From Amoebophrya sp. A120 (taxonomy: Eukaryota; Protista; Dinoflagellata): a stretch of 64,000 bases of DNA. Position numbers and translations under genes: made by a program. The stretch spans positions 8,988,417 through 9,052,416 of the forward strand of contig CAJINV010000004.1 in assembly GCA_905178155.1 (NCBI GenBank), in the 5' to 3' direction. The notes beneath the pieces were generated by a model. That model did not search any database. It was not told the DNA's origin and saw nothing but the letters and a program-made list of their open reading frames with translations. Positions 1 through 64,000 of the stretch are shown piece after piece; positions within the stretch are counted from its first letter, which is position 1, and the number at the start of each line of letters is the position of its first letter.

Positions 1-299
1 TAAAAGAGAACGAATGGAAGGAGCAACTGGTGATCAAGGTGCTGCTGAAAGAGTTCGGAAATGCGCGAGTGGAAAAGTATCGCACTGTTGTGCGATATTT
101 GTACGCAAAAGCAGCCGCCGCGGCTCTAAACGTCAATACTGCATCTCCTTCCATTGACGGAAAAGGGGAGGACGCCTGGAAGGACGGCCTGAAAGCGTTT
201 GATCTGATCTGGAAGGTTGCGGACGAGATTCGGAACAAGAAACTTCCAGTGACCAGCGGCCCGTCCAGCAGCAGTAGCAGCAGCAGTGCTAAGACGTGA
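1..299 (+). CDS. 3' end of paralogue a of the local SAP-like helical-domain gene family (5'-truncated by window)
   Basis: Open frame ...KENEWKEQLVIKVLLKEF...SSAKT*; the VIKVLLKEF helix resembles the C-terminal domain of the neighbours (ARLLKHEF, ARILRNAF). Confidence 0.5.
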   Translation, partial: KENEWKEQLVIKVLLKEFGNARVEKYRTVVRYLYAKAAAAALNVNTASPSIDGKGEDAWKDGLKAFDLIWKVADEIRNKKLPVTSGPSSSSSSSSAKT

Positions 300-1079
300 G
301 GAGATATTGGCTCTACAACTATGATTCAAAGAACTTCCATCTCATGGCTTTTGCCGTTCCGAATCGCTTTGCTCATCACATCGTGGATCCGTTAAAGGTG
401 GACGTAGCGTACCTAGCAGATAGACTGAAAAATAGCTGCGGCTGCACTGAAGACTCTTCAAGTAGAGAGTCGTGATTTCTTCCTATTCCACTACCCTTTT
501 ACCGCCTGACGGGTTCTGGCTTGATCCATGACAAGCGGACGATCTCTCAAATGATATGAACATAGTGGAAGACCACCCATTGCGCCCTGCTCCAGATCCG
601 GCGAATAATGTGTATCACCTCGACATTCGTCGCGCAGCATATTTAGATCCACCTCTTCGTTGAAGTACGGCTTGTTTTCACAGGATGGTCGACAGCAGGA
701 ATTTCAGGAGCAATGCGGCTGGTTCGGGTGCTCCCGCAGCCCTCATAGTGCATCCATTTTGCCCGCGCAATGATTTCCACTGAAACTTCTGGTACAGAAA
801 ATCAGTGAGAAAAAGTATCGCCTGATACTCAGCCTCAGGTGTCACTTTATATATTTACACACAACAATTAAGGCTCGCTACATGTCTCCTCGTATACGTA
901 CACTACTTAGATGAGATTGGAATGTCCCCTGACCCTTCTCGCCACACCAACTTCACGTGAGCTGTTATCGGTCGATTCTTTTTTCTTTCTCTTTTCTCGA
1001 GTCAATTGTTTCGTCTTGCTTGACAAATTCCAACTGCTTTAAGATTGTAAGTACGTGGCAAGAGCAAATAAACGAAAAA

Positions 1080-2610
1080 ATGAGCGTGGATTCGATGATA
1101 TGGATCACACTGGCCCCGGTCACCGAAAACGCTAAAGCCCCAGCGGAAACTTGGGAAACCTGGACAGATGACCACTTTTATGATACTTTCAAGATAAATG
1201 CGTCGCTCGCTGCGTTTTCGGCATGAAAGCGAATTGCGCAACTCCCCATGGCAAGATCTCTATGAAACTTGTACTTGCGACGATTTGTATTGACGACAAG
1301 CAGCAAGGGGATCAATCCTGAGTTTGATGCCATGCATGACATGATGCCCCGATCATGCCGAGCACGGCGGTAGCAGGCAGGAGAATTTTGGGTGCTCAGA
1401 AGCACGAATGATTCTTGCTGTCGGTTCACTTGGTGTTGTTCATTCCAGACCTAGCAGCAGTGCGACAGCGTTTTTGTTAAGTACTGATACATGGGAAGCA
1501 GAGCAGGGTATTCATTCGTTTGCGGATGGCGAAGAGCCACCAAGATACCAGCGCGATTTGAATCGGCCACGGTGCGCTGTCGTGCGGTGTCGAGATGCGG
1601 ACGAGAAAGACCGGCTGCTTCGTACCTTGAGGAATCCGCGTTGCAGGTTACTTGCGTCGAAGCGCTGCACTGCGACCGACTACAAGGAGCGGCCCGTGAG
1701 TGATGAGGAGAATCATGGAGGGGGCGGCGCGACAGGTAGCTCCGCGGCATCGTCGTCGCGCGGCGCCAAAACGAAACGGGAGGCCGCAGCGGAAGCCGGG
1801 GGTTCGGGCGACACAAAGAAAAGCAAGAAGGCACCGAAAGCGGACAAAAACGTGGCTGGTCAGGTAGAGGATGCGGTCGTGCAGGAGGGGAAGGAGAAGG
1901 CTAGCAGCAGCTCTAGTAGAAAGGCAGGGGAAGAGCTGCCCGAAAACGAGAAGATGAATAAAGGCGAGCATGGTACTGCATTTCTTTTGTTTAGGAGCCT
2001 ATGACAGGTGCTTGTATGTGGTGGGGCAAATAAAGTATCATTCCCCGAACCTGACTTTGAGTTTTCACGTTGAATCCGAAATGATGACGTTCATGTGGTT
2101 GGTAAACAACAACTCGTAGTAGCGATCTCTCTGTAAAAAGATCTTCGTCTTGCAACGGTTCCACAAAAATTTCTTTCAAACATACAAGGTGAAGGTTCGC
2201 AAAAGTCCGTACCTCTGCAGAGCGTCGACTCGTTATTGGACCTGAGTCAAAAGCACGCGAAGGTAAAGCTGGCGGAGTTGTTGGGTGTCGATGTTGGCAA
2301 CCTCAAGCTGGAAGGATGGGACAGGCGCGAGGAGCTAATCATCGCCAGGATCCTGCGGAACGCGTTCCCCGCCTCCGATGCCCCCGTCATCAAGCAGCGC
2401 ATATCGGAAAGGTCAGAGGAGGAGCTCCGAAAGGTCTCGAGCCTCATTGGGCAGCTCGACGACCTGGCAGCAGAGTCGCCGGAAGCGGACCGGGTCCGCG
2501 AGGAGTGCGAGAAGGTGCGGCAGAATGTGGAAAAATTTCTGCGGGTGCGGGGGCGCTACGCGGAGAAAGAAGGCAAAGCAGATTTGGTACAGGGCAGCGC
2601 AGAACAGTAA
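1080..2610 (+). pseudogene. Paralogue b (RRM-like remnant, K/S-rich linker, SAP-like C-terminal domain); 5' part has in-frame stops
   Basis: ATG 1080 frame hits TGA at 1224. ORF 1408-2004 joins via a GT-AG intron (~1972-2189) to SVDSLLDLSQKHAKVKLAELLGV...ARILRNAF (ends 2610). Could be an intact gene with unrecognised 5' introns. Confidence 0.4.
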
Positions 2611-3409
2611 ATGCCATTGGTTTATACTTGGATCTGCTAGAAGTGGATGTTGCAGCGAGCGCGCCGCTGCTGATCGAGGGAATTATTGGCACCAGGGACG
2701 AGCATGCAGAAAATGGGGTCTGTGCCTGCAAGAATGCTGCGGCTTTTTTCACCAAAGTAGAAGCGACACTCCTCGAGCTGGTTCCTGTGTCGATGTGAAC
2801 TTTTTCTTGTCTCGCCGATTTTACCGATGCCGCAACTTGTGGTTTCTAACTCAGCTGAACTTAGCTGGCTGCTGATCCACTTGAGCTCTTTTCACCCTCC
2901 ATGCAATTGCGTAGAAAAACGAGGAGATCCCATTTTCATATTCATCACAACTTGTCTTTCGAGAGACGTCCTTTTGTTCGAGGACAGCACACACCCAGGT
3001 CAATATGGTAGACGTTTTTTTTCCGCTTTCGCTTTTTTCAGTCTTCGTTTGCTGCAATTCATGCTGCGAACTACTTAGTGCGATTTCCATTTTTCGCTTG
3101 AATCTGCATGAAAGCTTCTGGATCTTATCAGGACTTGTTAGATTGGCTTTATTTGTTGATGTTGCGATTTGACTTTATATTTCTTTTTCTGTAGGGTATG
3201 TCTATGTTCTATGTAGGCGAACAACTTGAATTTGAGACATTCACAACCGCTTGCTTTGCGGACAATTGAAGTTCTGGTTCTGGAACACTCTTAAGTTCAG
3301 TACGTATTAGCATCGTATCGAGTTTTTGTCGTTTTTGTCCATCTCAAATAGCGTGTCGCTTAGCCACCTCACTGAAGCTGGCGAGGTAGTTCTTCGAAAG
3401 ACACTGAAG

Positions 3410-6400
3410 ATGAGCGTCACAAGAAAAGAGTCTAATTCTCCTCCTTCCACCAGGGAAAGGCAAATCCTGGAATTTTGGGTTCCGGAAAGCGAAGGTGATC
3501 AGACGCAGGTGACTTTGTATACGGCCTCAAAATCTGAGTGCAGATACCGGGCTCGGACAACCAGGCAAGACGAACTGCCAGTCGGGGCTCGGACGCTCGA
3601 GGAGATGGTTAAATTAGCGGAAAACTCGATCGAGGCGTTCAGCCGCGCGACAGCAGACCTGAGGCTGGAAAGCGGGCGCGATGGCGCACAGCATGCGGGA
3701 GATACGGCGGACGATGCGTTGCAGTTGCTGGAGTATGTGATCCAAGCAGAAATTGCTTGGGAAGCAAACGGGGAAATAAGGAAGTGTATGATTACTCAAC
3801 ACTACCGCGAGCGAGTTTCCGCTGCACGCGAGGGCTTCAATGCTGCGGTACAGGAATTCACGAGAGTATGAAAGTGCACAACTCCCCCTTCCCCTCATTT
3901 GTCATGCAAAATAGAAATACCCAATCCAGATCCACCCTTTGCCTCTTTGCACTGTTTGCATCACAAGTTCTGGTAGCCCAAATAGCACTACAACCCTGTG
4001 CAAATTTGTCATGCAAAACCGGCATGCTTGCTGATGCTTGTACTGCCGTTCATGCTATACAAATGAGGGGAAGGGGGGGCTGTGCATTGTTATAGAGAGC
4101 CAAGGAAGACCAAGACGCCCGGAATAACCCCATTGTTGGCCGGGCGAGAGCATCAAGAGCGAGTTCTTCGGGTTACTCCCTTTCATCCGACAATAGAGAA
4201 GCTGCGAAGGTCCAGGGGGCCGCGTATGGTCCGGAGTCGAAAATAAACGGCCTCGCGCCGTCGAGCTCGTCTACATTTCGAAGAACAAGGACAGAGCGTG
4301 GTCGAGACCGTAGAGGAAGAAGTGCAGACTCGGATGGAAATAAAGTAGCGACCAGCTCGTGGGATAGGAAAACAGCCGATGATCGAGATAGGAAAACAGC
4401 CGACCGAGGTGAAGGAGGGCGCGAGCGAGATCGAAGGAGCAGTGGGAGATCACGCAGTGCCCGACGCAGAAAGCGAAGTAGCAGAGCGCGCAGTAGACGC
4501 GCCTCCAAGTCGAAGACCGATCGAAAAGCCGCATCACGGTCACGGTCACGGGATCGAGCGGTGTGGAAGCGGTCGGTCGAGGCCCCTCAACAGGGGACTG
4601 GGTTGCTGACGGGAGCGGATGGGAGTGGTAAGTGTATTTTACTTTCTACCTTTTTTGTCGAGTAGCGATGGAGATAAAGCAAAAACGTCATCCAGTTTTA
4701 GAAAACTCGCTGGGACATCTTTTGATCCTCCTCTACATGATTATTACAGGTGCACCAAAAGCAAAACAACTTTCTTCTTCATCAAGTTCGTTGCGGCGTT
4801 CGTACAACACGTCAGCCAAGAAAAGCGAACGGTTTTTGTCGGAGGCGGAACAGGAGCGTGCAGTCTTCATCAACTGGCCCATGCATTACGAGCACGCCGC
4901 CGTCTCACCCGCGGCGGAGGCCGATCACGACTGTATTCGGGAGGAGCTGTTTCGCCGGGTCGGAGGAGAGCATCGCGTCGTAGACTACTATTGCCAGGAC
5001 GAGCACGCTGTGGTTGCGGTGTTCGCTGACGCAGCGGACGTGGAAAAAGTACTTGAGGCGTCGCAGCGCCTGAGTTTATTGGATCCAGAGTACCAGGCCG
5101 ACGCTTTTTCTTACAACCGTGATCGAGCCGCGTCTTCTGCACCTGTTCCGAAGCACGATGCTGGGGCACGGCAATCTGGCTCGTCCGTTCAGCAAGCCGC
5201 TGGAGCTGTTTCCGTTTCATCTGGTTGTGACGTGAAGGAGAAGGAAAAGGAGCAGGACGAGCAGGAGAAAGCAAGAGCAACCGGCAGCAGCAGTGCGCTA
5301 GTAGGAGCCTCTGCCTCCCAGCTAGTTGCCAGAGGCGCTGCCGCGGGAGCCAGTAGCAAAGGCGAAGCTGAAGAAGAGCCACTGGCAAAGCGCAAGAAGA
5401 CCGCTGAGAAGAAAGGCGGAGCCCTAGTAACCAAACGGAATAAGGCAGCTGGGGCGGGGCCTGCGAGTGGAAAAAACGAAGAAAACAACCCGTCCTCCTC
5501 GGCTTTAGGGCGTAGCAAAAGCAAATCGACGCGGGCGGGCGCTTCGTCGTCAGGCAGCGGCGTGCTATGTATAGTGATACAACTCTATGTAATACTAATT
5601 TCTTCTGCAGTAATTATAGAGGCCTTGAGCTACTAGTATTACAAATGCGGATTTCATCTCCTCCTCGTGGCAAGATCTGCATAATATAAAATGAACCAAA
5701 AATTATGTCTCGAAAACGAATAGGCGCCGGCGCGGCATCGAGGCAGACGGGTACGTTAACGGAAGACCTGGCGCAGCAAGTACGGTTGAAAGTTGAGGAA
5801 TTCGTTTTCACCGTTGGCGTAAAGAAGTTGAAAGCCATATAACCTGCTCAGGTGTTACAATCTGAAGCGTTGCAATAGAATATGGAATTTGTGTTGCAAA
5901 ATCCGCAACATCTGGCCTACCCCCAAAGGAGCGCGCATGACAAGTTTCGGAGCCCCAAACCCCATGAGATTCTGACGAAATTTGTATTGCGAAAAGCCCA
6001 AGTCTCTGTATTGTAAAGAGGCTGTTCATGCAAGACAAATTCCAGATTGTATTGTAACGTTTGAGATTGTAACATCTGAGCAAGCCATAAGCCAAGTGTG
6101 CGGAGCTGGGCGTTCGATTGCCGGAACGCACGTCACTTTTACGCGTGCGCTATCAAAATGAAAAATCCCCCGTCCCCATATTAAAACGGAAATTTGTGAT
6201 GCTGATTTGTGGTCAAACATCGTCTTTGTCTTGCATATAGGGTCATAGGAGCCATTTTACGCATTCCAGAGCAAATCTGTCATGCGCTTTCGATATCAAA
6301 TGCAAAAATGTCTGGGTCTGGAAGAATGCAACTTGTAATGCGTATTTCAGAACACAGAAAAGTCTCTCATGCATACGTAGCAAAAGCAGCCACTTTTTGT

Positions 6401-7025
6401 CAGCAAAATAGGGGACTTGTCATGCGGATTCGGCATTGCGGAAGGTTCTCGAAACCTGTGATGCTAGAGCTTCCATGCCAGACCTTCTGTGTCATGCAAA
6501 AACAGCATGAATCTTCCTTTCCAGACCCAGACATTTTTACATTTGATATTCGACTATTGCGAACCTGTACCTGTTTGCCATGCGCAATTGCTAGCCTTCT
6601 GCATACCCAAACAGGCCAAGAAAATGCACCCACGCACCTTCTGCAAGACAGATCTGATTTGTGTACGCAAATCCAGCATCAGAAACTTCGTTTCGATATG
6701 GGGAGGGGGGACTTTTCCTCTCAATATGCGCGCGTACGCGCTGCAGAAATGGAGTAAAACCTTGAAGACAACTGATCGGCCATCTCTACTCACGCTCGAC
6801 GAGTTGCGTCGGCGAATCATGGAGATTGGGAAAACCTTGATTGGGCGTCTAAGTGACCTCGAGGCACTTGAGGAGGCGGGGGCAGAAGATGCGCGGCTGG
6901 AAACTGCCCGCGCGGAGTTGAAGGCGGTGTGGGAAAAATTTGATACCATTAAAAAGGTGACGGATTCATACATCGAGGCAGAAAATCTGCCCAGAGAGGA
7001 GAACGAGGAGGGTTCTCAAAACTGA
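3410..7025 (+). CDS. Paralogue c: helical N-terminus, RS/RD-rich region, RRM-like domain, SAP-like C-terminal domain
   Basis: Frame restored by removing introners 3867-4094, 5838-6089, 6151-6726, a GT-AG intron 4628-4749 and a probable GC-AG intron ~5560-5723. Joins read EFTRAKEDQD, KKLKAKCAELGV, LLRVRAYALQKW. Confidence 0.65.
3867..4094. mobile_element. Introner, family F
   Basis: TIR TATGAAAGTGCACAACTCCCCCTTCCCCTCATTTGT; 5-bp direct repeat GAGAG; excision restores frame. Confidence 0.9.
5838..6089. mobile_element. Introner, family E
   Basis: TIR TATAACCTGCTCAGGTGTTACAATCT; repeat AGCCA. Confidence 0.9.
6151..6726. mobile_element. Introner, family D, carrying a nested family A copy
   Basis: TIR TATCAAAATGAAAAATCCCCC..CCCCATA; repeat TGCGC. 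Confidence 0.9.
6294..6548. mobile_element. Introner, family A, nested in the family D copy
   Basis: TIR TATCAAATGCAAAAATGTCTGGGTCTGGAA; repeat TTCGA. Confidence 0.9.
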
Positions 7026-7632
7026 AAAACTTTTGTACAACTACTGCAGGAAAAGGGAGCAACAAGAACGTAAGCACGCTTGTGTACAACTGGTCGCGAC
7101 TCATCATGAAAAGTGTGAAGCTCCCCCTGACCGCTCGGACTCGCGCCCCTGCGGCCTTTAATTTCGCAGCGAGCAACCAAGTAGCACTAGCCGGCGTGGC
7201 GCGGATTATCGATCCCGCAGTAATTCAAACGTGCACACGCGGCCAGGCTAATTTTCGTCTTCAGTTCGTTGGATGCTTTGCACTACTACCACAAAGTGGC
7301 AATTTTTGTCCTTATAATTTTTTTTTTGAAGAATGGTAAATGTCAGGCTACGCATGCAAAGTATGACTTTCTTCGGCAACAAGCAATAAAGTATGATTTT
7401 CTTCGGCACCGAGGCGCACAACTAAACCGGTATACAGTGGCAGTCAGGCCGACCTAAGTCACAGCCGAGCGAGGACCACGCCCTGACTACGGGAAAAAAT
7501 AGAAAGAAATTTTTTGTATTTCCAATTCCGACTTAGCGCAGCACAAGACGAATTTAGACTTGTTACCTAATAGCATTAGCATTTTCTTTGTTTTCGTAGA
7601 AACACAGCAGTAGAAACACAGCATCTGTCATA

Positions 7633-10600
7633 ATGAGTGTCCGTTCCCAAGAAGGGCCTCCGAATGGTGTGGGGGATGGGAGTAGGGAGGACGACGAGGG
7701 GCATGAATCTGAGGACCCCGACTCATGTCAAGAACATACAGAGGACGATCCGGAGGCGGAAAGCAGGTACCTCCAACTGTATATAAAGATTCCGGACGTC
7801 GAGCCCGAGCTGCAGGAAAAATACGCCGCGCCCTTCAATGCCGGCAGCCGCGCCGAAACCGCTTGGCAAGAGTTGTACGACGACGCCTCTTACCAGGTGC
7901 AAAAGTGTCTGGCTCTGGAAGATTGCCAGGTTTGTCATGCATTTTTCGCATAACCTTTACCTTAACCCGTGAAGATGCCTGTAATGCATGACCTAGCATC
8001 ACAGATTTTCAAAGGGCCTTCTGATGCGTATTCCGCATGAGAAACGCCCCCTCCGTGTAGCACAAACTGAACTCCTCTTGCTGGCCATGCGATACAGATT
8101 ACAGTGGTTGAGGGGTAAAAAAGGTCATGCAATACAGATTTTTTTTACCTTCCAAACGTATTATTGTCACAAATTGCAACCTTCCAGACCCAGACAGTTT
8201 TGCATTTGATACCTCTGAGGAATTGGACAGATTGCTGGGCGAGGAAAGCGGTCTCGAATCTATCTACAAAGGCACCCGTCTATCCTGTGCAAAAGTATCG
8301 CACTCGTAGTAATTGCAATTATGCATGACAAATCTCTTTCTCAACGTAAATTAGCACTACAAATTGAATTTGTAATGCTGGGCTAATTTGTAATGCAGTT
8401 TATACTAGTACGACTACAATACTTTCGCAATGCATACCGTCGGGCCCCCGAGGTGGTGGAGGCGTTCACGAAGGATGAGAAGGGCCGCGACTTCCTGGCA
8501 GCCGCGCTGCGGAGGCGTCCCGCCGCCCTATACCTAGGCGAAAAAGTGAAGGCCACCGTCCACGCCCTGCCGCTGGATTTTGACGCGCTTGAGCCGCTGC
8601 GGCGTTGCGGGTACGCTGCTGACGACAGTGAGTCCGCGGTCTCCACCCTCGAGCGCGCCGTGCTACGCGGCAGCTCCTCCTCCTCGTCTTCTTTATCGCG
8701 CGACGCCGGCGCGTTCCCGGAAGATGACGGCGGCCGAGAGGCACTTGGCTGCCTCGCCCGGGCTGCCGAAGAGCAGCTGCAGGCGTTCCGCGAGGCGTTA
8801 GAGCAGTGCGCACAGCAATTCGGTGCGCCGGGTGCGACAGATTTCCTACCCTCATTTGCCGCGAAGATGGAAGAGAGAGTGCTGGAAATGCAAGAAGAAA
8901 TTGCAATCCACGAGTCCCGGACCAAGCACGCTCTATCCCAGGTCCCGAAGGTGGAGCCCCCGCCGGGCGACGCAGGTAAGCGGTCAGCGTGGCTTTTGTT
9001 AGAGATTCGCCGCGCTCCCTACTTAAGTAGCGACTTTAATACTTCGTATTGCTTCAGCATACCAGATCCTTCCCACTTCGTTCATTCCCCGGGTCGCATG
9101 CTTTGATATCGGAAACAAAAAAAGAATGAGAAAGAGATAAAAGGAGCAACTCATCTAACAGCGCAGTGTCGTACAGCCGCAGCTAGGAGCATATAAAAGC
9201 ATTCAATTTGATGATCACAGGTCGCACCTCAAGTTCCAAGTTAGCTCCGCGAGGCGGGAGAGAGCAGTCGGACGATGAAGTAGAAAAACGAGCTGCTCGT
9301 TCGGAACAGCAAACGGGTCGTGATGAAGAGCGGAAGACGACGAAGAATATTACCGTGAGTGCTCCTATCGCCGCTCCGGCCACAAGAGGGACGTCCATCA
9401 GCAACGCCAACAAGCCAACTACCTCTACTTCCAAACAGGCGGCGCTACCAGAGTCTTCACCAGCAAACCGCCTCAACAGCGGTCTTCCGCTGGCAGGGTC
9501 ATCTACTTCAGGCACAATTCTTGCGGGGGCTTCCTCTACCCGACCGATGAAGCGACATCAAGCGCTTGGTGAGAGTGGGAGTGGAGCGGAAATGATCGCA
9601 GTAGACGAATTTGACGCACCAGCTTCCAAAACGAAAAAGTCCAGGCGTGTGGACGGGCAGGAAGATAAAGACCCTCTGCCGAAGGAGCTCTCGACGAAGC
9701 TTCCAGAAGATGAAAACAGAGCCACCTCCGCCTTGAGTTCGACAGTATTGGAAAAGAAGAAAAAGGACGCGGAAAAAGAAAAACAAGCCAGCTCAAGAAG
9801 TAGTGCAGCTACAAGAACAGGTTTGCGTTGTATAATTTGCGTCTTTTGCTGCAACATGAGTGCTTGTTCATCGACTATAGGTTTTCTGTTGTCGGAGTCG
9901 GTGTAAGTAAGTATCTACATCTAGTGCTCAACATGCCACAGAAAAAGAGACGCGGAACCGCAAAGTTCAAAATGCGCTTAATTTGCGAATTGATGTTTTT
10001 ACACCAGGTCCTCACGATCATGCCCTCGATCGTCCGACGGGAGCCACAAGCAACTCTCGAGGAGGAGATCACGACGACAAACCCCCGCCCCGAAGACCCG
10101 CGGCGCTCTCGAACGACTGCAAATCCAAGGTCGAAGAGGTGCTCATGTTGTCCAGCAACGAAGCGAGAGAACGTTGCGCGAAACATGCCGTGGAGATTGT
10201 TTTTGGAGAGCGCACGGAGATATGTATGGCCCGCCTTCTGAAGCACGAGTTTTCATCCTCGAAGCCCAAAGAAGGCGCTATGAAATGCAAATATGTCTGG
10301 GTCTGGAGGAATGCAAGACGTGTCATGCAGATTTTCATTTTCCATGCCACATCCACATGAAGTTTGGAATGCAGGACTTAGAGTGACAGGGTCTTCGACG
10401 TCTCTATCATGCCTATCCTGCATGACAAACTGCCTCTAAACTTGTTCAAAAGTGTACAGCTTTTGGTAGTCATGCACCACAAATTTTTGTACGATCCAGA
10501 CTTAGCAATAGCATGAAAAGTTCGCGTCCTCCCAAGACCCAGACATATTTGCAATGCATAAGCGCGAAGCAAGTGCAACAACCTCCGCGGGTTCACAGCT

Positions 10601-10890
10601 ACCTTCTGCAGCGGGCGCGAGCTATGGTGCATCAGGAGCTGCGGGCGAGAAACGGTGGCCCGCCGACCGATTCGGCGCCCGCGGCCGCCCTCGATCCGAA
10701 GGCCTACGCAGAGCGGGTTCGCAATGCCGGATCCTTCGAAAAGAAGGCGGCTCAGTGGAAGCTGGTCTACGATTCTTTGTGCAGCCTCGATAGCCCGGAG
10801 GCTGGTGCTTCTCGCAGGAGCACAACAAAGGCGAAGCCTTTAGGCCTTCAAGGCGCCGGTGACCAAAGCACGAATAAAGCTGGAGGCTAG
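7633..10890 (+). CDS. Paralogue d: N-terminal domain shared with paralogue f, coiled coil, S/K-rich linker, SAP-like C-terminal domain
   Basis: Introners 7891-8211, 8281-8436, 10279-10560 and GT-AG introns 8976-9220, 9821-10007 give one frame (DDASEELDRLL, GTRRAPEVV, KEGAKQVQQ). Confidence 0.7.
7891..8211. mobile_element. Introner, family A
   Basis: TACCAGGTGCAAAAGTGTCTGG...CCAGACCCAGACAGTTTTGCATTTGATA; repeat CCTCT. Confidence 0.9.
8281..8436. mobile_element. Introner, family B
   Basis: TIR TATCCTGTGCAAAAGTATCGCACTCGTA; repeat CCGTC. Confidence 0.9.
10279..10560. mobile_element. Introner, family A
   Basis: Family A TIRs; repeat GGCGC/AGCGC. Confidence 0.88.
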
Positions 10891-11717
10891 CGGAGATGTT
10901 CCGGCTTGCGCATCTTGTTCTGTCGTGGCCTTATTTTCATCCTGACCGGCGCAGCCGCTGCAAGATCTTTGGAAAGTGTGAAGAGCTGTAGTGTCAGAAA
11001 GACAACAGGAACAGGATGAAAAAGGTCAATATCCCGCCACTGATTCAGATTTTAGTGGTGGGTGGCCGCAAGGATCATTGGATGGGGTTCTGCTTGAATC
11101 AAAGAAGGTTTAGGCTACATCTTCATATTGCGACGCGTTGTAATAAGTTGGGCATTTCAGGCACCACTGCTTTTGTCCGTTAAGTGTCCAACATTTCAAT
11201 TCCAGGCTTGAGTTTGTTTTCTAACGAAGCTCTGATGTTCATGTTGCAGCTAATGCAAATTATGTTCGTTCTCGCATCATGCCATGGCATGCTTTGTTTT
11301 TGGTCCTGAAAATGTAGAAAGGTGAGTGCTTGCTCGAATGCAACTGGTTTCTGCGTGCGCGGCGTATCAGACTTATTCTTGCCTATAATCTTCTGCCGAC
11401 AGTGGACAGGAATGAACCCGCAGGAGGAGCTTAGCTGCTACACGTTTATGGTGCTACGTCAAGATGCCGACGTTACAAACATAGACATACAAAGCACATA
11501 ACTTGTACACAAAATCGATTTAAACATTGTTTGCGTTCTGATTACAAGGTCTTTATTCGAATTCCCGCACTGTGACGAGCTCGAGAACTAGGTGTAGAAG
11601 ATATCATACAAATACAATTTTCTTCTGTCGTGTGACTTGTTTTTGCTTCAGCTTAAGTTAAAAAATAAAAATGCCGTGACACAGTAGAAACCGATCTGCG
11701 TCTTTCTAGGTTCAAAA

Positions 11718-14700
11718 ATGACGACAGACAGACGAGACGACGATGCGGAGCGGTACGCGATGTACGACTACGAAGACAAGGAGTATTCTATTTAAAACGT
11801 ACCCACCCCATAGTTGTAATGCGAATCTGCATGCTGAAAATGTTTCTCATGCGGAGCCCCATGAGAAGCATTTTCTAATCGTGTTTTGCAACTTGTCATG
11901 CTCCAATCAGCATGGTATGCTAGATCTGTGATGCTGCTGAGCTAGCTCAAACAGCACTACACTACGAATCCAAATTTGTCATGCAAAACAGCCAAAACTT
12001 GTGGATTTGTCTAGCCGATTCCCCATCTTGACTATGGTGTGGGGACGTTTTTACTCAGGATAAGGAAGCAATCACCGTTAAGGTTCCCCGGCTTTGTCCC
12101 GCCTCGTCCTCTGCCGGCTCCGGTGAAAATCCCGCCGTGGATGACCGCGTCTTTGACGTTTATTGGAAGGCCACGAAGTACCAACCGCGGGGTAAGATTG
12201 CCCTTTCCGCCAACCGTGTGCGGGAGAACGCGATTAGCATGGGCGCCCTGTTGAAAAAATTCGAAGTCGCTATAACGCAGTTCGACAATGCTGTGTGGGT
12301 TTTCAAAAATTGCAATTCGTCGGCCAACCATGGCGCGCCGGAAGATGTGGAGAAAACGTTGGAGTGGTTTGGCGACTGGGCCTTGGACCTCAAGCAGTTT
12401 GTCGGGTACATCCTGGAGGAGGATGGGAAGAACTCGCACCAAAGCCTCAGTGAAGCGGATTACAACCAGGCCCGCGGTATGGATTGCAAAAATGTCTGGG
12501 TCTGGGAACTTGTGATGCTGAGTGGCGAATCACGAGGACGTCACAAGTGACGGCTCACCATGACAAACTGCGTTTTTGCATGACAGAAAAGTGGAGCTTT
12601 TGGATAGCGTGCATGACACACTTGAGAGTCAGGGTCATGCTAAGCTGAGCATGACAAACTTGCGCGCTTCCAGACCCAGACATTTTTGCATTTGATACGC
12701 GAGTTGAAGCTCATGTTTGAGGAAGCGGCCAGGGACAAAGAGTGGTTAGCGCTCAAGGCCCGGCGGAAAGCAGGTGTCGTGGTGGACGACGACGGCGCTG
12801 TGGAAAAAGCTTCCGGCGGCGAGGCCAGCGCGGGTGCGGGTGCGGGGCAGCCAGGATCTTCATCCGACGACGGTGTTCTAGAAGTACCCGCAGCAACAAG
12901 ACACGGCACGGGCGGTTGCGAGATCAGAGGTGTGTCAACTAGCTCTACATATTTCTTGCTGTGCAAATCCAAATGCAAAAAAGAAGACCATCTTCTAGGA
13001 GTCGTCGCGTGAAGAAATCAATGTACTATCAGTTCCTGCTTTTTCCTCGTTTCTTTCTCTTCAACGTGGTAACCCAGCCCTCAACTTTACGTGCCTGCAA
13101 AATCGAAGGGCCTGCAGGAAAATTTATCTATATCCTTCCACAAAGGCCAAGATAACACTTGGCACGCAGAGTGAGTGACTCTCCTGTCACTCCGCACACA
13201 GCAGTACTGGGTGCCCGTCCACTCATTAGAATGAGAAAAGATAATGTTTATCCCGGACACGCACAAATATGATGATGATGATGATGATGTAAGTTTCTCA
13301 TTCGTCATCTTGAAGGTGCGTCTACTTCGAGCCAGTGTAGAAGTGGTCCGAAGGGGGAACAACAAGACACGAAAGCTGTAGGAGAAGGCTCAACTGAAGT
13401 GAAAGGTCGTTGTGGTTTTCCAGTACGAAAATTTTCGCTCGAGAACGAGCCATCTTTGCGAGAGAAAGACCCTGGGCGCCGCGAGAAGGAGGGCCGTTGT
13501 TCCCATCCGCGTAAGAAGACGGCGAGCAACACTAGGCACCACCAGAGGGGGCACGGTAGGTGGAACAAGAGCAGGGACTACACCAGAGACCCCCGTGGTC
13601 GGGACGACCGCTACGCCGCCGACCGCCGGCGCCGATCGTCTGGTCGAGGAGATAGAAATCGTGACTTCCATCATGGCGGCTCATCGAGGAGGCGAAGCGC
13701 CGGAAGGGGCAGGTCTCGCTCACGAGAGGACCGGGATAAAGACAGAGACCGGAATAGAGATCGCGACCGGGACAAAGATCGAGATTGGAACAAAGGTCGC
13801 GGCCGGGAGAAGGGTCGTCGACACTGGGGTTCGAAAGATCGGGATTGGCGATCGCGAGACCGTTACCCCGACCAGGGTCGCCGGGATGAGCGAGACAGAG
13901 ATTGGCGAGACGACCGAGGCTGGGGCCGTGACGCGGGTGACGCAAGGAATCGGGATCGCGACAGACGAGGGTGTGATGATGACAAAACCGGCGGGGCCAA
14001 GCCTCGGGACCATCAAAGCCGCTGTGGTAAACCAAGTCCGCGCGACAAGCGGAAGCGGTCCCGTGAGGAGCGCCAGCCTTCCTCGAAAGCAGCCGTCGCG
14101 GCAGGAGGTCCTGGCCGCTTACTTACTATGTTATCTTCTGCAGTCGCTACTTGTACTTCTGCTGCAGCCTTGTTTTCTGATGTTTCACTGTTCTGCCGGG
14201 TCGTTCTTTTTACGTAAGATGAAAAAAATACCGGAGACCTGTAGTTGCTTTGCAAGCTAGATAAGGATCGCCACTGTTAAATTGACGCTTTTGTCCCTCA
14301 CCATGAACAGTTCGAGATCGCGATCGTGGCCAGGAGACGGAGCGATGCTGGAAGCTGACGCTTACGAGCCTGTGCATTCTCCCCCCTGGGAAGGCAGAGC
14401 GAGCAGTTTACGTGAGACTCCCAAAGGACTACTTCGCCGCCAGTACTTCATCCAGCGATGCCCGCGACCTACGCATCAGGGAACACGAGTGCATCTGGCG
14501 GGAGCTGTCATCTCGCACTACGGACGCCGAGCGCGCGATCAAGGAGTATTTCTGTGTGTGCGACAAATATGTCGTCGTCGTGTTCAACACCCCTGCGGAC
14601 GCACTGCGAGTCCTAGAAGCCCCTGTGACGCGCGTCGTGCTATCCGATAACATCTCGGTGGCGGACGTGGCTCCTTACAGTCGCGACAGAGCCCGTGGGA

Positions 14701-16492
14701 ACAAGTTGCCCAGCGAACCAAAGCCGGCTCTGCCACGGCCCGCTGCTGTGTCCTCGTCCCCTAGTACTACATCGACCGCAGTGGTAGTACAGGGGGCCGT
14801 ACCGAAGTCTGCGGCACGGGTAGTAGCGACTGCGAAAGGCGACCTCCCGGCTGCGAATAAACCACAGGACGCCGCATCTTCGGTAGTCATTCCGGTTGCT
14901 ACTGGTTGCACGGCACCTAGTTGTACGGGACCACCAGCATCTTTAACCGGTGCCGCGAGTAGACCTCGTCCTGTCGACCACGGCCGCGCCCCTGTATTGA
15001 ATGAAAGCGAAGGCGGTGGGCGTGTAACGCGGCAAAAGCAAAAGCTAAAAAGGCCGAGATCGCCCGAAGGGGCCGTGCCGCTTTGCGACGAGCAGCCGCA
15101 CCAGGGCCAAGAAGAGACTGCAAGAACTTGTCACGAAACTACGAGGCTGGACGCGCACGCGACTGCGGCAAGAGCTGGTGAGCAGCCCACGAAAAGGGCA
15201 GAACGCACCCTCGCAACATTTATATTTGGCGACAAACGACCTGTAGAGGAAGCACAGCGCGTTGATCAACTAAAAAAGACGAGCCCAACTAGAACAGTTC
15301 CCAACAAAAAACCGTCATGCGAGAGGATAAACTACGATGAACTCGGTCTCGGGCAGGCATGCAGCAGCACCGAAAGAACGGCGGACACGCTGAATGCGCC
15401 TGCACCGGCTTGCGAGAAAGTAACGCCACTTGTCCCCACAGCAGCTTGTGCAGCTTCAGTGGGCATCAAAGTCGCAGGCCAGCGCGCTGCTCTTCAAGAG
15501 GAGGTGGAGGTTCCGCAGAAGTCACAACGCGGGAATAACAATAAAGCGAAGGCGATGAAAACTGCTGCCGGACCGCCCCTACTTGCAGGTGGAGGTGCGA
15601 AAAGGCCCGCACTAGCAGAAAAGCAGAGTGCTGTCGTTCAGCATCCTGCGCCGAAGCGGAGAAAGGCAGGTAACAAAGGCTCCGCGGTGGCCGTCCAGCA
15701 GAACAAGAAAGCAGCCGAGGGCGGGGAGGTGCCTACTACTGCAGCATCAGCCTCGGCCGTTAGTCTACAAATGCCAACTGATTCCGGGATCGCACGGAAT
15801 AAGGCGAATTTGTCCTCGGCGACATCATCGTCCACCTCCGCTCAAGTTCTCGGTAAGGATGAGATTATTTCTTTGTACATGCAAAAGTAAGAGAAGTCAT
15901 TACTATTGGTTTGCAATTGGTGTCAACATCATGCTGCAATGCCGCAAGAGTGTGGTCTTCAGGTTCAAAATGAGTTGCAGAACCAAGCCAAAAAACCAAC
16001 ATAAAAATTTTACATGAGGACGATTTCACAACAACTACGACAGGAAAAATACAAGCACCAGGAACATCAACATTAGCAAAACCACCCCCACCCCCAGCCA
16101 TTCCCACGGGCCCGGATGTCCAGCAGAAGGTCGACGAGTGGTTGGGCTTTTCGTTGGCGAGAATTCAGACCGTTTGCAGGGGCCTCGGCGTATCTCTGGT
16201 CGAGGGTGAGCTGAGGGTTTCCCTCATCGCCAAAGCGCTGCGCAAGTGGGAAGCGGCGGACCAGAAATGCCGCGCGGGCGTGTTGTACTGCCTGCACCAC
16301 CACGCCGCGCAACTCGCAAGCAGAATCAGCGGGCAGTGGGGCGAGGTGAAACTGCGCGAGGACCACGCGGAAAAACTTGTGCAGGCGAAACAATTGAAGG
16401 CACAGTATGAGAACGCATGGAAAGTGATCAATGATTTCAGAAGCTATAGTTCCTCATCTGCAAAAGCAAAGCCAGGACAAAATCAAAAGTAG
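11718..16492 (+). CDS. Paralogue e: helical N-terminus, long RD/RS-rich region, RRM-like domain, SAP-like C-terminal domain
   Basis: Introners 11784-12062 and 12478-12697 join ATG 11718 to ORFs 12137 and 12686. Downstream ORFs 13399 (RD-rich), 14412 (YFCVCDKYVVVVFNTPADALRVLE) and 16142 are collinear with paralogue c. Internal canonical introns only partly resolved. Confidence 0.55.
11784..12062. mobile_element. Introner, family C
   Basis: Right end GGGGACGTTTTTACTCAGGATA; repeat AGGAG/AGGAA; nearly identical to 35925-36204. Confidence 0.9.
12478..12697. mobile_element. Introner, family A
   Basis: Family A TIRs; repeat CGCGG/CGCGA. Confidence 0.88.
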
Positions 16493-17247
16493 AAGCAAAG
16501 GACGGGTCCTCTTGAGCGTTTATATCCAGGGCTGCGTAGAGTGCTAGTGCCCTATCGAGTATTGATGCGTATTTTTGCTATTCTCTTCTCCAGAATTTCC
16601 ATTTCAATTTTTCTTCTCATTCCTGATTACGATTCGCTGGGGCTGTTTGATTTATTGTCTGCAATAAAAGCTGTACTTAGCTGTGTACAGTATCAGCAAG
16701 TTCCCGACCATATCAGAACAATGAGGCACTTGCGTACGCGAAACAATCCATGTGGGTCCGTTGTGGCGATAAAATCTTGGTGGTTCTTCATCATTGCAGC
16801 GCCAGTTGGTTGGGCATGAAGCAGGACCTTCGTTTATATAATCATTGGCTGGCAGATCTGGATCCGTGGTGACCGTGTGTGATCGTTCCGCTTTTCTAGT
16901 GTCGTGCGGCGAACCTTAAGAAGTAGTCTGGCAGAGGCATACACGTATTTACGAATTCTATAAGCATATTGATCATGTGGCCGCAGGTTCTCGATCATCT
17001 CGAGGCAGATGACTGGTAGACTAGACGACATGACATTGGTTCGCCTCAAGTAAGAAGTTATTAGCAACAGCGACGCATCAGAACAAACAAAGATCAAGAT
17101 GTAAGACTCAAAATGTTGGTTTCGCTTGCACTTCCTTCTCCCAACTGAAATTGTTTCTTGCTCGACCGATATTACATCACTTACAACCTAAGTTATACAT
17201 AAGTCTCTTGAATTTTCGTCCGGTGAGGTTGAATCCACAAATAAACA

Positions 17248-19488
17248 ATGAGTAGCTCATCTTCCGCGGCGGCTGAAGACAGGCGGCCGCAGCGTTGTGA
17301 AGTGCAGCTTTTCATCCACGTTGAACCACGACCTCCTGGAGCGAAAATCCACGACCTGCGGGAGCTGTACGACCCCCCGAAGCATACGCGCAGCTGGGAA
17401 GTGTGGCATGCCGCACACGAGCTGGTGGTCGACGAGGTAGAGCAGGTGCTTGGCGAACAACTGGCGGAAAATGCTGAATCCGGGCCCCATTCGGCGCCGG
17501 AATTTCTCCGCGTCTTCCTGCACGGCAGCGACCCGGCCGACTACCTGCGACAGACGATCCGGCGGCACGGGATTGCCGTGATTGACAAAAGCACCGGCGC
17601 TCGGCTCACCGTCCACGCGCTGCCGCAGGGCCGGGGGGTGATGTCAATGTTGGATTCCCTTAACGACGCCAGCAACGGTGCGGAAGACGCACTTGACGCA
17701 CTGGAGGAGGAAATCGATGCGGTCGCCGAGGGTGTTCTTGGCCAGCATGTAGAAGAGGAAATCCGGGCGCGAGTCGAAAGTCCACTAGAATCCGCCCGGA
17801 AGGCGGTCGCAGCCTTCGGCCAGGAGGTCCGGAAAGCGCAGGTCCGCCTTGCCGGGAGGGACGATGAGCTCAGAAATGAAATGCTCTGGGTGCGGAAGTT
17901 GAGGGACAAATTGGAGGAAGTGGCTGGCGACCACAACGAATGCGTCAAGCGAATGGACCTGGCTAGAGAAGTATCCGTGGGAATTGGATGTGAACTGCCT
18001 TCGTCTTAGTTATGAGTAGTGTATTCAGGAGACGCGGCTTGCATTTGCAATGCCAATGCAAAATAAATATGCGGGGTGAGTGTCATTGTCATAAAAATGG
18101 TCCTCAAGCCAGAATCTACTTCACCCTATCCATGCATTAGGATGCAGAATACATTGCCAGCCCAAGAACTCCAAGTACAAGTTCGAGTTCCTATTGAAGG
18201 CGAAGATGTAGATTTTGCACAGCATAGATTGCGCTTGACGACATGAAGCGAGAAGCCGCACAAATTGCAGCCGCAAAGTCCTCGTCAAAACGACCAGCAG
18301 ACGCATCAGCGGGGGGTGCGAGCGGAAAGACCACGAAGAAGGCGAAACAGTTGAACAACGATAAATCCTCCGCGAGCTGCTGCCAGTCTGTGGCAACAGG
18401 AAATAAAGCTGCGCAGAGCTCGTCTTCTAGTAGCAGCGCACCAAGCTCCGGCGGGGCGATCGGAGTAGCGGTAGCTGCGCAAGCAAAAAAAGAGCTGGGA
18501 ATAGGTAATTAAAGTATTCTAGTCCTACGCCTTGTAGCTTCTGATCCTACAAGAATGGCGCATCACGCGCATGACGTTTGAAAATGAAAACCGAAACTAC
18601 TGGACAAACGCCACCTAGGTCACAAAGCGAAGCTGGAACGGGTCTTGTCGATGACGCTCAAGGAGGCGAAAGAGGCCATTAAGGCGAATAGCCTCGCCGC
18701 GCCGGAAGGGGAAACGCGGGGGCGCGCGGCCGAGGCGGTAGCGCGCGTGTTGGCGTTCGAGTTCCCCGGGGAGGACGCGTTGCAACAGGTGCGAGACTAC
18801 TATGGGACTCTCAGTTGTTACATTCTCAACTGTTACATGAATTTGTAATGCAAGCATAGCGAAAGTCAAAGGGGGAGGATTGCATCTCTAGCATTGCAAA
18901 TTCCGCACAGATTTCAATGCTGTTGAGCCCTTCGGGAATTTGTCATGCGAAGTCGCTGCGCCGTGTGGATGTTGGTGTTGGTTTTGCATGACAAATTCAT
19001 GATATAGCAGTTGAAAATGTAACGTTTGAGAACTCCATAACTACCTCGCGGAGAAGCTCCGGGGATTGTGGGCGCAGATTGCCGCCTATCAAATGTAAAA
19101 ATGTCTGGGTCTGGAAGAAAAAGAATGCAAGATTTGTGATGCAGGTTTTCCATGATCCATGAGGTCTGGAATGCGAGACCCAGCATGACAGATTTTTTGA
19201 GGTCTCTATCATGCGTTTCTTGCATGAGAAACTCCCGCTCAACTTGGTCGAAAGCGGACAGCTTTTGGTACTCACGCAACACAGATTTTTGCATCATTCA
19301 GATTTAGCATGACAAGTTCTAACCTTCCAGACCCAGACATTTTTGCGCTTGATACCGCCGCGTGCGTGGACCTGAGCGCAGAAAAAGACGCCGGCCGGCA
19401 GGCCCTCGAGAACGAGGCGAGGAGGGTGGAAGTAATCCACGTCCGGCTGTGTCAGATGAACGAGGGTCGTCGGAGCCACCAAAACTAG
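17248..19488 (+). CDS. Paralogue f: N-terminal domain shared with paralogue d, coiled coil, SAP-like C-terminal domain
   Basis: GT-AG introns 17971-18227 and 18505-18618 plus introners 18801-19039 and 19087-19354 give one frame ending ...GRRSHQN* at 19488. Confidence 0.7.
18801..19039. mobile_element. Introner, family I
   Basis: TIR TATGGGACTCTCA...GTTACATTCTCAACTG; repeat ACTAC. Confidence 0.9.
19087..19354. mobile_element. Introner, family A
   Basis: Family A TIRs; repeat CCGCC. Confidence 0.9.
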
Positions 19489-20181
19489 GCAGGTGGTGAA
19501 GCATTTTTAACGTCGCTGCGCATGGAGGTGTAACATTGAATGGTCCGGCGTTTGTTCTGCGCATTTCTTTCTTGCACCAGCACCAGCTCGTCTGATCGCC
19601 GCAGCAGGATCTGTGAAAGGGCTGGAGACCTAGAACGGCAAGAGTCAGAGTGAAAAAGCGCACGAGCTGCCAAACAAAGGGTCGTAATCCCATTCAGATT
19701 TTTGTGTTGGTCGTGAAGGTGGACTCCGGTTTGATAAAACAAAGAAGACTTAAGCTACATCTTCATAAACACACGTTGCAGATTCAGCAGCACTGGTGCA
19801 GCTACTGCTTCTGACCATGACGGGTCGAACACTTCCCAGGTTCGATTTTGCTTCCTATACGTGATAAAATACGATGCTGCCACAAAAACAAAGTGTATTC
19901 GCCTTCGCCTTCGTTGTTATGCATCTTTTCGGAAGTAGGACTGAAACAGTTTACTCGAGGTCGGCTAGAAGTGAGCTCTATGTGAGAGAAAAACAACATG
20001 AGCAAGTCGAGCATGAGAAACCCTTTGCAAGGGACAATGCGCAGAGCGAGTCTCTTCGGTAGCGTCTACAAGTAGACAGACTGACAAAGAGAAAATAAAC
20101 TCAATCTTAAAAATACAAGCAAAGCACCAGGAAGATGGTGTGCGTGTCCTTTTGGTCCTAGTAGGTCTGGGCGTCGCAACA

Positions 20182-23100
20182 ATGGTACTATCGTCGCGTG
20201 CGCAGCTCTCTGCGCTTGCTGTTGTACTACCTGTCGCTGCGGCGGCGCAGATATTCGGAAGAGTCGCACCAACGAACGCTGTGGCGAAGGTCGTGACAAC
20301 CACCCTACGTGCAGCCGGTTATTTATCCGGTAGTGCAGCAGCACACAGAACAAGTACTAGCAGCAGAGCACAGGCTGCTGGTGCTGCTCTAGATGAACAC
20401 CAGCTGTCGGGTACAATTCTTGCGCAAGAACTTCGACAACACGATGCTGATCCGGAAGAGAAACTTCTTCCCACGACGAGTTTGGAATTTGTGGTCCAGG
20501 ATTTTTGTAGCGACGAGCAAGAAAATGAAAATGAAAACAAGAACGAGCTTTCTTTCCATCAGAACCAAAACGCCGATGTCGTGGGACGAGCGTCTGTTTC
20601 GCCACTACACCCGCCCTCGTTCGAAGGCCAGGAGGATGAACATGTCGCGGCCAACTATCATCTTTTCTCCGGAGCAGATGAACCTGCGCACAAGATGATG
20701 AACCTTGTCCCCTGGCCGGCGAATTTCGAGGCAAACAGCGCCCAGCTCCCCGTGCAGTGCGAGCAGCCGGACTGGTTGTTACGGAAGGACCAACTGGTGC
20801 TGCCCGTGAACGAGGAGAGGAGCTTCTTGTCGAGCGTGAATGAAGCAACAAGCACACCAACATCAAAAGCCAGCGCAACAACTAAAGTTTCGGCCACTCT
20901 GGTGATGACGCTGTTTCTCGGGCCGGACGGGCCGAACGACTGGAAAAGAACTCCGCCAAGTGGGCAAACTACGCATGTAGCGGCAAATAAAAATCTTTAC
21001 GCCGCTGCGGACTGGCTGCGGGCGCTCTTTGCCGCGAACGTGCAGGTCCTTCGTCGGTTCTATCCTGTGCAAAAGTATCGCACTCGTATCAATGCATTAT
21101 ACAAATTTCCTCAGCATGAGAAATTTGTAATGCGGATTTGCCTTGAGAAGAAGATTTGTAATGCAAGACATTGACATGCATTTATACGAATACGATACTG
21201 TTGCACAGGATAGGTTCGGCCACGGGCTGATCTTGCGCACGGACTTCACTCCGGGGGACTTCGACGGGAAAACGCATTTAAAGTCCTGGGAGGTCGACAG
21301 CGAGGACTGCAAGAAGAAAAATTTATCCCCAGCGGACTGTGCCAAGCAGTACCAGCGACTCAATTCCTTCTTCGAGAGGCCGCTCATGGTAGCAGACTAC
21401 CTAAACTTACGAAAAGCTGGAAGTGGATCTGCTGGAGATTCGGATTCCAGTTCCACCGCCCCTGAAGATCAACAGTTCCGCTTCACCCACGTGTTCACGC
21501 TGGATGCGGACGCCGCGTTCGTCAGCATGAGTATCGACTCGGTCCGGTTGGCGGCGTGGAATTTGGCGCGGGCGGGAAAAGACGTGTTTGCCGCCAATGA
21601 AGACTGGCAGGAAGAGAAGAACAAAGCGGGGTGGGACCAGGACCAGCTCTGCCGCGGGGTGAACAACGGGTTGTTGTTCGCGGCGAACACGGCCTTTTCC
21701 CGAACGTTCTTCCGAGATCTATGGGATCATGATTCTCAAATGTTACATTCTCAACTGTTACGTGAATTTGTAATGCAAGAATGGCAAAAGTCAAAGAATG
21801 AAGGGAGGTTGCTCCTGTAGCATGACAAATACCGCACAGATTTAGGGGCTGTTTAGCCTTCGTAAAATTTGTCATGCGACGTAGCGTCCCTGTGTGGATG
21901 CTGGTGCTCATTTTGCATAACAAAAAATCATGTAACAGTTGAGAGTGTAACGTTTGAGAGTCCCATAATACATCTTCGCGGCGCACCAGCGCGGCCCGCG
22001 CGCGCAGGCCTGGGAGATCGAGCCAACGATCAGCCTCGTCTGCGCCTCGAACGACCAAGAGTGCGTGCAGAACGCGATTCCCCGGCTGCGACAGCACTTT
22101 CTCACGACGCGTGGCCAGTTTTGGAACCGGGGCCGGTTCGCGAACGACGAAAGCGCGCCGCTTGTGAACGCGACAGCGACCGCTGGTGGAGCAGGGGAAA
22201 CAACGCACATCGTGCACTACATGAACGCCGACGGGAACATGAAGATTGCGGAAGAGGATTTCTGCGACCCCGGGTTTTTAGTAAAGCCGATCCAGGAGGA
22301 AACGAAAGTCGCTTTGGGAGTGTGCAGCAGCAGGAAGACCACGAGTCAAGGAGGAGAGGAAAGTGCAGAGGAAGTTGTACAACAACTAGATTGGCAGCCG
22401 CCAGCACAGTCGTGCGTCGGCCAAGGAACTAGTAAGCCACTTGGTTCCGGCAGTTCTGTGGGGGAGAGCATGAGTGGTCCTCACAGTCACGAAACGTCGA
22501 AGCAGCAACGTCGCCTCCGCGTCGAGGAAATCCGAGTGGACGAGGAAGCTGACACAATTCGATATGACTTGCTCAAACGTTACAATCTCAAACGTTACAT
22601 AAAGAATCTGGAATTTGTTGCATGATGACCATGACAGACTCGCACAGCGTTCCAACTTTTGCAATACAAATTTCGCGAGATTGTCTTGGGGTTTAGGGGT
22701 CCGGAACTTGTCATGTGCAATCCTATGAGACTTGGCTAGATCATGCAATCTTGCATCACAGATTTCCATATTCTATTCGTAACGTTTGAGATTGTAACAC
22801 CTGAGCGGGTTATATTCGAGCGGGTGGTCCTCCGGATTTTTACCTCCAAACAAGCCCTGCTGAAGAGGAGACGACAGCTGTGGAGCTTGTTGACACGAGT
22901 GAAAGAAGTTTTTCCCCGACGACGGAACAAGGGGAAGCGGTGCCTGCTGCAAGCGGTACAACTGGTAGTGCAGCTGTCATCGCTGCAGCTGTTGGGCATG
23001 ATGAAGATGAAATGCGTGCTGGGACATTGTCCGTGTTCGTCACGTCCTCTTCGTCTTCACACGACGAGCGCCAGCCTTTGTCCACCACCCTGGACGATGA

Positions 23101-26100
23101 CTTCCTCACCGCAACCCCCCCTTTTTGCAACGGTTGCTGCATCGGTCCGGCCTCGGAAGCCCCGTATCAAAAGTAAAAATGTCTGGGTCTGGAAACTTGT
23201 GATGCTGGGTGGCGTCTCATGATGAGGCTACAAATGCTGGCTCAGCATGACAGGTTTCTGCGCTCCTAGGTGTTGCCTACTCTGCATGACAAACGGCGCT
23301 TCTGCATCACAGAAAAGCGGAGCTCTTGGGTAACGTGCATGACAGATTTAAGAGTCATGCCAGACAAGCATGACAAACATGAATTCTTCCAGACCCAGAC
23401 ATTTTTGCACTTGATACCCCGGCGAACGTAACCAACATCGGAGATCTCTCCTACCACGCGCGTTGCCTCGATGTGCACAAGTGCGCGGCGGCGGAGGTTC
23501 CTGGCGGAGCTGGTGCTCTTGGTGGTACGACGAATCCAGATGAGCAGCATGATCAGCGCAGGAGGACCAAGTACGCCTTCGTCCTTACCCACAAGGGGGT
23601 TCTGCCCCAGCCGGAGAGGAATACCACGGAATATCAAATGCAAAAGCATCGTACTCGTAAGTATAAATGCATTACAAATTTCCTCAGCATGAGAAACAAA
23701 ATCTGTCATGCGGATTTACCTTAATAAACGAATTTGTAATGCGTGACTGCAATTACTACGAGTGCGATACTTTTGCACAGGACACGGAATGGATTGACCT
23801 CATGTTCCCAAACCTTCGCAGCATGGAGCTGGCCCGGCAGGGAATACTGAGACAAGGAAAATCAGCGACGAAAGATATCGAAATCGACATTCTCCTCCTC
23901 GTTGCGCTGAACCGCGGCATGACGATCGGGGTTGACGCAAAGTGGTGGGAGAAAACTGTATCTTACCTGCAAACCGAACTGCGCCGCATCGCACCAACTA
24001 CGGTCGTGAAGCGCGTGCCGTGGACGGTGTATGCGTTGCAAATATGTCTGGGCGTGGAAGGATGCAACTTGTGATGCGCATTTCACAACACATAAAAATC
24101 TGTCATGCATAAGAAGCAAAAGCTGCCCACTTTTTGTCACCAAAATTGGGCATTTGTCATGCGGATCCGGCATTGCGGAAGCTCCTCGAAACCTGTGATG
24201 CTAGAGCTTCCATGCCAGACCTTCTGTGTCATGCAAAAGCAGCATGACCCTTCCATACCCAGACATATTTTCATTCAATACGGTGCCGGAGGATGCGAAG
24301 TTTGACCGGAAGGAAAGCTGGTGCGGCGAGGTCGATTTTATCCGGCTCAATATGAACTGCAAAAGTATCGTACTCGTATGAATGCATTACAAATTTCCTC
24401 CGCATGAGAAATAAAATTTGTAATGCGGATTTACGATAAGAAAAAAATTTGTAATGCAAGACTTGCATTTATACGAGTACGATACTTTTGCAGTGGATAC
24501 TCAACGCGTTCAGCGAGACGGACTACGACGCCGTCGTCTACTATGGGAGTGTCAGGATCGAAATTGACAAAGTTGAAAAAATAACTTGTAATGCATAAAA
24601 TGCATGACGCGACTTACGTGTGTTGCAGCAGAGCAGGCAAGTGAGGCCGATCGTAAGCCCGTTTGGGGTTAGAGCTCGGGCCGCTAAAGTAGCATGAGAA
24701 AATCTCTCTTTTTTGCATAAACAGCATGACAAACTGGATTTAGGCACCACCAAAATTTGTCATGCGCCACTTGAAAACGGGGTTTCAACTGGCATCCAAT
24801 TTATGCATGGCAAATCATTTCAACTTTGTCGATTTCGATCCTGACAGTTCCATATCTACTACGACCGCGATGTGGAGCTGCAGGACACGGGCGGAGAAAA
24901 CCTGCTGGCGCTGTTCGAGTGTGTGGCGAAGCAGGACGTGTTTTTGACGGCCACGGGTGGGCTGAACGAGCCAATAAACGTCGGCTTTTTCGCGATGAAG
25001 CCGAACCGAAAACTGCTAGACGTCGCCCTGGAGTTTTCCAAACTTGCCGACTACAGCGACGACACCGGGTGGGCGGGCAGTGGCTGGAGTCCGGCGCGCA
25101 TGTTTTTGGTGAAGGGGAATGAAGAGGAAAGCCGTGGTGGAATCGGTGAAGGCGAGCGCGGAGAAGCTTCTGGAGGTGCTAGTCTTTACCTACCTGCTTC
25201 GTCTTCGACGGGGGCAATAATATCTTCTTCTTCGGGCATAAGAAGTACAGATACTGATTATACAGCAGGAGACGCCGACCGCACTGGTAGTACCACATCA
25301 ACTCAGCAAGAAGACAACCTTCATCTGCTGCGCGAAGGAGCCCCCGGCACCGTGGAAACAAGCGAAAATGACGGGAGCAGTATCATGGGCGGAGGGAAAG
25401 ATACAATGAATACCACTTCGCCTTCGCGCGTTAGGAACACGGATTCGAATACTGTGATGTTGTCCGCGGAAGGCGGTAGCAGTAGTACTGATGCTCATGC
25501 TACAGGAACAAGAGCCTCTCGTCCCGGCACCTTCCTGTTCGAGGAGGACGAGCAAGATTTTCTGCGTCAACAGCAGGCGACGACCTCGATGGGCACTAGA
25601 ACCACGACACGGCACGGCTTTGATTCCTTATCAGGCAAAAGCGAAGACCAAGACCACCACCTCGAGCACACGACCAGCAGGTCCTCGTTGTATAAGCGCG
25701 TTCTCCTCGACCCAAGTCTAGTCACCGCGATCCGTCAAGACCGAGACAAATACGAAGCATTTCTGAAAAAGAAGTACTTCGTCGGGGGCGAGTGCGGACA
25801 GGGCTATTTTCTCACGCTCCTCTACCACCTGAGCAATCCCGTCGTGAAAACCGCCTATGAAAAAGCGGGTTTCCCCATCGAAAATATAAAACCCTTCTCG
25901 GTCGATCGCTGCCAGTGGAACTACCAAACCAACAACGGGCACGTCTGCGAGAAAATCCAGTCCAGTTGCGACAAAGTGATCGCGCACCACAAGCCAGGAA
26001 AGGAATTCTACGCCCCAGGCCAGGACGTTTCGAAGGCGGGCGACCAATACGGGCAATGCCTCAAACGCGGCTACAAGCGGTTGGCGGCGGGCAGAGCAGC

Positions 26101-29100
26101 GGCGGGGAGTTTCCTTTCATCTACGTCTCGCAGAAGTAGTGCTTTTTTGGAAGATGACAGCGTATGCATTGCAAATATGTCTCGGTCTGGAAAGTTGCAA
26201 CTTGTAATGCTAATTCTGGATCGTGAAAAAATCTGTGTTGCATGAATGCCGAAAGTTGTCCGCTTTTGACCAAGTCGAGAGGAAGTGTCTCATGCAGGAT
26301 AGGCATGACAGGGATCTCACAGAATCTGTCATGCTAGGTCCTGCATTCCAGACGACACGAATCATGGCAAATCTGCATCACAAGTTTCGGAATCTTCCAG
26401 ACCCAGACATATTTGCATTTGATACAGCGGGATGTTGAACAAAATCGCGCTGAACGTGTTTTACTACGTGGAGAACCCGGACGACAAAAACTCGCTATGA
26501 CCTGCTCAAACGTTACAACCTCAAACGTTACAATAGAATTTGGGTTTTGTATTGCATGATGAGCATGACAGACTCGGACAGCATTTCCCTTTCTGCAATA
26601 CAAATTTCGCCAGATTGTAGTGCGGATTGGCACTCCAGAACTTGTCATGCGCAATCCTAGGAGAGTTGGCTAGGTCAGTGTTTGCTGTCCCCCGGGCTGA
26701 GGTCACTGTTGTGGGTTTCTGGCGACTTGTGTGGTGCAGGAAATTTTGCCACCACCACTGTCTGGGCCCCGTCTGTTCTGAGGCTGTGCAGGTCGGGTTA
26801 CCTGGTCGGGTTGGTTGTCGGGTCGATTCTCTCTATGCCCCTGCCCCTTGATGCCTGCCACTGGGCGGATTGGGAGCGTTTTCACGGCGTCAGCCCGTTT
26901 CTAAGAGCTGAAACTATATGACGCGTGCTGTCTGCTCTTAGACATTATGGGGAGGATTCCTCTTCTCTGTTCCCCCCAGGGCATTGCCTCATCGTTGGCG
27001 CTATCGTGTGACAGCTCTTAGTTGCCGTGGTGCTTTCGGTGGGATGGACGTCCGGTGTTGCTTCGACACTCTTGTGTTGTTGCATTTGTGAATGCGAGGG
27101 CAGTGGTGGACTGAGGTTGCTGGAGTCCTCCGTAAGGACGGCTCCAAGTTAATTTCTGACTACTCCGCTTCCTTGTGCCTCTGCTTTAGTACTATTTTTA
27201 GTGCTTTAGCTAATAGGCGTCCCCCTCGAATCTCACCTCCAGGACTTCGGGGACCCCACTTTTCCAAGGTTCTTGGTTGTGGATGGTTCCTCGAGGTCTT
27301 TGTGTCGTCTGGGTATTCTTTGGTGCACTTCTTGCAACACAAATTCCAGATTCTATTGCAACGTTTGAGATTGTAACACCTGAGCAGGTTATCCTCGCGG
27401 AAGCACTTTCTGAAGTCCTTTCCCTTGAACCTCGAGACCTGGCTGCTGCACCTCCGGTCGAGCAGAGTGGAGCCGCGGGTGTATTGAGAGGAAAAATCCC
27501 CCCTCCCCATATTGAAAAGGTATGGCTCCGGAAATTTGTGTTGCTGATTTGAGGTCACAAATCACGTCTGTCTTGCAAGAAGACAAGGGCAGAAGCTTCC
27601 GCCATATTATGGAAGCGGTTTGTCATGCCGTTGGGCCTAAAGGGAGGCCGTTTGCCATGCTGAGCAACTAGACCCATACGCCCCCAGCTAGCCTGCGGAT
27701 CTGGCCGCCATGCCTTTCTGCAACACAAATCTGATTTGTGTATCCAAATCCAGCATCAGAAATTTCGTTTTGATATGGGGAGGGGGGATTTTTCCTTTTG
27801 ATAGGGTGATTCAAGTAACCGATGCGACAGTGCGGACGTGGATCCCCGATGTACTATCCAAGAAAAAAAGTGTGCAAGTGTAACTCTGTAGGAAGAGCAG
27901 CATCACAGATTTGTTTTGCATTACAGAAAAACCTGTCATGCCTGGCTAGTACTGGTGAAAATACGCACGCAGCATGGCTATCAGATGCACTTGCAGCATG
28001 ACAAGTGTAACGGTCTTGCGTTTTTTGCATCACAAATATACTCTCACACAGCTTTTTTCTTGCATATGTACCCGAGCAGTTTTACCGATTGCCATATAGC
28101 CAAGCAAAGTCGGATTTTGTCCGCTACGCGCTCCTGTATTACCATGGGGGGATCTACCTGGACGGGGACTTCATCGTGCAACGGGATTTGCACGAGAACA
28201 TCTTGGAAGCCCTGTCCGGAGCAACGACATTTGGTGGCGTCGCAGGAATAAACAGCGGAGGTGGAAATCAAATTCAAAATACCAGAAAACAGTCGTTCTT
28301 TCCCATCGAGCTGTTGTCCTACAACTCCGCCGGGCAGAACTGCAAGGGGATGAGGCCGCCGAATTTCAAGCCGACCTTTTCTTTATGAACTGCAAAAGTA
28401 TCGTACTCGTATAAATACATGACAAATTCCCTCAGCATGAAAAAAAAATTTGTAATGCGGGTTTACCTTGAGAAAAAAACTTGTGATGCACGATTGCAAT
28501 ACGAGTACAGCACGATACTTTTGCACAGGATATTCTTCCAATTTTCTTGGTGCGACGAAGGGGAGTTTGTACATGATATCAAATGGAAAAATGTCTGGGT
28601 CTGGAAGAGGAGAAGTTTTTCATGCACATTTTCCATGATCCATGATGTCTCTGTTGTATGCAATAGCATCACAGATTTTTTGAGCGCCTATCGATGCGCG
28701 TCCTGCATGACAAATGCCTTCTCCGCGTAGCCACATTTGACTCCTCTTGCTGCTCATGCAATACAGATTTTTTGAGCATCCAAATGCAGCATCACAAGTT
28801 TGGCTCTTCCAGACCCAGACATATTTGCAATCCATACATGAAACGGGTCTACGACCTGCAGAAGCAAACGCTGACAACCCCCTGCGAAACCCCGGAAAAA
28901 AACGTGTGCTGCTCCGGCCTAGATCGGAAGAAGCAGTGCCACATCGGTTGGGGCGGGCTGGGCGAGGGAATCTCCACCGGCGGGGAGATCGCGTTAGCTG
29001 CGGCTGATCAGGAAGTTTTGGAACAGTCGGGGGTGGGAAAGGAGATTCGGGAAAACCCGCTGGGGCTCATCTATAGAAAAGACAAGACGAGTGCTGATCC

Positions 29101-31151
29101 TGACGGGAGTAGTAGTGCCACGACCGGCCTGGTGAAGATATCGAGTTCCACAACTTCCACTTCAAGTACACTTTCGCGAAATAGTCCGGTCACCAACGGT
29201 ATACAGCAATTTCTAACGACGACTACCGGGATGCCGGGTAGACGTAGCAGCTCTAGCGGTGCAATAAATTACCGAGAGGTTTATGATAGTGACCAAACAG
29301 CAATATCGGAGAATGAAGATTCCGAAATGCAGTTCAAAATCCAGGGCATTGTCGCCTGTTTCCAAAACGAGACAGAATTCGCCGCGTTGAACCCGCAGTT
29401 GCTCGGCGGTAACATGTATCAAGTGCAAAAATTTCTGGGTCTGGAAACTTGTAATACTGCGTTGGGAATAGTGAATGCCCTGCAATGCACAGCCAAGCAT
29501 GAGAAGTATCTGCGCTTCTTTGTGTTGCGTCTTTCGCATGACAAACTGCGGTTTTGCATGAAGGGCAAGAAAAGGGTCTCTTCTTGGACACGCATCACAA
29601 ACTTTTTGGTCATGCCAGAAAAGCATGACAAATCTCGCAATCTTCCAGACCCAGACACTTTTTCATTTGATAACATGACGGATGAAAACAGTGAGGAACG
29701 AATCGCCTTTTTCCGAGACGTGCACGCGACGGTTAAGTCCGAGCAAGAGGTGCGGAACGCGCTAGGCCGGACCGCGTACCACATGTTCGCCTCCAACGGC
29801 CTGCCGGAGTGGCTATTGTGAGGAAAAATCCCCCCTCCCCATACCAAAAAGGGGCACTACTGAAAATTTGTGATGCTGATTTGTGACCGCAAATCGTCCC
29901 TGTATTGCAAGAGGGCAAAGCCAGAGAATCGGCCGCGTTGCCCAAGCACTTTGTAATGTTGTATCGCCTACAGATGATATGCCTGCCTTGCTAGGTGCCT
30001 ACAGCAAAACGCCCCTACTCAGGGGCTGCATCTGCCTGCAGTCCTCGACTGCTAGACAGATTGGATTTGTGTACACAAATCCCGCATCACAGATTTCGGC
30101 TTTGATATGGGGAGGGGGGATTTTTCACTTTGATAGTGGCACGAGAAAAGTTGCGAGGCGTTCGCTACGGACCATTCCACGGTGTTGGGAAAGATCTACA
30201 GCTCGGCACTGATGCTGCAACAAGAAGACCACGGCGAGGAAACAACATCAAGTCGAAATAATGCCACTGCCAGCACGACGACGACTTTGTCCAAAATCTG
30301 CACTAGAGACGTGATGTCTGAAGCCGTGGTTGCAAAGTCGGTTACGCTGCACCCGGAAATGTCTTTCCCATTGGTGCAGAAGATGCCGGACGAGGAGGCG
30401 GAAAACAAGCAGGGGTCCTCGGAAGTAGGAGCAGGTCATACTACTGCTCCTGCACACAGTGTCGCCGCGTTTGTGGAAGTGGTCGTGGGTGGGCAAGAAG
30501 ATGAGGAGGAAATGACAACAGATAGTCCTCTATCCCACGAAAAAACTGTTTCACTGTGAACTTGTGATGCATAGAATGGAAAACAGAACTATTTGTCTTG
30601 CTACGCCTGCAAGGCATTGGGTTCTTAAGCGTGTTTTCCCTTTGAAAGCGCGCACGGCAAATTTTCTGTGTCATGTGTAGCAAACTTGTGATGCGGATCT
30701 TGCAAGACCATCACAGTGAAACGGTTTTTTCGTGGGATATCCTCGTGCGCGACAGAACAGTGGAGAAATCGAGACTGATCTTCATACTGCATCTCTGCCT
30801 GCTCCTTCTGCTGCAGCTCCCCCTGCTGCAGCTTCTACCGATGAACCGCAACCGCAGATCAAGATCATGCACCAAAAGTCAATAACGATAACCCCGGCCG
30901 AGACAAGTTTTCTACAAGAGAAAGTGAAAAGCACCGCGCCGGAACTGGAAGTAGGACCGCGGCCAGCATCCGGACCAGACACGACGGAGAAACCGCGTCT
31001 CCTCCGACGGGCGCTGGACGTGGCGGAGGACGTGGATGGCTTATTTTTCGAGGGTAGTACGAAGATGACATCATCGTCCCGTCAATCCGAGAGAATAAAG
31101 TCGATTGACCGTGCTGGCAGCGAGCAGGAGGGGACGGAACTGTTGGATTGA
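20182..31151 (+). CDS. Multidomain glycosyltransferase (~2074 aa): signal peptide, GT34-like, GT8-like and GT32-like domains; 18 exons
   Basis: Removing 17 introners (+5 nt each) gives 6225 nt in one frame. Motifs: HVFTLDADAAF...GVNNGLLF...NDQ (GT34/MNN10-like); DFIRLNAFSETDYDAVVYYDRD...INVGFFAMKP (GT8/glycogenin-like); KSDFVRYALLYYHGGIYLDGD (GT32/Och1-like). Confidence 0.8.
21061..21212. mobile_element. Introner, family B
   Basis: Family B TIRs; repeat GGTTC. Confidence 0.92.
21720..21967. mobile_element. Introner, family I (degenerate repeat)
   Basis: Body homologous to 18801-19039; flanks AGATC/ATACA; removal of element +5 nt gives FFRDLFAAHQ in frame. Confidence 0.8.
22563..22814. mobile_element. 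Introner, family E
   Basis: Family E TIRs, opposite orientation to 5838; repeat TTCGA. Confidence 0.9.
23165..23416. mobile_element. Introner, family A
   Basis: Repeat CCCCG. Confidence 0.9.
23632..23784. mobile_element. Introner, family B (ends ...ACA)
   Basis: Repeat CGGAA; join NTTEWIDL. Confidence 0.9.
24030..24280. mobile_element. Introner, family A
   Basis: Repeat CGGTG; body close to 6294 and 50562 copies. Confidence 0.9.
24351..24499. mobile_element. Introner, family B
   Basis: Repeat CTCAA. Confidence 0.92.
24542..24854. mobile_element. Introner, family H
   Basis: TIR TATGGGAGTGTCAGGATCGAAAT; repeat TCTAC; splits the VVYYDRD motif. Confidence 0.9.
26163..26424. mobile_element. 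Introner, family A
   Basis: Repeat CAGCG. Confidence 0.9.
26496..27393. mobile_element. Introner, family E, with ~640-bp internal insertion
   Basis: Family E TIRs (right end ...ATC); repeat CTCGC; subtracting the insertion gives ~253 bp, the family length. Confidence 0.88.
27482..27803. mobile_element. Introner, family D
   Basis: Repeat GGGTG. Confidence 0.9.
27855..28066. mobile_element. Introner, family J (G-like ends)
   Basis: TATCCAAGAAAAAAAGTGTG...CACAGCTTTTTTCTTGCATA; repeat TGTAC. Confidence 0.88.
28384..28532. mobile_element. Introner, family B
   Basis: Repeat TTCTT. Confidence 0.9.
28577..28836. mobile_element. Introner, family A
   Basis: Repeat CATGA. Confidence 0.9.
29417..29672. 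mobile_element. Introner, family A (stop-free, frame-preserving)
   Basis: Repeat ACATG; 256+5=261 nt; read through by ORF 28694-29821. Confidence 0.9.
29814..30135. mobile_element. Introner, family D
   Basis: Repeat GTGGC. Confidence 0.9.
30531..30739. mobile_element. Introner, family G
   Basis: TIR TATCCCACGAAAAAACTGTTTCACTGTGA; repeat TCCTC. Confidence 0.92.
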
Positions 31152-31454
31152 AGTGGTGGTGAAGTAGAAAATAGAACTCCCTTGTCGTTCTAGTTCTTTC
31201 CACCTGTAGGATTTAATATGATGCGTTTCGATTTGGTTTTGGATTTAAAAGAGTGAGAGACAGGAGCAGCGGCGCGCCGAACGCTGGCGGACGAAGATAG
31301 TCAACTAAAGAATAACAGAAATTGATTCGGAACCAACTTCTACGAAGCTTATTCAGATGAATTTCTCTTTGAACAAGTAGTACTTAAGCGAACCAATAAC
31401 GTCCAAAGATCGTAGTTCCGTGTGTGTTGATGAGTTGCATCCTCCCTTACGCTA

Positions 31455-32776
31455 GTGGTCAACATGTCCTCGAAGAGAACTACAGGCCATGAGAAAGATA
31501 CGTGCGCTGGGCGCTCCTGCCGCCAACCAGGTACCTTAGCTAATACATTTAGGTCATCACATTCTAGGTTACGCAGTCAGCACGCGGGCGCGCAACCTCG
31601 TGAGGACCGGGATGGGGGGACCACCATCTGTGGCCCCATCTTTGTACAAAAGGCTCCGACAACAATCGGAGCCTGTCCGTGACCAAGCCCAAGCGGTGGT
31701 CAGCGAGAGCGAGCGGGGAGGCGGCCACCCTCCCGCGGCCGCCACGCGCGCGCCCGCCAAAGCCACGTACCGCAATCCCGGCTTTCCTCACTGCCGATTT
31801 CACAACACTGCCGTGGCGGGCGGTGAAGCAGCTCGCACTCATGATGCAGCTGGGCACGCGCATGGACACAAACTGCGCCATTCTGCCGGAGGACCTCCGC
31901 TACGAGCCCGGCCGCCTGCTGGTCTATATTCGCAAGGACAAGGTGCGTAGCATGGAGAAGCGCACTGTGGCCATCGGTTGCAACTGTGCGCAGGAGGGTA
32001 GCAACGTCGACCGGCAGTGGTGCCTCCTCCACAACGACGCGCTGCGACCGGTGCCCCTGCCCATTCTGCTGAGCGAGTGGGGCGACGGGCATGGCAACGC
32101 AAAGCAGAAGAAGTTCCTTCAGCTCATGGGCTGGACGCAGCAGAGCTTCCGCCGCTACCAAGCGCTTGCAGCCCGGCACTACATTGAAAGGCGAATGCTG
32201 ACCTTCGACCTGACCGGCTGGATGCGGGGCCGGGGCTGGGGCAAGCTCAGCACCTTCCTGCGGTACTCCGGTGACTTCAGCACCTGGAAACATTACTTTG
32301 CGGACCGCGCGAAGTGCATGCCGGTGTTCGGCGCCATCCGGCCGCATGCCGTTGCATTGGCGAAGCAGCTGGCCGCCGACCTGCGGTTTTCCGGCGACGT
32401 CGTCTTCAAGGATGCAGCAGGCGGGAGCGATCAGGAGTACAGCGGGTCGGAAGGTGAGCCGGGGAAGCCGGCGAAGCAGGCACAGGAGGGGCGAAAGCGC
32501 AGCAGTGTGTTGTGCGAGGAAGCGCTGGACCCAGTGGAAGACGAGCCGTTCTTCAGCAAGCGCGGGAAGTCAGCGGTGCCGAAGCCGCACTACCTTAGAG
32601 TGCCGCATGGATTGCCGCCAGGAGTTGCGCCAGCCCTCCAGTTGGCAAGCGCGCCAGCACCCTCCACGTCCCGGCCCATGAAGACCAAGGCCGCGACGCA
32701 CAGCAGCAGCTCCACCGCTGGAGCCAAACCCGTGGTCAACATGTCCTCGAACAGAACTACAGGCCATGAGAAAGAT
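31455..32776 (+). repeat. 45-bp direct repeat pair (31455-31499 and 32732-32776) bracketing the recombinase core
   Basis: GTGGTCAACATGTCCTCGAA(G/C)AGAACTACAGGCCATGAGAAAGAT, one mismatch. Confidence 0.85.
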
Positions 32777-32881
32777 GAAGTGAAGCTGAGTGCCGGGCGG
32801 TCCTCCTCCTCGTCCGCAGTCGTTATGAGTGTGACGCAGTTTGTTCTTTTGTGTAGAGCTAGAGCCAGACATTACACTTAG
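31679..32881 (+). CDS. Tyrosine recombinase-like protein (DIRS/Crypton type); true start uncertain
   Basis: Ordered motifs LGTR (Arg I), IRKDK (Lys), IGCNC...WCLLH (Cys/His cluster as in DIRS-type YR), QSFRR (HxxR with H to Q), RGWGKLSTFLRY (Trp, catalytic Tyr). Confidence 0.7.
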   Translation: MTKPKRWSARASGEAATLPRPPRARPPKPRTAIPAFLTADFTTLPWRAVKQLALMMQLGTRMDTNCAILPEDLRYEPGRLLVYIRKDKVRSMEKRTVAIGCNCAQEGSNVDRQWCLLHNDALRPVPLPILLSEWGDGHGNAKQKKFLQLMGWTQQSFRRYQALAARHYIERRMLTFDLTGWMRGRGWGKLSTFLRYSGDFSTWKHYFADRAKCMPVFGAIRPHAVALAKQLAADLRFSGDVVFKDAAGGSDQEYSGSEGEPGKPAKQAQEGRKRSSVLCEEALDPVEDEPFFSKRGKSAVPKPHYLRVPHGLPPGVAPALQLASAPAPSTSRPMKTKAATHSSSSTAGAKPVVNMSSNRTTGHEKDEVKLSAGRSSSSSAVVMSVTQFVLLCRARARHYT

Positions 32882-33912
32882 AAAACACGAAACAAGAACA
32901 TGCAGCAGGCACAGTCGTTGACGCGGCCCTCAACACTGCCGGCAATTGTGATTGTATCAACTGTGATTTTCAAGCCACCTAGTAAGTAGCGGGAGCACGT
33001 AACTGCCCCAGTGGGACCGGGAAGATAGCGCGCGTCTAGCAGACTGGCCTTGGGCCTGCTGTCGACGGCTAGACGAAGCGGCGGATCCCCGCTGGGTGGC
33101 AGTGATGTTGATGTGAGGTTTGCTGCGAGATGAGATCAGAGAAGGCTCGTAGTTAGAAATAGCTTCGGTCTGGGCGAGTGAAACGTTATCCAGAATGTGC
33201 CCCTAAGACCCTAGCGAGAATTTTCTTACCGTGACTCCCCTCGGGATTGAGAACGTTAGCCCAGGGTAGAGTCTCGCGCTGCACTAAGTATAGTAGTGCC
33301 GTGGCCCTCCTTATATGAATATAGTGCCCGCTCGTGTAGTTAGTATTCCGCGTATCGCCCTCCCATAATTTAGGTTTTGTATGAAAGTAGCGACACCTGT
33401 GCGGATCAGGTGCAGTAGAGATGCTCGGCACGTAGCGCGACCGGGGGAGGTAGTTTGGTTAGTTTACTAGTAAGGTGAAAGGTGCAATAATTAATCGACT
33501 CTCAGTTTTTTAAGATGTAAAAAACCTCACAGCTCGCAGTTCTGAAAAACAGAAAAGTAAAAGAAAAGAAGCCGTGGAAAAAGTTCCTTATGAACTTGGG
33601 CAAAAAAACGTAGCTTAAGCAGCAGGAGTTTGTATGCGCTGCACCCAGCCCCGCCGAGTTACATAATCGCCCCAGAGGGTTAAGGAAAAGGCTAGCTTCG
33701 TCCACTAGTTGTAGGAAACTGATACAAATAGGTAGCTTAGTGGGCATGTGCTCCTGCCCGGATTGGCGTCCACACTGGCATTTGGTAGTCGCGTGCCCGT
33801 GGTGCATAGCGTTGCGTCGTTCCCTGCCCCGGTCTAGTGAGCCACATGCGAAGAGGCCACCGCCAACCACCACCCCCCGAAGTGAAGTGAAAACAATTTG
33901 AATTTGAATTTG

Positions 33913-35066
33913 AACATCATGTGTATCTTTACCCCCGCCGACTTCTACCGGTCGGCCGCCTACGGCTGACCCAGTCAAATTCAGTATCAGTTGACCCACA
34001 GTTCAGGCACCCTGTAGAGCGCAGAAGTAGTGCTGTTTTTCCCACATCTCTGTCTCGGTTTTTCGCACTTTTGATCGCCTTCTGCGCGATTGATCTTACG
34101 ACGGTATGAGGTGACCCCGAATTGCGCACAGCTCTCTACGATTTAACTGTCTGCCCGTCTCTGATATAGAATAATCAACGCCGTACCGTCCTAAATGCAC
34201 AGCCACAAGTTTTGTCTGTCTTAGTTTTATTTCGCAGTCTTCAATCGTGTAGTAGTTCAAAAATGTCGACTGCGTCAGCCTCGTCTACAACTAGCGAACA
34301 GCTCCAGAAGGAGCGACACCGCCGGGAGTTAGTTAATGTCTTTCGGAACTGCTCGTGGTTTGACGAGCGGTACATCCTGGCTTACCAGGCGACCGCGCTT
34401 CCTCTGACTAAGAGGCAGAAGACGTCCCTGCACCAGCTCCAGCAGCTGGAGCTGGATAGAACAAGAGCGCAAAGAATAGGTAACGCCCTAACTACAATTT
34501 TATTACTGGGCCTGTGGTTTCCTGCAGAGCAGTGCGGCAGATGCCTCTGCGCGGTCCCTGGCTGGTCGGGGGCCGTTCACGGCGTCAACACAGCCCGACC
34601 GCCCTGTAGCCGGGGCTCGTGATACGGCACTTACCGTTAGCGCGCGCCCGACGCCCAGCTGCACAACTCCCCCCGGGCTCAGTTGCGCCGCGTTTTTAGG
34701 TGGTCGACGCACTCGGCGATAGGGTAAGTCATGCGGCGACCGGGGAATATACCAAATCACCTCGTGCGCACGCACGTCACACCCAAAAACAGCTTCCCGC
34801 GAGGAAATTTCGAAACTTTAGGGTGCTGCCACGCGCAGCGCAAATCGCGGGAAAGCAGCTTTGCGCGACCCGCAAGTGCGGGGTCTGTGTTCGCGCGATG
34901 AGCGCCGTTGTGCCTGATCTCAGCGCGAGGTCATCGACCACGTGCACACTGATTCGTAAGTCAGCTCGTACGAACATCTATTTCTTCTCCTTATCGATCT
35001 GTAGCAAAAATTAACATCATGTGTATCTTTACCCCCGCGGACTTCTACCGGTCAGCCGCCTACGGC
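33913..35066 (+). repeat. 54-bp direct repeat pair (33913-33966 and 35013-35066) duplicating the start of the next gene
   Basis: AACATCATGTGTATCTTTACCCCCGC(C/G)GACTTCTACCGGTC(G/A)GCCGCCTACGGC, period 1100 bp. Confidence 0.85.
34263..34622 (+). CDS. Hypothetical small protein or gene fragment between the 54-bp repeats
   Basis: AAAATG start context; MSTASASSTTSEQLQKERHRRELVNVFRNCSWFDERYIL... looks coding; 3' end unclear. Confidence 0.3.
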   Translation: MSTASASSTTSEQLQKERHRRELVNVFRNCSWFDERYILAYQATALPLTKRQKTSLHQLQQLELDRTRAQRIGNALTTILLLGLWFPAEQCGRCLCAVPGWSGAVHGVNTARPPCSRGS

Positions 35067-36952
35067 AGCATTGGCTTCGCCCTTTTCGCCGGCGCGCAAT
35101 CCCAAGCTGTTGGGTATAGTGAGGCGGTTATGAAGTGCAAAAGTATCGTACTCGTATGAATGCATTACAAATTTCCTCAGCATGAGAAATCAAATTTGTA
35201 ATGCAGATTTGCCTTGGGAACAAGATTTGTAATGCAAGAGTTGCATTTATACGAGTGCGATACTCTTACTGAGGATAGCGGTGACCGGGAACACAAATTG
35301 CGCCTATCAACTGCAAAAATGTCTGATTCTGGAAAGTTGTGATGCTAATGTCCGAATGATACCCAACTACCTCTATTAGGGAGCCGCGCATGACAAGTTT
35401 CTGAGCGGCTATGTCTAGCGTGAACCGCATGACAAATGGCCTTTTGGCATGACAAACAGGTGGCACTGTAGCGCACCAAGCATGACAGACCTTTCTGTCT
35501 TGTCGGCCAAGCATGACAGACTTGCATTCTTCCAGACCCAGACATATTTGCAATACATAGCGCCACTGCGCACACGATTCTGTCCGGCATGGCGGTGCCG
35601 GCGTTGATTCTGGGCTACATGTGCTACCACGTGTCCGTTTCGCTCGATGCGGTACTAAAAATGTCCTACGGGGACATGATCACGAGTCAGTCGGCCTACT
35701 TTACGAAAATGAACGCGAAGGCGGCGATCGTGAAGTCTTATCCACGGATCATCAAGATTCTGTTCGTCACGATGACCCTGATGACCTTTTTGTTCGTGGT
35801 CATCGGCTTTCAGAACTGCGGCAACGCCGGCGAGTGCTACAACTCCGCGACTGGGGAAGGGTCGGAAACTGCGCCGATGCCGACGTGGCTGGTGGCGCTG
35901 GACGGGTGTGCCATTCCAGGATCGTATCCTGAGTAAAAACGTACCCACACCAGAGTTGTAATGCAAATCTGCATGCTGAAAATGTTTCTCATGCGGAGCC
36001 CCATGAGAAGCATTTTCTAGTCGTGTTTTGCAATTTGTCATGCTCCAATCAGAGTGGTATGCTAGATCTGTGATGCTGCTGAGCTAGCTCAAACAGCACT
36101 ACACTACGAATCCAAATTTGTCATGCAAAACAGCCAAAACTTGTGGATTTGTCTAGCCGATTCCCCATCTTGACCACGTTGTGGGTACGTTTTTACTCAG
36201 GATAGATCGGGCAACATGTTTTACATGGACATGTTTATCGCCGCGTCTTTATCCTGAGTAAAAACGTACCCACACCAGAGTCAGGATGGGGATTTTGCAA
36301 CACAAACCTAGGAGTTTTGTGAGTCACGCATGACAAGTTGCACTCTGTAGTGTGGTGCAGGTTAGCAAGTGCAGCCGCGTCACAGATTCATCTGCTCATC
36401 CTGTTCACAGCATCACAAATTCCAAAACACGGCTGGAAATGGCTCTCATGCGGATGCGCATTACAAGTCTTCCTGTCTTCGCAAATCTGCATTACAACTC
36501 TGGCGTGGGTACGTTTTTACTCAGGATAGTCTTTCTGCTTCTGGCTGATGATGAGCGGACGGCGATCGAGGCAAGAGCAAGTGATGCCACCGCATTTGTA
36601 TTATCCCCCGCCGTATCAACTGCAAAAGTGTCTGGGTCTGGAACATTGCTAGGTTTGTCATGCATCTTCTGGATCACCGACAACTGGTCCCTAATGTACG
36701 CAAAAGCATTTTTACAGGTTTTGCGCAGGCTTCCTGATGTCTAAACCGCATTAGAAATTCCCTATTTGCGTAGCAAGAACTGGGAAGCTTTGGGTGCTTA
36801 TGCAACACAAATTTTTGCATTTGCCTGTTCCAGAAATCGCATTACAAGGTCTAATTCTTGCAGACCCAGACATTTTTGCAATCCATACGCCGTCCGGGGG
36901 CGGTTTCGATGTTGCAAACTCGGTCGGATTCCTGGACACGCTTGCACCTTGA
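35019..36952 (+). CDS. Multi-pass membrane protein, 223 aa, 6 exons, unknown family
   Basis: Removing five introners gives 672 nt in frame: MCIFTPADFYRSAAYGSIGFALF...AVPALILGYMCYHV...IIKILFVTMTLMTFLFVVIGF...MFIAASFCFWLMM...LDTLAP*. Confidence 0.8.
35129..35277. mobile_element. Introner, family B
   Basis: Repeat GCGGT. Confidence 0.9.
35305..35559. mobile_element. Introner, family A
   Basis: Repeat GCGCC. Confidence 0.9.
35925..36204. mobile_element. Introner, family C
   Basis: TIR TATCCTGAGTAAAAACGTACCCACA; repeat GATCG. Confidence 0.92.
36250..36528. mobile_element. Introner, family C (opposite orientation to 35925)
   Basis: Repeat GTCTT. Confidence 0.92.
36614..36887. mobile_element. 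Introner, family A
   Basis: Repeat CGCCG. Confidence 0.9.
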
Positions 36953-37538
36953 AAATAGATGAAAAATCCTGCGATCAGAGTTTCTTCACTCTTAAAAAGA
37001 AGACGTTTCGATGGAAAAAGACGCTCTTGATTCCGGTCATACGACCTGGTGACCACGACTCCAGGGTGGGTCATTTGTTTTCATTTCCCGTTCACCTCTG
37101 TTGTTCTTCTTCTTCGCCTCCTAAGCAGGAGTTCATCAACAAAAAATCACAAACAAAACACGAGAAGACCGACGAAGACTGAGCGCTACATCGTGCTGCA
37201 AAGCGGGCATTTAGCTGTAGGGCAGTAGTTGCGAATGATGTGAACAGAAGATCTCACGGGCAGCTCTCAACGCGACCCCTCCGAGGTATAAAGCCATGGA
37301 TGAGGAGTGAAGACCTGGAGTTATTGAGGGCGGATTTTCAATGTTCAATATCAATTTGCGAGGTCTATTCAAAAGAGAGACGCAAAAGCAAAAGTATCGT
37401 GTAGCGTGATAGCAGTGTCAAGAAGGATGATGAGATCAGGACCGGACGATTTCTCTTCCGGTTGGTAGAAGTTGATTGCACACAGGAGGAAAGGCCCCTG
37501 CCTAAAATTCGAACCACGTCCACCGCACCCACGGCAAT

Positions 37539-40500
37539 ATGACGGTCGCGGTCGAGGCAGAAGAGCTCCTTCGGGACCTGTCCCGCACGCAGATCTCCGA
37601 GTTGCATGACCGGTATGACAGGTGTGAGGAGCAGCTGGCCGAAATGCGGGAGAAGGCGAGGGATAGCATGGTAGCGAGGAAAAAGTACATCGAGGTAAGT
37701 ACGCGAATACTAAGTAGAAAGAAGACAGAGTAGCTTTTTGTCGTGCAGAACTACTTTTTTTTACCTCAATCACAGTTTATCTTTTCGTACAAAAGCTGTA
37801 ATTGTACTTGCTTATGTGCGATCATTTTTTCCATTTGTCGGCTAAGAGGCAAAGAAGTTTCCCACTACACGCAATTTATCAGAACCTGAGCGACCGGCTT
37901 CTGGATAAGAGCGAAAAGCTCACGGAGCTGCGAGCGGCGCAGACTGCTGGGGGCGGGTTGGCAGGTATAATAGATAGAGCGGTCGCGGTTTTTGTCATGC
38001 TGAATGCCAACTTGCAATTGCATTTTGCTTGTCCTGCAAAAATAATGCGTACGTTCTTACACGCAATCCGAGTTGTATCAAAAAATTTCAATTTCTCGTC
38101 ATATCCCAGAAGCCTCCGAGAACAACAACAAGCACCTGAACGACCTGACCCGCGCGGCCTCCATGCAGACCCTCCTCCGCAGTGAAATCCTGCGCTACGA
38201 GCGCACCACCGACACGGCCGACGCGCATTCCCGGGAGAACTTGCGGCTCGTGCGGGAACTGTTCCAACACAGTCTGAGTCTGCACGACCAGCTGAAGAAC
38301 GAACTGGAAAGAGCGGCGGAGAAAGAGGAGCAATGGAAGCAAGAAAAACTATTTCTGGAGCAGGAATTCGAGAAACAGAAGGAAAACAACCGGAAATTGG
38401 TCAAAGAGCTGCAGAATGCTTGCGAGGAAGTGGCGGACCTGGAGAAGAAATCGTGTGAGACCGGGGAGGAGATGCACGAGAAATTCACGAAGTTTTCCGA
38501 GCAGAACGTGCATATGCTGTGCAAAAGTATCGTACTCGGACCAATCGCAGTCCTGCATGACAGATCTGCTTTCTTACCTAATTTTGCATTTACAAATTCC
38601 AGGTTTCATCTTGAAGAAATTTGTCATGCGATTTATACTAGTGCGACGCTTTTGCAATGCATAGTGCAGCAACTGGAGCAATTGGAAGAAAAGTATGTGC
38701 AGAAACTGACCGACTTGAATGAGGATTGGCAGTTGGAAATGAAAAAAGAAAAGCAGGACCGCGCGCGGGAAGTCAGTGAAATTCTAAGTGAAAAACAGCA
38801 AAAAATCGCCGAACAGGAGGCGCACTGGACCCGGGAATTTCATACTCTGCAGACAAAACTGCAAAGTCAAAAGAAGGACCACGCGAGAACCCGGGAGGAA
38901 CTGAAAAGCAGTAAGGAAAGGGAGAAAGAGCTGAAGAAGCAAGTCGAAGAGCTGAAGCAGATAGGAAACACGCTTGAGGAAAAATTATCAACAGCTCGAA
39001 AAGAGTCGCAGTTGTTCAAAAAACACGCACAAGACTGGCGGAACCGCGTGGAGAGTTTACAAGCTGTCGGGGGGTACGGGAAACGTGGGGAGCGGAACGC
39101 GGATCAGTTTTTACTGGTGCAGAAGCAAGTCAGGGATTTGCGGGAGGAGTTGCACTTGCATCAAGCAGTCAGAGACATTACCCTACAGGAATACCAGCTG
39201 AAATCGATTCGGGATGCGGCTACGGCGGTGCCGGCGTACCCTGCCTTGGGGGTGGAACCATCAGCATGTGCAGCTGGCTTTAGTACCACCACTTCTGCCA
39301 ACGATAATTTATTCAATATCGCCGATAGTACCACGACGCCAATCGTCGCCGCGGCACCGACGTCGCCTGTGACAGCACGGACGAATTTGCTCAAATCAGG
39401 ACCGGTCTACGTGCCAGGGCAGCAGTCCCAGTCCTCGCAGATGATTACTACACCTGCGACCTCCGGAGCATTACCTTTACCGGTGCCGAGTGCTACAACT
39501 GCTGCTTCTGTCGGTGAGGCGACCGGGTATAGAGACCAGTTTTTGGACCCACTATTAACCTATTGCGCGAAGAACGAATTGCGGCAGGAAGAAGAGCAAG
39601 TCGTCGCATCATCTTCTGCTGCTGAACCACAAGAAGGGCGAGGGCCGACGACGACGAGCGGCAAAACATTAAAGCACGAAGACGAAACGTCGTCGCTCGA
39701 ACACAAATTGAACGTTGTTTCCACAGGGAAGGAGGTTTTGGAGCTGCGCGAAAACATTCTGGAGCTGGAGATGCAGAAACTGAGGCAGGAAGTCGTGGAA
39801 ATGAAGAGAACAGCAAATGCAAATAACAGCGGCGGCGTGCCGCAGCGTCCACCACTTGTGCCTCCTGTTGCTGAAGTGCTAGACGATCCGCTGCCAACAA
39901 GCAGGAGTGCACGACCCCCTGCCTCACCGAGTGGCGCTGCAAGGGATGAGCAACCAGGTGGACATTTGCTTCCAACAGGAAGTTCTTCAAAAACGACGTC
40001 GAAGCCGCCAGTAGACATATCCGGTTGGAAAGCCTACATGTCTCCACCCGGGTTTATCGGCTTCCCGAACTGCGATCCGTCAAAGTCCTCTGCTTCACCG
40101 GGACAAGACGACCCGACAAGTACTTCTGCGGATCCACAAGTTGCAGCTCTGCAGCGGGAGCTGGCTGCGAAAAATGCAGAGTTGCAAGCATTGCGCGAAG
40201 GAGCGTCGAAAGAACGGACAAAGGTGAAAGTCGGCACGGGCGCTTCCGCGCCATCCTCATCTAGACGCCCAGCAAGCAGTACTGGGAGTGCGGGTGCTGC
40301 TGTTTCACAGCCACTGTCCCGCATACCCGGAGCCACACAGCAAATGACGAGCGAGCTGTCCAATTTTCTGGGACATGATGTTCATGGGTCGTCCTCTCCG
40401 CGAGGATATATCCCTCGTGCAAGTTCGCCGCCAGCACTGAGCGCGACAACGCCGGCGACGACGATCCAACAGTCGCAGCTTTTCAGGCCGAACACCGGGA

Positions 40501-42051
40501 CAACTACAACAGCGATCACGACGATGATTGGAAGGAAAGAAACCTACAACCTGGACACGCCGGCGCTCTTCCGTCCGCCGGGAAGAGGAGCAGGACCACA
40601 TCAAACAGGTTCAAACCCAGTACAACCGACGTTGAGCAGTACTAGTAGACCCCCGGTCTGGGCGAGAAAGACCGCGAGCTCGCGCTCGAAGCAGACCTCA
40701 AAGCACTCGAACGTGGATCCATTAGACGTGGTCGTCGCCGCGGGGGGAGCTGCGAACAGTAGCAAGAAAACCACTGCTGCTGGTGCAGTGACTCAAAGTA
40801 GAACTGTTGCTCTTGGTGCAGCTCCCTCTCCGAATGGGACGACCGCTGGACAAGAACTTCAGCAGGTTTACTTCCCGCCCGGTCCCTCCGCCGTGGACGA
40901 CCTCGCGTCCTCCGCGTCTGCGCAGGCAAGGCAAGGTTCGAAATTATCCTCTCCCGCCGGCCCGGGCACGAATGCCGCCCGCGCGGTGATGTACCGGCTG
41001 CAGGGCCCGGATGAGTTACTGCAGCAGCTGGACGGGGGGGGACGTGCTGGGACTACAACTACACGAAGTTTGTCTCCACGACAACACACTGCTCATCAAC
41101 GTGGGAATTCCAATCCGCCACCGGCTGGAGGAACATCAAAGCCCAGACTATCTTCCACCATCGGACTGATGCCCATGCACCGGAACAGGTTCGTTGCTGC
41201 AGAAAACAGTAGCGGCTCCGCAATTGGAACCAAGATGCGACGCTCGTGGGAGGGGCCCGTTGCACCGTCTGCAACGAGCAGTCCCCGCCTGCAATACGAC
41301 ACGAAGCTCGGTGCAACCGTGATCGTTGCAGACATGCGGTCTAGCGGAACAATATCTGGTGCCAGTGCCTCCTCCCGCCCCCGTGCGGGAAGCCATGGCG
41401 CGAACATGGAGAAGCAGCCTGCGTTCGTCTCTCATTCCGCGCGGCTCATCCCTCGCACGTCAGCCACAATTGCGCAGCTGCAGGGGATAAACAGAAGGGC
41501 GCACAACAATAATCCGAATTCAAGCAGCCGATACAACAACTCTTCGGCCAGAGACGATGCTGGAGCTCCTGCTGCTGGCGGAGCAAGTACCTCATCTAGA
41601 GTACCGGCGGGGACGCACATTCGCCTGCCAGTGCCCCTGTCTGCCGCAACGACGCCGCTTGGTACTTCTATGGGCGCTGGTCAACATCTTTCAGCAGTGC
41701 CTACGTCTTATCCTGTGCACCAAACGTATCGTACTCGTATGGATGCAACTCTTGCATTACAAATCTCATTCTCAAAGCAAATCAGCATGACAAATTTCAT
41801 TTCTCATGCGGAGGAACTTTGTAATGCAATTACCACTAGTACGATAGTACAAAACTTTTGCAATTCATACGTCTGCGCGAGAGTCCGCCCTCCGCGATTC
41901 GCTGAACGAAGAAAAGTGGAAGTATCGGGTGCAAAGGCAGGAGTTGCGACAATTGCAGGAGGAGCTGGCACGACGCGACCGCTTTCAGCACAGGCTTGGA
42001 AGGGAGGTGCAGCGGAGGCCGTATTGTTCCGAAGAGGACGAACTATCGTGA
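37539..42051 (+). CDS. Coiled-coil protein with long S/T/P/A-rich tail
   Basis: GT-AG introns 37695-37882 and 37965-38109; introners 38513-38663 and 41709-41869. Removing the latter shifts the C-terminus to ...RQELRQLQEELARRDRF...EDELS* (stop 42049-42051). Start codon uncertain. Confidence 0.7.
38513..38663. mobile_element. Introner, family B (stop-free, frame-preserving)
   Basis: Repeat GTGCA; 151+5=156 nt; interrupts a heptad coiled coil. Confidence 0.9.
41709..41869. mobile_element. Introner, family B
   Basis: Repeat CGTCT. Confidence 0.9.
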
Positions 42052-42683
42052 GAATGAGGAAGGATATTGTAGACTTTTGTGCGTCGAAATCTAAATCAAT
42101 TTACCAAAAAGGGCAAGAACACGCAGCTCATTCGGTCAACGATTATGTCACCGTCACCAGGTGCTCGCTTTGACGCCTGTACATCGCAGAGGCACATACG
42201 TTGTATTTTTTTACGTTGTATTTTTTTCAAACTTCCGGAAGATGCAACCGACGGGCGTTCTTGAGGGATAGTGACGGAGTTGGGCTGCATGCTGGTGTGA
42301 GAAACAGGGTTTCATCACATGATTGGCCGCACCTGCAAATAGGTTGCGCACGATGAGAAGAAATACCTGAGAGAAAGTTTCACCCACTCTTTCTCATTAT
42401 CCAAAACCGATTTACCTTGCAAAGAAATGCAAAGTGGATGAAAAAGAAATAGAATATCAAATATCATAATCAATTTTTATTTTTTGAGACAAGAAATCCA
42501 TTGAAAACCAATCGCCTAGGGCAAACTTGCTAAGACGAACGAAGAACAGCTTGCGGGAGCGCGCTTCTTGCGTTTCACAGCTTCGGTTAGGTGCAGAAAA
42601 GTAGCGTTGCCACATGTAGTTGAGAACTTGATAGTCGGGTCTTACAGTGTCCGCGTGTAGTTAGTTCGTTTCATTGCCCATAG

Positions 42684-45600
42684 ATGAAATTGAAAACAGA
42701 TGAGGATTTGTACCAGGACAATCTGTCGGACCGCGCGGTTGGCTCATCCAGCAATTCCGAGCACATTTCCGGCAAAAGTTCAAAGACGACGTTGGTGCCC
42801 AGCGTCCAGACCAGCAAACCAACTCGGGACCTGATACTGCAAGAGCAGGATCATGATCCTAAACTTGGACCACAAGAAAACATGGAGAACACGACCCAGA
42901 AAAACGGCGTCGAAAAGCAGCGCAGCGAGGTGTTTTTTGCCTCCTCGTCCCGGAAGCGGCGACTATCCGACATCCCGGCGGTTGGCGTGAAAAAAACGCT
43001 GAGCAGGGGCAACACCGGGCACCTGTCGAGCAACCTCGACGTGCTGGCGTCTTTGCAGCAGAAGGCAGCGAAGCAAAATGAACAGGCGCGGGCCGTGGCG
43101 GAAAAGGCGAGATCGGAGAGTCGGCAGGCCATGGTGAGTAAGCAGAAACACCAACCGGAAGTTTTCTCACAGCCTCTACTCCATCCCCCGCGCCAGGTCG
43201 AAGTGGTGCCGTCCTCTGGTGGCGAGTCGCAAGTGGAGGTAGCAGGAGCTGTCGGCCCATCGAAGAACAAAATTTCCTCTGCGCCTACAAATAGGTCCAC
43301 CCAGCCCGGGATGGCGTTTCAGCGGGACAGCCTGACCGCTCGGCAGAAGACGCTCGCCGCTGCACAAGTGGGAAAACAGTTGCAATCTCATCCGTTTTTC
43401 GATGCTGAGTTGCAGGACGCGCCGGAGGAGCCGATGGGCGACCACGTTATGTTTGGTCGAAGCTCCAACTCCTCCAGCAAAAAGAGCACCAGCAGACCGT
43501 CGAAAGGCACGGTTGGAGGGACGAAAGGGAAAACGAAAGAGAAACTGGTTGACAACCCGGCGAAAATGCGAACTTCCTCTTCCATTTACATAGACAGCCA
43601 GATCGCGGCCGCCCGGGCACAGAAAAAGCAGGAGATGGCCTTGCAGAAAATGTTGCGAGCCAGTAGTAACGGGCAGCAGGTGGAACAAGACGCGTTCGAA
43701 CAGGATCTGTTTTTGCAGAGTCAACGCGCCAGCAAGGGGAAGGACCACGGTAGTAATGCGGTTTCAGCGACGGAGATCGAGATGAAGAACAGTCGTAAGA
43801 CCAAGCGAAACACGACCACGAAGGCAAAAAAGCGCGCCTACTCGGAAAAGGCGCTGGAAAAAAAGATTCACAACGACTTGGAAAAGCGGGTTGCGCACTC
43901 GGTGACCGATTTCTCACCGAGTCCGCGGGCTGCAGGTTGGAACGTCAGTACCCACGTGCCCACGGAGGACGAACTCTTTCGGAGGAGAGTGCATGAGATC
44001 ACGGTACAAGAATGAAAGTGTTTTGATCATTCATCCACCGACTGAATTTACTATGCATTTAGATTTGATTTCATTCTCTTTCTGCATGATCTCAAACTCA
44101 AAGCCTACTTAATTACATGTCTATCACCACAGGGCCTCGCGCGGCACACGAACCGGCAACTGTCTACCAAGCAACTGCAGAAGTCGCCCAGCCCGCCCCC
44201 CACCTGGCGAGAGGGTTTACGGAGCGAAAACCATGCGGCGTCTGTTCCCGCATGGTCGGGAAGCAGGAGGCTGGGGACATCAAATAAAAGCGCCTCTCCT
44301 TCACCCAGAAGCAAAACGGGGCCAAGGAAGAAGACGAGCAAAGACCATGCTAAAGCCACAGCTGGGTCGACGTCCTCGCACAGCAAACCGGTCCTCGAGC
44401 GGAGGTTCGCTGCGCCGCTGACAAGGGAGCCGCGGGGATCCCCATCACATCAGCATCAGGCGGCGGGGGGAGCGGAAAATGCAAATAATAATGCGGTGAT
44501 CATGTCTGATAATAAAGTGAAAAACATCAAGCGGCAGTTGATAGAAATCAGGGAAGTAGAGTCGCTTTCCCCGGAGTTGAAGAGCCGAAGTAACCACACT
44601 ACGACAGGGAGAAGCAAGAGCCCCCGAGGAGGTGGAACATCAAACAATCAGGCAGCGCCAGAACTCCTGAAAAGATCATCGCTTTCGCCACATCAACCGC
44701 TGGAAAAGTTTCCCGGCGTCCTCGAGTCCAGCTCCGCGACCAGCATGGCAGATGACCGACAGCACCTGCTCATCTGTCCCCCCGGTGAACCCCGTATCAG
44801 TCCGCCAGCGAAAAGCTTCTACGACGCCAGGACTTCCGCGATGATTCGGGAGATAGGCTCTACCAGCACGAGCACGCAGAATTTGAATTACAACGGACCA
44901 CGACAATCGCAACTGCAGATGTTAAACTCATCATCTTCTCCTAGCGGTACAGGTACTACTATTGTCCAACCCGTCGTCACCCCACCGCAACAGCAGTTCA
45001 TTCGCATGGAGGGCGTGGAAAGCCCGGGAGTTGTGCCGCCGGAAAAACGGAGATCGTCGCGAAACAAGTCCAGGTCCCCAGCAAGGTCGCCGCCGCGATC
45101 CCCGACGGCGAACTATGCTGTTCTTTCTGGAACGAATACACAGACGCAGCAGCAGCAGCGGAGGTCCTCGTCTGTGACCAACGCAAGCCCCGGCGGTGGC
45201 CAACAGCAAGATGCTGAGCAGGCTTCGTACCTCTCGAACCAAAGGAATCTGCTTTTGTCCCCGCAGCGCGCAATGGCGTTGATGGACATTAACAATCCAG
45301 CACTACAACAGCAGCAGATGCAGATCATGAACAACATGAACTTGAATTCCAACAATAATTACCAGAGGCAGCGAGCGGACACGGCGACGACTTTTTTCTC
45401 CTTAAATGGAGGGTTCAACAGCTCCACGAGTTACGTGACGCCCTTGTCCACAACTGGAAACACGTGGTTCGGAGGTGCTGGAAACAACAGTGTGGGAACG
45501 TCGGCACCGCCACAGCCGGTGGCAACGCCGGCTGCTGGATCAGGCCCGAATGTCCAGCCCTCACCTCCTTCGATGGGCGGCAACATGATGAACAACCGGG

Positions 45601-48600
45601 TCCGCGCTCCCAGTGACGAGAGGGTGAGGACGGGGTTGCTGCAAGCCCCACCAATTACCGGGACGTTTTCCACGGCTGCGTTGCCACTACCGGCGTCCGC
45701 GGTCAAAGAGCAGAAGTTTCATCATGCGCAGCACCTCCCGGGTGGCAATAAAAGCCCTATTTCCCCTGCCAGTTCCTCTCGGCCGGAGTCCCCGCGGAGG
45801 TTGAACGCGTTGCAACCACCATCGTTGCTGGAATTAGTCCCCGGGAATCAACAAAGCCCGGCCGTTGCACCTCCTCAGTTCTTACCGCAAACGGTGCTTC
45901 CTCAACAGGTAGAACTACCACAACAGCCGCACTTAGCTGCTGTCCTAGCATCACAAAATAAGTCTTCTACTTCGCCGAGTGATTCGATGCCGAGGCAGAC
46001 ATCGCCGCCGCTGCGAGCAGCGAAAAGAGAAGACAATCAGTCGCCGCGAGGGCTTGCTGGGGGCAAGCAGTTCATGCAGCAAACGAAGGCGAGCCAAGCG
46101 CAGATTAGGGTACAGGTTTTATAGGGGCTTGTTTTGTGTCAATTTTCTGTTTCTCCCGTGTGTGGTTAATGTGTGCTGGGCAGTTGTTCTTGGTGGACGT
46201 CGTGTAGACCGCTTCTGTTTCCGGTTCGTCCTTGATCTTGATTGTGTTGCACCATAAATTTTCGTCAGGCATCAACTCCGCCTGCGCCAATCCTTACCCA
46301 GCCTGGTTCGCAGCAGCAGCCTAGCCCAAGTAGGCAGAGTAGAGCTGGAACGAGAAAGGAGGAGAGTCAAGCCGAAACAAAGTCGAGATCTCTCACCGCG
46401 GCGGCGGAACAACAGAACAAGAAAAAAAAACAGTTCATCTCCACATCCCGCTCCTTATCCGCCCGCGACGATTTTTTGCCACCACCGCGCGCGAGGTCAA
46501 GGTCGCCCTCGCCAATACTACCCGAACCGCTGACCGCAGAGGAGATGCAAAAGCGGAAGGAAAAGAAGCTGGAATTAAAACAAAAGCAAGCCGCCGCGAC
46601 CGCGAGACTGGCCAGCCGCGGTTCGCCGCGAGTGCGAAAGACGAAACGGGTTTTGGCAGAAAGGGAAGAGTTGGAGGAGAAGAGAAGAGAATTGGAGGAA
46701 GCGGAGCTGTTAGTCGCGCAAGCGAAGGTAGAGGCAGTGAAAAGCGCATCGAAATTGCAAACGGCGTTCGGCAGAGTCGTGTCGGAACAAGACCAAGAGG
46801 ACGATATGGTGAATAAAGCTGCAGCCGGACCTGGTGGTGGTCTACATCTTGGTGGTACCACTGCGGCGACCGCGAGTGGAAGCAGATCGCCATCGTCAAC
46901 CCCAAAACGATTGAAGGTGACGTCAAGCGGTACACCTTCTGCAGAACACGCGAAAAGCAAGCCAGCCGCGGGACACCATCTTCAAGTGGGACATGTGTTA
47001 GCTGAGGTTGCAGCTACAGGAGCGGCTGCAGCTAGTAACATCAAGGTTGTCCATGTTCTCGACGCACCGCAAGGATTGTTACCAGTATTCGGGGGAGGAA
47101 GTACAAGCAAGGTGGAACATCTTTTGAAACCTGCTGCCACGGTTCCAGGGGCGGGTACAGCTACGAAGAATTCCTCCGGAAGCAAGAAAGCGTCGTCTCC
47201 ACGAGGACAGGCCCCGCCTACGTCAGCAATTTCCACAGGTACGTCTCAGGAGCCCCACTACCGGAGCCCGCTCCAGCACGAGATCCGGAGGCATGTCAGC
47301 GCGTCGAGGAGCCGGAGCCGAAGCCCAGGTCGTGCGACGAGGACCCTAGTGACCGATCGGAAAGTGAACTCGCTGGACATCCGGCCGAGCAAGGACAGTC
47401 TGGCTGGTTCTACTTCTTCACAATTTGGACAACTTCCTCACGACGGCCAACATCATATACAACGGCATCCACATCACGATCACCCCCCTGGAACGAGCGG
47501 AGCTGCAATGGTCCAGCCGCCGGGCGCAGGACTGCATCACCAGCAACCATCAACAACAACTCGAGACCACCGTGTTGTCGTCATTCCCCCACCTCCACCT
47601 GCAACGACAGTCCAGCCCATTTCGCAATTCCGCATCTCCAGATCGAACTCCCCGGTGGAGAGAAATCGTGATCAACCAGAAAACATAAACAACAATAAGA
47701 CCCCATCAGTCACTGATCAGGCGATTGAGTTTCCGATTTTCAAAAACGTGCAGAAGGTCGAATCCCCCCAGTGGCCGCATTCCCCGCAGCCCGTCCTGCG
47801 CGACCACGTGGTTTCCAGCGTGAAGGACTTCCGGGCCAAGGCGAGTATCACCAGCTGCACATCGGGGCCACGCTCCCGGAGCAGAAGCCCTTCGCAAAAA
47901 AGCAGTCCGAGCTCGCCGCCGGTGGTGATCCCAGGGTCGACCGTGGTGGCGAAGGGAAGTGTCGGGGTGCACGGGCATCATGGTGGTCCTCTTGTTCACC
48001 GCGGCGCACCGGTATGTGATGACTTTTGTCGTGTTTTTATACATGATGAACATGAAAAATCTTCTTGTCTAATATGCGGCTGTGACTCTGCATTTTCATA
48101 ATTTCACTCTTTCACTTTGGGTTTACCACCCACCAACTTTTGTTTGTTACAAACCACACGACCAGGCAGCGGAGCGTAGCGACGTACTGCACCAGCACCC
48201 AGGTCGTGAACACCTTCAAGCACGTGAAGATCATCTACTTCACAATGTGCGTCATTCCGTGGCGTCGACATCCGGGCGGACCGATTCCCTCCCCGCGAAC
48301 ACGACTTTCCTTCCGATTGGGCCGGAGGAATCGTGGTCGATTCGGGACGAAGTAAGTCTGCTGAACGAGATCGAGGGCGTGCTGGATTCGAACAAGTCCC
48401 GCATAGAAGAGATGCTGGCCGACCCAAACAAGGCAGCGGAGTACACGCTGCGGAACGGAAATTTGGTGCGCGACCCGGAAGCAGAGGATAAAATCATCGA
48501 CGTGCGCGCGAGTCCGACTAGTGCGAGGATGCACGTGACGATTAAGCGGAAAGGGGACGAGGAGCAGCGTGTTGAGACAGCACACTACCTTCATCCTCCA

Positions 48601-51600
48601 GCTGCGTTGACGTCGTCGCGTCCGCAGTCCGGGCGGTCCTCGAGATTGCCGTCTGCCCGCGCTTCGTCCGCTCTCGACGAGGAGGCGGCCTCGCTGCAGG
48701 AACAGTGTGCCTTGCAAATATGTCTGGGTCTGGAAGATTGTGACACTTCTTATGCTAGTTTGGCATGACTCCGAACTCTGTATTGCGTGGCCACGAGGAC
48801 CTCCTCTTGTCTATCATGCAAAAACGAGGTTTCTCATGCGGGATACGCAACACAGAGCCACGAGAAAATCTTTTAATGCTCCTTGGCGGTGCATTACAGT
48901 GCGCTTCCTGTTCACTGACATGCATTACAAGTTTCCAGACCCAGACATATTTGCACTTGATAAGCAGAAGCAGATCGCGATCTCGGCGCTGCGGAACATT
49001 CGGGCGACACTGAGTCGGGCCCGGGGGTCGAACCCGAAAGTAGAGCAAAATCACAGCGTACAGTCAGGCACTTCCGCTGGTGCGGCTGCATATGGTTCAT
49101 CTGTTAGGCGAAACGCATCGAATAGTACGAATTCGCAGCACTACAACGTGGTAGGTGGAGGAGCCGGTGGACATCATCTTCACCAGTTGCATTCATCGGG
49201 AGGAGCTGCAGCAGGTGGACCACTTCTGCACCCACATATTAGCCAGGATATCTCTGTGTCCGCCATGGAATCGCCAATTGTCAACATCGGAGGAGGTGGA
49301 CATCTCCATCATGGAGCAGTCGTGCCACCACAACACCACCTCCAGTCCACTTCCGCCGACAACGACGCGGACAACGTCTTCCGCCACGAATTTTCGAAGC
49401 GGTTAGAGCTCCACTCGAACTTGATCAAGTCTCTCCGCAGTTCGCTCGGGTTCGCGGAATCGGATCACAGTGTGTCCGCGGAAGACGGGGAGTGGTCGAA
49501 CGCGGTCACATATGAGAGTGCACAACTCCCCCTCCCCCTCATTTGTGATGCAAAAACCCAAATCCACATCTTGTCTGTAAGCACAGTGAGCATGACAAAT
49601 TTTGGAACCACAAACAGCACTACAATCGTCCGTGTGTAGATTTGTCATGCGCAGGCCCCATTTGAGCTGGTGTCTGTATTGCTGCTCATACCATACAAAT
49701 GAGGGGGAGGGGGAGTTGTGCAATCTCATATCACACCCCGCGTGTTTCCCGAGCAAGCATCGTCTACTTCCGGAGGTGGCGTTTTTCCGGTCACGACTGG
49801 TGGACCTGCAAATTCCGGCGGGCCGCTGCTTTCCCCCCGGCACCATGGCAAGATAAAGGTGGTCGCGGTCGCACACGAAGCTGCGGTGGCTTCCGCGCCC
49901 GTCGTGCCGCTCTCCGCGACCGCGACGGCACGACAAAGCTCGGCTTCGGATACAAATGTTGCCAGAAACAAGCAGCTTCCGACAACTAGTACCCCCGGTG
50001 GATCCGGAGTCACGAATATCCGTCCGATTATGTTGGACGTGAAGTCTACTTCCGTGGGAGATGAACAGCACCTCCAGGGTAGTAAGAACAACACCACCTC
50101 CTTCTACCCGCAGGCCCCGCTGACGGCACGGACCTCCTCCGATGCGGCGGTAGTGACCGATGCAGAGGGGGTTCTTCCTGGAAATCATGCTGGGGGCGTG
50201 TATTTACCCACGCCGGGTGGATCGGCTGCTGGTGCTGTTGGGGCAGCAGGAGTTCCAGCAGCAGGAGCGGGATCTTCGTCAGCTGCAGCGATCAACATGG
50301 TCCCCACGACCGGGGGTGCATCTTCGAGTGCCTCCCCGCACAGTTCTTCGCAGCAGCAAATATCTCTACAAGTTCATCATCCCACTGAAGTAGGCCAGAT
50401 GAACGTTGTTGACGACGAAGCCGCCGCGGGGACCGGAGGGACGGTGGTGGAGGAGGCAGGGCCCTCTTCCAACACGGCAGCCTCGCCGAAACAGCAACAG
50501 GAACGGTTTCTGTTCTACGAACCCGAGAAGATTGCGCAGCGAATGGCTTATTTGGAGGACCTATGGATTGCAAATATGTCTGGGTCTGGAAGAATACAAA
50601 CTTGCGATGCGCATTTCAGAACACAGAAAAATGTCTCATGCATAGGTAGCAAAAGCTGCCCACTTTCTGTCATCAAAATAGGGGATTTGTCATGCGGATT
50701 TGGCATTGCGGAAGCTTCTCGAAACCTGTGATGCTGGAGCTTCCATGCCAGACCTTCTGTGTCATGCAAAAACAGCATGACTCTTCCAGACCCAGACACT
50801 TTTGCATTTGATAGGGCCGAGTCAGCCGGTTCTGCAACGGGGAGGACATTTCGCCGAGAAAGCCGGCGACGCACTGGGAAGAAGAAGAGGGGGAGGACAT
50901 TATAGACGGTGCTGGCGGCATTCTTGATGCAGGTAACAAGAATAGGACCAGTAATCATAGTGAAGGTCTTGTTGATCTTGTCCCACCACCTCTTTTTCAG
51001 TCGCAGAACAAAGAGGTTTTTACTAGTGCCGCTGCCGAATCCGGCTCAGTCCCACGACAAGGGGGTTTCGGATCTAGCATCACCACAATCGCCGGCGACA
51101 GCGCAGCGCACAGTGCAACGACCGCCGACTGCACGGAAGAATCGACAGCGATCATTCTACAGCGGCTAGCCGCACAGGAAGCATCCTCTTCCTCGTCTAG
51201 CGAGGTGTTGGATCATCACTACGGTCAGGCAGGGCCGCACGACCCACGACATGTCACCGGCATAATACCAACGTGTGACGGCGGCACTGGAACAGGTATG
51301 GAGGAGGGGAATCCTCAACTAGAAGGACGACAGTACTACAACTCTGAACAAGAAGAGCAACAAATGTTAAACCAGAACTGGCACCAGGCGCAGACTGCGC
51401 AGGAGGGACTGCCGGATACCCCCTGCTCCGCCTCGGTCGAGGAGATTTTGCGATCCGGGGCGGCCGGCCCAGACCCGGCGGTGCTATCAACTCTCCGGGA
51501 AATTCGGCAAGGCAACTTCACTCTGGAAGGCCATCTTCTCGTGGCACAGAATCTGCATCAAGGACCAATTGGTGTCCCACCATCGGCGCAAGGAGTAGAC

Positions 51601-53103
51601 CGACAGCAAGTTGTTTCTCAGCCCGCGCCACAGGGCGCGACCCAGCCGCAGTTCCTCCCGCTGACCACGAACGACCTGATACCACGACCTGGAGTACATG
51701 TACAACCAGCAGCAGCGCCAACGACGACGACGCGCAATGTCTCTAGTTTTTCCCAGCGTTTCATCGATCCTTTGAATTCCCCTCCTTTGTCCAAAACCGG
51801 CGCTGCGCAGCAAAACTTTCAAATCGGCCCGCTCCCGCCAATAAACCCTGACCAGCTGTTCAGCCCTCGCGTGGCGCACTTACGGGCAACGTCGCCGCAA
51901 AGACTAAAGGTGGATGTGAAAAGCGCAGTCTCTTTGCCGCTGTCACCGAGACCGAAGTCACCAAGTAATGTGGTCAACGGTTTTGCGAGTCCGAAGAATT
52001 TGTTCGCTGGTCCTGGTTCAAATTCCGTCTCACCAGAAAAAGAAGCTTTAGATCCTGCGGGCAATGGCATTCGAAACCAGAATACAAATGTCGCGATGTC
52101 GGCGGCGCAGCTGCTCCGGATGCAGAAGGAGTGGGGACGATTGGCAGCCAGTACTAGTAGTTCCTCAACTATGCGGCGTGAGCAAGTGGTGCAGGAGGTC
52201 GAGGTAGCAGCAAACCAGGGATCTTCACAGCAGAAAATAAATGCCAGGGCGAACTCCCTTCCCATCGATTCCCCGAGAACGGTGATAAAAAAGGTCGGAA
52301 AGGCAGCGGAGGCGGCGAGTGCCCAGATTCAGGAACGAATGATCAAGGCCGGAGCTGCTACGACTTCTCCGATCATGCTGAGCCCGCGGAGCAACAGCAA
52401 CTCCCGGAGCCCGGTGAGGGACGCGGCAGAAGATGCAGAGAACAAGGAGAACCAAAACTACCGCAGCCGAAGCGAGGGGGGACAGCACGGACGAACGGAG
52501 AATAATTCTTTATCGCATAACTTCTACACCGCCTCCACTAAAGCGAAAACAACTCTGCAACAGCTCGTCTTTGTCGGCCCGCCGGCGCAGCAGCGGGGGT
52601 TGAGCCCTCCTAGTAGGCTGGATTTTTCCGGGATGCAAACGTCGCCCCAATTGCGGACCCGCGCGCGTCCAGGGACGATGGTGGCAAGTAGTACTAGGAA
52701 CAGCAGCACGGCTACTAGTACCAGGCCGGCGATCAGTGGTGCTGGAAATGGGGTTGTAGGTGGTAATGGAAACGCTGCTACAGCTACTTTTCCGCCGACG
52801 AGCGACGGGCCGGCTCCTGCACTGGCCGCTCCGCAGCAGAGAACTGGGGCGAGGGTAGCAGTGATGCAGAGCACCATGCCAGCTTTGCAACGCAGGGCGA
52901 ACATCCCCGTCGCTGCACCCCCAAGTGCTGGACTACAGAAGCGTGGGCTTGCAATGACGGCGCCCGGAATTATGACGAGCAGTGGAGCTGCAGTGTCTGG
53001 TGGTGCTGCACAGGGAAACAAGACGCGGACTCGGATTATTCGTGCCACAGGGACCCGACGCTCGTCGGAACTGGACCCGGTCCCGGAAATGGACGAAGTT
53101 TAA
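42684..53103 (+). CDS. Very large low-complexity S/P/Q/R-rich protein (~3077 aa), unknown function
   Basis: GT-AG introns 44004-44132, 46110-46268, 48012-48165 and introners 48706-48962, 49511-49730, 50562-50813 join ORFs 42684, 44496, 46242, 48082, 48707, 49718 and 51205 into 9234 nt. Confidence 0.7.
48706..48962. mobile_element. Introner, family A (begins TGT)
   Basis: Repeat AACAG/AGCAG. Confidence 0.88.
49511..49730. mobile_element. Introner, family F
   Basis: Repeat TCACA. Confidence 0.92.
50562..50813. mobile_element. Introner, family A
   Basis: Repeat GGACC/GGGCC. Confidence 0.9.
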
Positions 53104-54482
53104 AGCGAAAAAGCACGATGAACAAGTTGAACTTTTGTACTGAACAAAGAAAAAATTCAAAATGCTGAATGAGACAGAATCTGAATCTAAAACCAATGCG
53201 GTAGTATCATGTGGTGAATACCAACAATGTGAATGTAAACGAATCAATAGTACAATGCTTCAAATGCAACTTTTACATCATTTCAGAACGCACTGCAAAC
53301 ATCGAATATACAACAAATGAACCGGCATTAATTATCTGAGTTTTTGATTTAGTTTTTTTGGGTACAACAGCCATCTTCTATCAAGATGCTACCCTGAAAT
53401 TGGCTTCAGCTAGTGGTGCCCTACTTTCTTTTAAGACCTTTTACACTGCATGGTATGTAATTGTTTCACATGTATTAAAAACGCAGAAATGTTTCACATG
53501 TAATTTCGCAATCGCAAGTCATAGACCTGGCGAAACAAGACGAAATATGGTGCTCTTTAAAACAACAGCACAAAACTTGTGTTTGTACGATAAACCATGA
53601 ACATGTGCTGCTTGAATTTTTACAGTCCCACGACAAAGACTAAAACAAGGAATGGGCAACGAGATCATATCTCGTAGAAACAGCACGACGAGGACGAGGT
53701 CCTCGTCTTGTGTGAGAAACTGCTACAACAAGTACAAGAAACTATTTTGGAACGACCCTACGTACCACCAGAGAGCGTGAGTCCTCGTCGCAAATGTGAG
53801 CGTGATGAACTCTCGGAGCGCTATCAAACTGCAAGGGAGGGAATCAAAAAGCAAAAGAACTGAGAGACAATTGACTCGAGGAAACAGGAGCGAAAATTGC
53901 ATCATCAAAAATGCTACTTCTGTCGTGGTTCGTTTTTGTCGTGACAGGACCCTATTCGAATTTATTTTCGGTAAAAACTAGTAATAGATTTTCATTTTTC
54001 TTCTCTTTTGGCGTACCTTACCAACTCAAGTGTATTGACTGATTTTTTTGCAGCATGCTTACTCTCGTCCCAACTCAAGAAAAACATGGAAAATAAAGCC
54101 TTTCAACCTGTTCTTACAAGTTCGTTTTTGCACCATCTTCGTTCTTCCTTTTCTGCAGCACAACAACGACCCGGCTTTTTTTCATCGCTCAACGTCCACG
54201 ACATCGACGCAACTTTGTGCACCTGCTCCAGGATCACCTCCTCTCTCAGCGTGGTCTCTTTCCAGTCTCCTCAATTACGGATGGGGGTACTTGTTCCTAC
54301 AGTTGGCAGCCCCGGGTTAGAAGAAGTAGCACCAGGAGTAGCAAGACTCGTGGGTGACCACGACTGGCCGCGTTGTAGTACCAGCACGTGAGCAGGCGGC
54401 CAACACGGTTGCGTGACAAAAAACCTCATATACGACGTCTCCCTCATCTCGATAGAATCCTCCACCGTCAGTGCAAGTAGCC

Positions 54483-57400
54483 ATGGGCAAAAAGAAGAAG
54501 GAAGAGCAGACCAAGGACGGCGAGCCGCCGTTGCAAATCGGCGAATCCTACCGCGGGCTGCCGAGAGAGGTGAATGACCAGCTGCTCCGCGAGGCCGTCC
54601 CAACCGCCGAGGAGCTGAGGCAGCACGGCACGGCGTTCGCGGATACGAAGCGAGAGCAGGTCCGCGCGGAGCACGGACTCAAGTCCGTGTCCGATGAGAA
54701 TCGAAAATATGAACTGCAAAAGTATCGTACTAGTAGTAATTGCAATACAAATTAGCTCAGCATGACAAATGGAATTTGTCATGCTGTTTTGCCTTCGGAT
54801 GGAGATTTGTAATGCAAGACTTGCATTTATACGAGTTTAACGCTGGACCAGGCGGTGTCAAATTGAATTCAAAACGAATTCAAAATGAATTCAAAAAGTG
54901 GGCACTTTTGAAATGAGCCACATTCCGCGATGCCCTGGACTCTCAGCGGTTGCTGCCCCAGCAGCTTTTGGCGACCTGGTAGCGCCGCTGCCTGCTGGCT
55001 CATTGGCTCGGGGGACGGGCTCAACCCGAAGGGCTGCTCCGCACCGTACTAGGAGTGTTGCTGAATGATGACCGAGGGCCAGAGCGATGCGCTCTGGTTC
55101 ACTTTCCGGCATACGCCCGCATCGCCTGCGAAGGGCGACGGCGCTCTGTCGTGGCTTACTATTTCGCGCCACTTTTGTGTAGCGCCTGTCTGACACTGGT
55201 GGCGGTTTAGTCATTCCCGCGGCCGGCGCTATTATTGGCTTTGGCACTCCGGGCAGGAACACTACAACAGGCCCGCACGGGCGCAGAAGGGGGCTGCGCT
55301 TGTTTGCGGCGCTAATTTGGGATCGGCGCAACAATTCTAAAGTTCATCGGGGAGTGGATCTCAATTTCAAAGTCCATCCGATCGACCGGCCCCAATTCAA
55401 ACTCCATCCGGACGACCGGCCCCAATTCAAAACCCATCCGGACGATCGGCCCCAATTCAAACTCCATCGGGGCCATCGGGGCAAATTCAAAACTCATCCG
55501 AATTCTGTCCGAATTCCGTCCGAATTTTGTCCCCTACTTGGGTTCTTGATTCGGACGGATTCTGACAGAATTCGGATGGATTTTGAATTGGTGGGGGATG
55601 GGATTTTGTGGTCCGGGCCACCAGAGTTGTGCCTCCAGTCGACTTCACCTACCGAGACCAGCCTGGGCGATCTTGGGTGGCTGACCGCATTGGGAATCGC
55701 GGCCGGGGATGGCCTCGCCCCTGGCGGCATTTTGTCCACTAGCGTCACATGCAATATGCACAGGCTGACTTGCTTGAGCGCTCGCCGGGCCAAGCCGCGA
55801 CCCCGACACCGAGGCCAGCCATGCTCCTAACCGCATGCGCCGGCCCCCGACGGTTTCCGGCATTTTTCCGTGGTTGGGCAGGGTCTTCTCTTATTACACC
55901 GGCAGCACCCCCCTGGCGCCGAGCCGGGTTTCAAGTCTCGCAAGTTAAGGCATGATAACAAACTTCGGCCGCCGGTCGAACCAAAGCGCGTTCGCCCCAT
56001 TTCCCGGAAGCTCCTTCGCATGGTTGGATCCAGTTGCCGTTTCGCGCCTGGTCCGCTGGACCAAGCACAGGGCGCAGCGTTCGTGTGAAAGCGGCTACAG
56101 GCCGTTTTCTATGGCTGTCGCGCGCCGCATTTGTTTCGCCCGATTCGCCCCCTCGGAGGGGCGTTTTTTTGAAAATGCCAACTTTTTGAATCCAGTTTGA
56201 ATTCCGTTTGAATCACGATTACACTCCGAGCGGTCTAGAGTTAATACGAGTACGATACTTTTGCACAGGATAGAAAACGCGACACTGCGATGTACTACCA
56301 GCCGATGCCCTATGGATGTGTCAGGATCGAAATTAATCGACAAAGTCGAAAAATTTGTGATGCATAAAATGTAGAGCACTGAAGGCCGGTATTGGGGAGA
56401 AGGCATCTGAGACCGATTGTAAGCCTGTTTAGGCGTATACAATGTGCTGCCAGAGTAGCATGACAGGAGCAGCCTTCTTTGCCCAAACAGCATGACAGAC
56501 TGGATTTGGGTGCTCCCGAAATTTCTCATGCGCCACTTGGAAACTGAGGCTCCAACTGGCATCGATTTTGTGCATCACAAGTTTTTCGATTTTGCGAATT
56601 TCGATTCTGACGCTTCCATATGCCCGGGGAGGACGGCGCGGTTAAGCCGGTGCCGACGCAGGGAGAAAAAGTGGACCCCAGTACGGAGAAGGGAAAAGCG
56701 GCACCGCCAGCGAAAGCCCCGTCAGGGACGAACAAGATAACACCAAAGCCCCTCGATCTCCAAGCGGACTCCGTGCAAGCCCCGTTGGAACCAGAAACTC
56801 CCATGGCGGACCGGATCAACGCACACAAATCCGTGTCCCGGGCGACCACGCCGAAGGGGGAACACAAAAAAATCTCCGAAACCGCTCTGGATTCCATCTC
56901 CCAGCAGCAGCATTCCGGCGCGAAAAAAGGGGTTTTGAAGAAAGAGGAGTCCAAGGGAGCCAGTTCCGATCACGGTACCTCAGAGAACAAAACGGGGACC
57001 GGGGGCAGTTCCAGTTTCCGTGCTATCAAGGAGCGGACCGCAAGACTGAAGGAAGCCCGGAAGCAAGCCAGGATAAACACAGGGCTGACGGCCAAGGGAA
57101 GGTACGACCGGGTCATGCACCAGAGAAACGAAGGGAGAAGCTTTCGGAAGGTAAGATTTAGTAACTTTTGTATAGAGGTGTACACTTTTACGAATACTAC
57201 CCATATCGAAATAGGCAGTACCTCGGCAAAACATTTGTAAACCACAAAATAATGCCAACATCAGGGAATGCCTATTCTGTCCGAGACCATTGAGTTCACC
57301 CTCGAGCGCATGAAGGACCACTACAAAGAGCAGGAAGATGCGGGAAAGATGACGAAACGCGCCCTCCGGGAGCGGCAGAAGGGCATCAAGAAGGAGAAGA

Positions 57401-60400
57401 TTGACAAGAACAGCCTGGAAAAGATGTTCATGACGTTTCTCGCGGTCTTCAAGGCCATCGTCTTCCACCATGTGTTTCTACGCATGGCAAAAGTATCGTG
57501 CTAAGTAGTAATTGCATCACAAGTTGTTGGGTCGGCATGACAAATAAAATTTCTGATGCGAATTTAGCTTTAAGAAAGAGATTTGTATTGCATCTCTGCA
57601 ATTCCAATTTACAACTAGAACTACTGCGAGCACGATCCTTAATTTGCAATGCATAGTTTCCGAACATAAATAACAACCTCGGCATGCGGATGATCTTCGA
57701 GCGGATTCTGCCCTGCATCGAATTCCCCCTCCACTGGCTCGCGGTGTTCTGCGAACCGCAGTTGGGGTACAGCATGGGACAGATGTGTCCCTACAACCCC
57801 GGCTACGACGAATCCGCCGACGCAATCGACCCCATCGAGGGCATCCCGAAGGGCGAGCCGCTCGTGGACACGTTTCCCTTCGCGGCGCCGGTCTTTGGCG
57901 TGCTGTTTCCGTATCTCTGCGTGTTCTGGGTGTGGCGGAGGGCGATTCCTTATGTTCGATTGCGGATTTTGTCGAACAAGTATCAAACTGAAAAATGCCG
58001 CCACCCCCGAACTTGGGAGCATTTGTATTGCAAACCTTTCCAAATGAAGCAGTCGCGTTCTTGTATCTATCAGCATCACAGATTTTCAATCGTGAAGAGC
58101 AAAAATTTGTATTGCAAAAGACCCCAGCAAGAGTGGCGCTTGTCATGCAAGTGATGCGATACATGACTAGACTCTGCATCAGAAAGATTCATACTTCTTT
58201 CATGCATGACAAAAAGTTTTCATTTGGAAACTTCGCGTCACAAGTTTTTGCGACTTTGGGCGTGGGGGCATTTTTCACTGTAATAACAAACACCTGGTGA
58301 TCGGAATGCTTCTCTGCCGGTCGGTTCTTATATCAAATGCAAAAATGTTTGGGTCTGGAAGAATGGGCGATTTGTCATGCAGCTTTTCCATGACCCATGA
58401 GGTCTGGAATGCAGGGCCTAGCGTGACAGATTCTGCGCGATCTCCCTCATGCCTATCCTGCATGAGAAACTCCCTCCCGACTTGGTCAAAACTGGACGAC
58501 GTTTGGGAATCATGCAACACAGATTTTTGCATGCTTCAGATTTAGCATGACAAGTTGGATTCTTCCAGACCCAGACATTTTTACATTTGATATCTCACCG
58601 TGAAGCGCAATCCGGCCTCGGTGCAAGTCGGTATGGGCGTGGATGGCGACGACGCGATGCTGACCACGTTCTCCTTAACCTCCTGGCTGATAATAGGACT
58701 GCCATTAGTGTATTTGATCGACATATCCCACGAAAAAACTGTTTCACTGTGATGGTTTTGCAAGATCCGCATCACAAGTTTGCTACACATGACACAGGAA
58801 ATTTGCCATGCGCGCATTTTCCATAGGGGAAAACACGCTTGAAACTCCAATGTTCTATGCAGGTGTAGCAAGACAGATACTTCTGTGCTCCATTCTATGC
58901 ATCACAAGTTCACAGTGAAACAGTTTTTTCTTGCGATGCGACACCATCATCTTCCTCTGCTTCTTCCCCTTCCGCGAGCCGCCGAACTTCTATGCAATGC
59001 AAAAGCATCGTACTAGTACAAATTGCATCACAAATTAGCCCAGCATTACAAATTGAATTTGTAATGCTAATTTGCCTTGAGAAAGAGATTTGTAATGCAT
59101 ATAATGCAATTAGAATTACTACCGGTACGATACTTTTGCACAGGATAACTTCCTCGCCGCGACCAAATTCTTCAAGGCGCAACTGATGATGATCTGCGGG
59201 AGCCCAAGTTTCATCCTGTTCGACGTGATCCTGATCACGAGCGAGGGCCCGGGAGGCCCAAGAGAAAAGACCTTCGCGATACTGGGACTCTTGGTCAGCA
59301 TCTGCACGCTGTGGTATTTTATTTTATTCGGCAGTTCCTCTTTCGAATTCGAAGTTGCATCACCATGATCGGCAGCATTGCATGTTTCGTATACAGCTTT
59401 TCCCACCACTTCTGTCCATGCCGCTGGTCGTAATTGCCACAATCGAAACACCAGTACGGAAATGCTTAAAAACTTGAATTTTTCCTATCAGGTTCACCAT
59501 CCTCCGCGTTTCTCAAGTTGCGTACCGCAACCTCATCACTATGTGGGAGGTCATCCTGCTCACCTCCCGCATGGGCAAGGGCACCGGGGGCGACTCCATA
59601 TCCGCGGTGAGCAAAGCGAAGCAGGCGGACATCGCAGCCGCGGCAGCGAGGATATTCCCGCCCTTTTTCATCGTCATGGCGCAAATGAAAATCTGCAGTC
59701 TGGAACACGAGAAATACGTGATCAACGAAAACGAGTTGGCGCAGTTGGGCCACTGTCTGTTCAACAACATTTACATCAAGCACCTGGTGATTCCCTCGAC
59801 CTGCTGCAAGAACCTCGTGAAAGCGGGCTACACGCTGTTCGACGCCATCGAGCATTGCGTGATAAAGATGGACAACTGCGTGCTGGAATCCTTCAACTGG
59901 TTCCCCATCATATGAAAGTGCACAATAACCGAAACCCCCCTTCCCCTCCGTGCTCGTTTGTCATGCGGAAGACTGAGTTCGTCTTCGTTGTAAGTGTAAC
60001 CAATAGATGGCCGGCGCCGGTTTTGGCACTCTACACAACATGTTGACCATTCATTATTCCATGCAGTCCTAGTAGGACTGCGGTCGATCAACATGTGCGG
60101 CTGCAGCTTGTGCTTGTTACTAGGCCTGAATGAAGGGGACGTGGGGGAGCTGTGAAATCTCATACGTCAAAGACATTCTGTACAAGCCAAACCTCGTTTT
60201 CACGATGGACCGATACAGGTACGAATGCTGATAAAGAAGCTCTTCATGTTGCTGTCAATGGCATTGCAATGCAGAGGCTTTTGGATATTTTTCATTTCTT
60301 GTTTAAATCCGACCTCGGTCTTCGAAATAGCATGACAGGAGAGCAATGCATCGGCCCAAACCACCACCATAAAAATCAATACACTCAACACCACAGGTAC

Positions 60401-61884
60401 GGCCACGAAAAGCTGAACCTCCAGTACGAGATGTCTTTCACGGATTCCTGCTACTACCTCGCCGCTGGCGAGCGGATGCAGCAGCCTTGGACTGATTTGG
60501 AGGCCATAGTGTTCTGCCGAATGATGCCGTACAACAAAAACTTGGTCCATCTTGACCTCTCCTCGAACCTGCTGAAGGACTACGGCTTCATGGCGCTGGC
60601 GGAATTATCCTGTGCAAAAGTATCGTACTCGTATTGCAATCATGCATTACAAATCTTTTTCTCATAGGTAAATCAGCATTACAAATTTTATTTCTCATGC
60701 TGAGGAAATTTGTAATGCGTTTATACGAGTACGATACTTTTGCAATTTATAGGAATTCCTTTTCTGCAACTCCCAGCTGAAACTTTTGAACATCTCCAAC
60801 AACGACCTGGACGGGTTGCAAGACCGGACGCTGGACACGCTACTGGACGCCGTGGTTTCGCACCCAAGGTTAGAGTCCGTGCAGTTCTCCGCGAATACGA
60901 TACAGCTTCCGATTCGCGACTTCGAGGACGTCGAGGTGCTGAAGTGGGACGCCTACTATCCTGTGCAAAAGTATCGTACTCGTATTGCAATCATGCATTA
61001 CAAATCTTTTTCTTAAGGTAAATCAGCATTACCATTTACAAATTTTATTTCTCATGCTGAGGAGATTTGTAATTGTAATGCATTTATACGAGTGCGATAC
61101 TTTTTTAGTGTATACCTACAATGTGTACACGATCAACGTGAACCAGATCGTGGGGCGCGTGGTGGAGTTAGTCTTAGAAAACCAGCTTTCCTTCGATAAT
61201 TTCCCTCCCCATTGCCGGTTCGACCACTACTGCACCATCATCCAAAACGCTTTAGCGAACGACATGGCGCTGGCGAGACAGGTGTCCTGTAGCCTCCACC
61301 CGAAGTTGCGGCGATTCGTCGCGGAGCGGTGTGCGAAGAAGTTGGGGCACCCCTTGGGGAACGACCCCGAGGACTTGCTGGACCTATACGTGAAGGACAG
61401 TCGGAAAGTGAAGCAACTGACGAAGAAGGAGAAGGCGAGCCGCGACGATTTGTACCTGCCGCCGAAGGACCGGATCGTGATCAGCGTTTTAGGGTCGCTA
61501 GAGGGGATGGCGATGGCCATGACGCTGCGGTTCTCGCGGCACTTGCGAGAGATTTTTTTGGAGGGAAACCGGGTCTCGGACCGCGGGGCGGAGATGTTTT
61601 TTCGTCTTCTCTGCGAGCCGGGGAATGTCGTAGAAATGCTGTCGCTAGCCAATAACGACATTGGGTACGCGAGGAATAACTATGTCAAGGGCAGAGCGGT
61701 AAAGTGGCTCCAGCGAGTGCTCCAGCTGCCAGAAGCGAACCCGATGCTGCAGCAGATAGATTTGTACCAAAACGACGCCTTTGTCGCGTTTGAGCGGGAG
61801 ATTCGGGTGTGGGTCATGGCGCGGCCGCAGTCAGACGAAATTATGCCGCTGGAGTGCAACGTGAAGAGGGGGATGCGCGGCTGA
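54483..61884 (+). CDS. Multi-pass membrane protein with C-terminal RNI-like leucine-rich repeats (~1110 aa), 14 exons
   Basis: Ten introners plus GT-AG introns 57151-57264, 59314-59491, 60219-60396 give 3333 nt in frame. LRRs: LVHLDLSSNLLKDYG, LKLLNISNNDL, LREIFLEGNRVSDRG, VEMLSLANNDIG, LQQIDLYQN. Confidence 0.78.
54841..56240. mobile_element. Non-autonomous piggyBac-like element with TTAA target duplication
   Basis: TTAA at 54837-54840 and 56241-56244; ~70-bp imperfect TIRs starting CGCTGGACC / CTCTAGACC; no transposase ORF. Confidence 0.75.
55331..55500. repeat. 30-bp minisatellite (~6 units) inside the TTAA element
   Basis: CCCAATTCAAACTCCATCCGGACGACCGGC-like units, followed by an inverted repeat at ~55483-55589. 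Confidence 0.85.
56311..56620. mobile_element. Introner, family H
   Basis: Repeat TGCCC. Confidence 0.9.
57479..57655. mobile_element. Introner, family B (diverged)
   Basis: Repeat GTTTC. Confidence 0.85.
57981..58285. mobile_element. Introner, family K (D-like ends)
   Basis: TATCAAACTGAAAAATGCC...GGCATTTTTCACTGTAATA; repeat ACAAG/ACAAA. Confidence 0.88.
58331..58592. mobile_element. Introner, family A
   Basis: Repeat TCTTA/TCTCA. Confidence 0.9.
58724..58938. mobile_element. Introner, family G (opposite orientation to 30531)
   Basis: Repeat CGACA; right end ...ATG. Confidence 0.9.
58991..59147. mobile_element. Introner, family B
   Basis: Repeat ACTTC. Confidence 0.9.
59911..60164. mobile_element. 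Introner, family F (diverged)
   Basis: Repeat CATCA/CGTCA. Confidence 0.85.
60606..60751. mobile_element. Introner, family B
   Basis: Repeat GGAAT; join ALAEFLFCNSQL within an LRR. Confidence 0.92.
60957..61114. mobile_element. Introner, family B
   Basis: Repeat CCTAC; very similar to 60606-60751. Confidence 0.9.
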
Positions 61885-62856
61885 ATACTTACGTCAAAAA
61901 GTAGTTGGTCCTTCCTCGTTCCCAAATTTGCTGCTGCTGTCTGCAATATAGCAGAACTGCTGGGAGGTCTACTGCTTGAAAGTTCTTGAACCGCTGCCGT
62001 CTCAAAGAAACCTCTGATAGCTATGTCATGATTTGGCGGTGGTCTCACCGCTCGTCCAGTTGCAAAAATTCGCACAGCAAGAAGAATCAAAACGAAGGTT
62101 TGTTTTCCGTGCCTGTGTCAACATAAATGTTCTTGACATCGCACTGGAAACTATTAACTGGACGGTCGGACTGCGTTGTATCCGTAGCTGCACCCGTTTA
62201 CGGCATTTCGTCCTGCAAATGATCCAGACTGTTTTGCCCGATATGGATATTCGTAGAAATCAAGTACTCGTCGTGTAGTGAGAATTTCTGCATTTCATCG
62301 TGATCGCTGAATAAAGAAATCGCACTCGTCACATCGGCGTCTCAAATCAAAGTTAGGTCGTCGTGTGATCCTCGTAGATACTGTGTATGCTGGTTTGTCG
62401 ATGTGCTTATGTGTCTGGGTCTGGGTGGTCAAAGCCAAGATTGCTTTTGCGATGTTCGTTGATGATCTTCTCATTGTGAAATACCTTCGTTTTTGCTGTT
62501 GACACTGGCTTGCACGTCGTTTCCTGATGGGTAAGAACCTGAATCTACTCTATCACCACTTACAACATCGTGCCGAACAACACTCGCCTATTGCAAGTGC
62601 GACAAAGAATCGTCCAGGTTTTTTTTTGGGGGCTGAAGCGTGTATGTGCTGGGAAGCAGGAGGGTAAACAATAGTTAGCCACTCTAGTCTTTCTACTATT
62701 TTCCTTGTGCCTGATTGTGCCTGGGACCAAGCTATCAAGTTTTTGTGCGTAAGAAGTAGTTCTCGCCTTCTTGCGCCTTCATCTTCTACTTCGTTTCGAT
62801 CTACAACCCTTCATCACTCACACTCACAACCTATCGGAAAGAAGCAACAACACAAG

Positions 62857-63177
62857 ATGTCGTACGGTATTCGCGAGCGGGACCCAGTCCCGCAGTTCCG
62901 GAACAACATTTCCTACTTTTCGATGAAATTTGAAGCCCCGAAAAACGACGTCTGCGTGGGTTCCGCGTACGGCTCGGGGACCTGGTATCCCGATTTCGGG
63001 GGGTTTCCGGGGGCCCCGGAGCAAAATCGATGGATCACACCGGCAGAATCGTGGTTTGAACACAACTGTTTGAAGCACAAAAGGGAGCTGAAACGAAGAG
63101 CGACAATAGCCGCAATTCAGTACGCCAAGCCTACGAGGAAAAGTGAGGCGAGTCAGACAGAGTATTTGATAAAGTAA
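62857..63177 (+). CDS. Hypothetical protein, 106 aa
   Basis: MSYGIRERDPVPQF...TEYLIK*; GC-rich coding-like composition; family not recognised. Confidence 0.55.
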   Translation: MSYGIRERDPVPQFRNNISYFSMKFEAPKNDVCVGSAYGSGTWYPDFGGFPGAPEQNRWITPAESWFEHNCLKHKRELKRRATIAAIQYAKPTRKSEASQTEYLIK

Positions 63178-63294
63178 ATGCTTGCTTTTTGCTATTCGTC
63201 GAACAAGGAACAAATCTTTCTTCGTTTAATTACAAGTTAGCAGGTTATGTCGCCACAGTGTGTCGATCAACGAGAATCAGGAAAGCGGTAGCCC

Positions 63295-64000
63295 GAGAAG
63301 CCGAGAGGCCGAAAGGCTGAATAACGACCGACAGGCCAAGGGGCCGAAAGGCAGAGAAGGGGCCGAAAGGCCGAGAAGGGGCCGAAAGGCCGAGAAGGGG
63401 CCGAAAGGCCGAGAAAGGGCCGAAAGGCCGAGAAGGGGGCGAAAGGCCGAGAAGGGGCCGAAAGGCCGAGAAGCCTCTCTTTCTCCGATTTCCTTTTTCT
63501 CGGTTTCTCTTTCTCGGTTATCCTTTCCTCGGCTTCCCTTTTTTCGGTTTCGCTTTCTCGGCTTCTCTTTCTTGGTTTCTCTTGTCGCGGTTTCTCTTTC
63601 TCCGATTTCTTTTTTCTCGGTTTCTCTTTCGTCGGTTCGGTTTCTCTCGCCCTGGTTTCTCTTTTCCCGGTTGCCCTTTCGCCGGTTTCTCTTTTCGCGA
63701 TTTCCCTTTTCCCGGTTTCTCTTCTCCCATTCCCGGTTTTCCTTTTCCCGGTTTCTCTTTTCTCGGTTTCGTTTTTCTTTTCCCGGCTTTTGTTTGCATT
63801 TCCCGTCTTCTCTTTTCTCGGCCTCTCGGCTCCTCGGCCTTTCGGCTCCTCGGCCTTTCGGCTCCTCGGCCTTTCGGCTCCTCGGCCTTTCGGCTCCTCG
63901 GCCTCTCGGCTCCTCGGCCTTTCGGCTCCTCGGCCTTTCGGCTCCTCGGCCTTTCGGCTCCTCGGCCTTTCGGCTCCTCGGCCTTTCGGCTCCTCGGCCT
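63295..64000. repeat. Composite satellite: 19-bp array, 15-bp pyrimidine-rich array, 16-bp array running off the window
   Basis: (GGCCGAAAGGCCGAGAAGG)n ~63341-63473; (TTTTCTCGGTTTCYC)n-like ~63474-63800; (CGGCTCCTCGGCCTTT)n ~63815-64000. Confidence 0.9.

Follow-up and report, generated by a model that had tools for sequence, protein, structure and literature searches.

The 48 elements with TAT...ATA ends that lie between positions 3867 and 61114 of a 64-kb stretch of Amoebophrya sp. A120 DNA (64,000 nucleotides, hereafter the window) are non-coding miniature (MITE-like) DNA transposons with a 5-bp target duplication. In agreement with the original prediction they behave as precisely removed non-GT-AG introns, as the element plus 5 nt is missing from a likely-RNA contig and from transcript-based gene models. 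Their kind is already known since they are the published A120 introner elements of Farhat et al. 2021 (PMC7789003), a link which the prediction had drawn and which is closer than claimed, organism and elements being identical to those of that paper. The intron appears to begin 1 nt ahead of TAT and to end 4 nt past ATA, and we lean towards an adapted, hairpin-guided spliceosome which reads the element's own ends in place of GT and AG.

Elements and host genes

Exact TAT...ATA ends are present in 42 of the 48 elements, and six carry one variant end (5' TAC twice and TGT; 3' ACA, ATC and ATG). The flanking direct repeats are perfect in 39 cases, show one mismatch in eight and are degenerate in one (AGATC/ATACA at 21720), with 47 distinct 5-mers at the 48 sites; a recount reproduced exactly the figures given earlier for these nearly unique repeats. 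In a chance control (at least 15 of 24 TIR matches, at most one repeat mismatch) the real sequence yielded 38 TAT..ATA pairs versus 0-1 in each of five shuffles. Pairs of elements within the window reach 96% identity and thus form repeated families. The 11 TIR families reported initially did not emerge upon clustering of the ends, which gave seven clusters at 21-22 of 30 matches and two to four at looser cut-offs, so that the number of families is soft.

Coding exons of nine genes, all on the forward strand, hold 47 of the elements, which are listed here unstranded and with their direct repeats in brackets. Gene model A (3410..7025; two GT-AG introns, three near-equivalent models) contains four: 3867..4094 (GAGAG/GAGAG), 5838..6089 (AGCCA) and 6151..6726 (TGCGC), the latter enclosing the nested element 6294..6548 (TTCGA), the sole non-exonic copy. 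Gene C (7633..10890; 683 aa, two GT-AG introns, identical to database protein P0012) harbours 7891..8211 (5' end TAC; CCTCT), 8281..8436 (CCGTC) and 10279..10560 (GGCGC/AGCGC, left base 1 being retained in the database protein). Gene B (11718..16492; 1161 aa, three GT-AG introns, identical to P0010) carries 11784..12062 (AGGAG/AGGAA, synonymous) and 12478..12697 (CGCGG/CGCGA, right base 5 retained in the database protein), and gene model D (17248..19488; two GT-AG introns) carries 18801..19039 (ACTAC) and 19087..19354 (CCGCC).

Gene E (20182..31151; 2074 aa, PF04488 glycosyltransferase domain, identical to P0001) is interrupted by 17 elements, and its CDS is devoid of GT-AG introns. Besides 21061..21212 (GGTTC) and 21720..21967, these are the 15 which are missing from the RNA-like contig: 22563..22814 (TTCGA), 23165..23416 (CCCCG), 23632..23784 (3' end ACA; CGGAA), 24030..24280 (CGGTG), 24351..24499 (CTCAA), 24542..24854 (TCTAC; interrupting the VVYYDRD motif), 26163..26424 (CAGCG; oriented opposite to those at 28577, 19087 and 58331), 26496..27393 (CTCGC; 898 nt with a nested insert, 3' end ATC), 27482..27803 (GGGTG), 27855..28066 (TGTAC), 28384..28532 (TTCTT), 28577..28836 (CATGA), 29417..29672 (ACATG), 29814..30135 (GTGGC) and 30531..30739 (TCCTC; oriented opposite to that at 58724).

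The five elements of gene model F (35019..36952; 223 aa) are 35129..35277 (GCGGT), 35305..35559 (GCGCC), 35925..36204 (GATCG; 96% identical to that at 11784), 36250..36528 (GTCTT; oriented opposite to that at 35925) and 36614..36887 (CGCCG). Gene model G (37539..42051; two GT-AG introns) contains 38513..38663 (GTGCA) and 41709..41869 (CGTCT), and gene H (42684..53103; 3077 aa, three GT-AG introns, identical to P0009) contains 48706..48962 (5' end TGT; AACAG/AGCAG, synonymous), 49511..49730 (TCACA) and 50562..50813 (GGACC/GGGCC, left base 3 retained in the database protein). Gene model I (54483..61884; 3333 nt, three GT-AG introns) holds ten: 54708..56272 (GAAAA; 1565 nt with a nested, TTAA-flanked insert), 56311..56620 (TGCCC), 57479..57655 (5' end TAC; GTTTC), 57981..58285 (ACAAG/ACAAA), 58331..58592 (TCTTA/TCTCA), 58724..58938 (3' end ATG; CGACA), 58991..59147 (ACTTC), 59911..60164 (CATCA/CGTCA), 60606..60751 (GGAAT) and 60957..61114 (CCTAC). 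The ordinary GT-AG introns, which occur beside elements within the same genes as described initially, were picked by us such that the reading frame completes; the four models named above as identical to database proteins match entries of which P0001, P0009 and P0012 are 100% identical and named Amoebophrya sp. A120.

The transposon nature of the elements is evident from their terminal inverted repeats, the constant length of the target duplication, the occurrence of both orientations and the lack of coding capacity. For 43 of 45 elements near-full-length relatives (72-97%) are found in metagenome loci, and of 297 metagenome copies 231 possess a perfect 5-bp repeat, versus three at 4 bp and none at 6 bp. 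Among 130 metagenome loci eight longer copies are present, whose longest ORF (415 codons) gave no Pfam match; no cognate transposase was found in the window or in these loci. The Ginger2/TDD elements, as described in PMC2836005, resemble the A120 elements in the 5-bp duplication of TDD-4 and TDD-5 and in part through the few A120 copies ending in TGT/ACA, but their termini read TGTNR instead of TAT; when window ends are read inward, TGT occurs at one of 96 from the 5' side and at one from the 3' side, TAT being dominant. Integrase-like TIR elements are reported to be present in A120 (PMC12130899).

Excised length and register of the junctions

Deletion of the element plus 5 nt leaves the reading frame intact for all 47 exonic copies in the nine gene models, as had been claimed, and the reassembled gene lengths of 6225, 672, 9234 and 3333 nt were reproduced. 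The frame is lost in all 47 cases upon deletion of the element plus 3, 4, 6 or 7 nt, but equally retained in all 47 with plus 2 or plus 8. Hence, the frame test alone cannot set the excised length, which is instead given by the RNA-like contig. This 5616-nt contig from run X1, whose RNA nature is a guess by the analysis tool (hence "likely-RNA"), aligns to gene E in pieces, and the 1400, 2133 and 802 bases skipped between them equal the summed element plus 5 nt of six, six and three elements, respectively. Fifteen elements are hence absent by exactly this length. Altogether, contig evidence covers at least 17 elements out of the 25 that lie within the compared stretch (15 through exact sums, two through one end), including a piece which ends at 35123, close to the element at 35129. 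Among the piece ends listed, eight of eight fit plus 5 at register -1/+4 and seven of eight in other registers, while at most two of eight fit plus 2 and three of eight plus 8.

The contig restarts at 21972, which places the 3' cut at element 21720..21967 4 nt after ATA. Although no bases are common to both sides of this joint, it is exact; direct support for the register comes from this single junction, whose 3' side is the one seen among the alignments listed. If k denotes the number of bases before TAT which belong to the intron, the database proteins equal our splices at k=1-3 (P0001), 0-2 (P0009), 1-5 (P0010) and 0-4 (P0012) only, the one-mismatch junctions being placed via these proteins. 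The A120 gene models behind the proteins were built from aligned transcripts (PMC7789003). Gene-model software may favour GT, and the element at 12478 gives GT at k=1. From proteins and contig together, every informative site points to k=1 or to k=1-2. The contig junction and the four transcript-based proteins, three of them informative, suggest an intron that starts 1 nt upstream of TAT and stops 4 nt downstream of ATA. At k=1 position +2 is T in 48 of 48 elements, +3 is A in 47 (G once) and +4 is T in 46.

In accordance with the earlier statement that no GT/AG pair is consistently available, GT-AG occurs over six possible registers in a single element (that at 21061), GA-AG in three and AT-AC in five of the 48. 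Thirteen of 48 elements offer an in-frame GT..AG pair lying no further than 12 nt from each end, and at k=1 GT/GC...AG ends are found in two of 230 gene-oriented copies (48 window elements plus 182 from metagenome loci), so that the U2-type terminal rule does not hold for them.

Conservation of the ends and route of removal

TAT is present at 90 of 96 window ends, and A occupies positions 11-14 in 36-44 of 48 elements per end. No signal was found in the target duplication of the window elements, both orientations occur in a balanced manner in window and metagenome copies, and a hairpin is predicted in 39 of 45 elements (median z -7.7). These observations support that the element ends guide removal. 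This part of the prediction of a second, transposon-end-guided system stands; the postulated separateness from the spliceosome does not follow, as spliceosomal chemistry fits at least as well.

In the 230 gene-oriented copies, U at intron position +2 and A at -7 are invariant at the inferred register, while the mirror positions vary. Element position 1 shows no variant at the 5' end and five at the 3' end, and position 3 shows six and none, respectively (Fisher p=0.002 on 11 variants in all). The metagenome copies alone (n=182) give 0/3 and 4/0 (p=0.029), in a test which followed the idea first raised on the window. Positions 9-28 vary evenly between the ends (118 vs 120; expectation per position and end roughly 7.5). 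At position 3 the pair-breaking U-to-C exchange is observed and A-to-G, which would preserve a G-U pair, is absent; this variation runs counter to pairing as the explanation. We would like to note that the asymmetry set left out eight variant copies failing the orientation filter. Of these, two fit by eye, four vary at position 2, one is impossible to orient, and the last, L033 (GAT...ATC, in a context which is not clearly coding), is a possible exception to the invariant +2 U and would be a counter-example. In the gene-oriented copies +1 is G in 62 of 230 and the intron ends in AG in 10 of 230, without enrichment in either case, and +1, -2 and -1 are free of constraint. In known spliceosomes the +1 G and the terminal AG base interact with each other. 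The bases preceding the -7 A differ by family (TTG, TGC, TCC, AGG), which implies that there is no U2-pairing consensus. Among 90 GT-AG introns that a predictor (exact in 7 of 21 cases when run on the window) placed in the metagenome loci, the fraction with A at -7 is 0.31, without excess; in the window it is 10 of 18.

The two invariant bases look like the donor U and the branch A, and for this reason we favour a hairpin-guided spliceosome over a separate system. As 14 of 17 GT-AG introns of the window start with GTA, followed by T, C or A at +4, the element 5' end N-U-A-U would correspond, at the inferred register, to the A120 donor minus its G. A DDE transposase encoded elsewhere would make a 5-nt staggered cut and insert the elements there. 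Once transcribed, the ends of an element are predicted to pair as a long hairpin bringing the junctions together, whereupon N-U-A-U would serve as a donor lacking +1 G, the invariant A at -7, which is the leading base of ATA, may act as branch nucleophile, and the 3' junction would be set by distance, not by AG. With the register given above, the exon would keep four bases from the left duplication and one from the right, so that the pre-insertion sequence would be restored. More tentatively, we propose that the A120 spliceosome has dropped the GU and AG rules for these introns, taking its donor U from TAT and its branch A from ATA and stepping into the duplication by 1 base on the 5' side and by 4 on the 3' side, such that insertions may be erased footprint-free from the mRNA whatever their site and orientation. 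In Yarrowia, Trichomonas and Giardia the branch A lies, by our own arithmetic, 6-8 nt ahead of the intron end, which offers a precedent (PMC2483917). A120 has kept U2, U4, U5 and U6 and 83 of 89 spliceosomal proteins, U1 being undetected (PMC7789003), and in the tunicate Fritillaria a modified spliceosome splices non-canonical introns (PMC13326754). Unless unwound, a stable hairpin would mask donor and branch bases, a point against an adapted spliceosome.

The same hairpin would suit the separate, non-spliceosomal system of the original prediction, also suggested for euglenid nonconventional introns, in which the exons are joined by a ligase once a structure-guided endonuclease has cut 1 nt ahead of the hairpin and 4 nt past it, or in which a dedicated RNP performs both tasks. 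The unconstrained +1, -2 and -1, the use of either orientation and the scarcity of such structure among GT-AG introns (z below -3 in 1 of 17) argue in its favour. So does the geometry shared with Euglena, whose paired ends (N3CDG / CH'GN5-6|R) leave a 3' overhang 2-3 nt longer, and for which non-spliceosomal factors are preferred and circular products described (PMC12501133); U1 was undetected in A120, and Farhat et al. likewise judged that the mechanism should be distinct (PMC7789003). We nevertheless consider a separate system rather unlikely, for the invariant bases sit where donor +2 U and branch A would be and N-TAT matches A120's own GTA(T/C/A) donor, a combination on which a new enzyme would need to converge; a candidate for such an enzyme is not known, and none emerged from this analysis. 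Quite improbable is spliceosomal removal in which the branch site is a different one or the register varies, the terminal bases being recognised by a hairpin-binding adaptor: it agrees with the variable splice sites 1-5 nt from the inverted repeats reported by Farhat et al. (PMC7789003), with the missing branch consensus around the -7 A and with k=1 being fixed directly by only one junction, but the informative sites all lie at k=1 or k=1-2 and slidable junctions by themselves yield the reported variability.

The combination of hairpin and direct repeat is a substrate of reverse-transcriptase template switching. Such switching, excision at the DNA level or a strain lacking the insertions could explain the X1 contigs in the absence of splicing, and X1 carries no record as RNA. 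We regard this reading, the least probable, as already largely refuted. The junction at 21720 is exact without shared bases, retained elements would break all nine reading frames (17 inserts in gene E), and selection on the ends follows transcript orientation. Furthermore, the X1 contig shows no differences over 3142 nt, a 549-nt X1 contig is identical to the interior of the 898-nt element (depth 6.7 vs 22), and at the listed junctions contigs from run X5, whose depth is flat (21-29), continue into the elements for 20-37 nt.

Relation to other transposon-derived introns

The A120 introners described in PMC7789003 are about 240 nt long, form a hairpin, have RNA-seq support and number 29,850 copies. 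As in the window, they exhibit a TAT inverted repeat followed by seven variable bases and then at least three As, and direct repeats given as 5 bp (Fig. S19 legend) and as 3-5 nt at the exon/intron boundary. The window elements share with them the strain, TAT repeat, direct repeat, non-GT-AG ends, absence from (likely) transcripts and families. As far as the text of PMC7789003 goes, the position of the junction within the repeat is left open, and exact removal of element plus 5 nt, use of both orientations and the +2 U / -7 A asymmetry are not mentioned; together with the exact absence from the likely-RNA contig and register -1/+4, these are what the present analysis adds.

Euglenid nonconventional introns, according to PMC12501133 and PMC11282704, resemble those of A120 in their MITE-like origin, paired ends, slidable junctions, lack of GT-AG, conventional introns alongside and a 3' overhang exceeding the 5' overhang. 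However, the A120 ends read N-TAT / ATA-N4 with a free first exon base, unlike the euglenid signature, and the circular products are reported for euglenids (PMC12501133). Fritillaria borealis likewise combines transposon-derived non-GT-AG introns with canonical ones, but keeps the preferred end dinucleotides AG-AC and AG-AT where A120 leaves +1, -2 and -1 free, and possesses U1 and U2AF variants (PMC13326754, PMC11282704). The introners of Aureococcus, Micromonas, Symbiodinium and Polarella are TIR transposons, too, whose target duplications create introns, some in both orientations; in contrast to A120 with its unconstrained duplication, their G(T/C/A) and AG are supplied either by the element or by a constrained duplication (10.1101/2020.10.14.339549, PMC11282704).

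A120 removes tens of thousands of introns which share no terminal dinucleotides, and the fixed register with its invariant bases makes the question of mechanism sharply testable. A lariat in which intron +1, whatever its identity, is joined to the leading A of ATA would reveal a spliceosome freed of GU and AG, while circles or linear products would point to a new machine. A fixed register would also allow annotators to place junctions consistently, and either outcome informs how transposons seed introns and where the limits of splice-site chemistry lie.

Elements and their repeats

A first scan sought TAT...ATA pairs whose ends match and that are flanked by a 5-mer; it yielded 40 elements. A second scan with the end motifs of these 40 added eight, and one end of the set is placed at 57655. 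The direct repeats of the resulting 48 elements are perfect in 39 cases, carry one mismatch in eight and are degenerate in one, and they comprise 47 distinct 5-mers. Shuffled windows contain 0-1 such pairs versus 38 observed. One element is nested inside another and the other 47 interrupt coding exons in nine gene models, all on the plus strand. The numbers of the original prediction are thus recovered, as are its four reassembled gene lengths (6225, 672, 9234 and 3333 nt) and the lack of a consistently available GT/AG pair, which is present in 1/48 elements in any register. Its 11 families, in contrast, are not reproduced, as the ends form seven clusters at 21-22/30 and the number shifts with the cut-off. 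Exact TAT...ATA ends are found in 42 copies and one variant end in six. An inverted-repeat scan without constraints returned noise only, and an Rfam search of bases 1-47,000 of the 64,000 gave no match.

All 47 non-nested copies reside in coding sequence, whose share of the bases outside elements is about 70% (P about 4e-8); this bias would reflect either an insertion preference or rapid decay outside exons. An internal motif, TTGTVATGC or its complement, is common to all families (104 of 106 window matches fall inside elements, 47/48 elements) and is a candidate site for a transposase or a splicing factor. A search for decayed elements among the 17 GT-AG introns gave only matches of 13-18 nt (E 0.01-0.05). 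The 257-nt GT-AG intron at 17971-18227 reads G-TAT...ATA-G, has neither direct repeat nor hairpin and resembles one element family at its 3' end (14-nt match, E 0.025), so that it is possibly an old element turned canonical. The same ends are seen at 5569-5723, there without likeness to any family.

Because of the 5-bp duplication the elements were probably mobilised by a DDE transposase acting in trans. TDD-4/5 share this duplication length, but their ends are of the TGT type, unlike those described here (PMC2836005), and integrase-like TIR elements have been reported in A120 (PMC12130899). No transposase was found in the longer element copies. A 2459-nt copy in a metagenome locus (L062, 476-2934) possesses matching ends, a duplication and a 415-codon open frame without Pfam match. 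Element 54708, 161 nt without its insert, harbours 1400 nt (54841-56240) that are bounded by TTAA at either side and have short inverted ends as well as a subterminal inverted repeat of 47 nt (54867-54913/56167-56213); judging by the TTAA we take this insert to be piggyBac-like.

Elsewhere in the window, 45-nt direct repeats at 31455 and 32732 (region 31455-32776; one mismatch) enclose a 392-codon open frame (31604-32779) without Pfam match, which by eye we presume to be tyrosine-recombinase-like. The initial ~54 nt of gene F with its start codon (35013-35066) are present a second time 1.1 kb upstream (33913-33966), where a stop follows. Exons of gene A (4750-5570) and gene B (14311-15850) encode a similar peptide stretch, ERAVFINWPMHY and ERAVYVRLPKDY, respectively, and the two genes may be paralogues. 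The region from about 63300 to 64000 contains a pyrimidine-rich tract and tandem arrays whose units measure 19-20 nt.

Removal of the element together with one repeat

Removing the element plus one repeat ("+5") keeps the full open reading frame in 47/47 exonic copies, while removal of +3, +4, +6 or +7 does so in 0/47. The claim that this deletion restores the frame hence stands, but the frame by itself cannot fix the length, since +2 and +8 pass likewise; we therefore do not regard the frame test alone as proof of +5. An initial metric, the ORF span, was discarded as too permissive (40-43/48 pass with wrong lengths).

Reads and contigs were aligned to 18700-38699, a stretch with 25 of the 48 elements and none of the eight one-mismatch duplications. 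In sequencing run X1, classed as RNA by a guess only, one 5616-nt contig appears in four displayed pieces without any difference over 3142 nt. The offsets between these pieces (1400, 2133 and 802 nt) equal the +5 sums for six, six and three elements. Two further elements have one end each visible in the contig, and the remaining 8/25 are not among the displayed pieces. All eight displayed piece ends fit +5, whereas +2 fits at most two and +8 at most three; removal as N|TAT..ATA|N, i.e. +2, is thereby ruled out. X1 resembles RNA of strain A120 in three respects: its depth is uneven, one piece stops just before a GT, and a contig identical to the interior of one element has lower depth. That junctions remove element plus five nucleotides, as originally predicted, is thus borne out for the 15 elements in the contig sums, but in a run only guessed to be RNA. 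In addition, four database proteins equal our own splices of genes E (20182..31151, plus strand), H, B and C; these genes together contain 25 elements, and the protein models rest on aligned transcripts (PMC7789003).

An insert of about 646 nt (about 26678-27323) lies within element 26496; even so, the contig skips the 898-nt composite in one piece. Variant copies of the insert were seen in the DNA-like run, and X1 has a 549-nt contig identical to it. For the raw RNA data the alignment yielded 248 reads from X8 and 139 from X9; almost all of them match partially and fall in repeats, and no read lies on an exon of gene E. At 19268-19354, 69 X8 reads leave an element end into sequence outside the aligned stretch, which means that the X8 RNA contains an unremoved copy from elsewhere.

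Position of the cut and conservation of the ends

A perfect duplication renders the junction slidable, an imperfect one fixes it. At element 21720 (AGATC/ATACA) the X1 contig resumes at 21972, and hence among the +5 registers the only fit is an intron that starts 1 nt ahead of TAT and ends 4 nt past ATA (-1/+4). Of this joint the 3' side alone is displayed; its 5' side is deduced from the +5 rule together with the gene E protein, which allows one to three intron bases before TAT. The gene B protein excludes zero such bases, that of gene H three to five and that of gene C five. From this one RNA-like contig junction and the transcript-based proteins we infer that the intron extends over -1/+4. 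All nine top A120 motifs in Table S4 of Farhat et al. begin N-T (PMC7789003); we do not count them as support, since slidable junctions and aligner preference could yield N-T. Polarising the duplication mismatches by mutation direction failed to fix a register. The eight mismatches are all transitions. In 7/8, register -1/+4 places A/T in the copy retained by the exon and G/C in the intronic one, a pattern with no clear recurrence in the metagenome set; in each of the three cases at position 5 the intron would start with GT at -1/+4.

A pattern search returned 130 metagenome loci that carry members of these families (identity up to 97%) and do not overlap the window exons. Of their 297 elements, 231 show a perfect repeat at 5 bp, three at 4 bp and none at 6 bp. 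Flanks alone oriented 182 of the 275 copies with at most two mismatches (the caller is correct on 40/43 window copies), giving 230 gene-oriented copies with those of the window. Among these the duplication has no required base, and no enrichment exists at the intron termini (+1 G in 62/230, final AG in 10/230). Family members occur in both orientations, and the opposed pair 26163 and 28577 is skipped in the X1 contig. Pairing of the ends is predicted in 39/45 copies below 400 nt (median z -7.7).

The two ends are not equally conserved. In the 230 copies element position 1 varies in none at the 5' end and in five at the 3' end, position 3 in six and none, respectively (p=0.002; p=0.029 in metagenome copies alone), while positions 9-28 vary evenly (118 vs 120). 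As a transposase acting on DNA is blind to gene direction and a mutational strand bias would shift both positions alike, this asymmetry points to selection acting on the transcript. Of eight variant copies outside the orientation filter, two fit by eye, four have position-2 changes and one is not orientable; the remaining one, changed at both ends, would contradict the asymmetry if it is a spliced copy.

A possible mechanism in the light of the published system

Farhat et al. (2021) described in strain A120 29,850 copies with inverted repeats starting TAT, hairpins, RNA-seq support and 3-5 nt long direct repeats, given as 5 bp by the legend of Fig. S19; U1 was undetected and the removal mechanism left unresolved (PMC7789003). 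Three database proteins, each found from a single exon, match at 100% identity and carry the name Amoebophrya sp. A120. Given the same strain and the same published features, the elements are a rediscovery: they are real, and their kind has been described before.

We lean slightly towards removal by a spliceosome guided by the element hairpin, with its +1 and AG requirements relaxed. At -1/+4 the two invariant bases would fall at intron +2 U and at an A at -7, and the N-U-A-U 5' end would correspond to the window's own donor (GTA in 14/17 GT-AG introns) minus G. This likeness favours the hairpin-guided spliceosome, as does the match of the -7 A to the branch A that lies 6-8 nt from the intron end, at a fixed acceptor distance, in Yarrowia, Trichomonas and Giardia (PMC2483917). 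Against it counts that no branch consensus was found around the -7 A; the GT-AG introns of the metagenome loci, predicted with a weak predictor, show no A excess at -7, whereas A stands there in 10 of the 18 introns of the window. The separate, non-spliceosomal system originally proposed is a serious alternative, albeit a rather doubtful one in our estimation: in Euglena introns the ends pair in the same geometry, the 3' overhang again being the longer one, and the authors of that study favour other factors (PMC12501133). That the skipping merely reflects a reverse-transcription artefact or excision from DNA appears very improbable; the elements are present in bulk DNA, since contigs of the flat-depth run X5 extend into them.

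Added here are the exact length, the register, the orientation independence and the direction-specific +2 U/-7 A. In the texts searched, figures and datasets excepted, no statement on the register or the +2 U/-7 A asymmetry was found, and Amoebophrya is not mentioned in the part of the preprint of Roy et al. 2023 that was available (10.1101/2020.10.14.339549). Together, the register and +2 U/-7 A make the removal mechanism testable by lariat mapping.

What the first reader, a model, noticed from the sequence alone, without database searches (positions are those of the whole stretch)
5838..58938. Removal is independent of element orientation
Seen: all host genes are on +, but the same family occurs both ways round: C (35925 vs 36250, same gene), G (30531 vs 58724), E (5838 vs 22563/26496) and B (TATCCTGTGC end left at 8281, 41709, 60606; right at 28384, 54708, 58991). 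Known: spliceosomal signals (donor, branch point, acceptor) are directional. Inference: recognition relies on symmetric features (TAT/ATA ends, TIR stem, flanking repeat). This points to hairpin-guided RNA cleavage and ligation, or to precise DNA-level excision like ciliate IES removal.
Basis: partly seen in the sequence, partly recalled or inferred. Interest (0 to 1): 0.85.

Follow-up and report, generated by a model that had tools for sequence, protein, structure and literature searches.

The report
Parasite introns spliced either way round
In the marine parasite Amoebophrya, already-described transposon-like introns are missing from assembled transcripts whichever way round they sit, and the cut falls at a fixed offset that follows the direction of transcription, which likely means a relaxed spliceosome reads the same signals from the element's mirror-image ends rather than the DNA being deleted.

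Summary
Observation confirmed. The window holds 47 TAT...ATA inverted-repeat elements with 5-bp target duplications; families B, C, D, E and G occur both ways round in + strand genes. A 100% match names the genome Amoebophrya sp. A120: these are the introners of Farhat et al. 2021. Transcript contigs lack 27 of the 47, always element+5 nt, in both orientations. Five junctions with imperfect duplications all fit one cut, 1 nt before TAT and 4 nt after ATA, in transcript direction, the same for both orientations of family D. In 287 further oriented elements, orientation is unbiased (128:132), but end conservation is directional: intron +2 T and +3 A never change, the A at -7 changes once, and their mirror positions change 10, 2 and 9 times. 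So removal is directional and very probably at RNA level; symmetric ends simply offer the same signals on both strands. DNA excision is unlikely. Best reading: a relaxed spliceosome using an N|UA donor and a branch-like A at -7, with no AG (0.6); a hairpin nuclease-ligase remains open (0.3). The system is known; this cut rule was not in what I read.

The parts
5838..6089 (.). Family E element, opposite orientation to 22563 and 26496; perfect 5-bp duplication
   Evidence: removal not tested in RNA
8281..8436 (.). Family B element, 'left' orientation
   Evidence: removal not tested in RNA
20017..31148 (+). Host gene: 2129-codon frame after removing 17 elements plus one duplication each; has a DXD glycosyltransferase region (PF04488)
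   Evidence: one 5616-nt contig spans 21972-31419
21720..21967 (.). Family F element with a decayed duplication; fixes the cut uniquely at 1 nt before TAT and 4 nt after ATA
   Evidence: pieces end 21718 and start 21972; allowed register 4 only
22563..22814 (.). Family E element
   Evidence: removed by gap arithmetic, 898 = 898
23165..24854 (.). Five elements: D 23165-23416, B 23632-23784, D 24030-24280 (reversed), B 24351-24499, J 24542-24854
   Evidence: same gap arithmetic; orientation
26163..26424 (.). Family D element, reversed relative to 58331 and 28577
26496..27393 (.). Family E element carrying a nested insert of about 650 bp; removed whole
27482..27803 (.). Family K element; offers a frame-neutral GT..AG reading (element+2) that the contig length does not use
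   Evidence: GT..AG list; 810-265 = 545 observed
27855..29672 (.). Four elements: G-like 27855-28066, B 28384-28532 ('right'), D 28577-28836, D 29417-29672
29814..30739 (.). Two elements: K 29814-30135 and G 30531-30739 (opposite to 58724)
   Evidence: gap 528 = 528 in both runs
35019..36949 (+). Host gene of 223 codons with five elements (B 35129-35277, D 35305-35559, two C, D 36614-36887)
   Evidence: NCBI protein P0001 identical over 216 of 216 aligned residues across four junctions
35925..36204 (.). Family C element
36250..36528 (.). Family C element, opposite orientation, same gene, 45 bp downstream
38513..38663 (.). Family B element, 'left' orientation; stop-free and in frame if retained, yet removed
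   Evidence: skip 156 = 151+5
41709..41869 (.). Family B element, 'left' orientation
   Evidence: removal not tested in RNA
48706..48962 (.). Family D element, reversed, TGT start, duplication mismatch at position 2: register 2-5
   Evidence: joint 48702>48965
49511..49730 (.). Family H element
   Evidence: joint 49505>49731
50562..50813 (.). Family D element, reversed, mismatch at position 3: register 3-5
   Evidence: joint 50559>50817
54708..56272 (.). Family B element ('right') with a nested insert of about 1.4 kb; removed whole
   Evidence: joint 54702>56273, skip 1570
56311..56620 (.). Family J element
   Evidence: joint 56304>56620
57151..57264 (+). Canonical GT..AG intron removed in the same contig as seven elements; fixes strand and spliced state
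   Evidence: joint 57148>57263
57479..57655 (.). Family B element ('right'), TAC start
   Evidence: joint 57473>57656
57981..58285 (.). Family I element, mismatch at position 5: register at most 4
   Evidence: joint 57974>58285
58331..58592 (.). Family D element, forward, mismatch at position 4: register 4-5
   Evidence: joint 58329>58597
58724..58938 (.). Family G element, opposite to 30531, ATG end
   Evidence: joint 58718>58939
58991..59147 (.). Family B element ('right')
   Evidence: joint 58984>59147
60606..60751 (.). Family B element ('left')
   Evidence: removal not tested in RNA
3867..61114 (.). Remaining elements of the same kind: 3867, 6151 (with nested D at 6294), 7891, 10279, 11784, 12478, 18801, 19087, 21061, 59911, 60957
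   Evidence: removal not tested in RNA

Best explanation
These are Amoebophrya A120 introners that transcripts lack in either orientation, cut 1 nt before TAT and 4 nt after ATA in the direction of transcription, and they are likely removed from RNA by a relaxed U2-type spliceosome. Shown: both orientations are removed; the removed length is element+5; the offset follows the transcript; +2 T, +3 A and -7 A are conserved by transcript direction; there is no G at +1 and no AG at the end. Inferred: a MITE-like insertion makes the 5-bp duplication; the left TAT with the last duplicated base gives an N|UA donor (like GUA without the G); the first A of the right ATA serves as branch point; the 3' cut is measured 7 nt from it instead of found by AG; the stem holds donor and branch point together, standing in for the U1 snRNA that was not found in this genome. 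Because each end is the mirror of the other, flipping the element changes nothing, unless one end has drifted: then only one orientation appears.
For: Ten element joints, the same in two runs, all element+5, in contigs that also lose a GT..AG intron; 17 more by pieces or gap arithmetic. Allowed registers at 5 informative junctions: {4}, {2-5}, {3-5}, {-1 to 4}, {4,5}; only 4 is common; the mirrored value 1 is excluded at 4 of 5, including forward and reversed D copies. End changes in 287 oriented elements: 5' positions 1/2/3 = 0/0/9, mirrored 3' positions = 10/2/1; 0 of 20,000 random-strand draws as extreme; 0/0/10 and 9/4/1 of 313 when oriented by neighbours only. TAC starts occur 6 times and the mirror GTA end 0, although GTA would keep a U.G pair; ATG ends occur 6 times and the mirror CAT start 0, so neither stem pairing nor strand-biased mutation explains it. 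All 18 top non-canonical types in Farhat's Table S4 have T at +2, in both strains. That paper found 83 of 89 spliceosomal proteins and U2, U4, U5, U6 in A120, but no U1 (section read). Precedent for spliceosomal handling of TIR-derived non-GT/AG introns in Fritillaria (passages).
Against: No lariat or branch point was observed. +1 G (87 of 287) and terminal AG (20 of 287) are at background, which a normal spliceosome needs in both steps (established knowledge). The bases before the -7 A fit a branch consensus only partly (C at -8 in 36%), and that A is paired in the predicted stem. One element lacks the -7 A (L031). In 19 predicted canonical introns only 8 had A at -7, so a shared ruler is not shown. 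Euglena's non-conventional introns also have a directional code with an offset stem, and its authors suggest non-spliceosomal factors (passages), so direction alone does not prove a spliceosome. The offset rests on 5 junctions from two samples of one study, in contigs whose RNA nature is the tool's guess. Some end variants may be inherited within subfamilies, so the 22 changes are not all independent.
Confidence: 0.6

Rival explanations
1. A non-spliceosomal RNA endonuclease recognises the stem base and its TAT/ATA ends, makes a staggered cut (1 nt 5', 4 nt 3') and a ligase joins the exons, as has been suggested for euglenid and diplonemid non-conventional introns.
For: Strong stems in both orientations (z -9.3 and -8.0); 88% pairing at stem positions 11-28; an RNA hairpin has polarity, so a fixed transcript-directional offset fits; no G or AG needed; U1 not found; Euglena precedent.
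Against: No G.U-over-A.C excess in sense-strand stems (305:321; 107 vs 111 elements), a weak null. The -7 A is kept as a base while its partner changes. The conserved bases match donor positions +2/+3. The lowest-energy fold of the two C copies pairs the wrong ends, yet the annotated protein keeps the short exon between them; co-transcriptional folding could answer this.
Confidence: 0.3
2. Elements are excised precisely from DNA before transcription, like ciliate IESs.
For: TA-rich ends and a retained single duplication resemble transposon-derived excision; the joined form was seen in runs whose kind is a guess; the joined form could not be looked up in DNA runs (table 5b not given).
Against: The offset and the end conservation follow the transcript, not the element or a symmetric cut. 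In the flat-depth run X5 the listed contigs run from exon into element ends and one spans 27855-28066 whole; this may be the source sample and contigs drop rare forms, so it shows presence only. Farhat used RNA-seq junctions against the genome.
Confidence: 0.04
3. Each orientation uses ordinary GT-AG sites supplied by the duplication, as in Polarella or Aureococcus introners, or only one orientation is really spliced.
For: 8 of 287 elements read GT..AG at the inferred register; Farhat reports the repeat structure in 15% of canonical A120 introns.
Against: None of the 10 element joints was given a GT..AG reading; G and AG are at background; both orientations are joined; the GT..AG option at 27482 is not used.
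Confidence: 0.02

Closest known systems
Amoebophrya sp. A120 introner elements (Farhat et al. 2021, PMC7789003; sections 10, 11, 12, 16, other passages and parts of the supplement text read)
   Same: Same organism by a 100% named protein match; inverted repeats starting TAT, seven variable bases, then a run of A; 3-5 nt direct repeats; hairpin proposed to join the exon ends; MITE-like origin; co-oriented genes.
   Different: The text I read calls the borders variable or unknown and reports no clear splice signature; it does not discuss element orientation, a fixed -1/+4 offset, or a conserved -7 A. Its logos and Figs S19-S25 are pictures I could not see and may show part of this.
Polarella glacialis and Aureococcus anophagefferens introners (Roy et al., bioRxiv 2020.10.14.339549, passages; Aureococcus second-hand from it)
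   Same: TIR/TSD transposons that make introns in either orientation, taking splice-site bases from the duplication.
   Different: They use GT/GC/GA..AG sites and so need particular duplication sequences; here the duplication is free and neither G nor AG is needed.
Fritillaria borealis non-canonical introns (review PMC11282704 and bioRxiv 2025.08.15.670264, passages; Henriet 2019 not read)
   Same: MITE-derived, non-GT/AG, attributed to a changed U2 spliceosome.
   Different: Sites there are mostly AG-AC/AG-AT and coincide with the repeat ends; here both cuts lie outside the repeat, inside the duplications.
Euglena and diplonemid non-conventional introns (PMC12501133, PMC12621601, passages)
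   Same: Stem joining the intron ends, flanking direct repeats, cuts at fixed, unequal distances from the stem (3 nt and 5-6 nt in Euglena).
   Different: Different motif (CDG/CHG, purine starting the next exon); machinery unknown there too; no donor-like UA reported in the passages read.
Ciliate internal eliminated sequences (recalled, not looked up)
   Same: Transposon-derived, TA-bounded, removed leaving one copy of a flanking repeat.
   Different: DNA-level, symmetric, needs separate germline and somatic nuclei; the directional offset found here is not expected.

Membership tests
Amoebophrya A120 introner elements | Located in Amoebophrya A120 genes | tested here: met
   P0001, named by NCBI as A120, 100% identical to the window exon and across four junctions
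Amoebophrya A120 introner elements | Terminal inverted repeats starting TAT, 7 variable bases, 3 or more A | tested here: met
   position table; definition
Amoebophrya A120 introner elements | 3-5 nt direct repeat at the borders | tested here: met
   38 of 47 perfect 5-bp repeats
Amoebophrya A120 introner elements | Repeated families, removed from transcripts at non-GT/AG sites | tested here: met
U2-type spliceosomal intron | G at +1 (GT/GC) and terminal AG | tested here: not met
   87 and 20 of 287, both at background; so not a canonical member, though it may work like one
U2-type spliceosomal intron | Donor-like +2 U, +3 purine | tested here: met
   0 changes at either position in 287; one window copy has G at +3 and is joined (48706)
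U2-type spliceosomal intron | Branch adenosine near the 3' end | tested here: inconclusive
   A at -7 kept in 286 of 287, but context partial and canonical-intron comparison unclear, 8 of 19
U2-type spliceosomal intron | Lariat intermediate; dependence on U2/U6 | not testable with these tools
   only contigs cover the locus; raw RNA run X7 laid 17 reads
Ciliate-type DNA excision (IES) | Cut symmetric or fixed to the element, independent of transcription | tested here: not met
   registers at forward and reversed D copies; directional end conservation
Ciliate-type DNA excision (IES) | Element-free genomic DNA in some nucleus or stage | tested here: inconclusive
   listed X5 contigs keep the elements, but tables were cut and contigs drop rare forms
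Euglenid-type non-conventional intron | Stem joining intron ends with offset cuts | tested here: met
Euglenid-type non-conventional intron | N3CDG..CHG N5-6|R code | tested here: not met
   ends are N|TAT..ATA NNNN with no purine bias after the cut (code)
MITE (non-autonomous TIR transposon) | TIR, fixed-length duplication, no coding capacity, unbiased orientation | tested here: met
   (128 same, 132 opposite, 27 unclear of 287)
MITE (non-autonomous TIR transposon) | Cognate transposase; empty orthologous site | tested here: inconclusive
   no orthologous locus among 124 fetched; a 215-aa frame in the nested insert had no Pfam hit

The most novel reading that the evidence does not exclude
Amoebophrya has a U1-less spliceosome that needs neither the 5' G nor the 3' AG: any insertion ending TAT...ATA in a stem is spliced, with the stem placing a -7 branch A beside an N|UA donor and the 3' cut set by distance. 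That makes every exonic insertion of these transposons, at any target and in either orientation, a perfect intron.
Probability: 0.45. Interest if true: 0.85.

Novelty: already known. Interest (0 to 1): 0.52.

Why it matters
The elements and the hairpin idea were published in 2021, with the splicing mechanism left open and the borders called unknown. This work turns that into three exact, testable statements: cut at -1/+4, donor N|UA, branch-like A at -7. If a lariat is found there, it would be a spliceosome working without the two most conserved intron bases, and would explain how tens of thousands of insertions were tolerated in one genome. The rule also removes the border ambiguity in the annotation of these introns. 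If no lariat exists, the same coordinates define the substrate of an unknown RNA nuclease-ligase.

Tried and rejected
Of 489 detected elements, 472 were outermost, 305 had a strand margin of 6 or more, and 18 more were dropped as out of register or unassigned, leaving 287; before that last cut the counts were 1/2/12 and 12/8/2. In the window alone the asymmetry is not significant (p 0.13, 43 elements). One search's joint table was swamped by repeats, so no C joint could be seen. Open-frame length does not single out element+5 for the C gene: a shadow frame gives 300 codons against 223. G.U vs A.C test null. Canonical-intron branch test inconclusive (19 unverified predictions). Fewer duplication mismatches at positions 3-4 (10, 15, 6, 5, 13) not pursued. 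Pfam hit 1 of 18 frames; Rfam 0; motif absent from viral contigs. Earlier scan findings: none. Splicing efficiency by orientation could not be measured from contigs.
Full report
What is there. The window holds 47 top-level elements (plus at least one nested copy) that begin TAT, end ATA, carry about 30-bp terminal inverted repeats and sit between 5-bp direct repeats (38 of 47 repeats perfect). A detector that treats both ends alike recovered 42 of 48 and found none in two shuffles. Removing each element with one repeat copy opens + strand frames of 2129, 1428 and 1227 codons. In the longest, a 1-nt error at any of 17 junctions truncates the frame, as does retaining 16 of the 17.

What it is. 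An exon of the C gene matches at 100% an NCBI protein labelled Amoebophrya sp. A120, and that protein equals my in-silico product over 216 of 216 aligned residues, across both opposite C copies. This is annotation, not new RNA evidence. Farhat et al. 2021 (PMC7789003; sections 10-12 and 16, passages, part of the supplement text) describe A120 introners with repeats starting TAT, seven variable bases and a run of A, 3-5 nt direct repeats and a hairpin joining the exon ends. The position table here is that motif.

Are both orientations removed? On 48400-59250, two runs gave the same 11 joints: 10 elements, each skipping its length plus 5, and one GT..AG intron in the same contig as seven of them. 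On 20900-40800, one 5616-nt contig has gaps of 898, 545 and 528 nt between listed pieces, equal to the genomic distance less element+5 for 6, 6 and 3 elements (for the middle gap the script missed 28577 at its edge, and 810-265 = 545 is my subtraction). Two more skips were read from pieces (253 and 156). Two removed elements (29417, 38513) would be stop-free and in frame if kept, so decay of bad transcripts does not explain their absence. The runs' RNA nature is the tool's guess, backed by the lost GT..AG intron; they are two samples of one study.

Where is the cut? Perfect repeats hide it, imperfect ones do not. Counting bases of the left repeat kept in the exon, the five informative junctions allow {4} at 21720, {2-5} at 48706, {3-5} at 50562, {-1 to 4} at 57981 and {4,5} at 58331. 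Only 4 is common: the intron is one base, the element, then four bases. 58331 is a forward D copy and 48706 and 50562 are reversed (through 26163, 24030 and 29417); a cut anchored to the element would give 1 or 0 in the reversed copies, which is excluded. So the offset follows transcription. At 27482 a GT..AG intron of element+2 is available and frame-neutral, but the contig length says element+5.

Which bases matter? A motif scan gave 121 non-redundant loci, 659,349 bases, with the same families. Host strand came from a codon model (42 of 47 right in the window on leave-one-out; neighbours agree 241 of 245). Among 287 in-register elements, orientation to the host is 128 same, 132 opposite, 27 unclear (sums's rows). 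But the ends are not equal. At the 5' end the T, A, T change 0, 0, 9 times; at the 3' end the mirrored terminal A, T, inner A change 10, 2, 1 times; none of 20,000 random-strand draws is as lopsided. Orienting by neighbours alone gives 0, 0, 10 and 9, 4, 1 of 313. No deeper position differs. In intron terms +2 T, +3 A and -7 A are kept. TAC starts (6) break a stem pair, while the mirror GTA end, which would keep a U.G pair, is never seen; ATG ends (6) have no CAT mirror. The two contrasts run in opposite mutational directions, so strand-biased mutation does not account for them (inference). There is no G at +1 or AG at the end beyond background. Farhat's Table S4 lists 18 top non-canonical types, all with T at +2, in two strains with different repeats.

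How it likely works. The kept bases are those of a GUA donor without its G and an adenosine a fixed 7 nt from the 3' cut, which reads as a branch point with a ruler in place of AG (inference). The stem would hold them 3 bp apart, and its positions 4-8 are poorly paired (45-79%). A120 keeps U2, U4, U5, U6 and most proteins, with U1 not found. I put this at 0.6. Against it: no lariat seen, partial branch context, and no clear -7 A in 19 predicted canonical introns (8 of 19). A stem-reading nuclease with a ligase gives a directional offset too, and Euglena has such an offset code with unknown machinery: 0.3. Against that: no G.U excess in sense stems (305:321), and the best fold of the C pair joins the wrong ends. 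DNA excision gets 0.04: it does not predict transcript-directional offsets or conservation, and listed contigs of the flat-depth run keep the elements, which shows presence only.

Novelty. The system is published, and either-orientation introners are reported for Polarella and Aureococcus. Eight full-text searches and term look-ups in Farhat's text and supplement, two reviews and two introner surveys showed no statement of orientation independence, a fixed offset or a -7 A for Amoebophrya. The library lacks most subscription papers; figures, bioRxiv supplements, Huff 2016, Henriet 2019 and the final Roy 2023 paper were not seen and may bear on this. Verdict: observation confirmed, interpretation partly supported, system already known, with a new and testable cut rule; interest 0.52.

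Noticed in passing
window:54845-56235 (approximate): About 1.4 kb insert nested in B element 54708, with GAATTC-rich ends that look inverted and internal short tandem repeats; a 215-aa frame on the - strand was listed (my Pfam query used the + strand span and found nothing); no match in the fetched loci. Removed with its host element.
   Followed up: partly
window:26680-27320 (approximate): About 650 bp insert nested in E element 26496; a contig of run X1 (depth 6.7) lies on 26805-27353, so unspliced RNA, excised intron or DNA is present.
   Followed up: partly
window:6151-6726: K-like element containing a complete D element (6294-6548) with its own perfect 5-bp duplication.
   Followed up: no
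window:33913-33966 and 35013-35066: 54-bp near-identical duplicate (96%) of the start of the C gene, 1.1 kb upstream; a second 45-bp duplicate links 31455-31499 and 32732-32776.
   Followed up: no
window:35915-36538: The lowest-energy fold pairs the outer ends of the two inverted C copies, which would drop the short exon between them; a natural test of how ends are paired.
   Followed up: partly
window:3316-3631: Inverted-repeat stretch starting TAT without a matching 5-bp duplication; possibly an old element.
   Followed up: no
window:63319-64000: Arrays of 19-, 15- and 8-bp tandem repeats at the window end, perhaps subtelomeric.
   Followed up: no
L018, L045, L064, L071, L072; window:7891, 57479: Recurring TAC-starting end variants always lie at the 5' end in transcript direction, suggesting subfamilies that can be spliced in only one orientation.
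   Followed up: partly

Follow-up and report, generated by a model that had tools for sequence, protein, structure and literature searches.

INTRODUCTION

Internal binding sites are found in Mu, IS21 and the P-element, 5-bp duplications are made by Tn7 and Mu, and in some bacterial elements host architectural proteins aid end synapsis.

Subterminal arrays of transposase-binding sites are described for piggyBac/piggyBat, Tol2, Ac, Tag1 and Tn7 in the available part of PMC11707139. [quoted passage not shown] (2021, PMC7789003) describes A120 as having neither a recognised transposase nor a family-specific end motif. There, A25 alone, and not A120, is reported to have putative transposases, and the authors argue against a general mobilisation by transposases. 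The supplement of Gozashti et al. (2025, PMC12130899) annotates A120 family 38 as 'Ginger; 5-bp TSD, TA/TA termini'; in the part of the paper available to us, this family is without the termini and duplications expected of Ginger.

Here we analyze a 64,000-nt stretch of the A120 genome (hereafter, the window), for which it had been predicted that a single internal motif is shared by 11 otherwise unrelated element families and is bound by a common trans factor.

RESULTS

Elements of the window

Using inverted ends and direct repeats as boundaries, we recognised 48 elements that fall into 11 families; three boundaries were set by hand. The strict motif, TTGTNNTGC, is a 9-letter word that was scored on both strands; pairs such as 3/2 below give its forward/reverse matches in each element.

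3867..4094, family F, 3/2; first site 3899; perfect 5-bp duplication
5838..6089, family B, 2/2
6151..6726, family D, holding a nested A; 2/0 outside the nested copy
6294..6548, family A, nested in D, 2/0
7891..8211, family A, 1/0
8281..8436, family E, 2/2
10279..10560, family A, 0/2
11784..12062, family C, 3/0, sites in one orientation only; left end hand-set
12478..12697, family A, 1/1
18801..19039, family I, 2/1
19087..19354, family A, 1/1
21061..21212, family E, 2/0; 31-bp pair at 21125 and 21156
21720..21967, family I, 2/2; ends hand-set, target duplication ambiguous
22563..22814, family B, 0/1; removed in RNA contig
23165..23416, family A, 1/2; removed in RNA contig
23632..23784, family E, 1/1; removed in RNA contig
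24030..24280, family A, 2/0, interior sites all forward; removed in RNA contig
24351..24499, family E, 2/1; removed in RNA contig
24542..24854, family H, 2/1; removed in RNA contig
26163..26424, family A, 1/1; removed in RNA contig
26496..27393, family B with a motif-free insert (about 26665-27325), 3/2; removed in RNA contig
27482..27803, family D, 2/1; removed in RNA contig
27855..28066, family J, 1/2; removed in RNA contig
28384..28532, family E, 2/0; removed in RNA contig
28577..28836, family A, 0/2; removed in RNA contig
29417..29672, family A, 1/3; removed in RNA contig
29814..30135, family D, 1/0; removed in RNA contig
30531..30739, family G, 3/0; removed in RNA contig
35129..35277, family E, 2/1
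35305..35559, family A, 1/3
35925..36204, family C, 3/0, sites all forward on the sense strand
36250..36528, family C, same gene as 35925, 0/5, strong sites all reverse on the sense strand; removal deduced solely from the reading frame
36614..36887, family A, 1/2
38513..38663, family E, 1/0
41709..41869, family E, 1/2
48706..48962, family A, left end TGT, 0/1
49511..49730, family F, 2/2
50562..50813, family A, 1/0
54708..56272, family E with a 1.4-kb motif-free insert, 2/2; spliced, skip 1570
56311..56620, family H, 1/1; spliced, skip 315
57479..57655, family E, 1/2; spliced, skip 182
57981..58285, family K, 3/1; spliced, skip 310
58331..58592, family A, 1/1; spliced, skip 267
58724..58938, family G, inverted relative to 30531, 0/2; spliced, skip 220
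58991..59147, family E, 2/2; spliced, skip 162
59911..60164, degenerate family F, single site; right end hand-set; spliced, skip 259; retained-intron contig in one sample
60606..60751, family E, 1/2; spliced, skip 151
60957..61114, family E, 1/1; spliced, skip 163

The inverted repeats begin with TAT, continue with variable bases and then enter an A-run (family-weighted A frequency 0.64–0.91 at positions 11–15). Target duplications were perfect in 39 of the 48 elements, with 8 mismatches in 235 positions when the element at 21720 is left out; a sixth base matched in 16 and 6 of 48, which is near chance, so that the duplication is 5 bp long. Its composition is slightly GC-rich, and 320 distinct 5-mers were counted among 382 duplications. 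Copies at least 90% identical share on average 1.16 of the 5 duplication bases (63 pairs), unlike tyrosine-recombinase elements with arm-type site arrays, whose direct repeat is a crossover overlap that travels from donor to target.

As is characteristic of MITEs, the elements are non-coding, occur as many dispersed copies in both orientations and are flanked by a duplication of fixed length and no fixed sequence; judged by these features, they would be non-autonomous TIR DNA transposons inserted by a DDE-type reaction. All 47 top-level elements of the window sit within coding frames. Lengths near 106, 149, 209, 252–260, 278, 305 and 320 nt agree with listed A120 families, and by their ends and lengths the elements match the published A120 introners.

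The motif is confined largely to elements

We found that 130 of the 150 strict matches in the window lie inside the TAT…ATA bodies of the 48 elements (11.6 per kb), compared with 20 outside them (0.39 per kb), and that dinucleotide shuffles of the bodies (n = 500) yielded a mean of 3.9 and a maximum of 10. At least one match was found in each of the 48 elements and in each of the 11 families. For replication, 334 elements were called blind to the motif in assembly JACKZZ01, at the 151 loci left from 158 fetched once 7 overlapping ones had been dropped; the caller demanded TAT and a duplication match of at least 4 of 5, and made 0 calls in shuffled DNA. These elements hold 833 strict matches (10.1 per kb), spread over 324 of the 334, and the motif is present in 20 of 23 external elements that could not be assigned to any window family. 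By weight matrix, strong sites were absent from 2 of 326 external elements. The presence of the motif in every family and its excess over a composition-matched background are therefore as predicted, and the motif is confirmed as real. All eight strings that had been given as examples were likewise located in the families named (F 3896, D 6191, C 11813, G 30561, H 56352, I 18840, K 58021 and A 6332).

The full motif is longer and degenerate, approximately A-R-A-Y-Y-T-G-T-[C/A/G]-A-T-G-C; at position 5, C, A or G interchange and T was seen in 3 of 235 sites. An element holds about 3–6 sites (4–6 by weight matrix), often in same-strand pairs with a spacing of 31–33 bp. A/T runs precede the sites. 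Strict matches numbered 0 in two nested foreign inserts of the window (2,057 bp), motif sites numbered 0 in a 3.6-kb recombinase region, and in a 1.1-kb TAT…ATA element at locus L022 the sites are confined to one end.

The motif had been described as apparently rare in exons. In the non-ORF DNA of the window, 2 strong sites in 19 kb correspond to background level; exons too are at background, but they do not avoid the motif, since the ORFs (31.3 kb) contain 11 matches compared with 5.8 ± 2.1 in synonymous shuffles.

The motif core is conserved above its surroundings

In 8 of 8 family alignments, core columns scored 0.86–0.97 compared with 0.62–0.80 for other interior columns. In each of four identity bins, drawn from 110 disjoint nearest-copy pairs, the core differed 0.29–0.42 times as often as other interior positions, in line with the prediction that the motif is kept better than its neighbours. 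Of 553 comparisons at the G of TGC, 9 showed a difference, compared with a rate of 12.5% for interior positions outside CpG; this G and the C of TGC are the best-kept bases, and the A-run changes at about the background rate. The core is thus under selective conservation. In close copies, core divergence (29/1038, 2.8%) resembled the mismatch of target duplications (7/340, 2.1%; P = 0.56), a weak neutral yardstick because part of the duplicated sequence is exonic and calling was limited to duplications with 4 or more of 5 bases matching.

We further compared element interiors with motif sites masked, over 45 family pairs. Homology was found for F–B (z = 11.3), F–I (7.3), D–H (7.1), I–B (5.7), C–F (5.0), E–D (4.7) and C–I (4.4), and the interiors form the groups F/B/I/C, D/H and G/J, with G and J in one cluster. 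The description of the families as otherwise unrelated is accordingly wrong for most of them, and since partly homologous families are not independent samples, the P values given here are too generous. Family A, the largest, and family K displayed no detectable spacer homology to any other family, yet carry the motif.

Sites are spaced regularly and occur on both strands

A same-strand pair 30–32 bp apart is present in 241 of 326 external elements, compared with 42.6 ± 6.2 (maximum 65) in 1000 null runs. The first site begins about 32 to 55 nt inside the element, a range of about 20 nt, and has its centre near 37, 47 or 57 nt from the end, with a best period of 10.2 bp (P about 0.0006 versus uniform placement); in families F, I and B, first sites lie at 37, 47 and 56–57 despite their common interior sequence. 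The start 30–45 nt inside the end that was originally described is seen at 51 of the 96 ends of window elements and at 411 of the 652 ends of external ones; 12 of the 48 window elements show it at both ends. A helical reading of this spacing is not unique: a lattice of about 16 bp fits the whole set of site pairs as well as or better than one of 10.4 bp (0.48–0.49 versus 0.41–0.43), family I has no 31-bp pair (0/9), the sites of family E point outward, the first sites of family A lie at 37 and 44–46, i.e. 7–9 apart, and element lengths overall show no helical period.

Both orientations within one element hold for 29 of 48 window elements (strict) and 285 of 326 external elements (matrix), and not for the remainder. 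On the sense strand, forward and reverse counts were 255 and 243 for strict matches (198 elements) and 432 and 438 for matrix sites, with nearly equal base frequencies; among 196 oriented elements, 12 were forward-only and 10 reverse-only, the latter lacking a strong sense-strand TTGT-first site. Mirror sites at the two ends do not covary at position 5 (76 of 202 equal, 80.6 expected). Together with the interchangeable bases at position 5 and family C, in which nearly all sites share one orientation, this looks like sequence recognition rather than pairing.

Elements are removed from RNA at their ends

In contigs from runs presumed to be RNA, which also lose GT-AG introns, all 25 testable elements were removed as the element plus 5 nt; 10/10 joints were read directly, and 15/15 followed from exact length arithmetic on one contig. 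Splice points stay at the element ends though the distance to the first site varies. The family F element at 59911, which has only one site, is spliced, and one sample of the two also yields a retained-intron contig (retention in X4–X6, a single sample, 12–15% as judged from contig depth; none among those listed for X3). Its terminal stem is among the weakest (-22.7 kcal/mol) and its duplication is mismatched; this retention is one hint that the motif marks elements for removal, confounded by the weak ends.

DISCUSSION

A proposed shared mobilising protein

Arrays of fixed spacing, strand symmetry and a conserved core fit the arrayed end sites of a transposition protein, and we consider it probable that the motif represents putative double-stranded DNA sites for a single mobilising protein that the families share, likely a DDE transposase related to integrases or its accessory subunit. 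Such a protein would load cooperatively on the arrays, roughly on one helix face, and bring together both ends of a 110–320 bp element. For its catalytic site, TAT at the terminus and an A-run at positions 11–15 may suffice; elsewhere the inverted repeats could then vary from family to family, and one enzyme could move many families. The motif would be under selection for its effect on transposition, not for any effect on the host. A transposase was detected neither in four window ORFs scanned with Pfam, nor in long elements, nor by a crude motif screen of 516 ORFs at external loci. The common trans factor that had been proposed is favoured by the arrays, their strand symmetry and the conserved core, and stays inferential; it may be a transposase or a host DNA-binding helper, which these data do not distinguish.

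The second of these, a host protein that binds or bends double-stranded DNA and either helps end synapsis or marks chromatin, recruiting unconventional splicing machinery co-transcriptionally, seems unlikely, though it fits the symmetry, spacing and conservation. It would explain why family-specific inverted repeats enclose a common interior word and why no A120 transposase is reported in the available text of PMC7789003, and the sole single-site element is the one with a listed retained-intron contig. That element, however, also has the weak stem and mismatched duplication; moreover, the comparison of close copies gives no sign of constraint after insertion, and with the motif at background outside elements, no host sites are evident in the window. 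Rather doubtful is a combination, in which a single host-encoded DNA-binding protein reads the phased arrays, brings the ends together for a transposase that is unrecognised or domesticated, and also marks the insert for U1-independent removal. If this were true, the motif would act across the genome as a licence that ties mobility to tolerance, with which very many families with freely drifting inverted repeats could invade exons harmlessly.

It is improbable that the motif acts in RNA, either bound by a protein in the pre-mRNA or by pairing of its copies, to direct removal. The location of the elements in coding frames and their exact removal would suit this possibility, as would the two orientations held by most elements, so that either strand presents a site, and the available parts of two papers report that U1 snRNA was undetected in Amoebophrya (PMC7789003) and that Euglena nonconventional introns use an internal signature (PMC12501133). 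However, sense-strand sites are unbiased in number and form, mirror sites do not covary, exons are not depleted, and cut sites are fixed at the ends while the distance to the motif varies. The reverse-only elements include C 36250, which lies in an intact frame (its splicing being deduced from that frame), and the single-site element at 59911 is still spliced. The Euglena signature is found no more than 4–8 nt from the boundaries and pairs, whereas the present motif lies at least 30 nt inside. The licence that had been proposed for tolerance in exons consequently finds little support, and we infer that RNA removal would depend on the element ends, i.e. the terminal stem and the duplication.

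Equally improbable is a relic of one ancestor built of 16- or 32-bp units, or a phased A-tract bend, in neither case bound by a specific protein: masked-interior homology, the G and J cluster, the 16-bp lattice and the A/T runs before sites agree with it, but descent alone would not yield a 2.4- to 3.4-fold lower core substitution during ongoing divergence, the G and C of TGC are kept better than the A-run, and families A and K carry the motif without spacer homology, so that as a sole explanation it is largely refuted.

The shared mobilising protein thus remains our preferred reading. A word common to every family seen suggests one system and one protein, recognising a word inside the element rather than family-specific inverted repeats. 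The motif could serve as bait for the mobilising protein, motif and spacing together as a signature for an autonomous partner, and the motif as a way to separate transposition signals from splicing signals.

Comparison with known systems

Among integrase-related DDE transposons, the TA..TA termini of IS3EU/GingerRoot are matched here, but the duplications there are 6 bp, against 5 bp here. TDD-4 and TDD-5 (Ginger2/TDD) make 5-bp duplications, as here; Ginger2 has TGTNR ends and an AT-rich target, compared with TAT ends and slightly GC-rich duplications here. The elements are assigned to no superfamily. Euglena nonconventional introns, in the available part of PMC12501133, resemble the A120 elements in being non-GT-AG, with paired ends and an internal signature across unrelated introns; that signature, however, has a polarity, lies close to the boundaries and is needed for splicing by genetic evidence, whereas the A120 motif is deep, multi-copy and strand-symmetric. 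A splicing code of the Euglena type is disfavoured: the motif is not strand-polar, keeps no fixed distance to splice sites and shows no sign of pairing.

Subterminal arrays, as the available part of PMC11707139 describes them, are repeated short sites in both orientations, often end-asymmetric, inside the terminal repeats and thought to aid synapsis. Short repeated near-end sites conserved above their neighbours are also what we observed. There, the protein is known and binding has been shown, whereas the candidate sites here are known from sequence; the A120 sites, moreover, lie at least 30 nt from the end, fill the whole short element and cross families despite inverted repeats that, TAT and the A-run apart, differ. 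With the A120 introners of PMC7789003 and PMC12130899, as far as the available texts go, the elements share the TAT start, the less-conserved bases and the run of three or more A, as well as 5-bp direct repeats (legend of Fig. S19) and non-canonical splice ends; the 3–5 nt direct repeats at exon/intron boundaries by which introners are recognised are found here. Those texts and supplements, figures aside, describe ends and repeats, and in them we found no report of an internal motif, a spacing rule or cross-family interior homology; nor did the other literature searched mention the motif. The elements and the idea of subterminal arrays are already known; the spacing rule and the first-site distances are new here.

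Distribution of the motif in introner elements

Using inverted ends and flanking repeats, we delimited 48 elements in 11 families (three ends were set by hand) within a gene-dense, eukaryotic window, in which + strand genes are broken by short elements starting with TAT and ending with ATA. A perfect 5-bp direct repeat was found at 39 of these 48 elements. All example strings of the original prediction were located in the window, and the motif proved to be common to all 11 families as claimed, with at least one strict match in every element and family. The sequence TTGTNNTGC and its complement yielded 150 window matches, 130 of which lay in element bodies (11.6 per kb) and 20 outside (0.39 per kb), and there were no matches in two foreign inserts; under a dinucleotide-type null, 500 shuffles gave a mean of 3.9 and a maximum of 10 matches in bodies. 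The motif had also been described as rare in exons, which holds as a low density outside elements and not as avoidance, as exons contained 11 matches compared with 5.8 ± 2.1 expected. Iteration of a weight matrix broadened the motif to approximately ARAYYTGT[C/A/G]ATGC, with 235 sites scoring 7 or more. It resembles Pumilio elements and the composite Sox–Oct site of animals, presumably by coincidence.

An external set was obtained by scanning for the family A end pattern; the 158 loci found in this way all belong to assembly JACKZZ01 (7 overlapping loci were dropped). The set represents a single assembly, and half of it is family A by construction. A motif-blind caller, limited to TAT…ATA copies in which 4 or more of the 5 repeat bases match, identified 334 elements in these loci and none in shuffled DNA. 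Strict matches numbered 833 and were present in 324 of the 334 elements, and 20 of the 23 elements that could not be assigned to a window family carried the strict motif. One external locus contained a 111-nt near-palindromic TAT…ATA element without a strong motif site, nested in an H element (L018:1641-1751); its size is close to that of the 'palindromic' A120 families 14 and 56 (PMC12130899).

Relationships among families and terminal repeats

The families had been regarded as otherwise unrelated, a view that we reject: several share interior sequence, and G and J cluster together. When sites were masked and spacers compared (45 pairs), F, B, I and C were alike at z values of 4.4–11.3, D and H at 7.1 and E and D at 4.7, and families A and K had no spacer match to any other family. 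Given this interior homology, the number of independent groups is about four or five. Families with related interiors have different inverted repeats, with first sites at 37 nt in F, 47 nt in I and 56–57 nt in B; at the ends, what all families share is limited to TAT, a C or G in position 4 and a run of A at positions 11–15. Pairing between the inverted arms often fails at positions 4–7 (72–135 of 198 paired) and holds at positions 1–3 and 9–14, which leaves the terminal stem with a conserved bubble. An excess of G·U pairs was sought in the terminal stems and was not found (194 G·U compared with 165 A·C, P = 0.14).

Conservation of the core

Core columns showed conservation of 0.86–0.97, compared with 0.62–0.80 for other interior columns, and the core was higher in 8 of 8 family alignments. 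Among 110 disjoint nearest-copy pairs, in which a site was counted when either copy had the motif, differences in the core were 0.29–0.42 times as frequent as in the rest of the interior, whichever identity bin was considered. The G of TGC differed in 9 of 553 comparisons, compared with 12.5% at non-CpG interior positions. The motif observation is real: both a lack of enrichment and a core no better kept than its neighbors were to count against the motif, and we found it enriched and its core better kept. Core divergence in close pairs (29/1038) was not below the duplication mismatch (7/340; P = 0.56), which fits selection during transposition only, the duplication being a weak yardstick.

Spacing of sites

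We analyzed site architecture in the 326 external elements not exceeding 340 nt; 8 longer ones were excluded. No site center lay within 30 nt of an element end, and first sites were grouped at 36–38, 44–48 and 56–59 nt from the end; in the window, the predicted placement 30–45 nt inside each end applied to 51 of 96 ends. The best period of the first-site distance was 10.2 bp (P of about 0.0006 against a uniform distribution, a generous value because families are not independent). A same-strand pair 30–32 bp apart occurred in 241 of the 326 elements, compared with 42.6 ± 6.2 by chance. However, a lattice near 16 bp fitted all site pairs equally well as or better than 10.4 bp, family E sites point outward, the 30–32 bp pair is missing from family I (0/9), and no helical period was found overall in element lengths, all of which speak against a clean helical picture. 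In a scan of viral contigs, 18 stretches with the 31-bp pair contained no dense arrays (0–4 matrix sites each) and were treated as chance; L162 had five strict matches and no strong matrix site.

Removal of elements from RNA

When top-level elements plus 5 nt were deleted in silico, 47 of 47 junctions were open in + frames, compared with 34–39 at other offsets; the test rests on this comparison, since the − strand control was weak (36/47 in ORFs). One 2,129-codon + frame obtained in this way contains 17 elements. All 47 top-level elements lie inside + strand reading frames, although such frames account for no more than roughly two thirds of the window after splicing, which points to strong exon targeting or retention. 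RNA-like contigs confirm removal as element plus 5 nt: 10 of 10 elements in 54300–62000 were skipped in this form (four runs, two samples) by contigs that also drop GT-AG introns, and 15 further elements fit one 5,616-nt RNA-like contig exactly, by length. None of the runs that contain the window sequence is recorded as RNA. If one rule applies to all elements, three mismatched duplications (57981-58285, 58331-58592 and 59911-60164) put the splice cut between bases four and five of the left repeat. The intron would then start one base before TAT and end four bases past ATA, so that its first dinucleotide would be N-T, with GT arising solely where the repeat has G as its fifth base.

Several further features of the window were observed. 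The 1,565-nt E element containing a 1.4-kb insert (about 54836-56237) is still spliced exactly; the insert, whose inverted ends are imperfect and start with TTAAC and whose duplication measures 6–7 bp (by eye), is a different transposon class without motif sites. A B element holds a 660-nt motif-free insert (about 26665-27325), for which raised depth in the DNA-like run X1 suggests a repeat. Summed contig depth in X1 was ~557,000 at 19323 and ~269,000 at 36480, compared with ~50 where the sequence is unique, a hint that families A and C have thousands of copies, although summed depth itself is no copy number. Window exons were not covered at 90% identity by the raw RNA runs X9 and X10, whose reads match family A and family C ends joined to foreign sequence (window 19268-19354 and 36119-36288) and may derive from a diverged lineage sharing these families. 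Similar gene fragments in two runs (about 3310-10900 and 11700-19500, by eye) suggest that a block of genes was duplicated in tandem long ago; the introners are placed differently in each copy. The window ends in tandem arrays with units of 19, 15 and 16/8 nt (63300-64000).

Level at which the motif acts

Gene strand was assigned for 152 of the 334 external elements (113 of 113 agreed within loci) and for 46 window elements. On the sense strand, we counted 255 forward and 243 reverse strict matches, and 432 forward and 438 reverse matrix sites with nearly equal base frequencies; two flank positions differed at P of about 0.03–0.04, uncorrected. Among 196 elements, 12 were forward-only and 10 reverse-only. 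The fifth base was equal in 76 of 202 mirror sites, compared with 80.6 expected, and pairing does not explain the conservation because this base shows no covariation.

We consider it probable that a single putative mobilizing protein would load on the arrays in double-stranded DNA and, once bound, bring the element ends together, with the catalytic step requiring just the short terminus common to the families. The 5-bp duplications are random and not common to close copies, which points to a putative DDE enzyme. It is unlikely that the arrays are read by a host DNA-binding helper. The original prediction had also offered a host protein that marks the element for removal, which we considered as a licence acting on RNA. 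In its favor, F 59911, a family F element with a single site, was the only one in 54300–62000 with a full-length retained contig among the contigs listed, its retention was 12–15% by contig depth (three runs, one sample), and no reverse-only element was seen directly spliced. However, the stem of F 59911 is weak as well and its duplication mismatched, this element is spliced with just one site, the sense strand shows no bias, and exons do not avoid the motif. Moreover, if the splice cut is placed uniformly, splice points follow the ends, whereas the distance to the motif has a range of about 20 nt. We therefore regard such a licence as highly improbable. That the motif is a relic or a DNA bend seems equally doubtful.

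Search for a putative mobilizing protein

Pfam returned no families for four window ORFs. Screening elements up to 12 kb for a transposase yielded only nested copies and one 1.1-kb element without a convincing ORF, and a short-motif transposase screen of 516 external-locus ORFs gave only three isolated weak matches. The 1.1-kb TAT…ATA element (L022:505-1608) has a perfect 5-bp duplication and an H-like left end with motif sites; its right half consists of simple repeats without motif sites. The available portion of PMC7789003 reports no transposase in A120. One window ORF was considered as a candidate:

31604-32881, + strand, tyrosine-recombinase-like ORF of 425 codons (very high Atlas score; no Pfam hit)

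Phage_integrase occurs in 21–24% of members of the Atlas clusters that it matched. Copies of a repeat, about 45 nt long, lie near 31455 and 32733, and another repeat recurs at about 33920 and 35019; the ORF possibly belongs to a DIRS- or Crypton-like element that extends to about 35040 and has no motif sites. We ruled it out as the mobilizer because duplications are not inherited between copies.

Comparison with known systems

The introner elements themselves are already known. The motif, shared, conserved and spaced as it is, and the homology of interiors across families appear to be undescribed, and we found no report of the internal motif in the literature searched, to which subscription papers and figures did not belong. 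Comparable subterminal or internal binding arrays occur in Mu, IS21 and the P element. The termini of IS3EU/GingerRoot fit the window elements, but its 6-bp duplication does not (5 bp here), and for Ginger2/TDD the agreement is confined to how long the duplication is in TDD-4 and TDD-5. Among the 58 A120 introner families of PMC12130899, family 38 has integrase-like ORFs together with TA ends and a duplication of 5 bp, and family 65, which is of Mutator type and spliced, has GG/CC ends and a duplication of 8–9 bp. As far as the accessible parts of the sources describe them, the introners of Amoebophrya sp. A120 (PMC7789003, PMC12130899) have the same ends, repeats and lengths as the window elements, the intron code of Euglena is polar and near the boundary (PMC12501133), and the motif arrays, judged here by sequence, would work in the manner of the binding arrays that known DNA transposons carry subterminally (PMC11707139).
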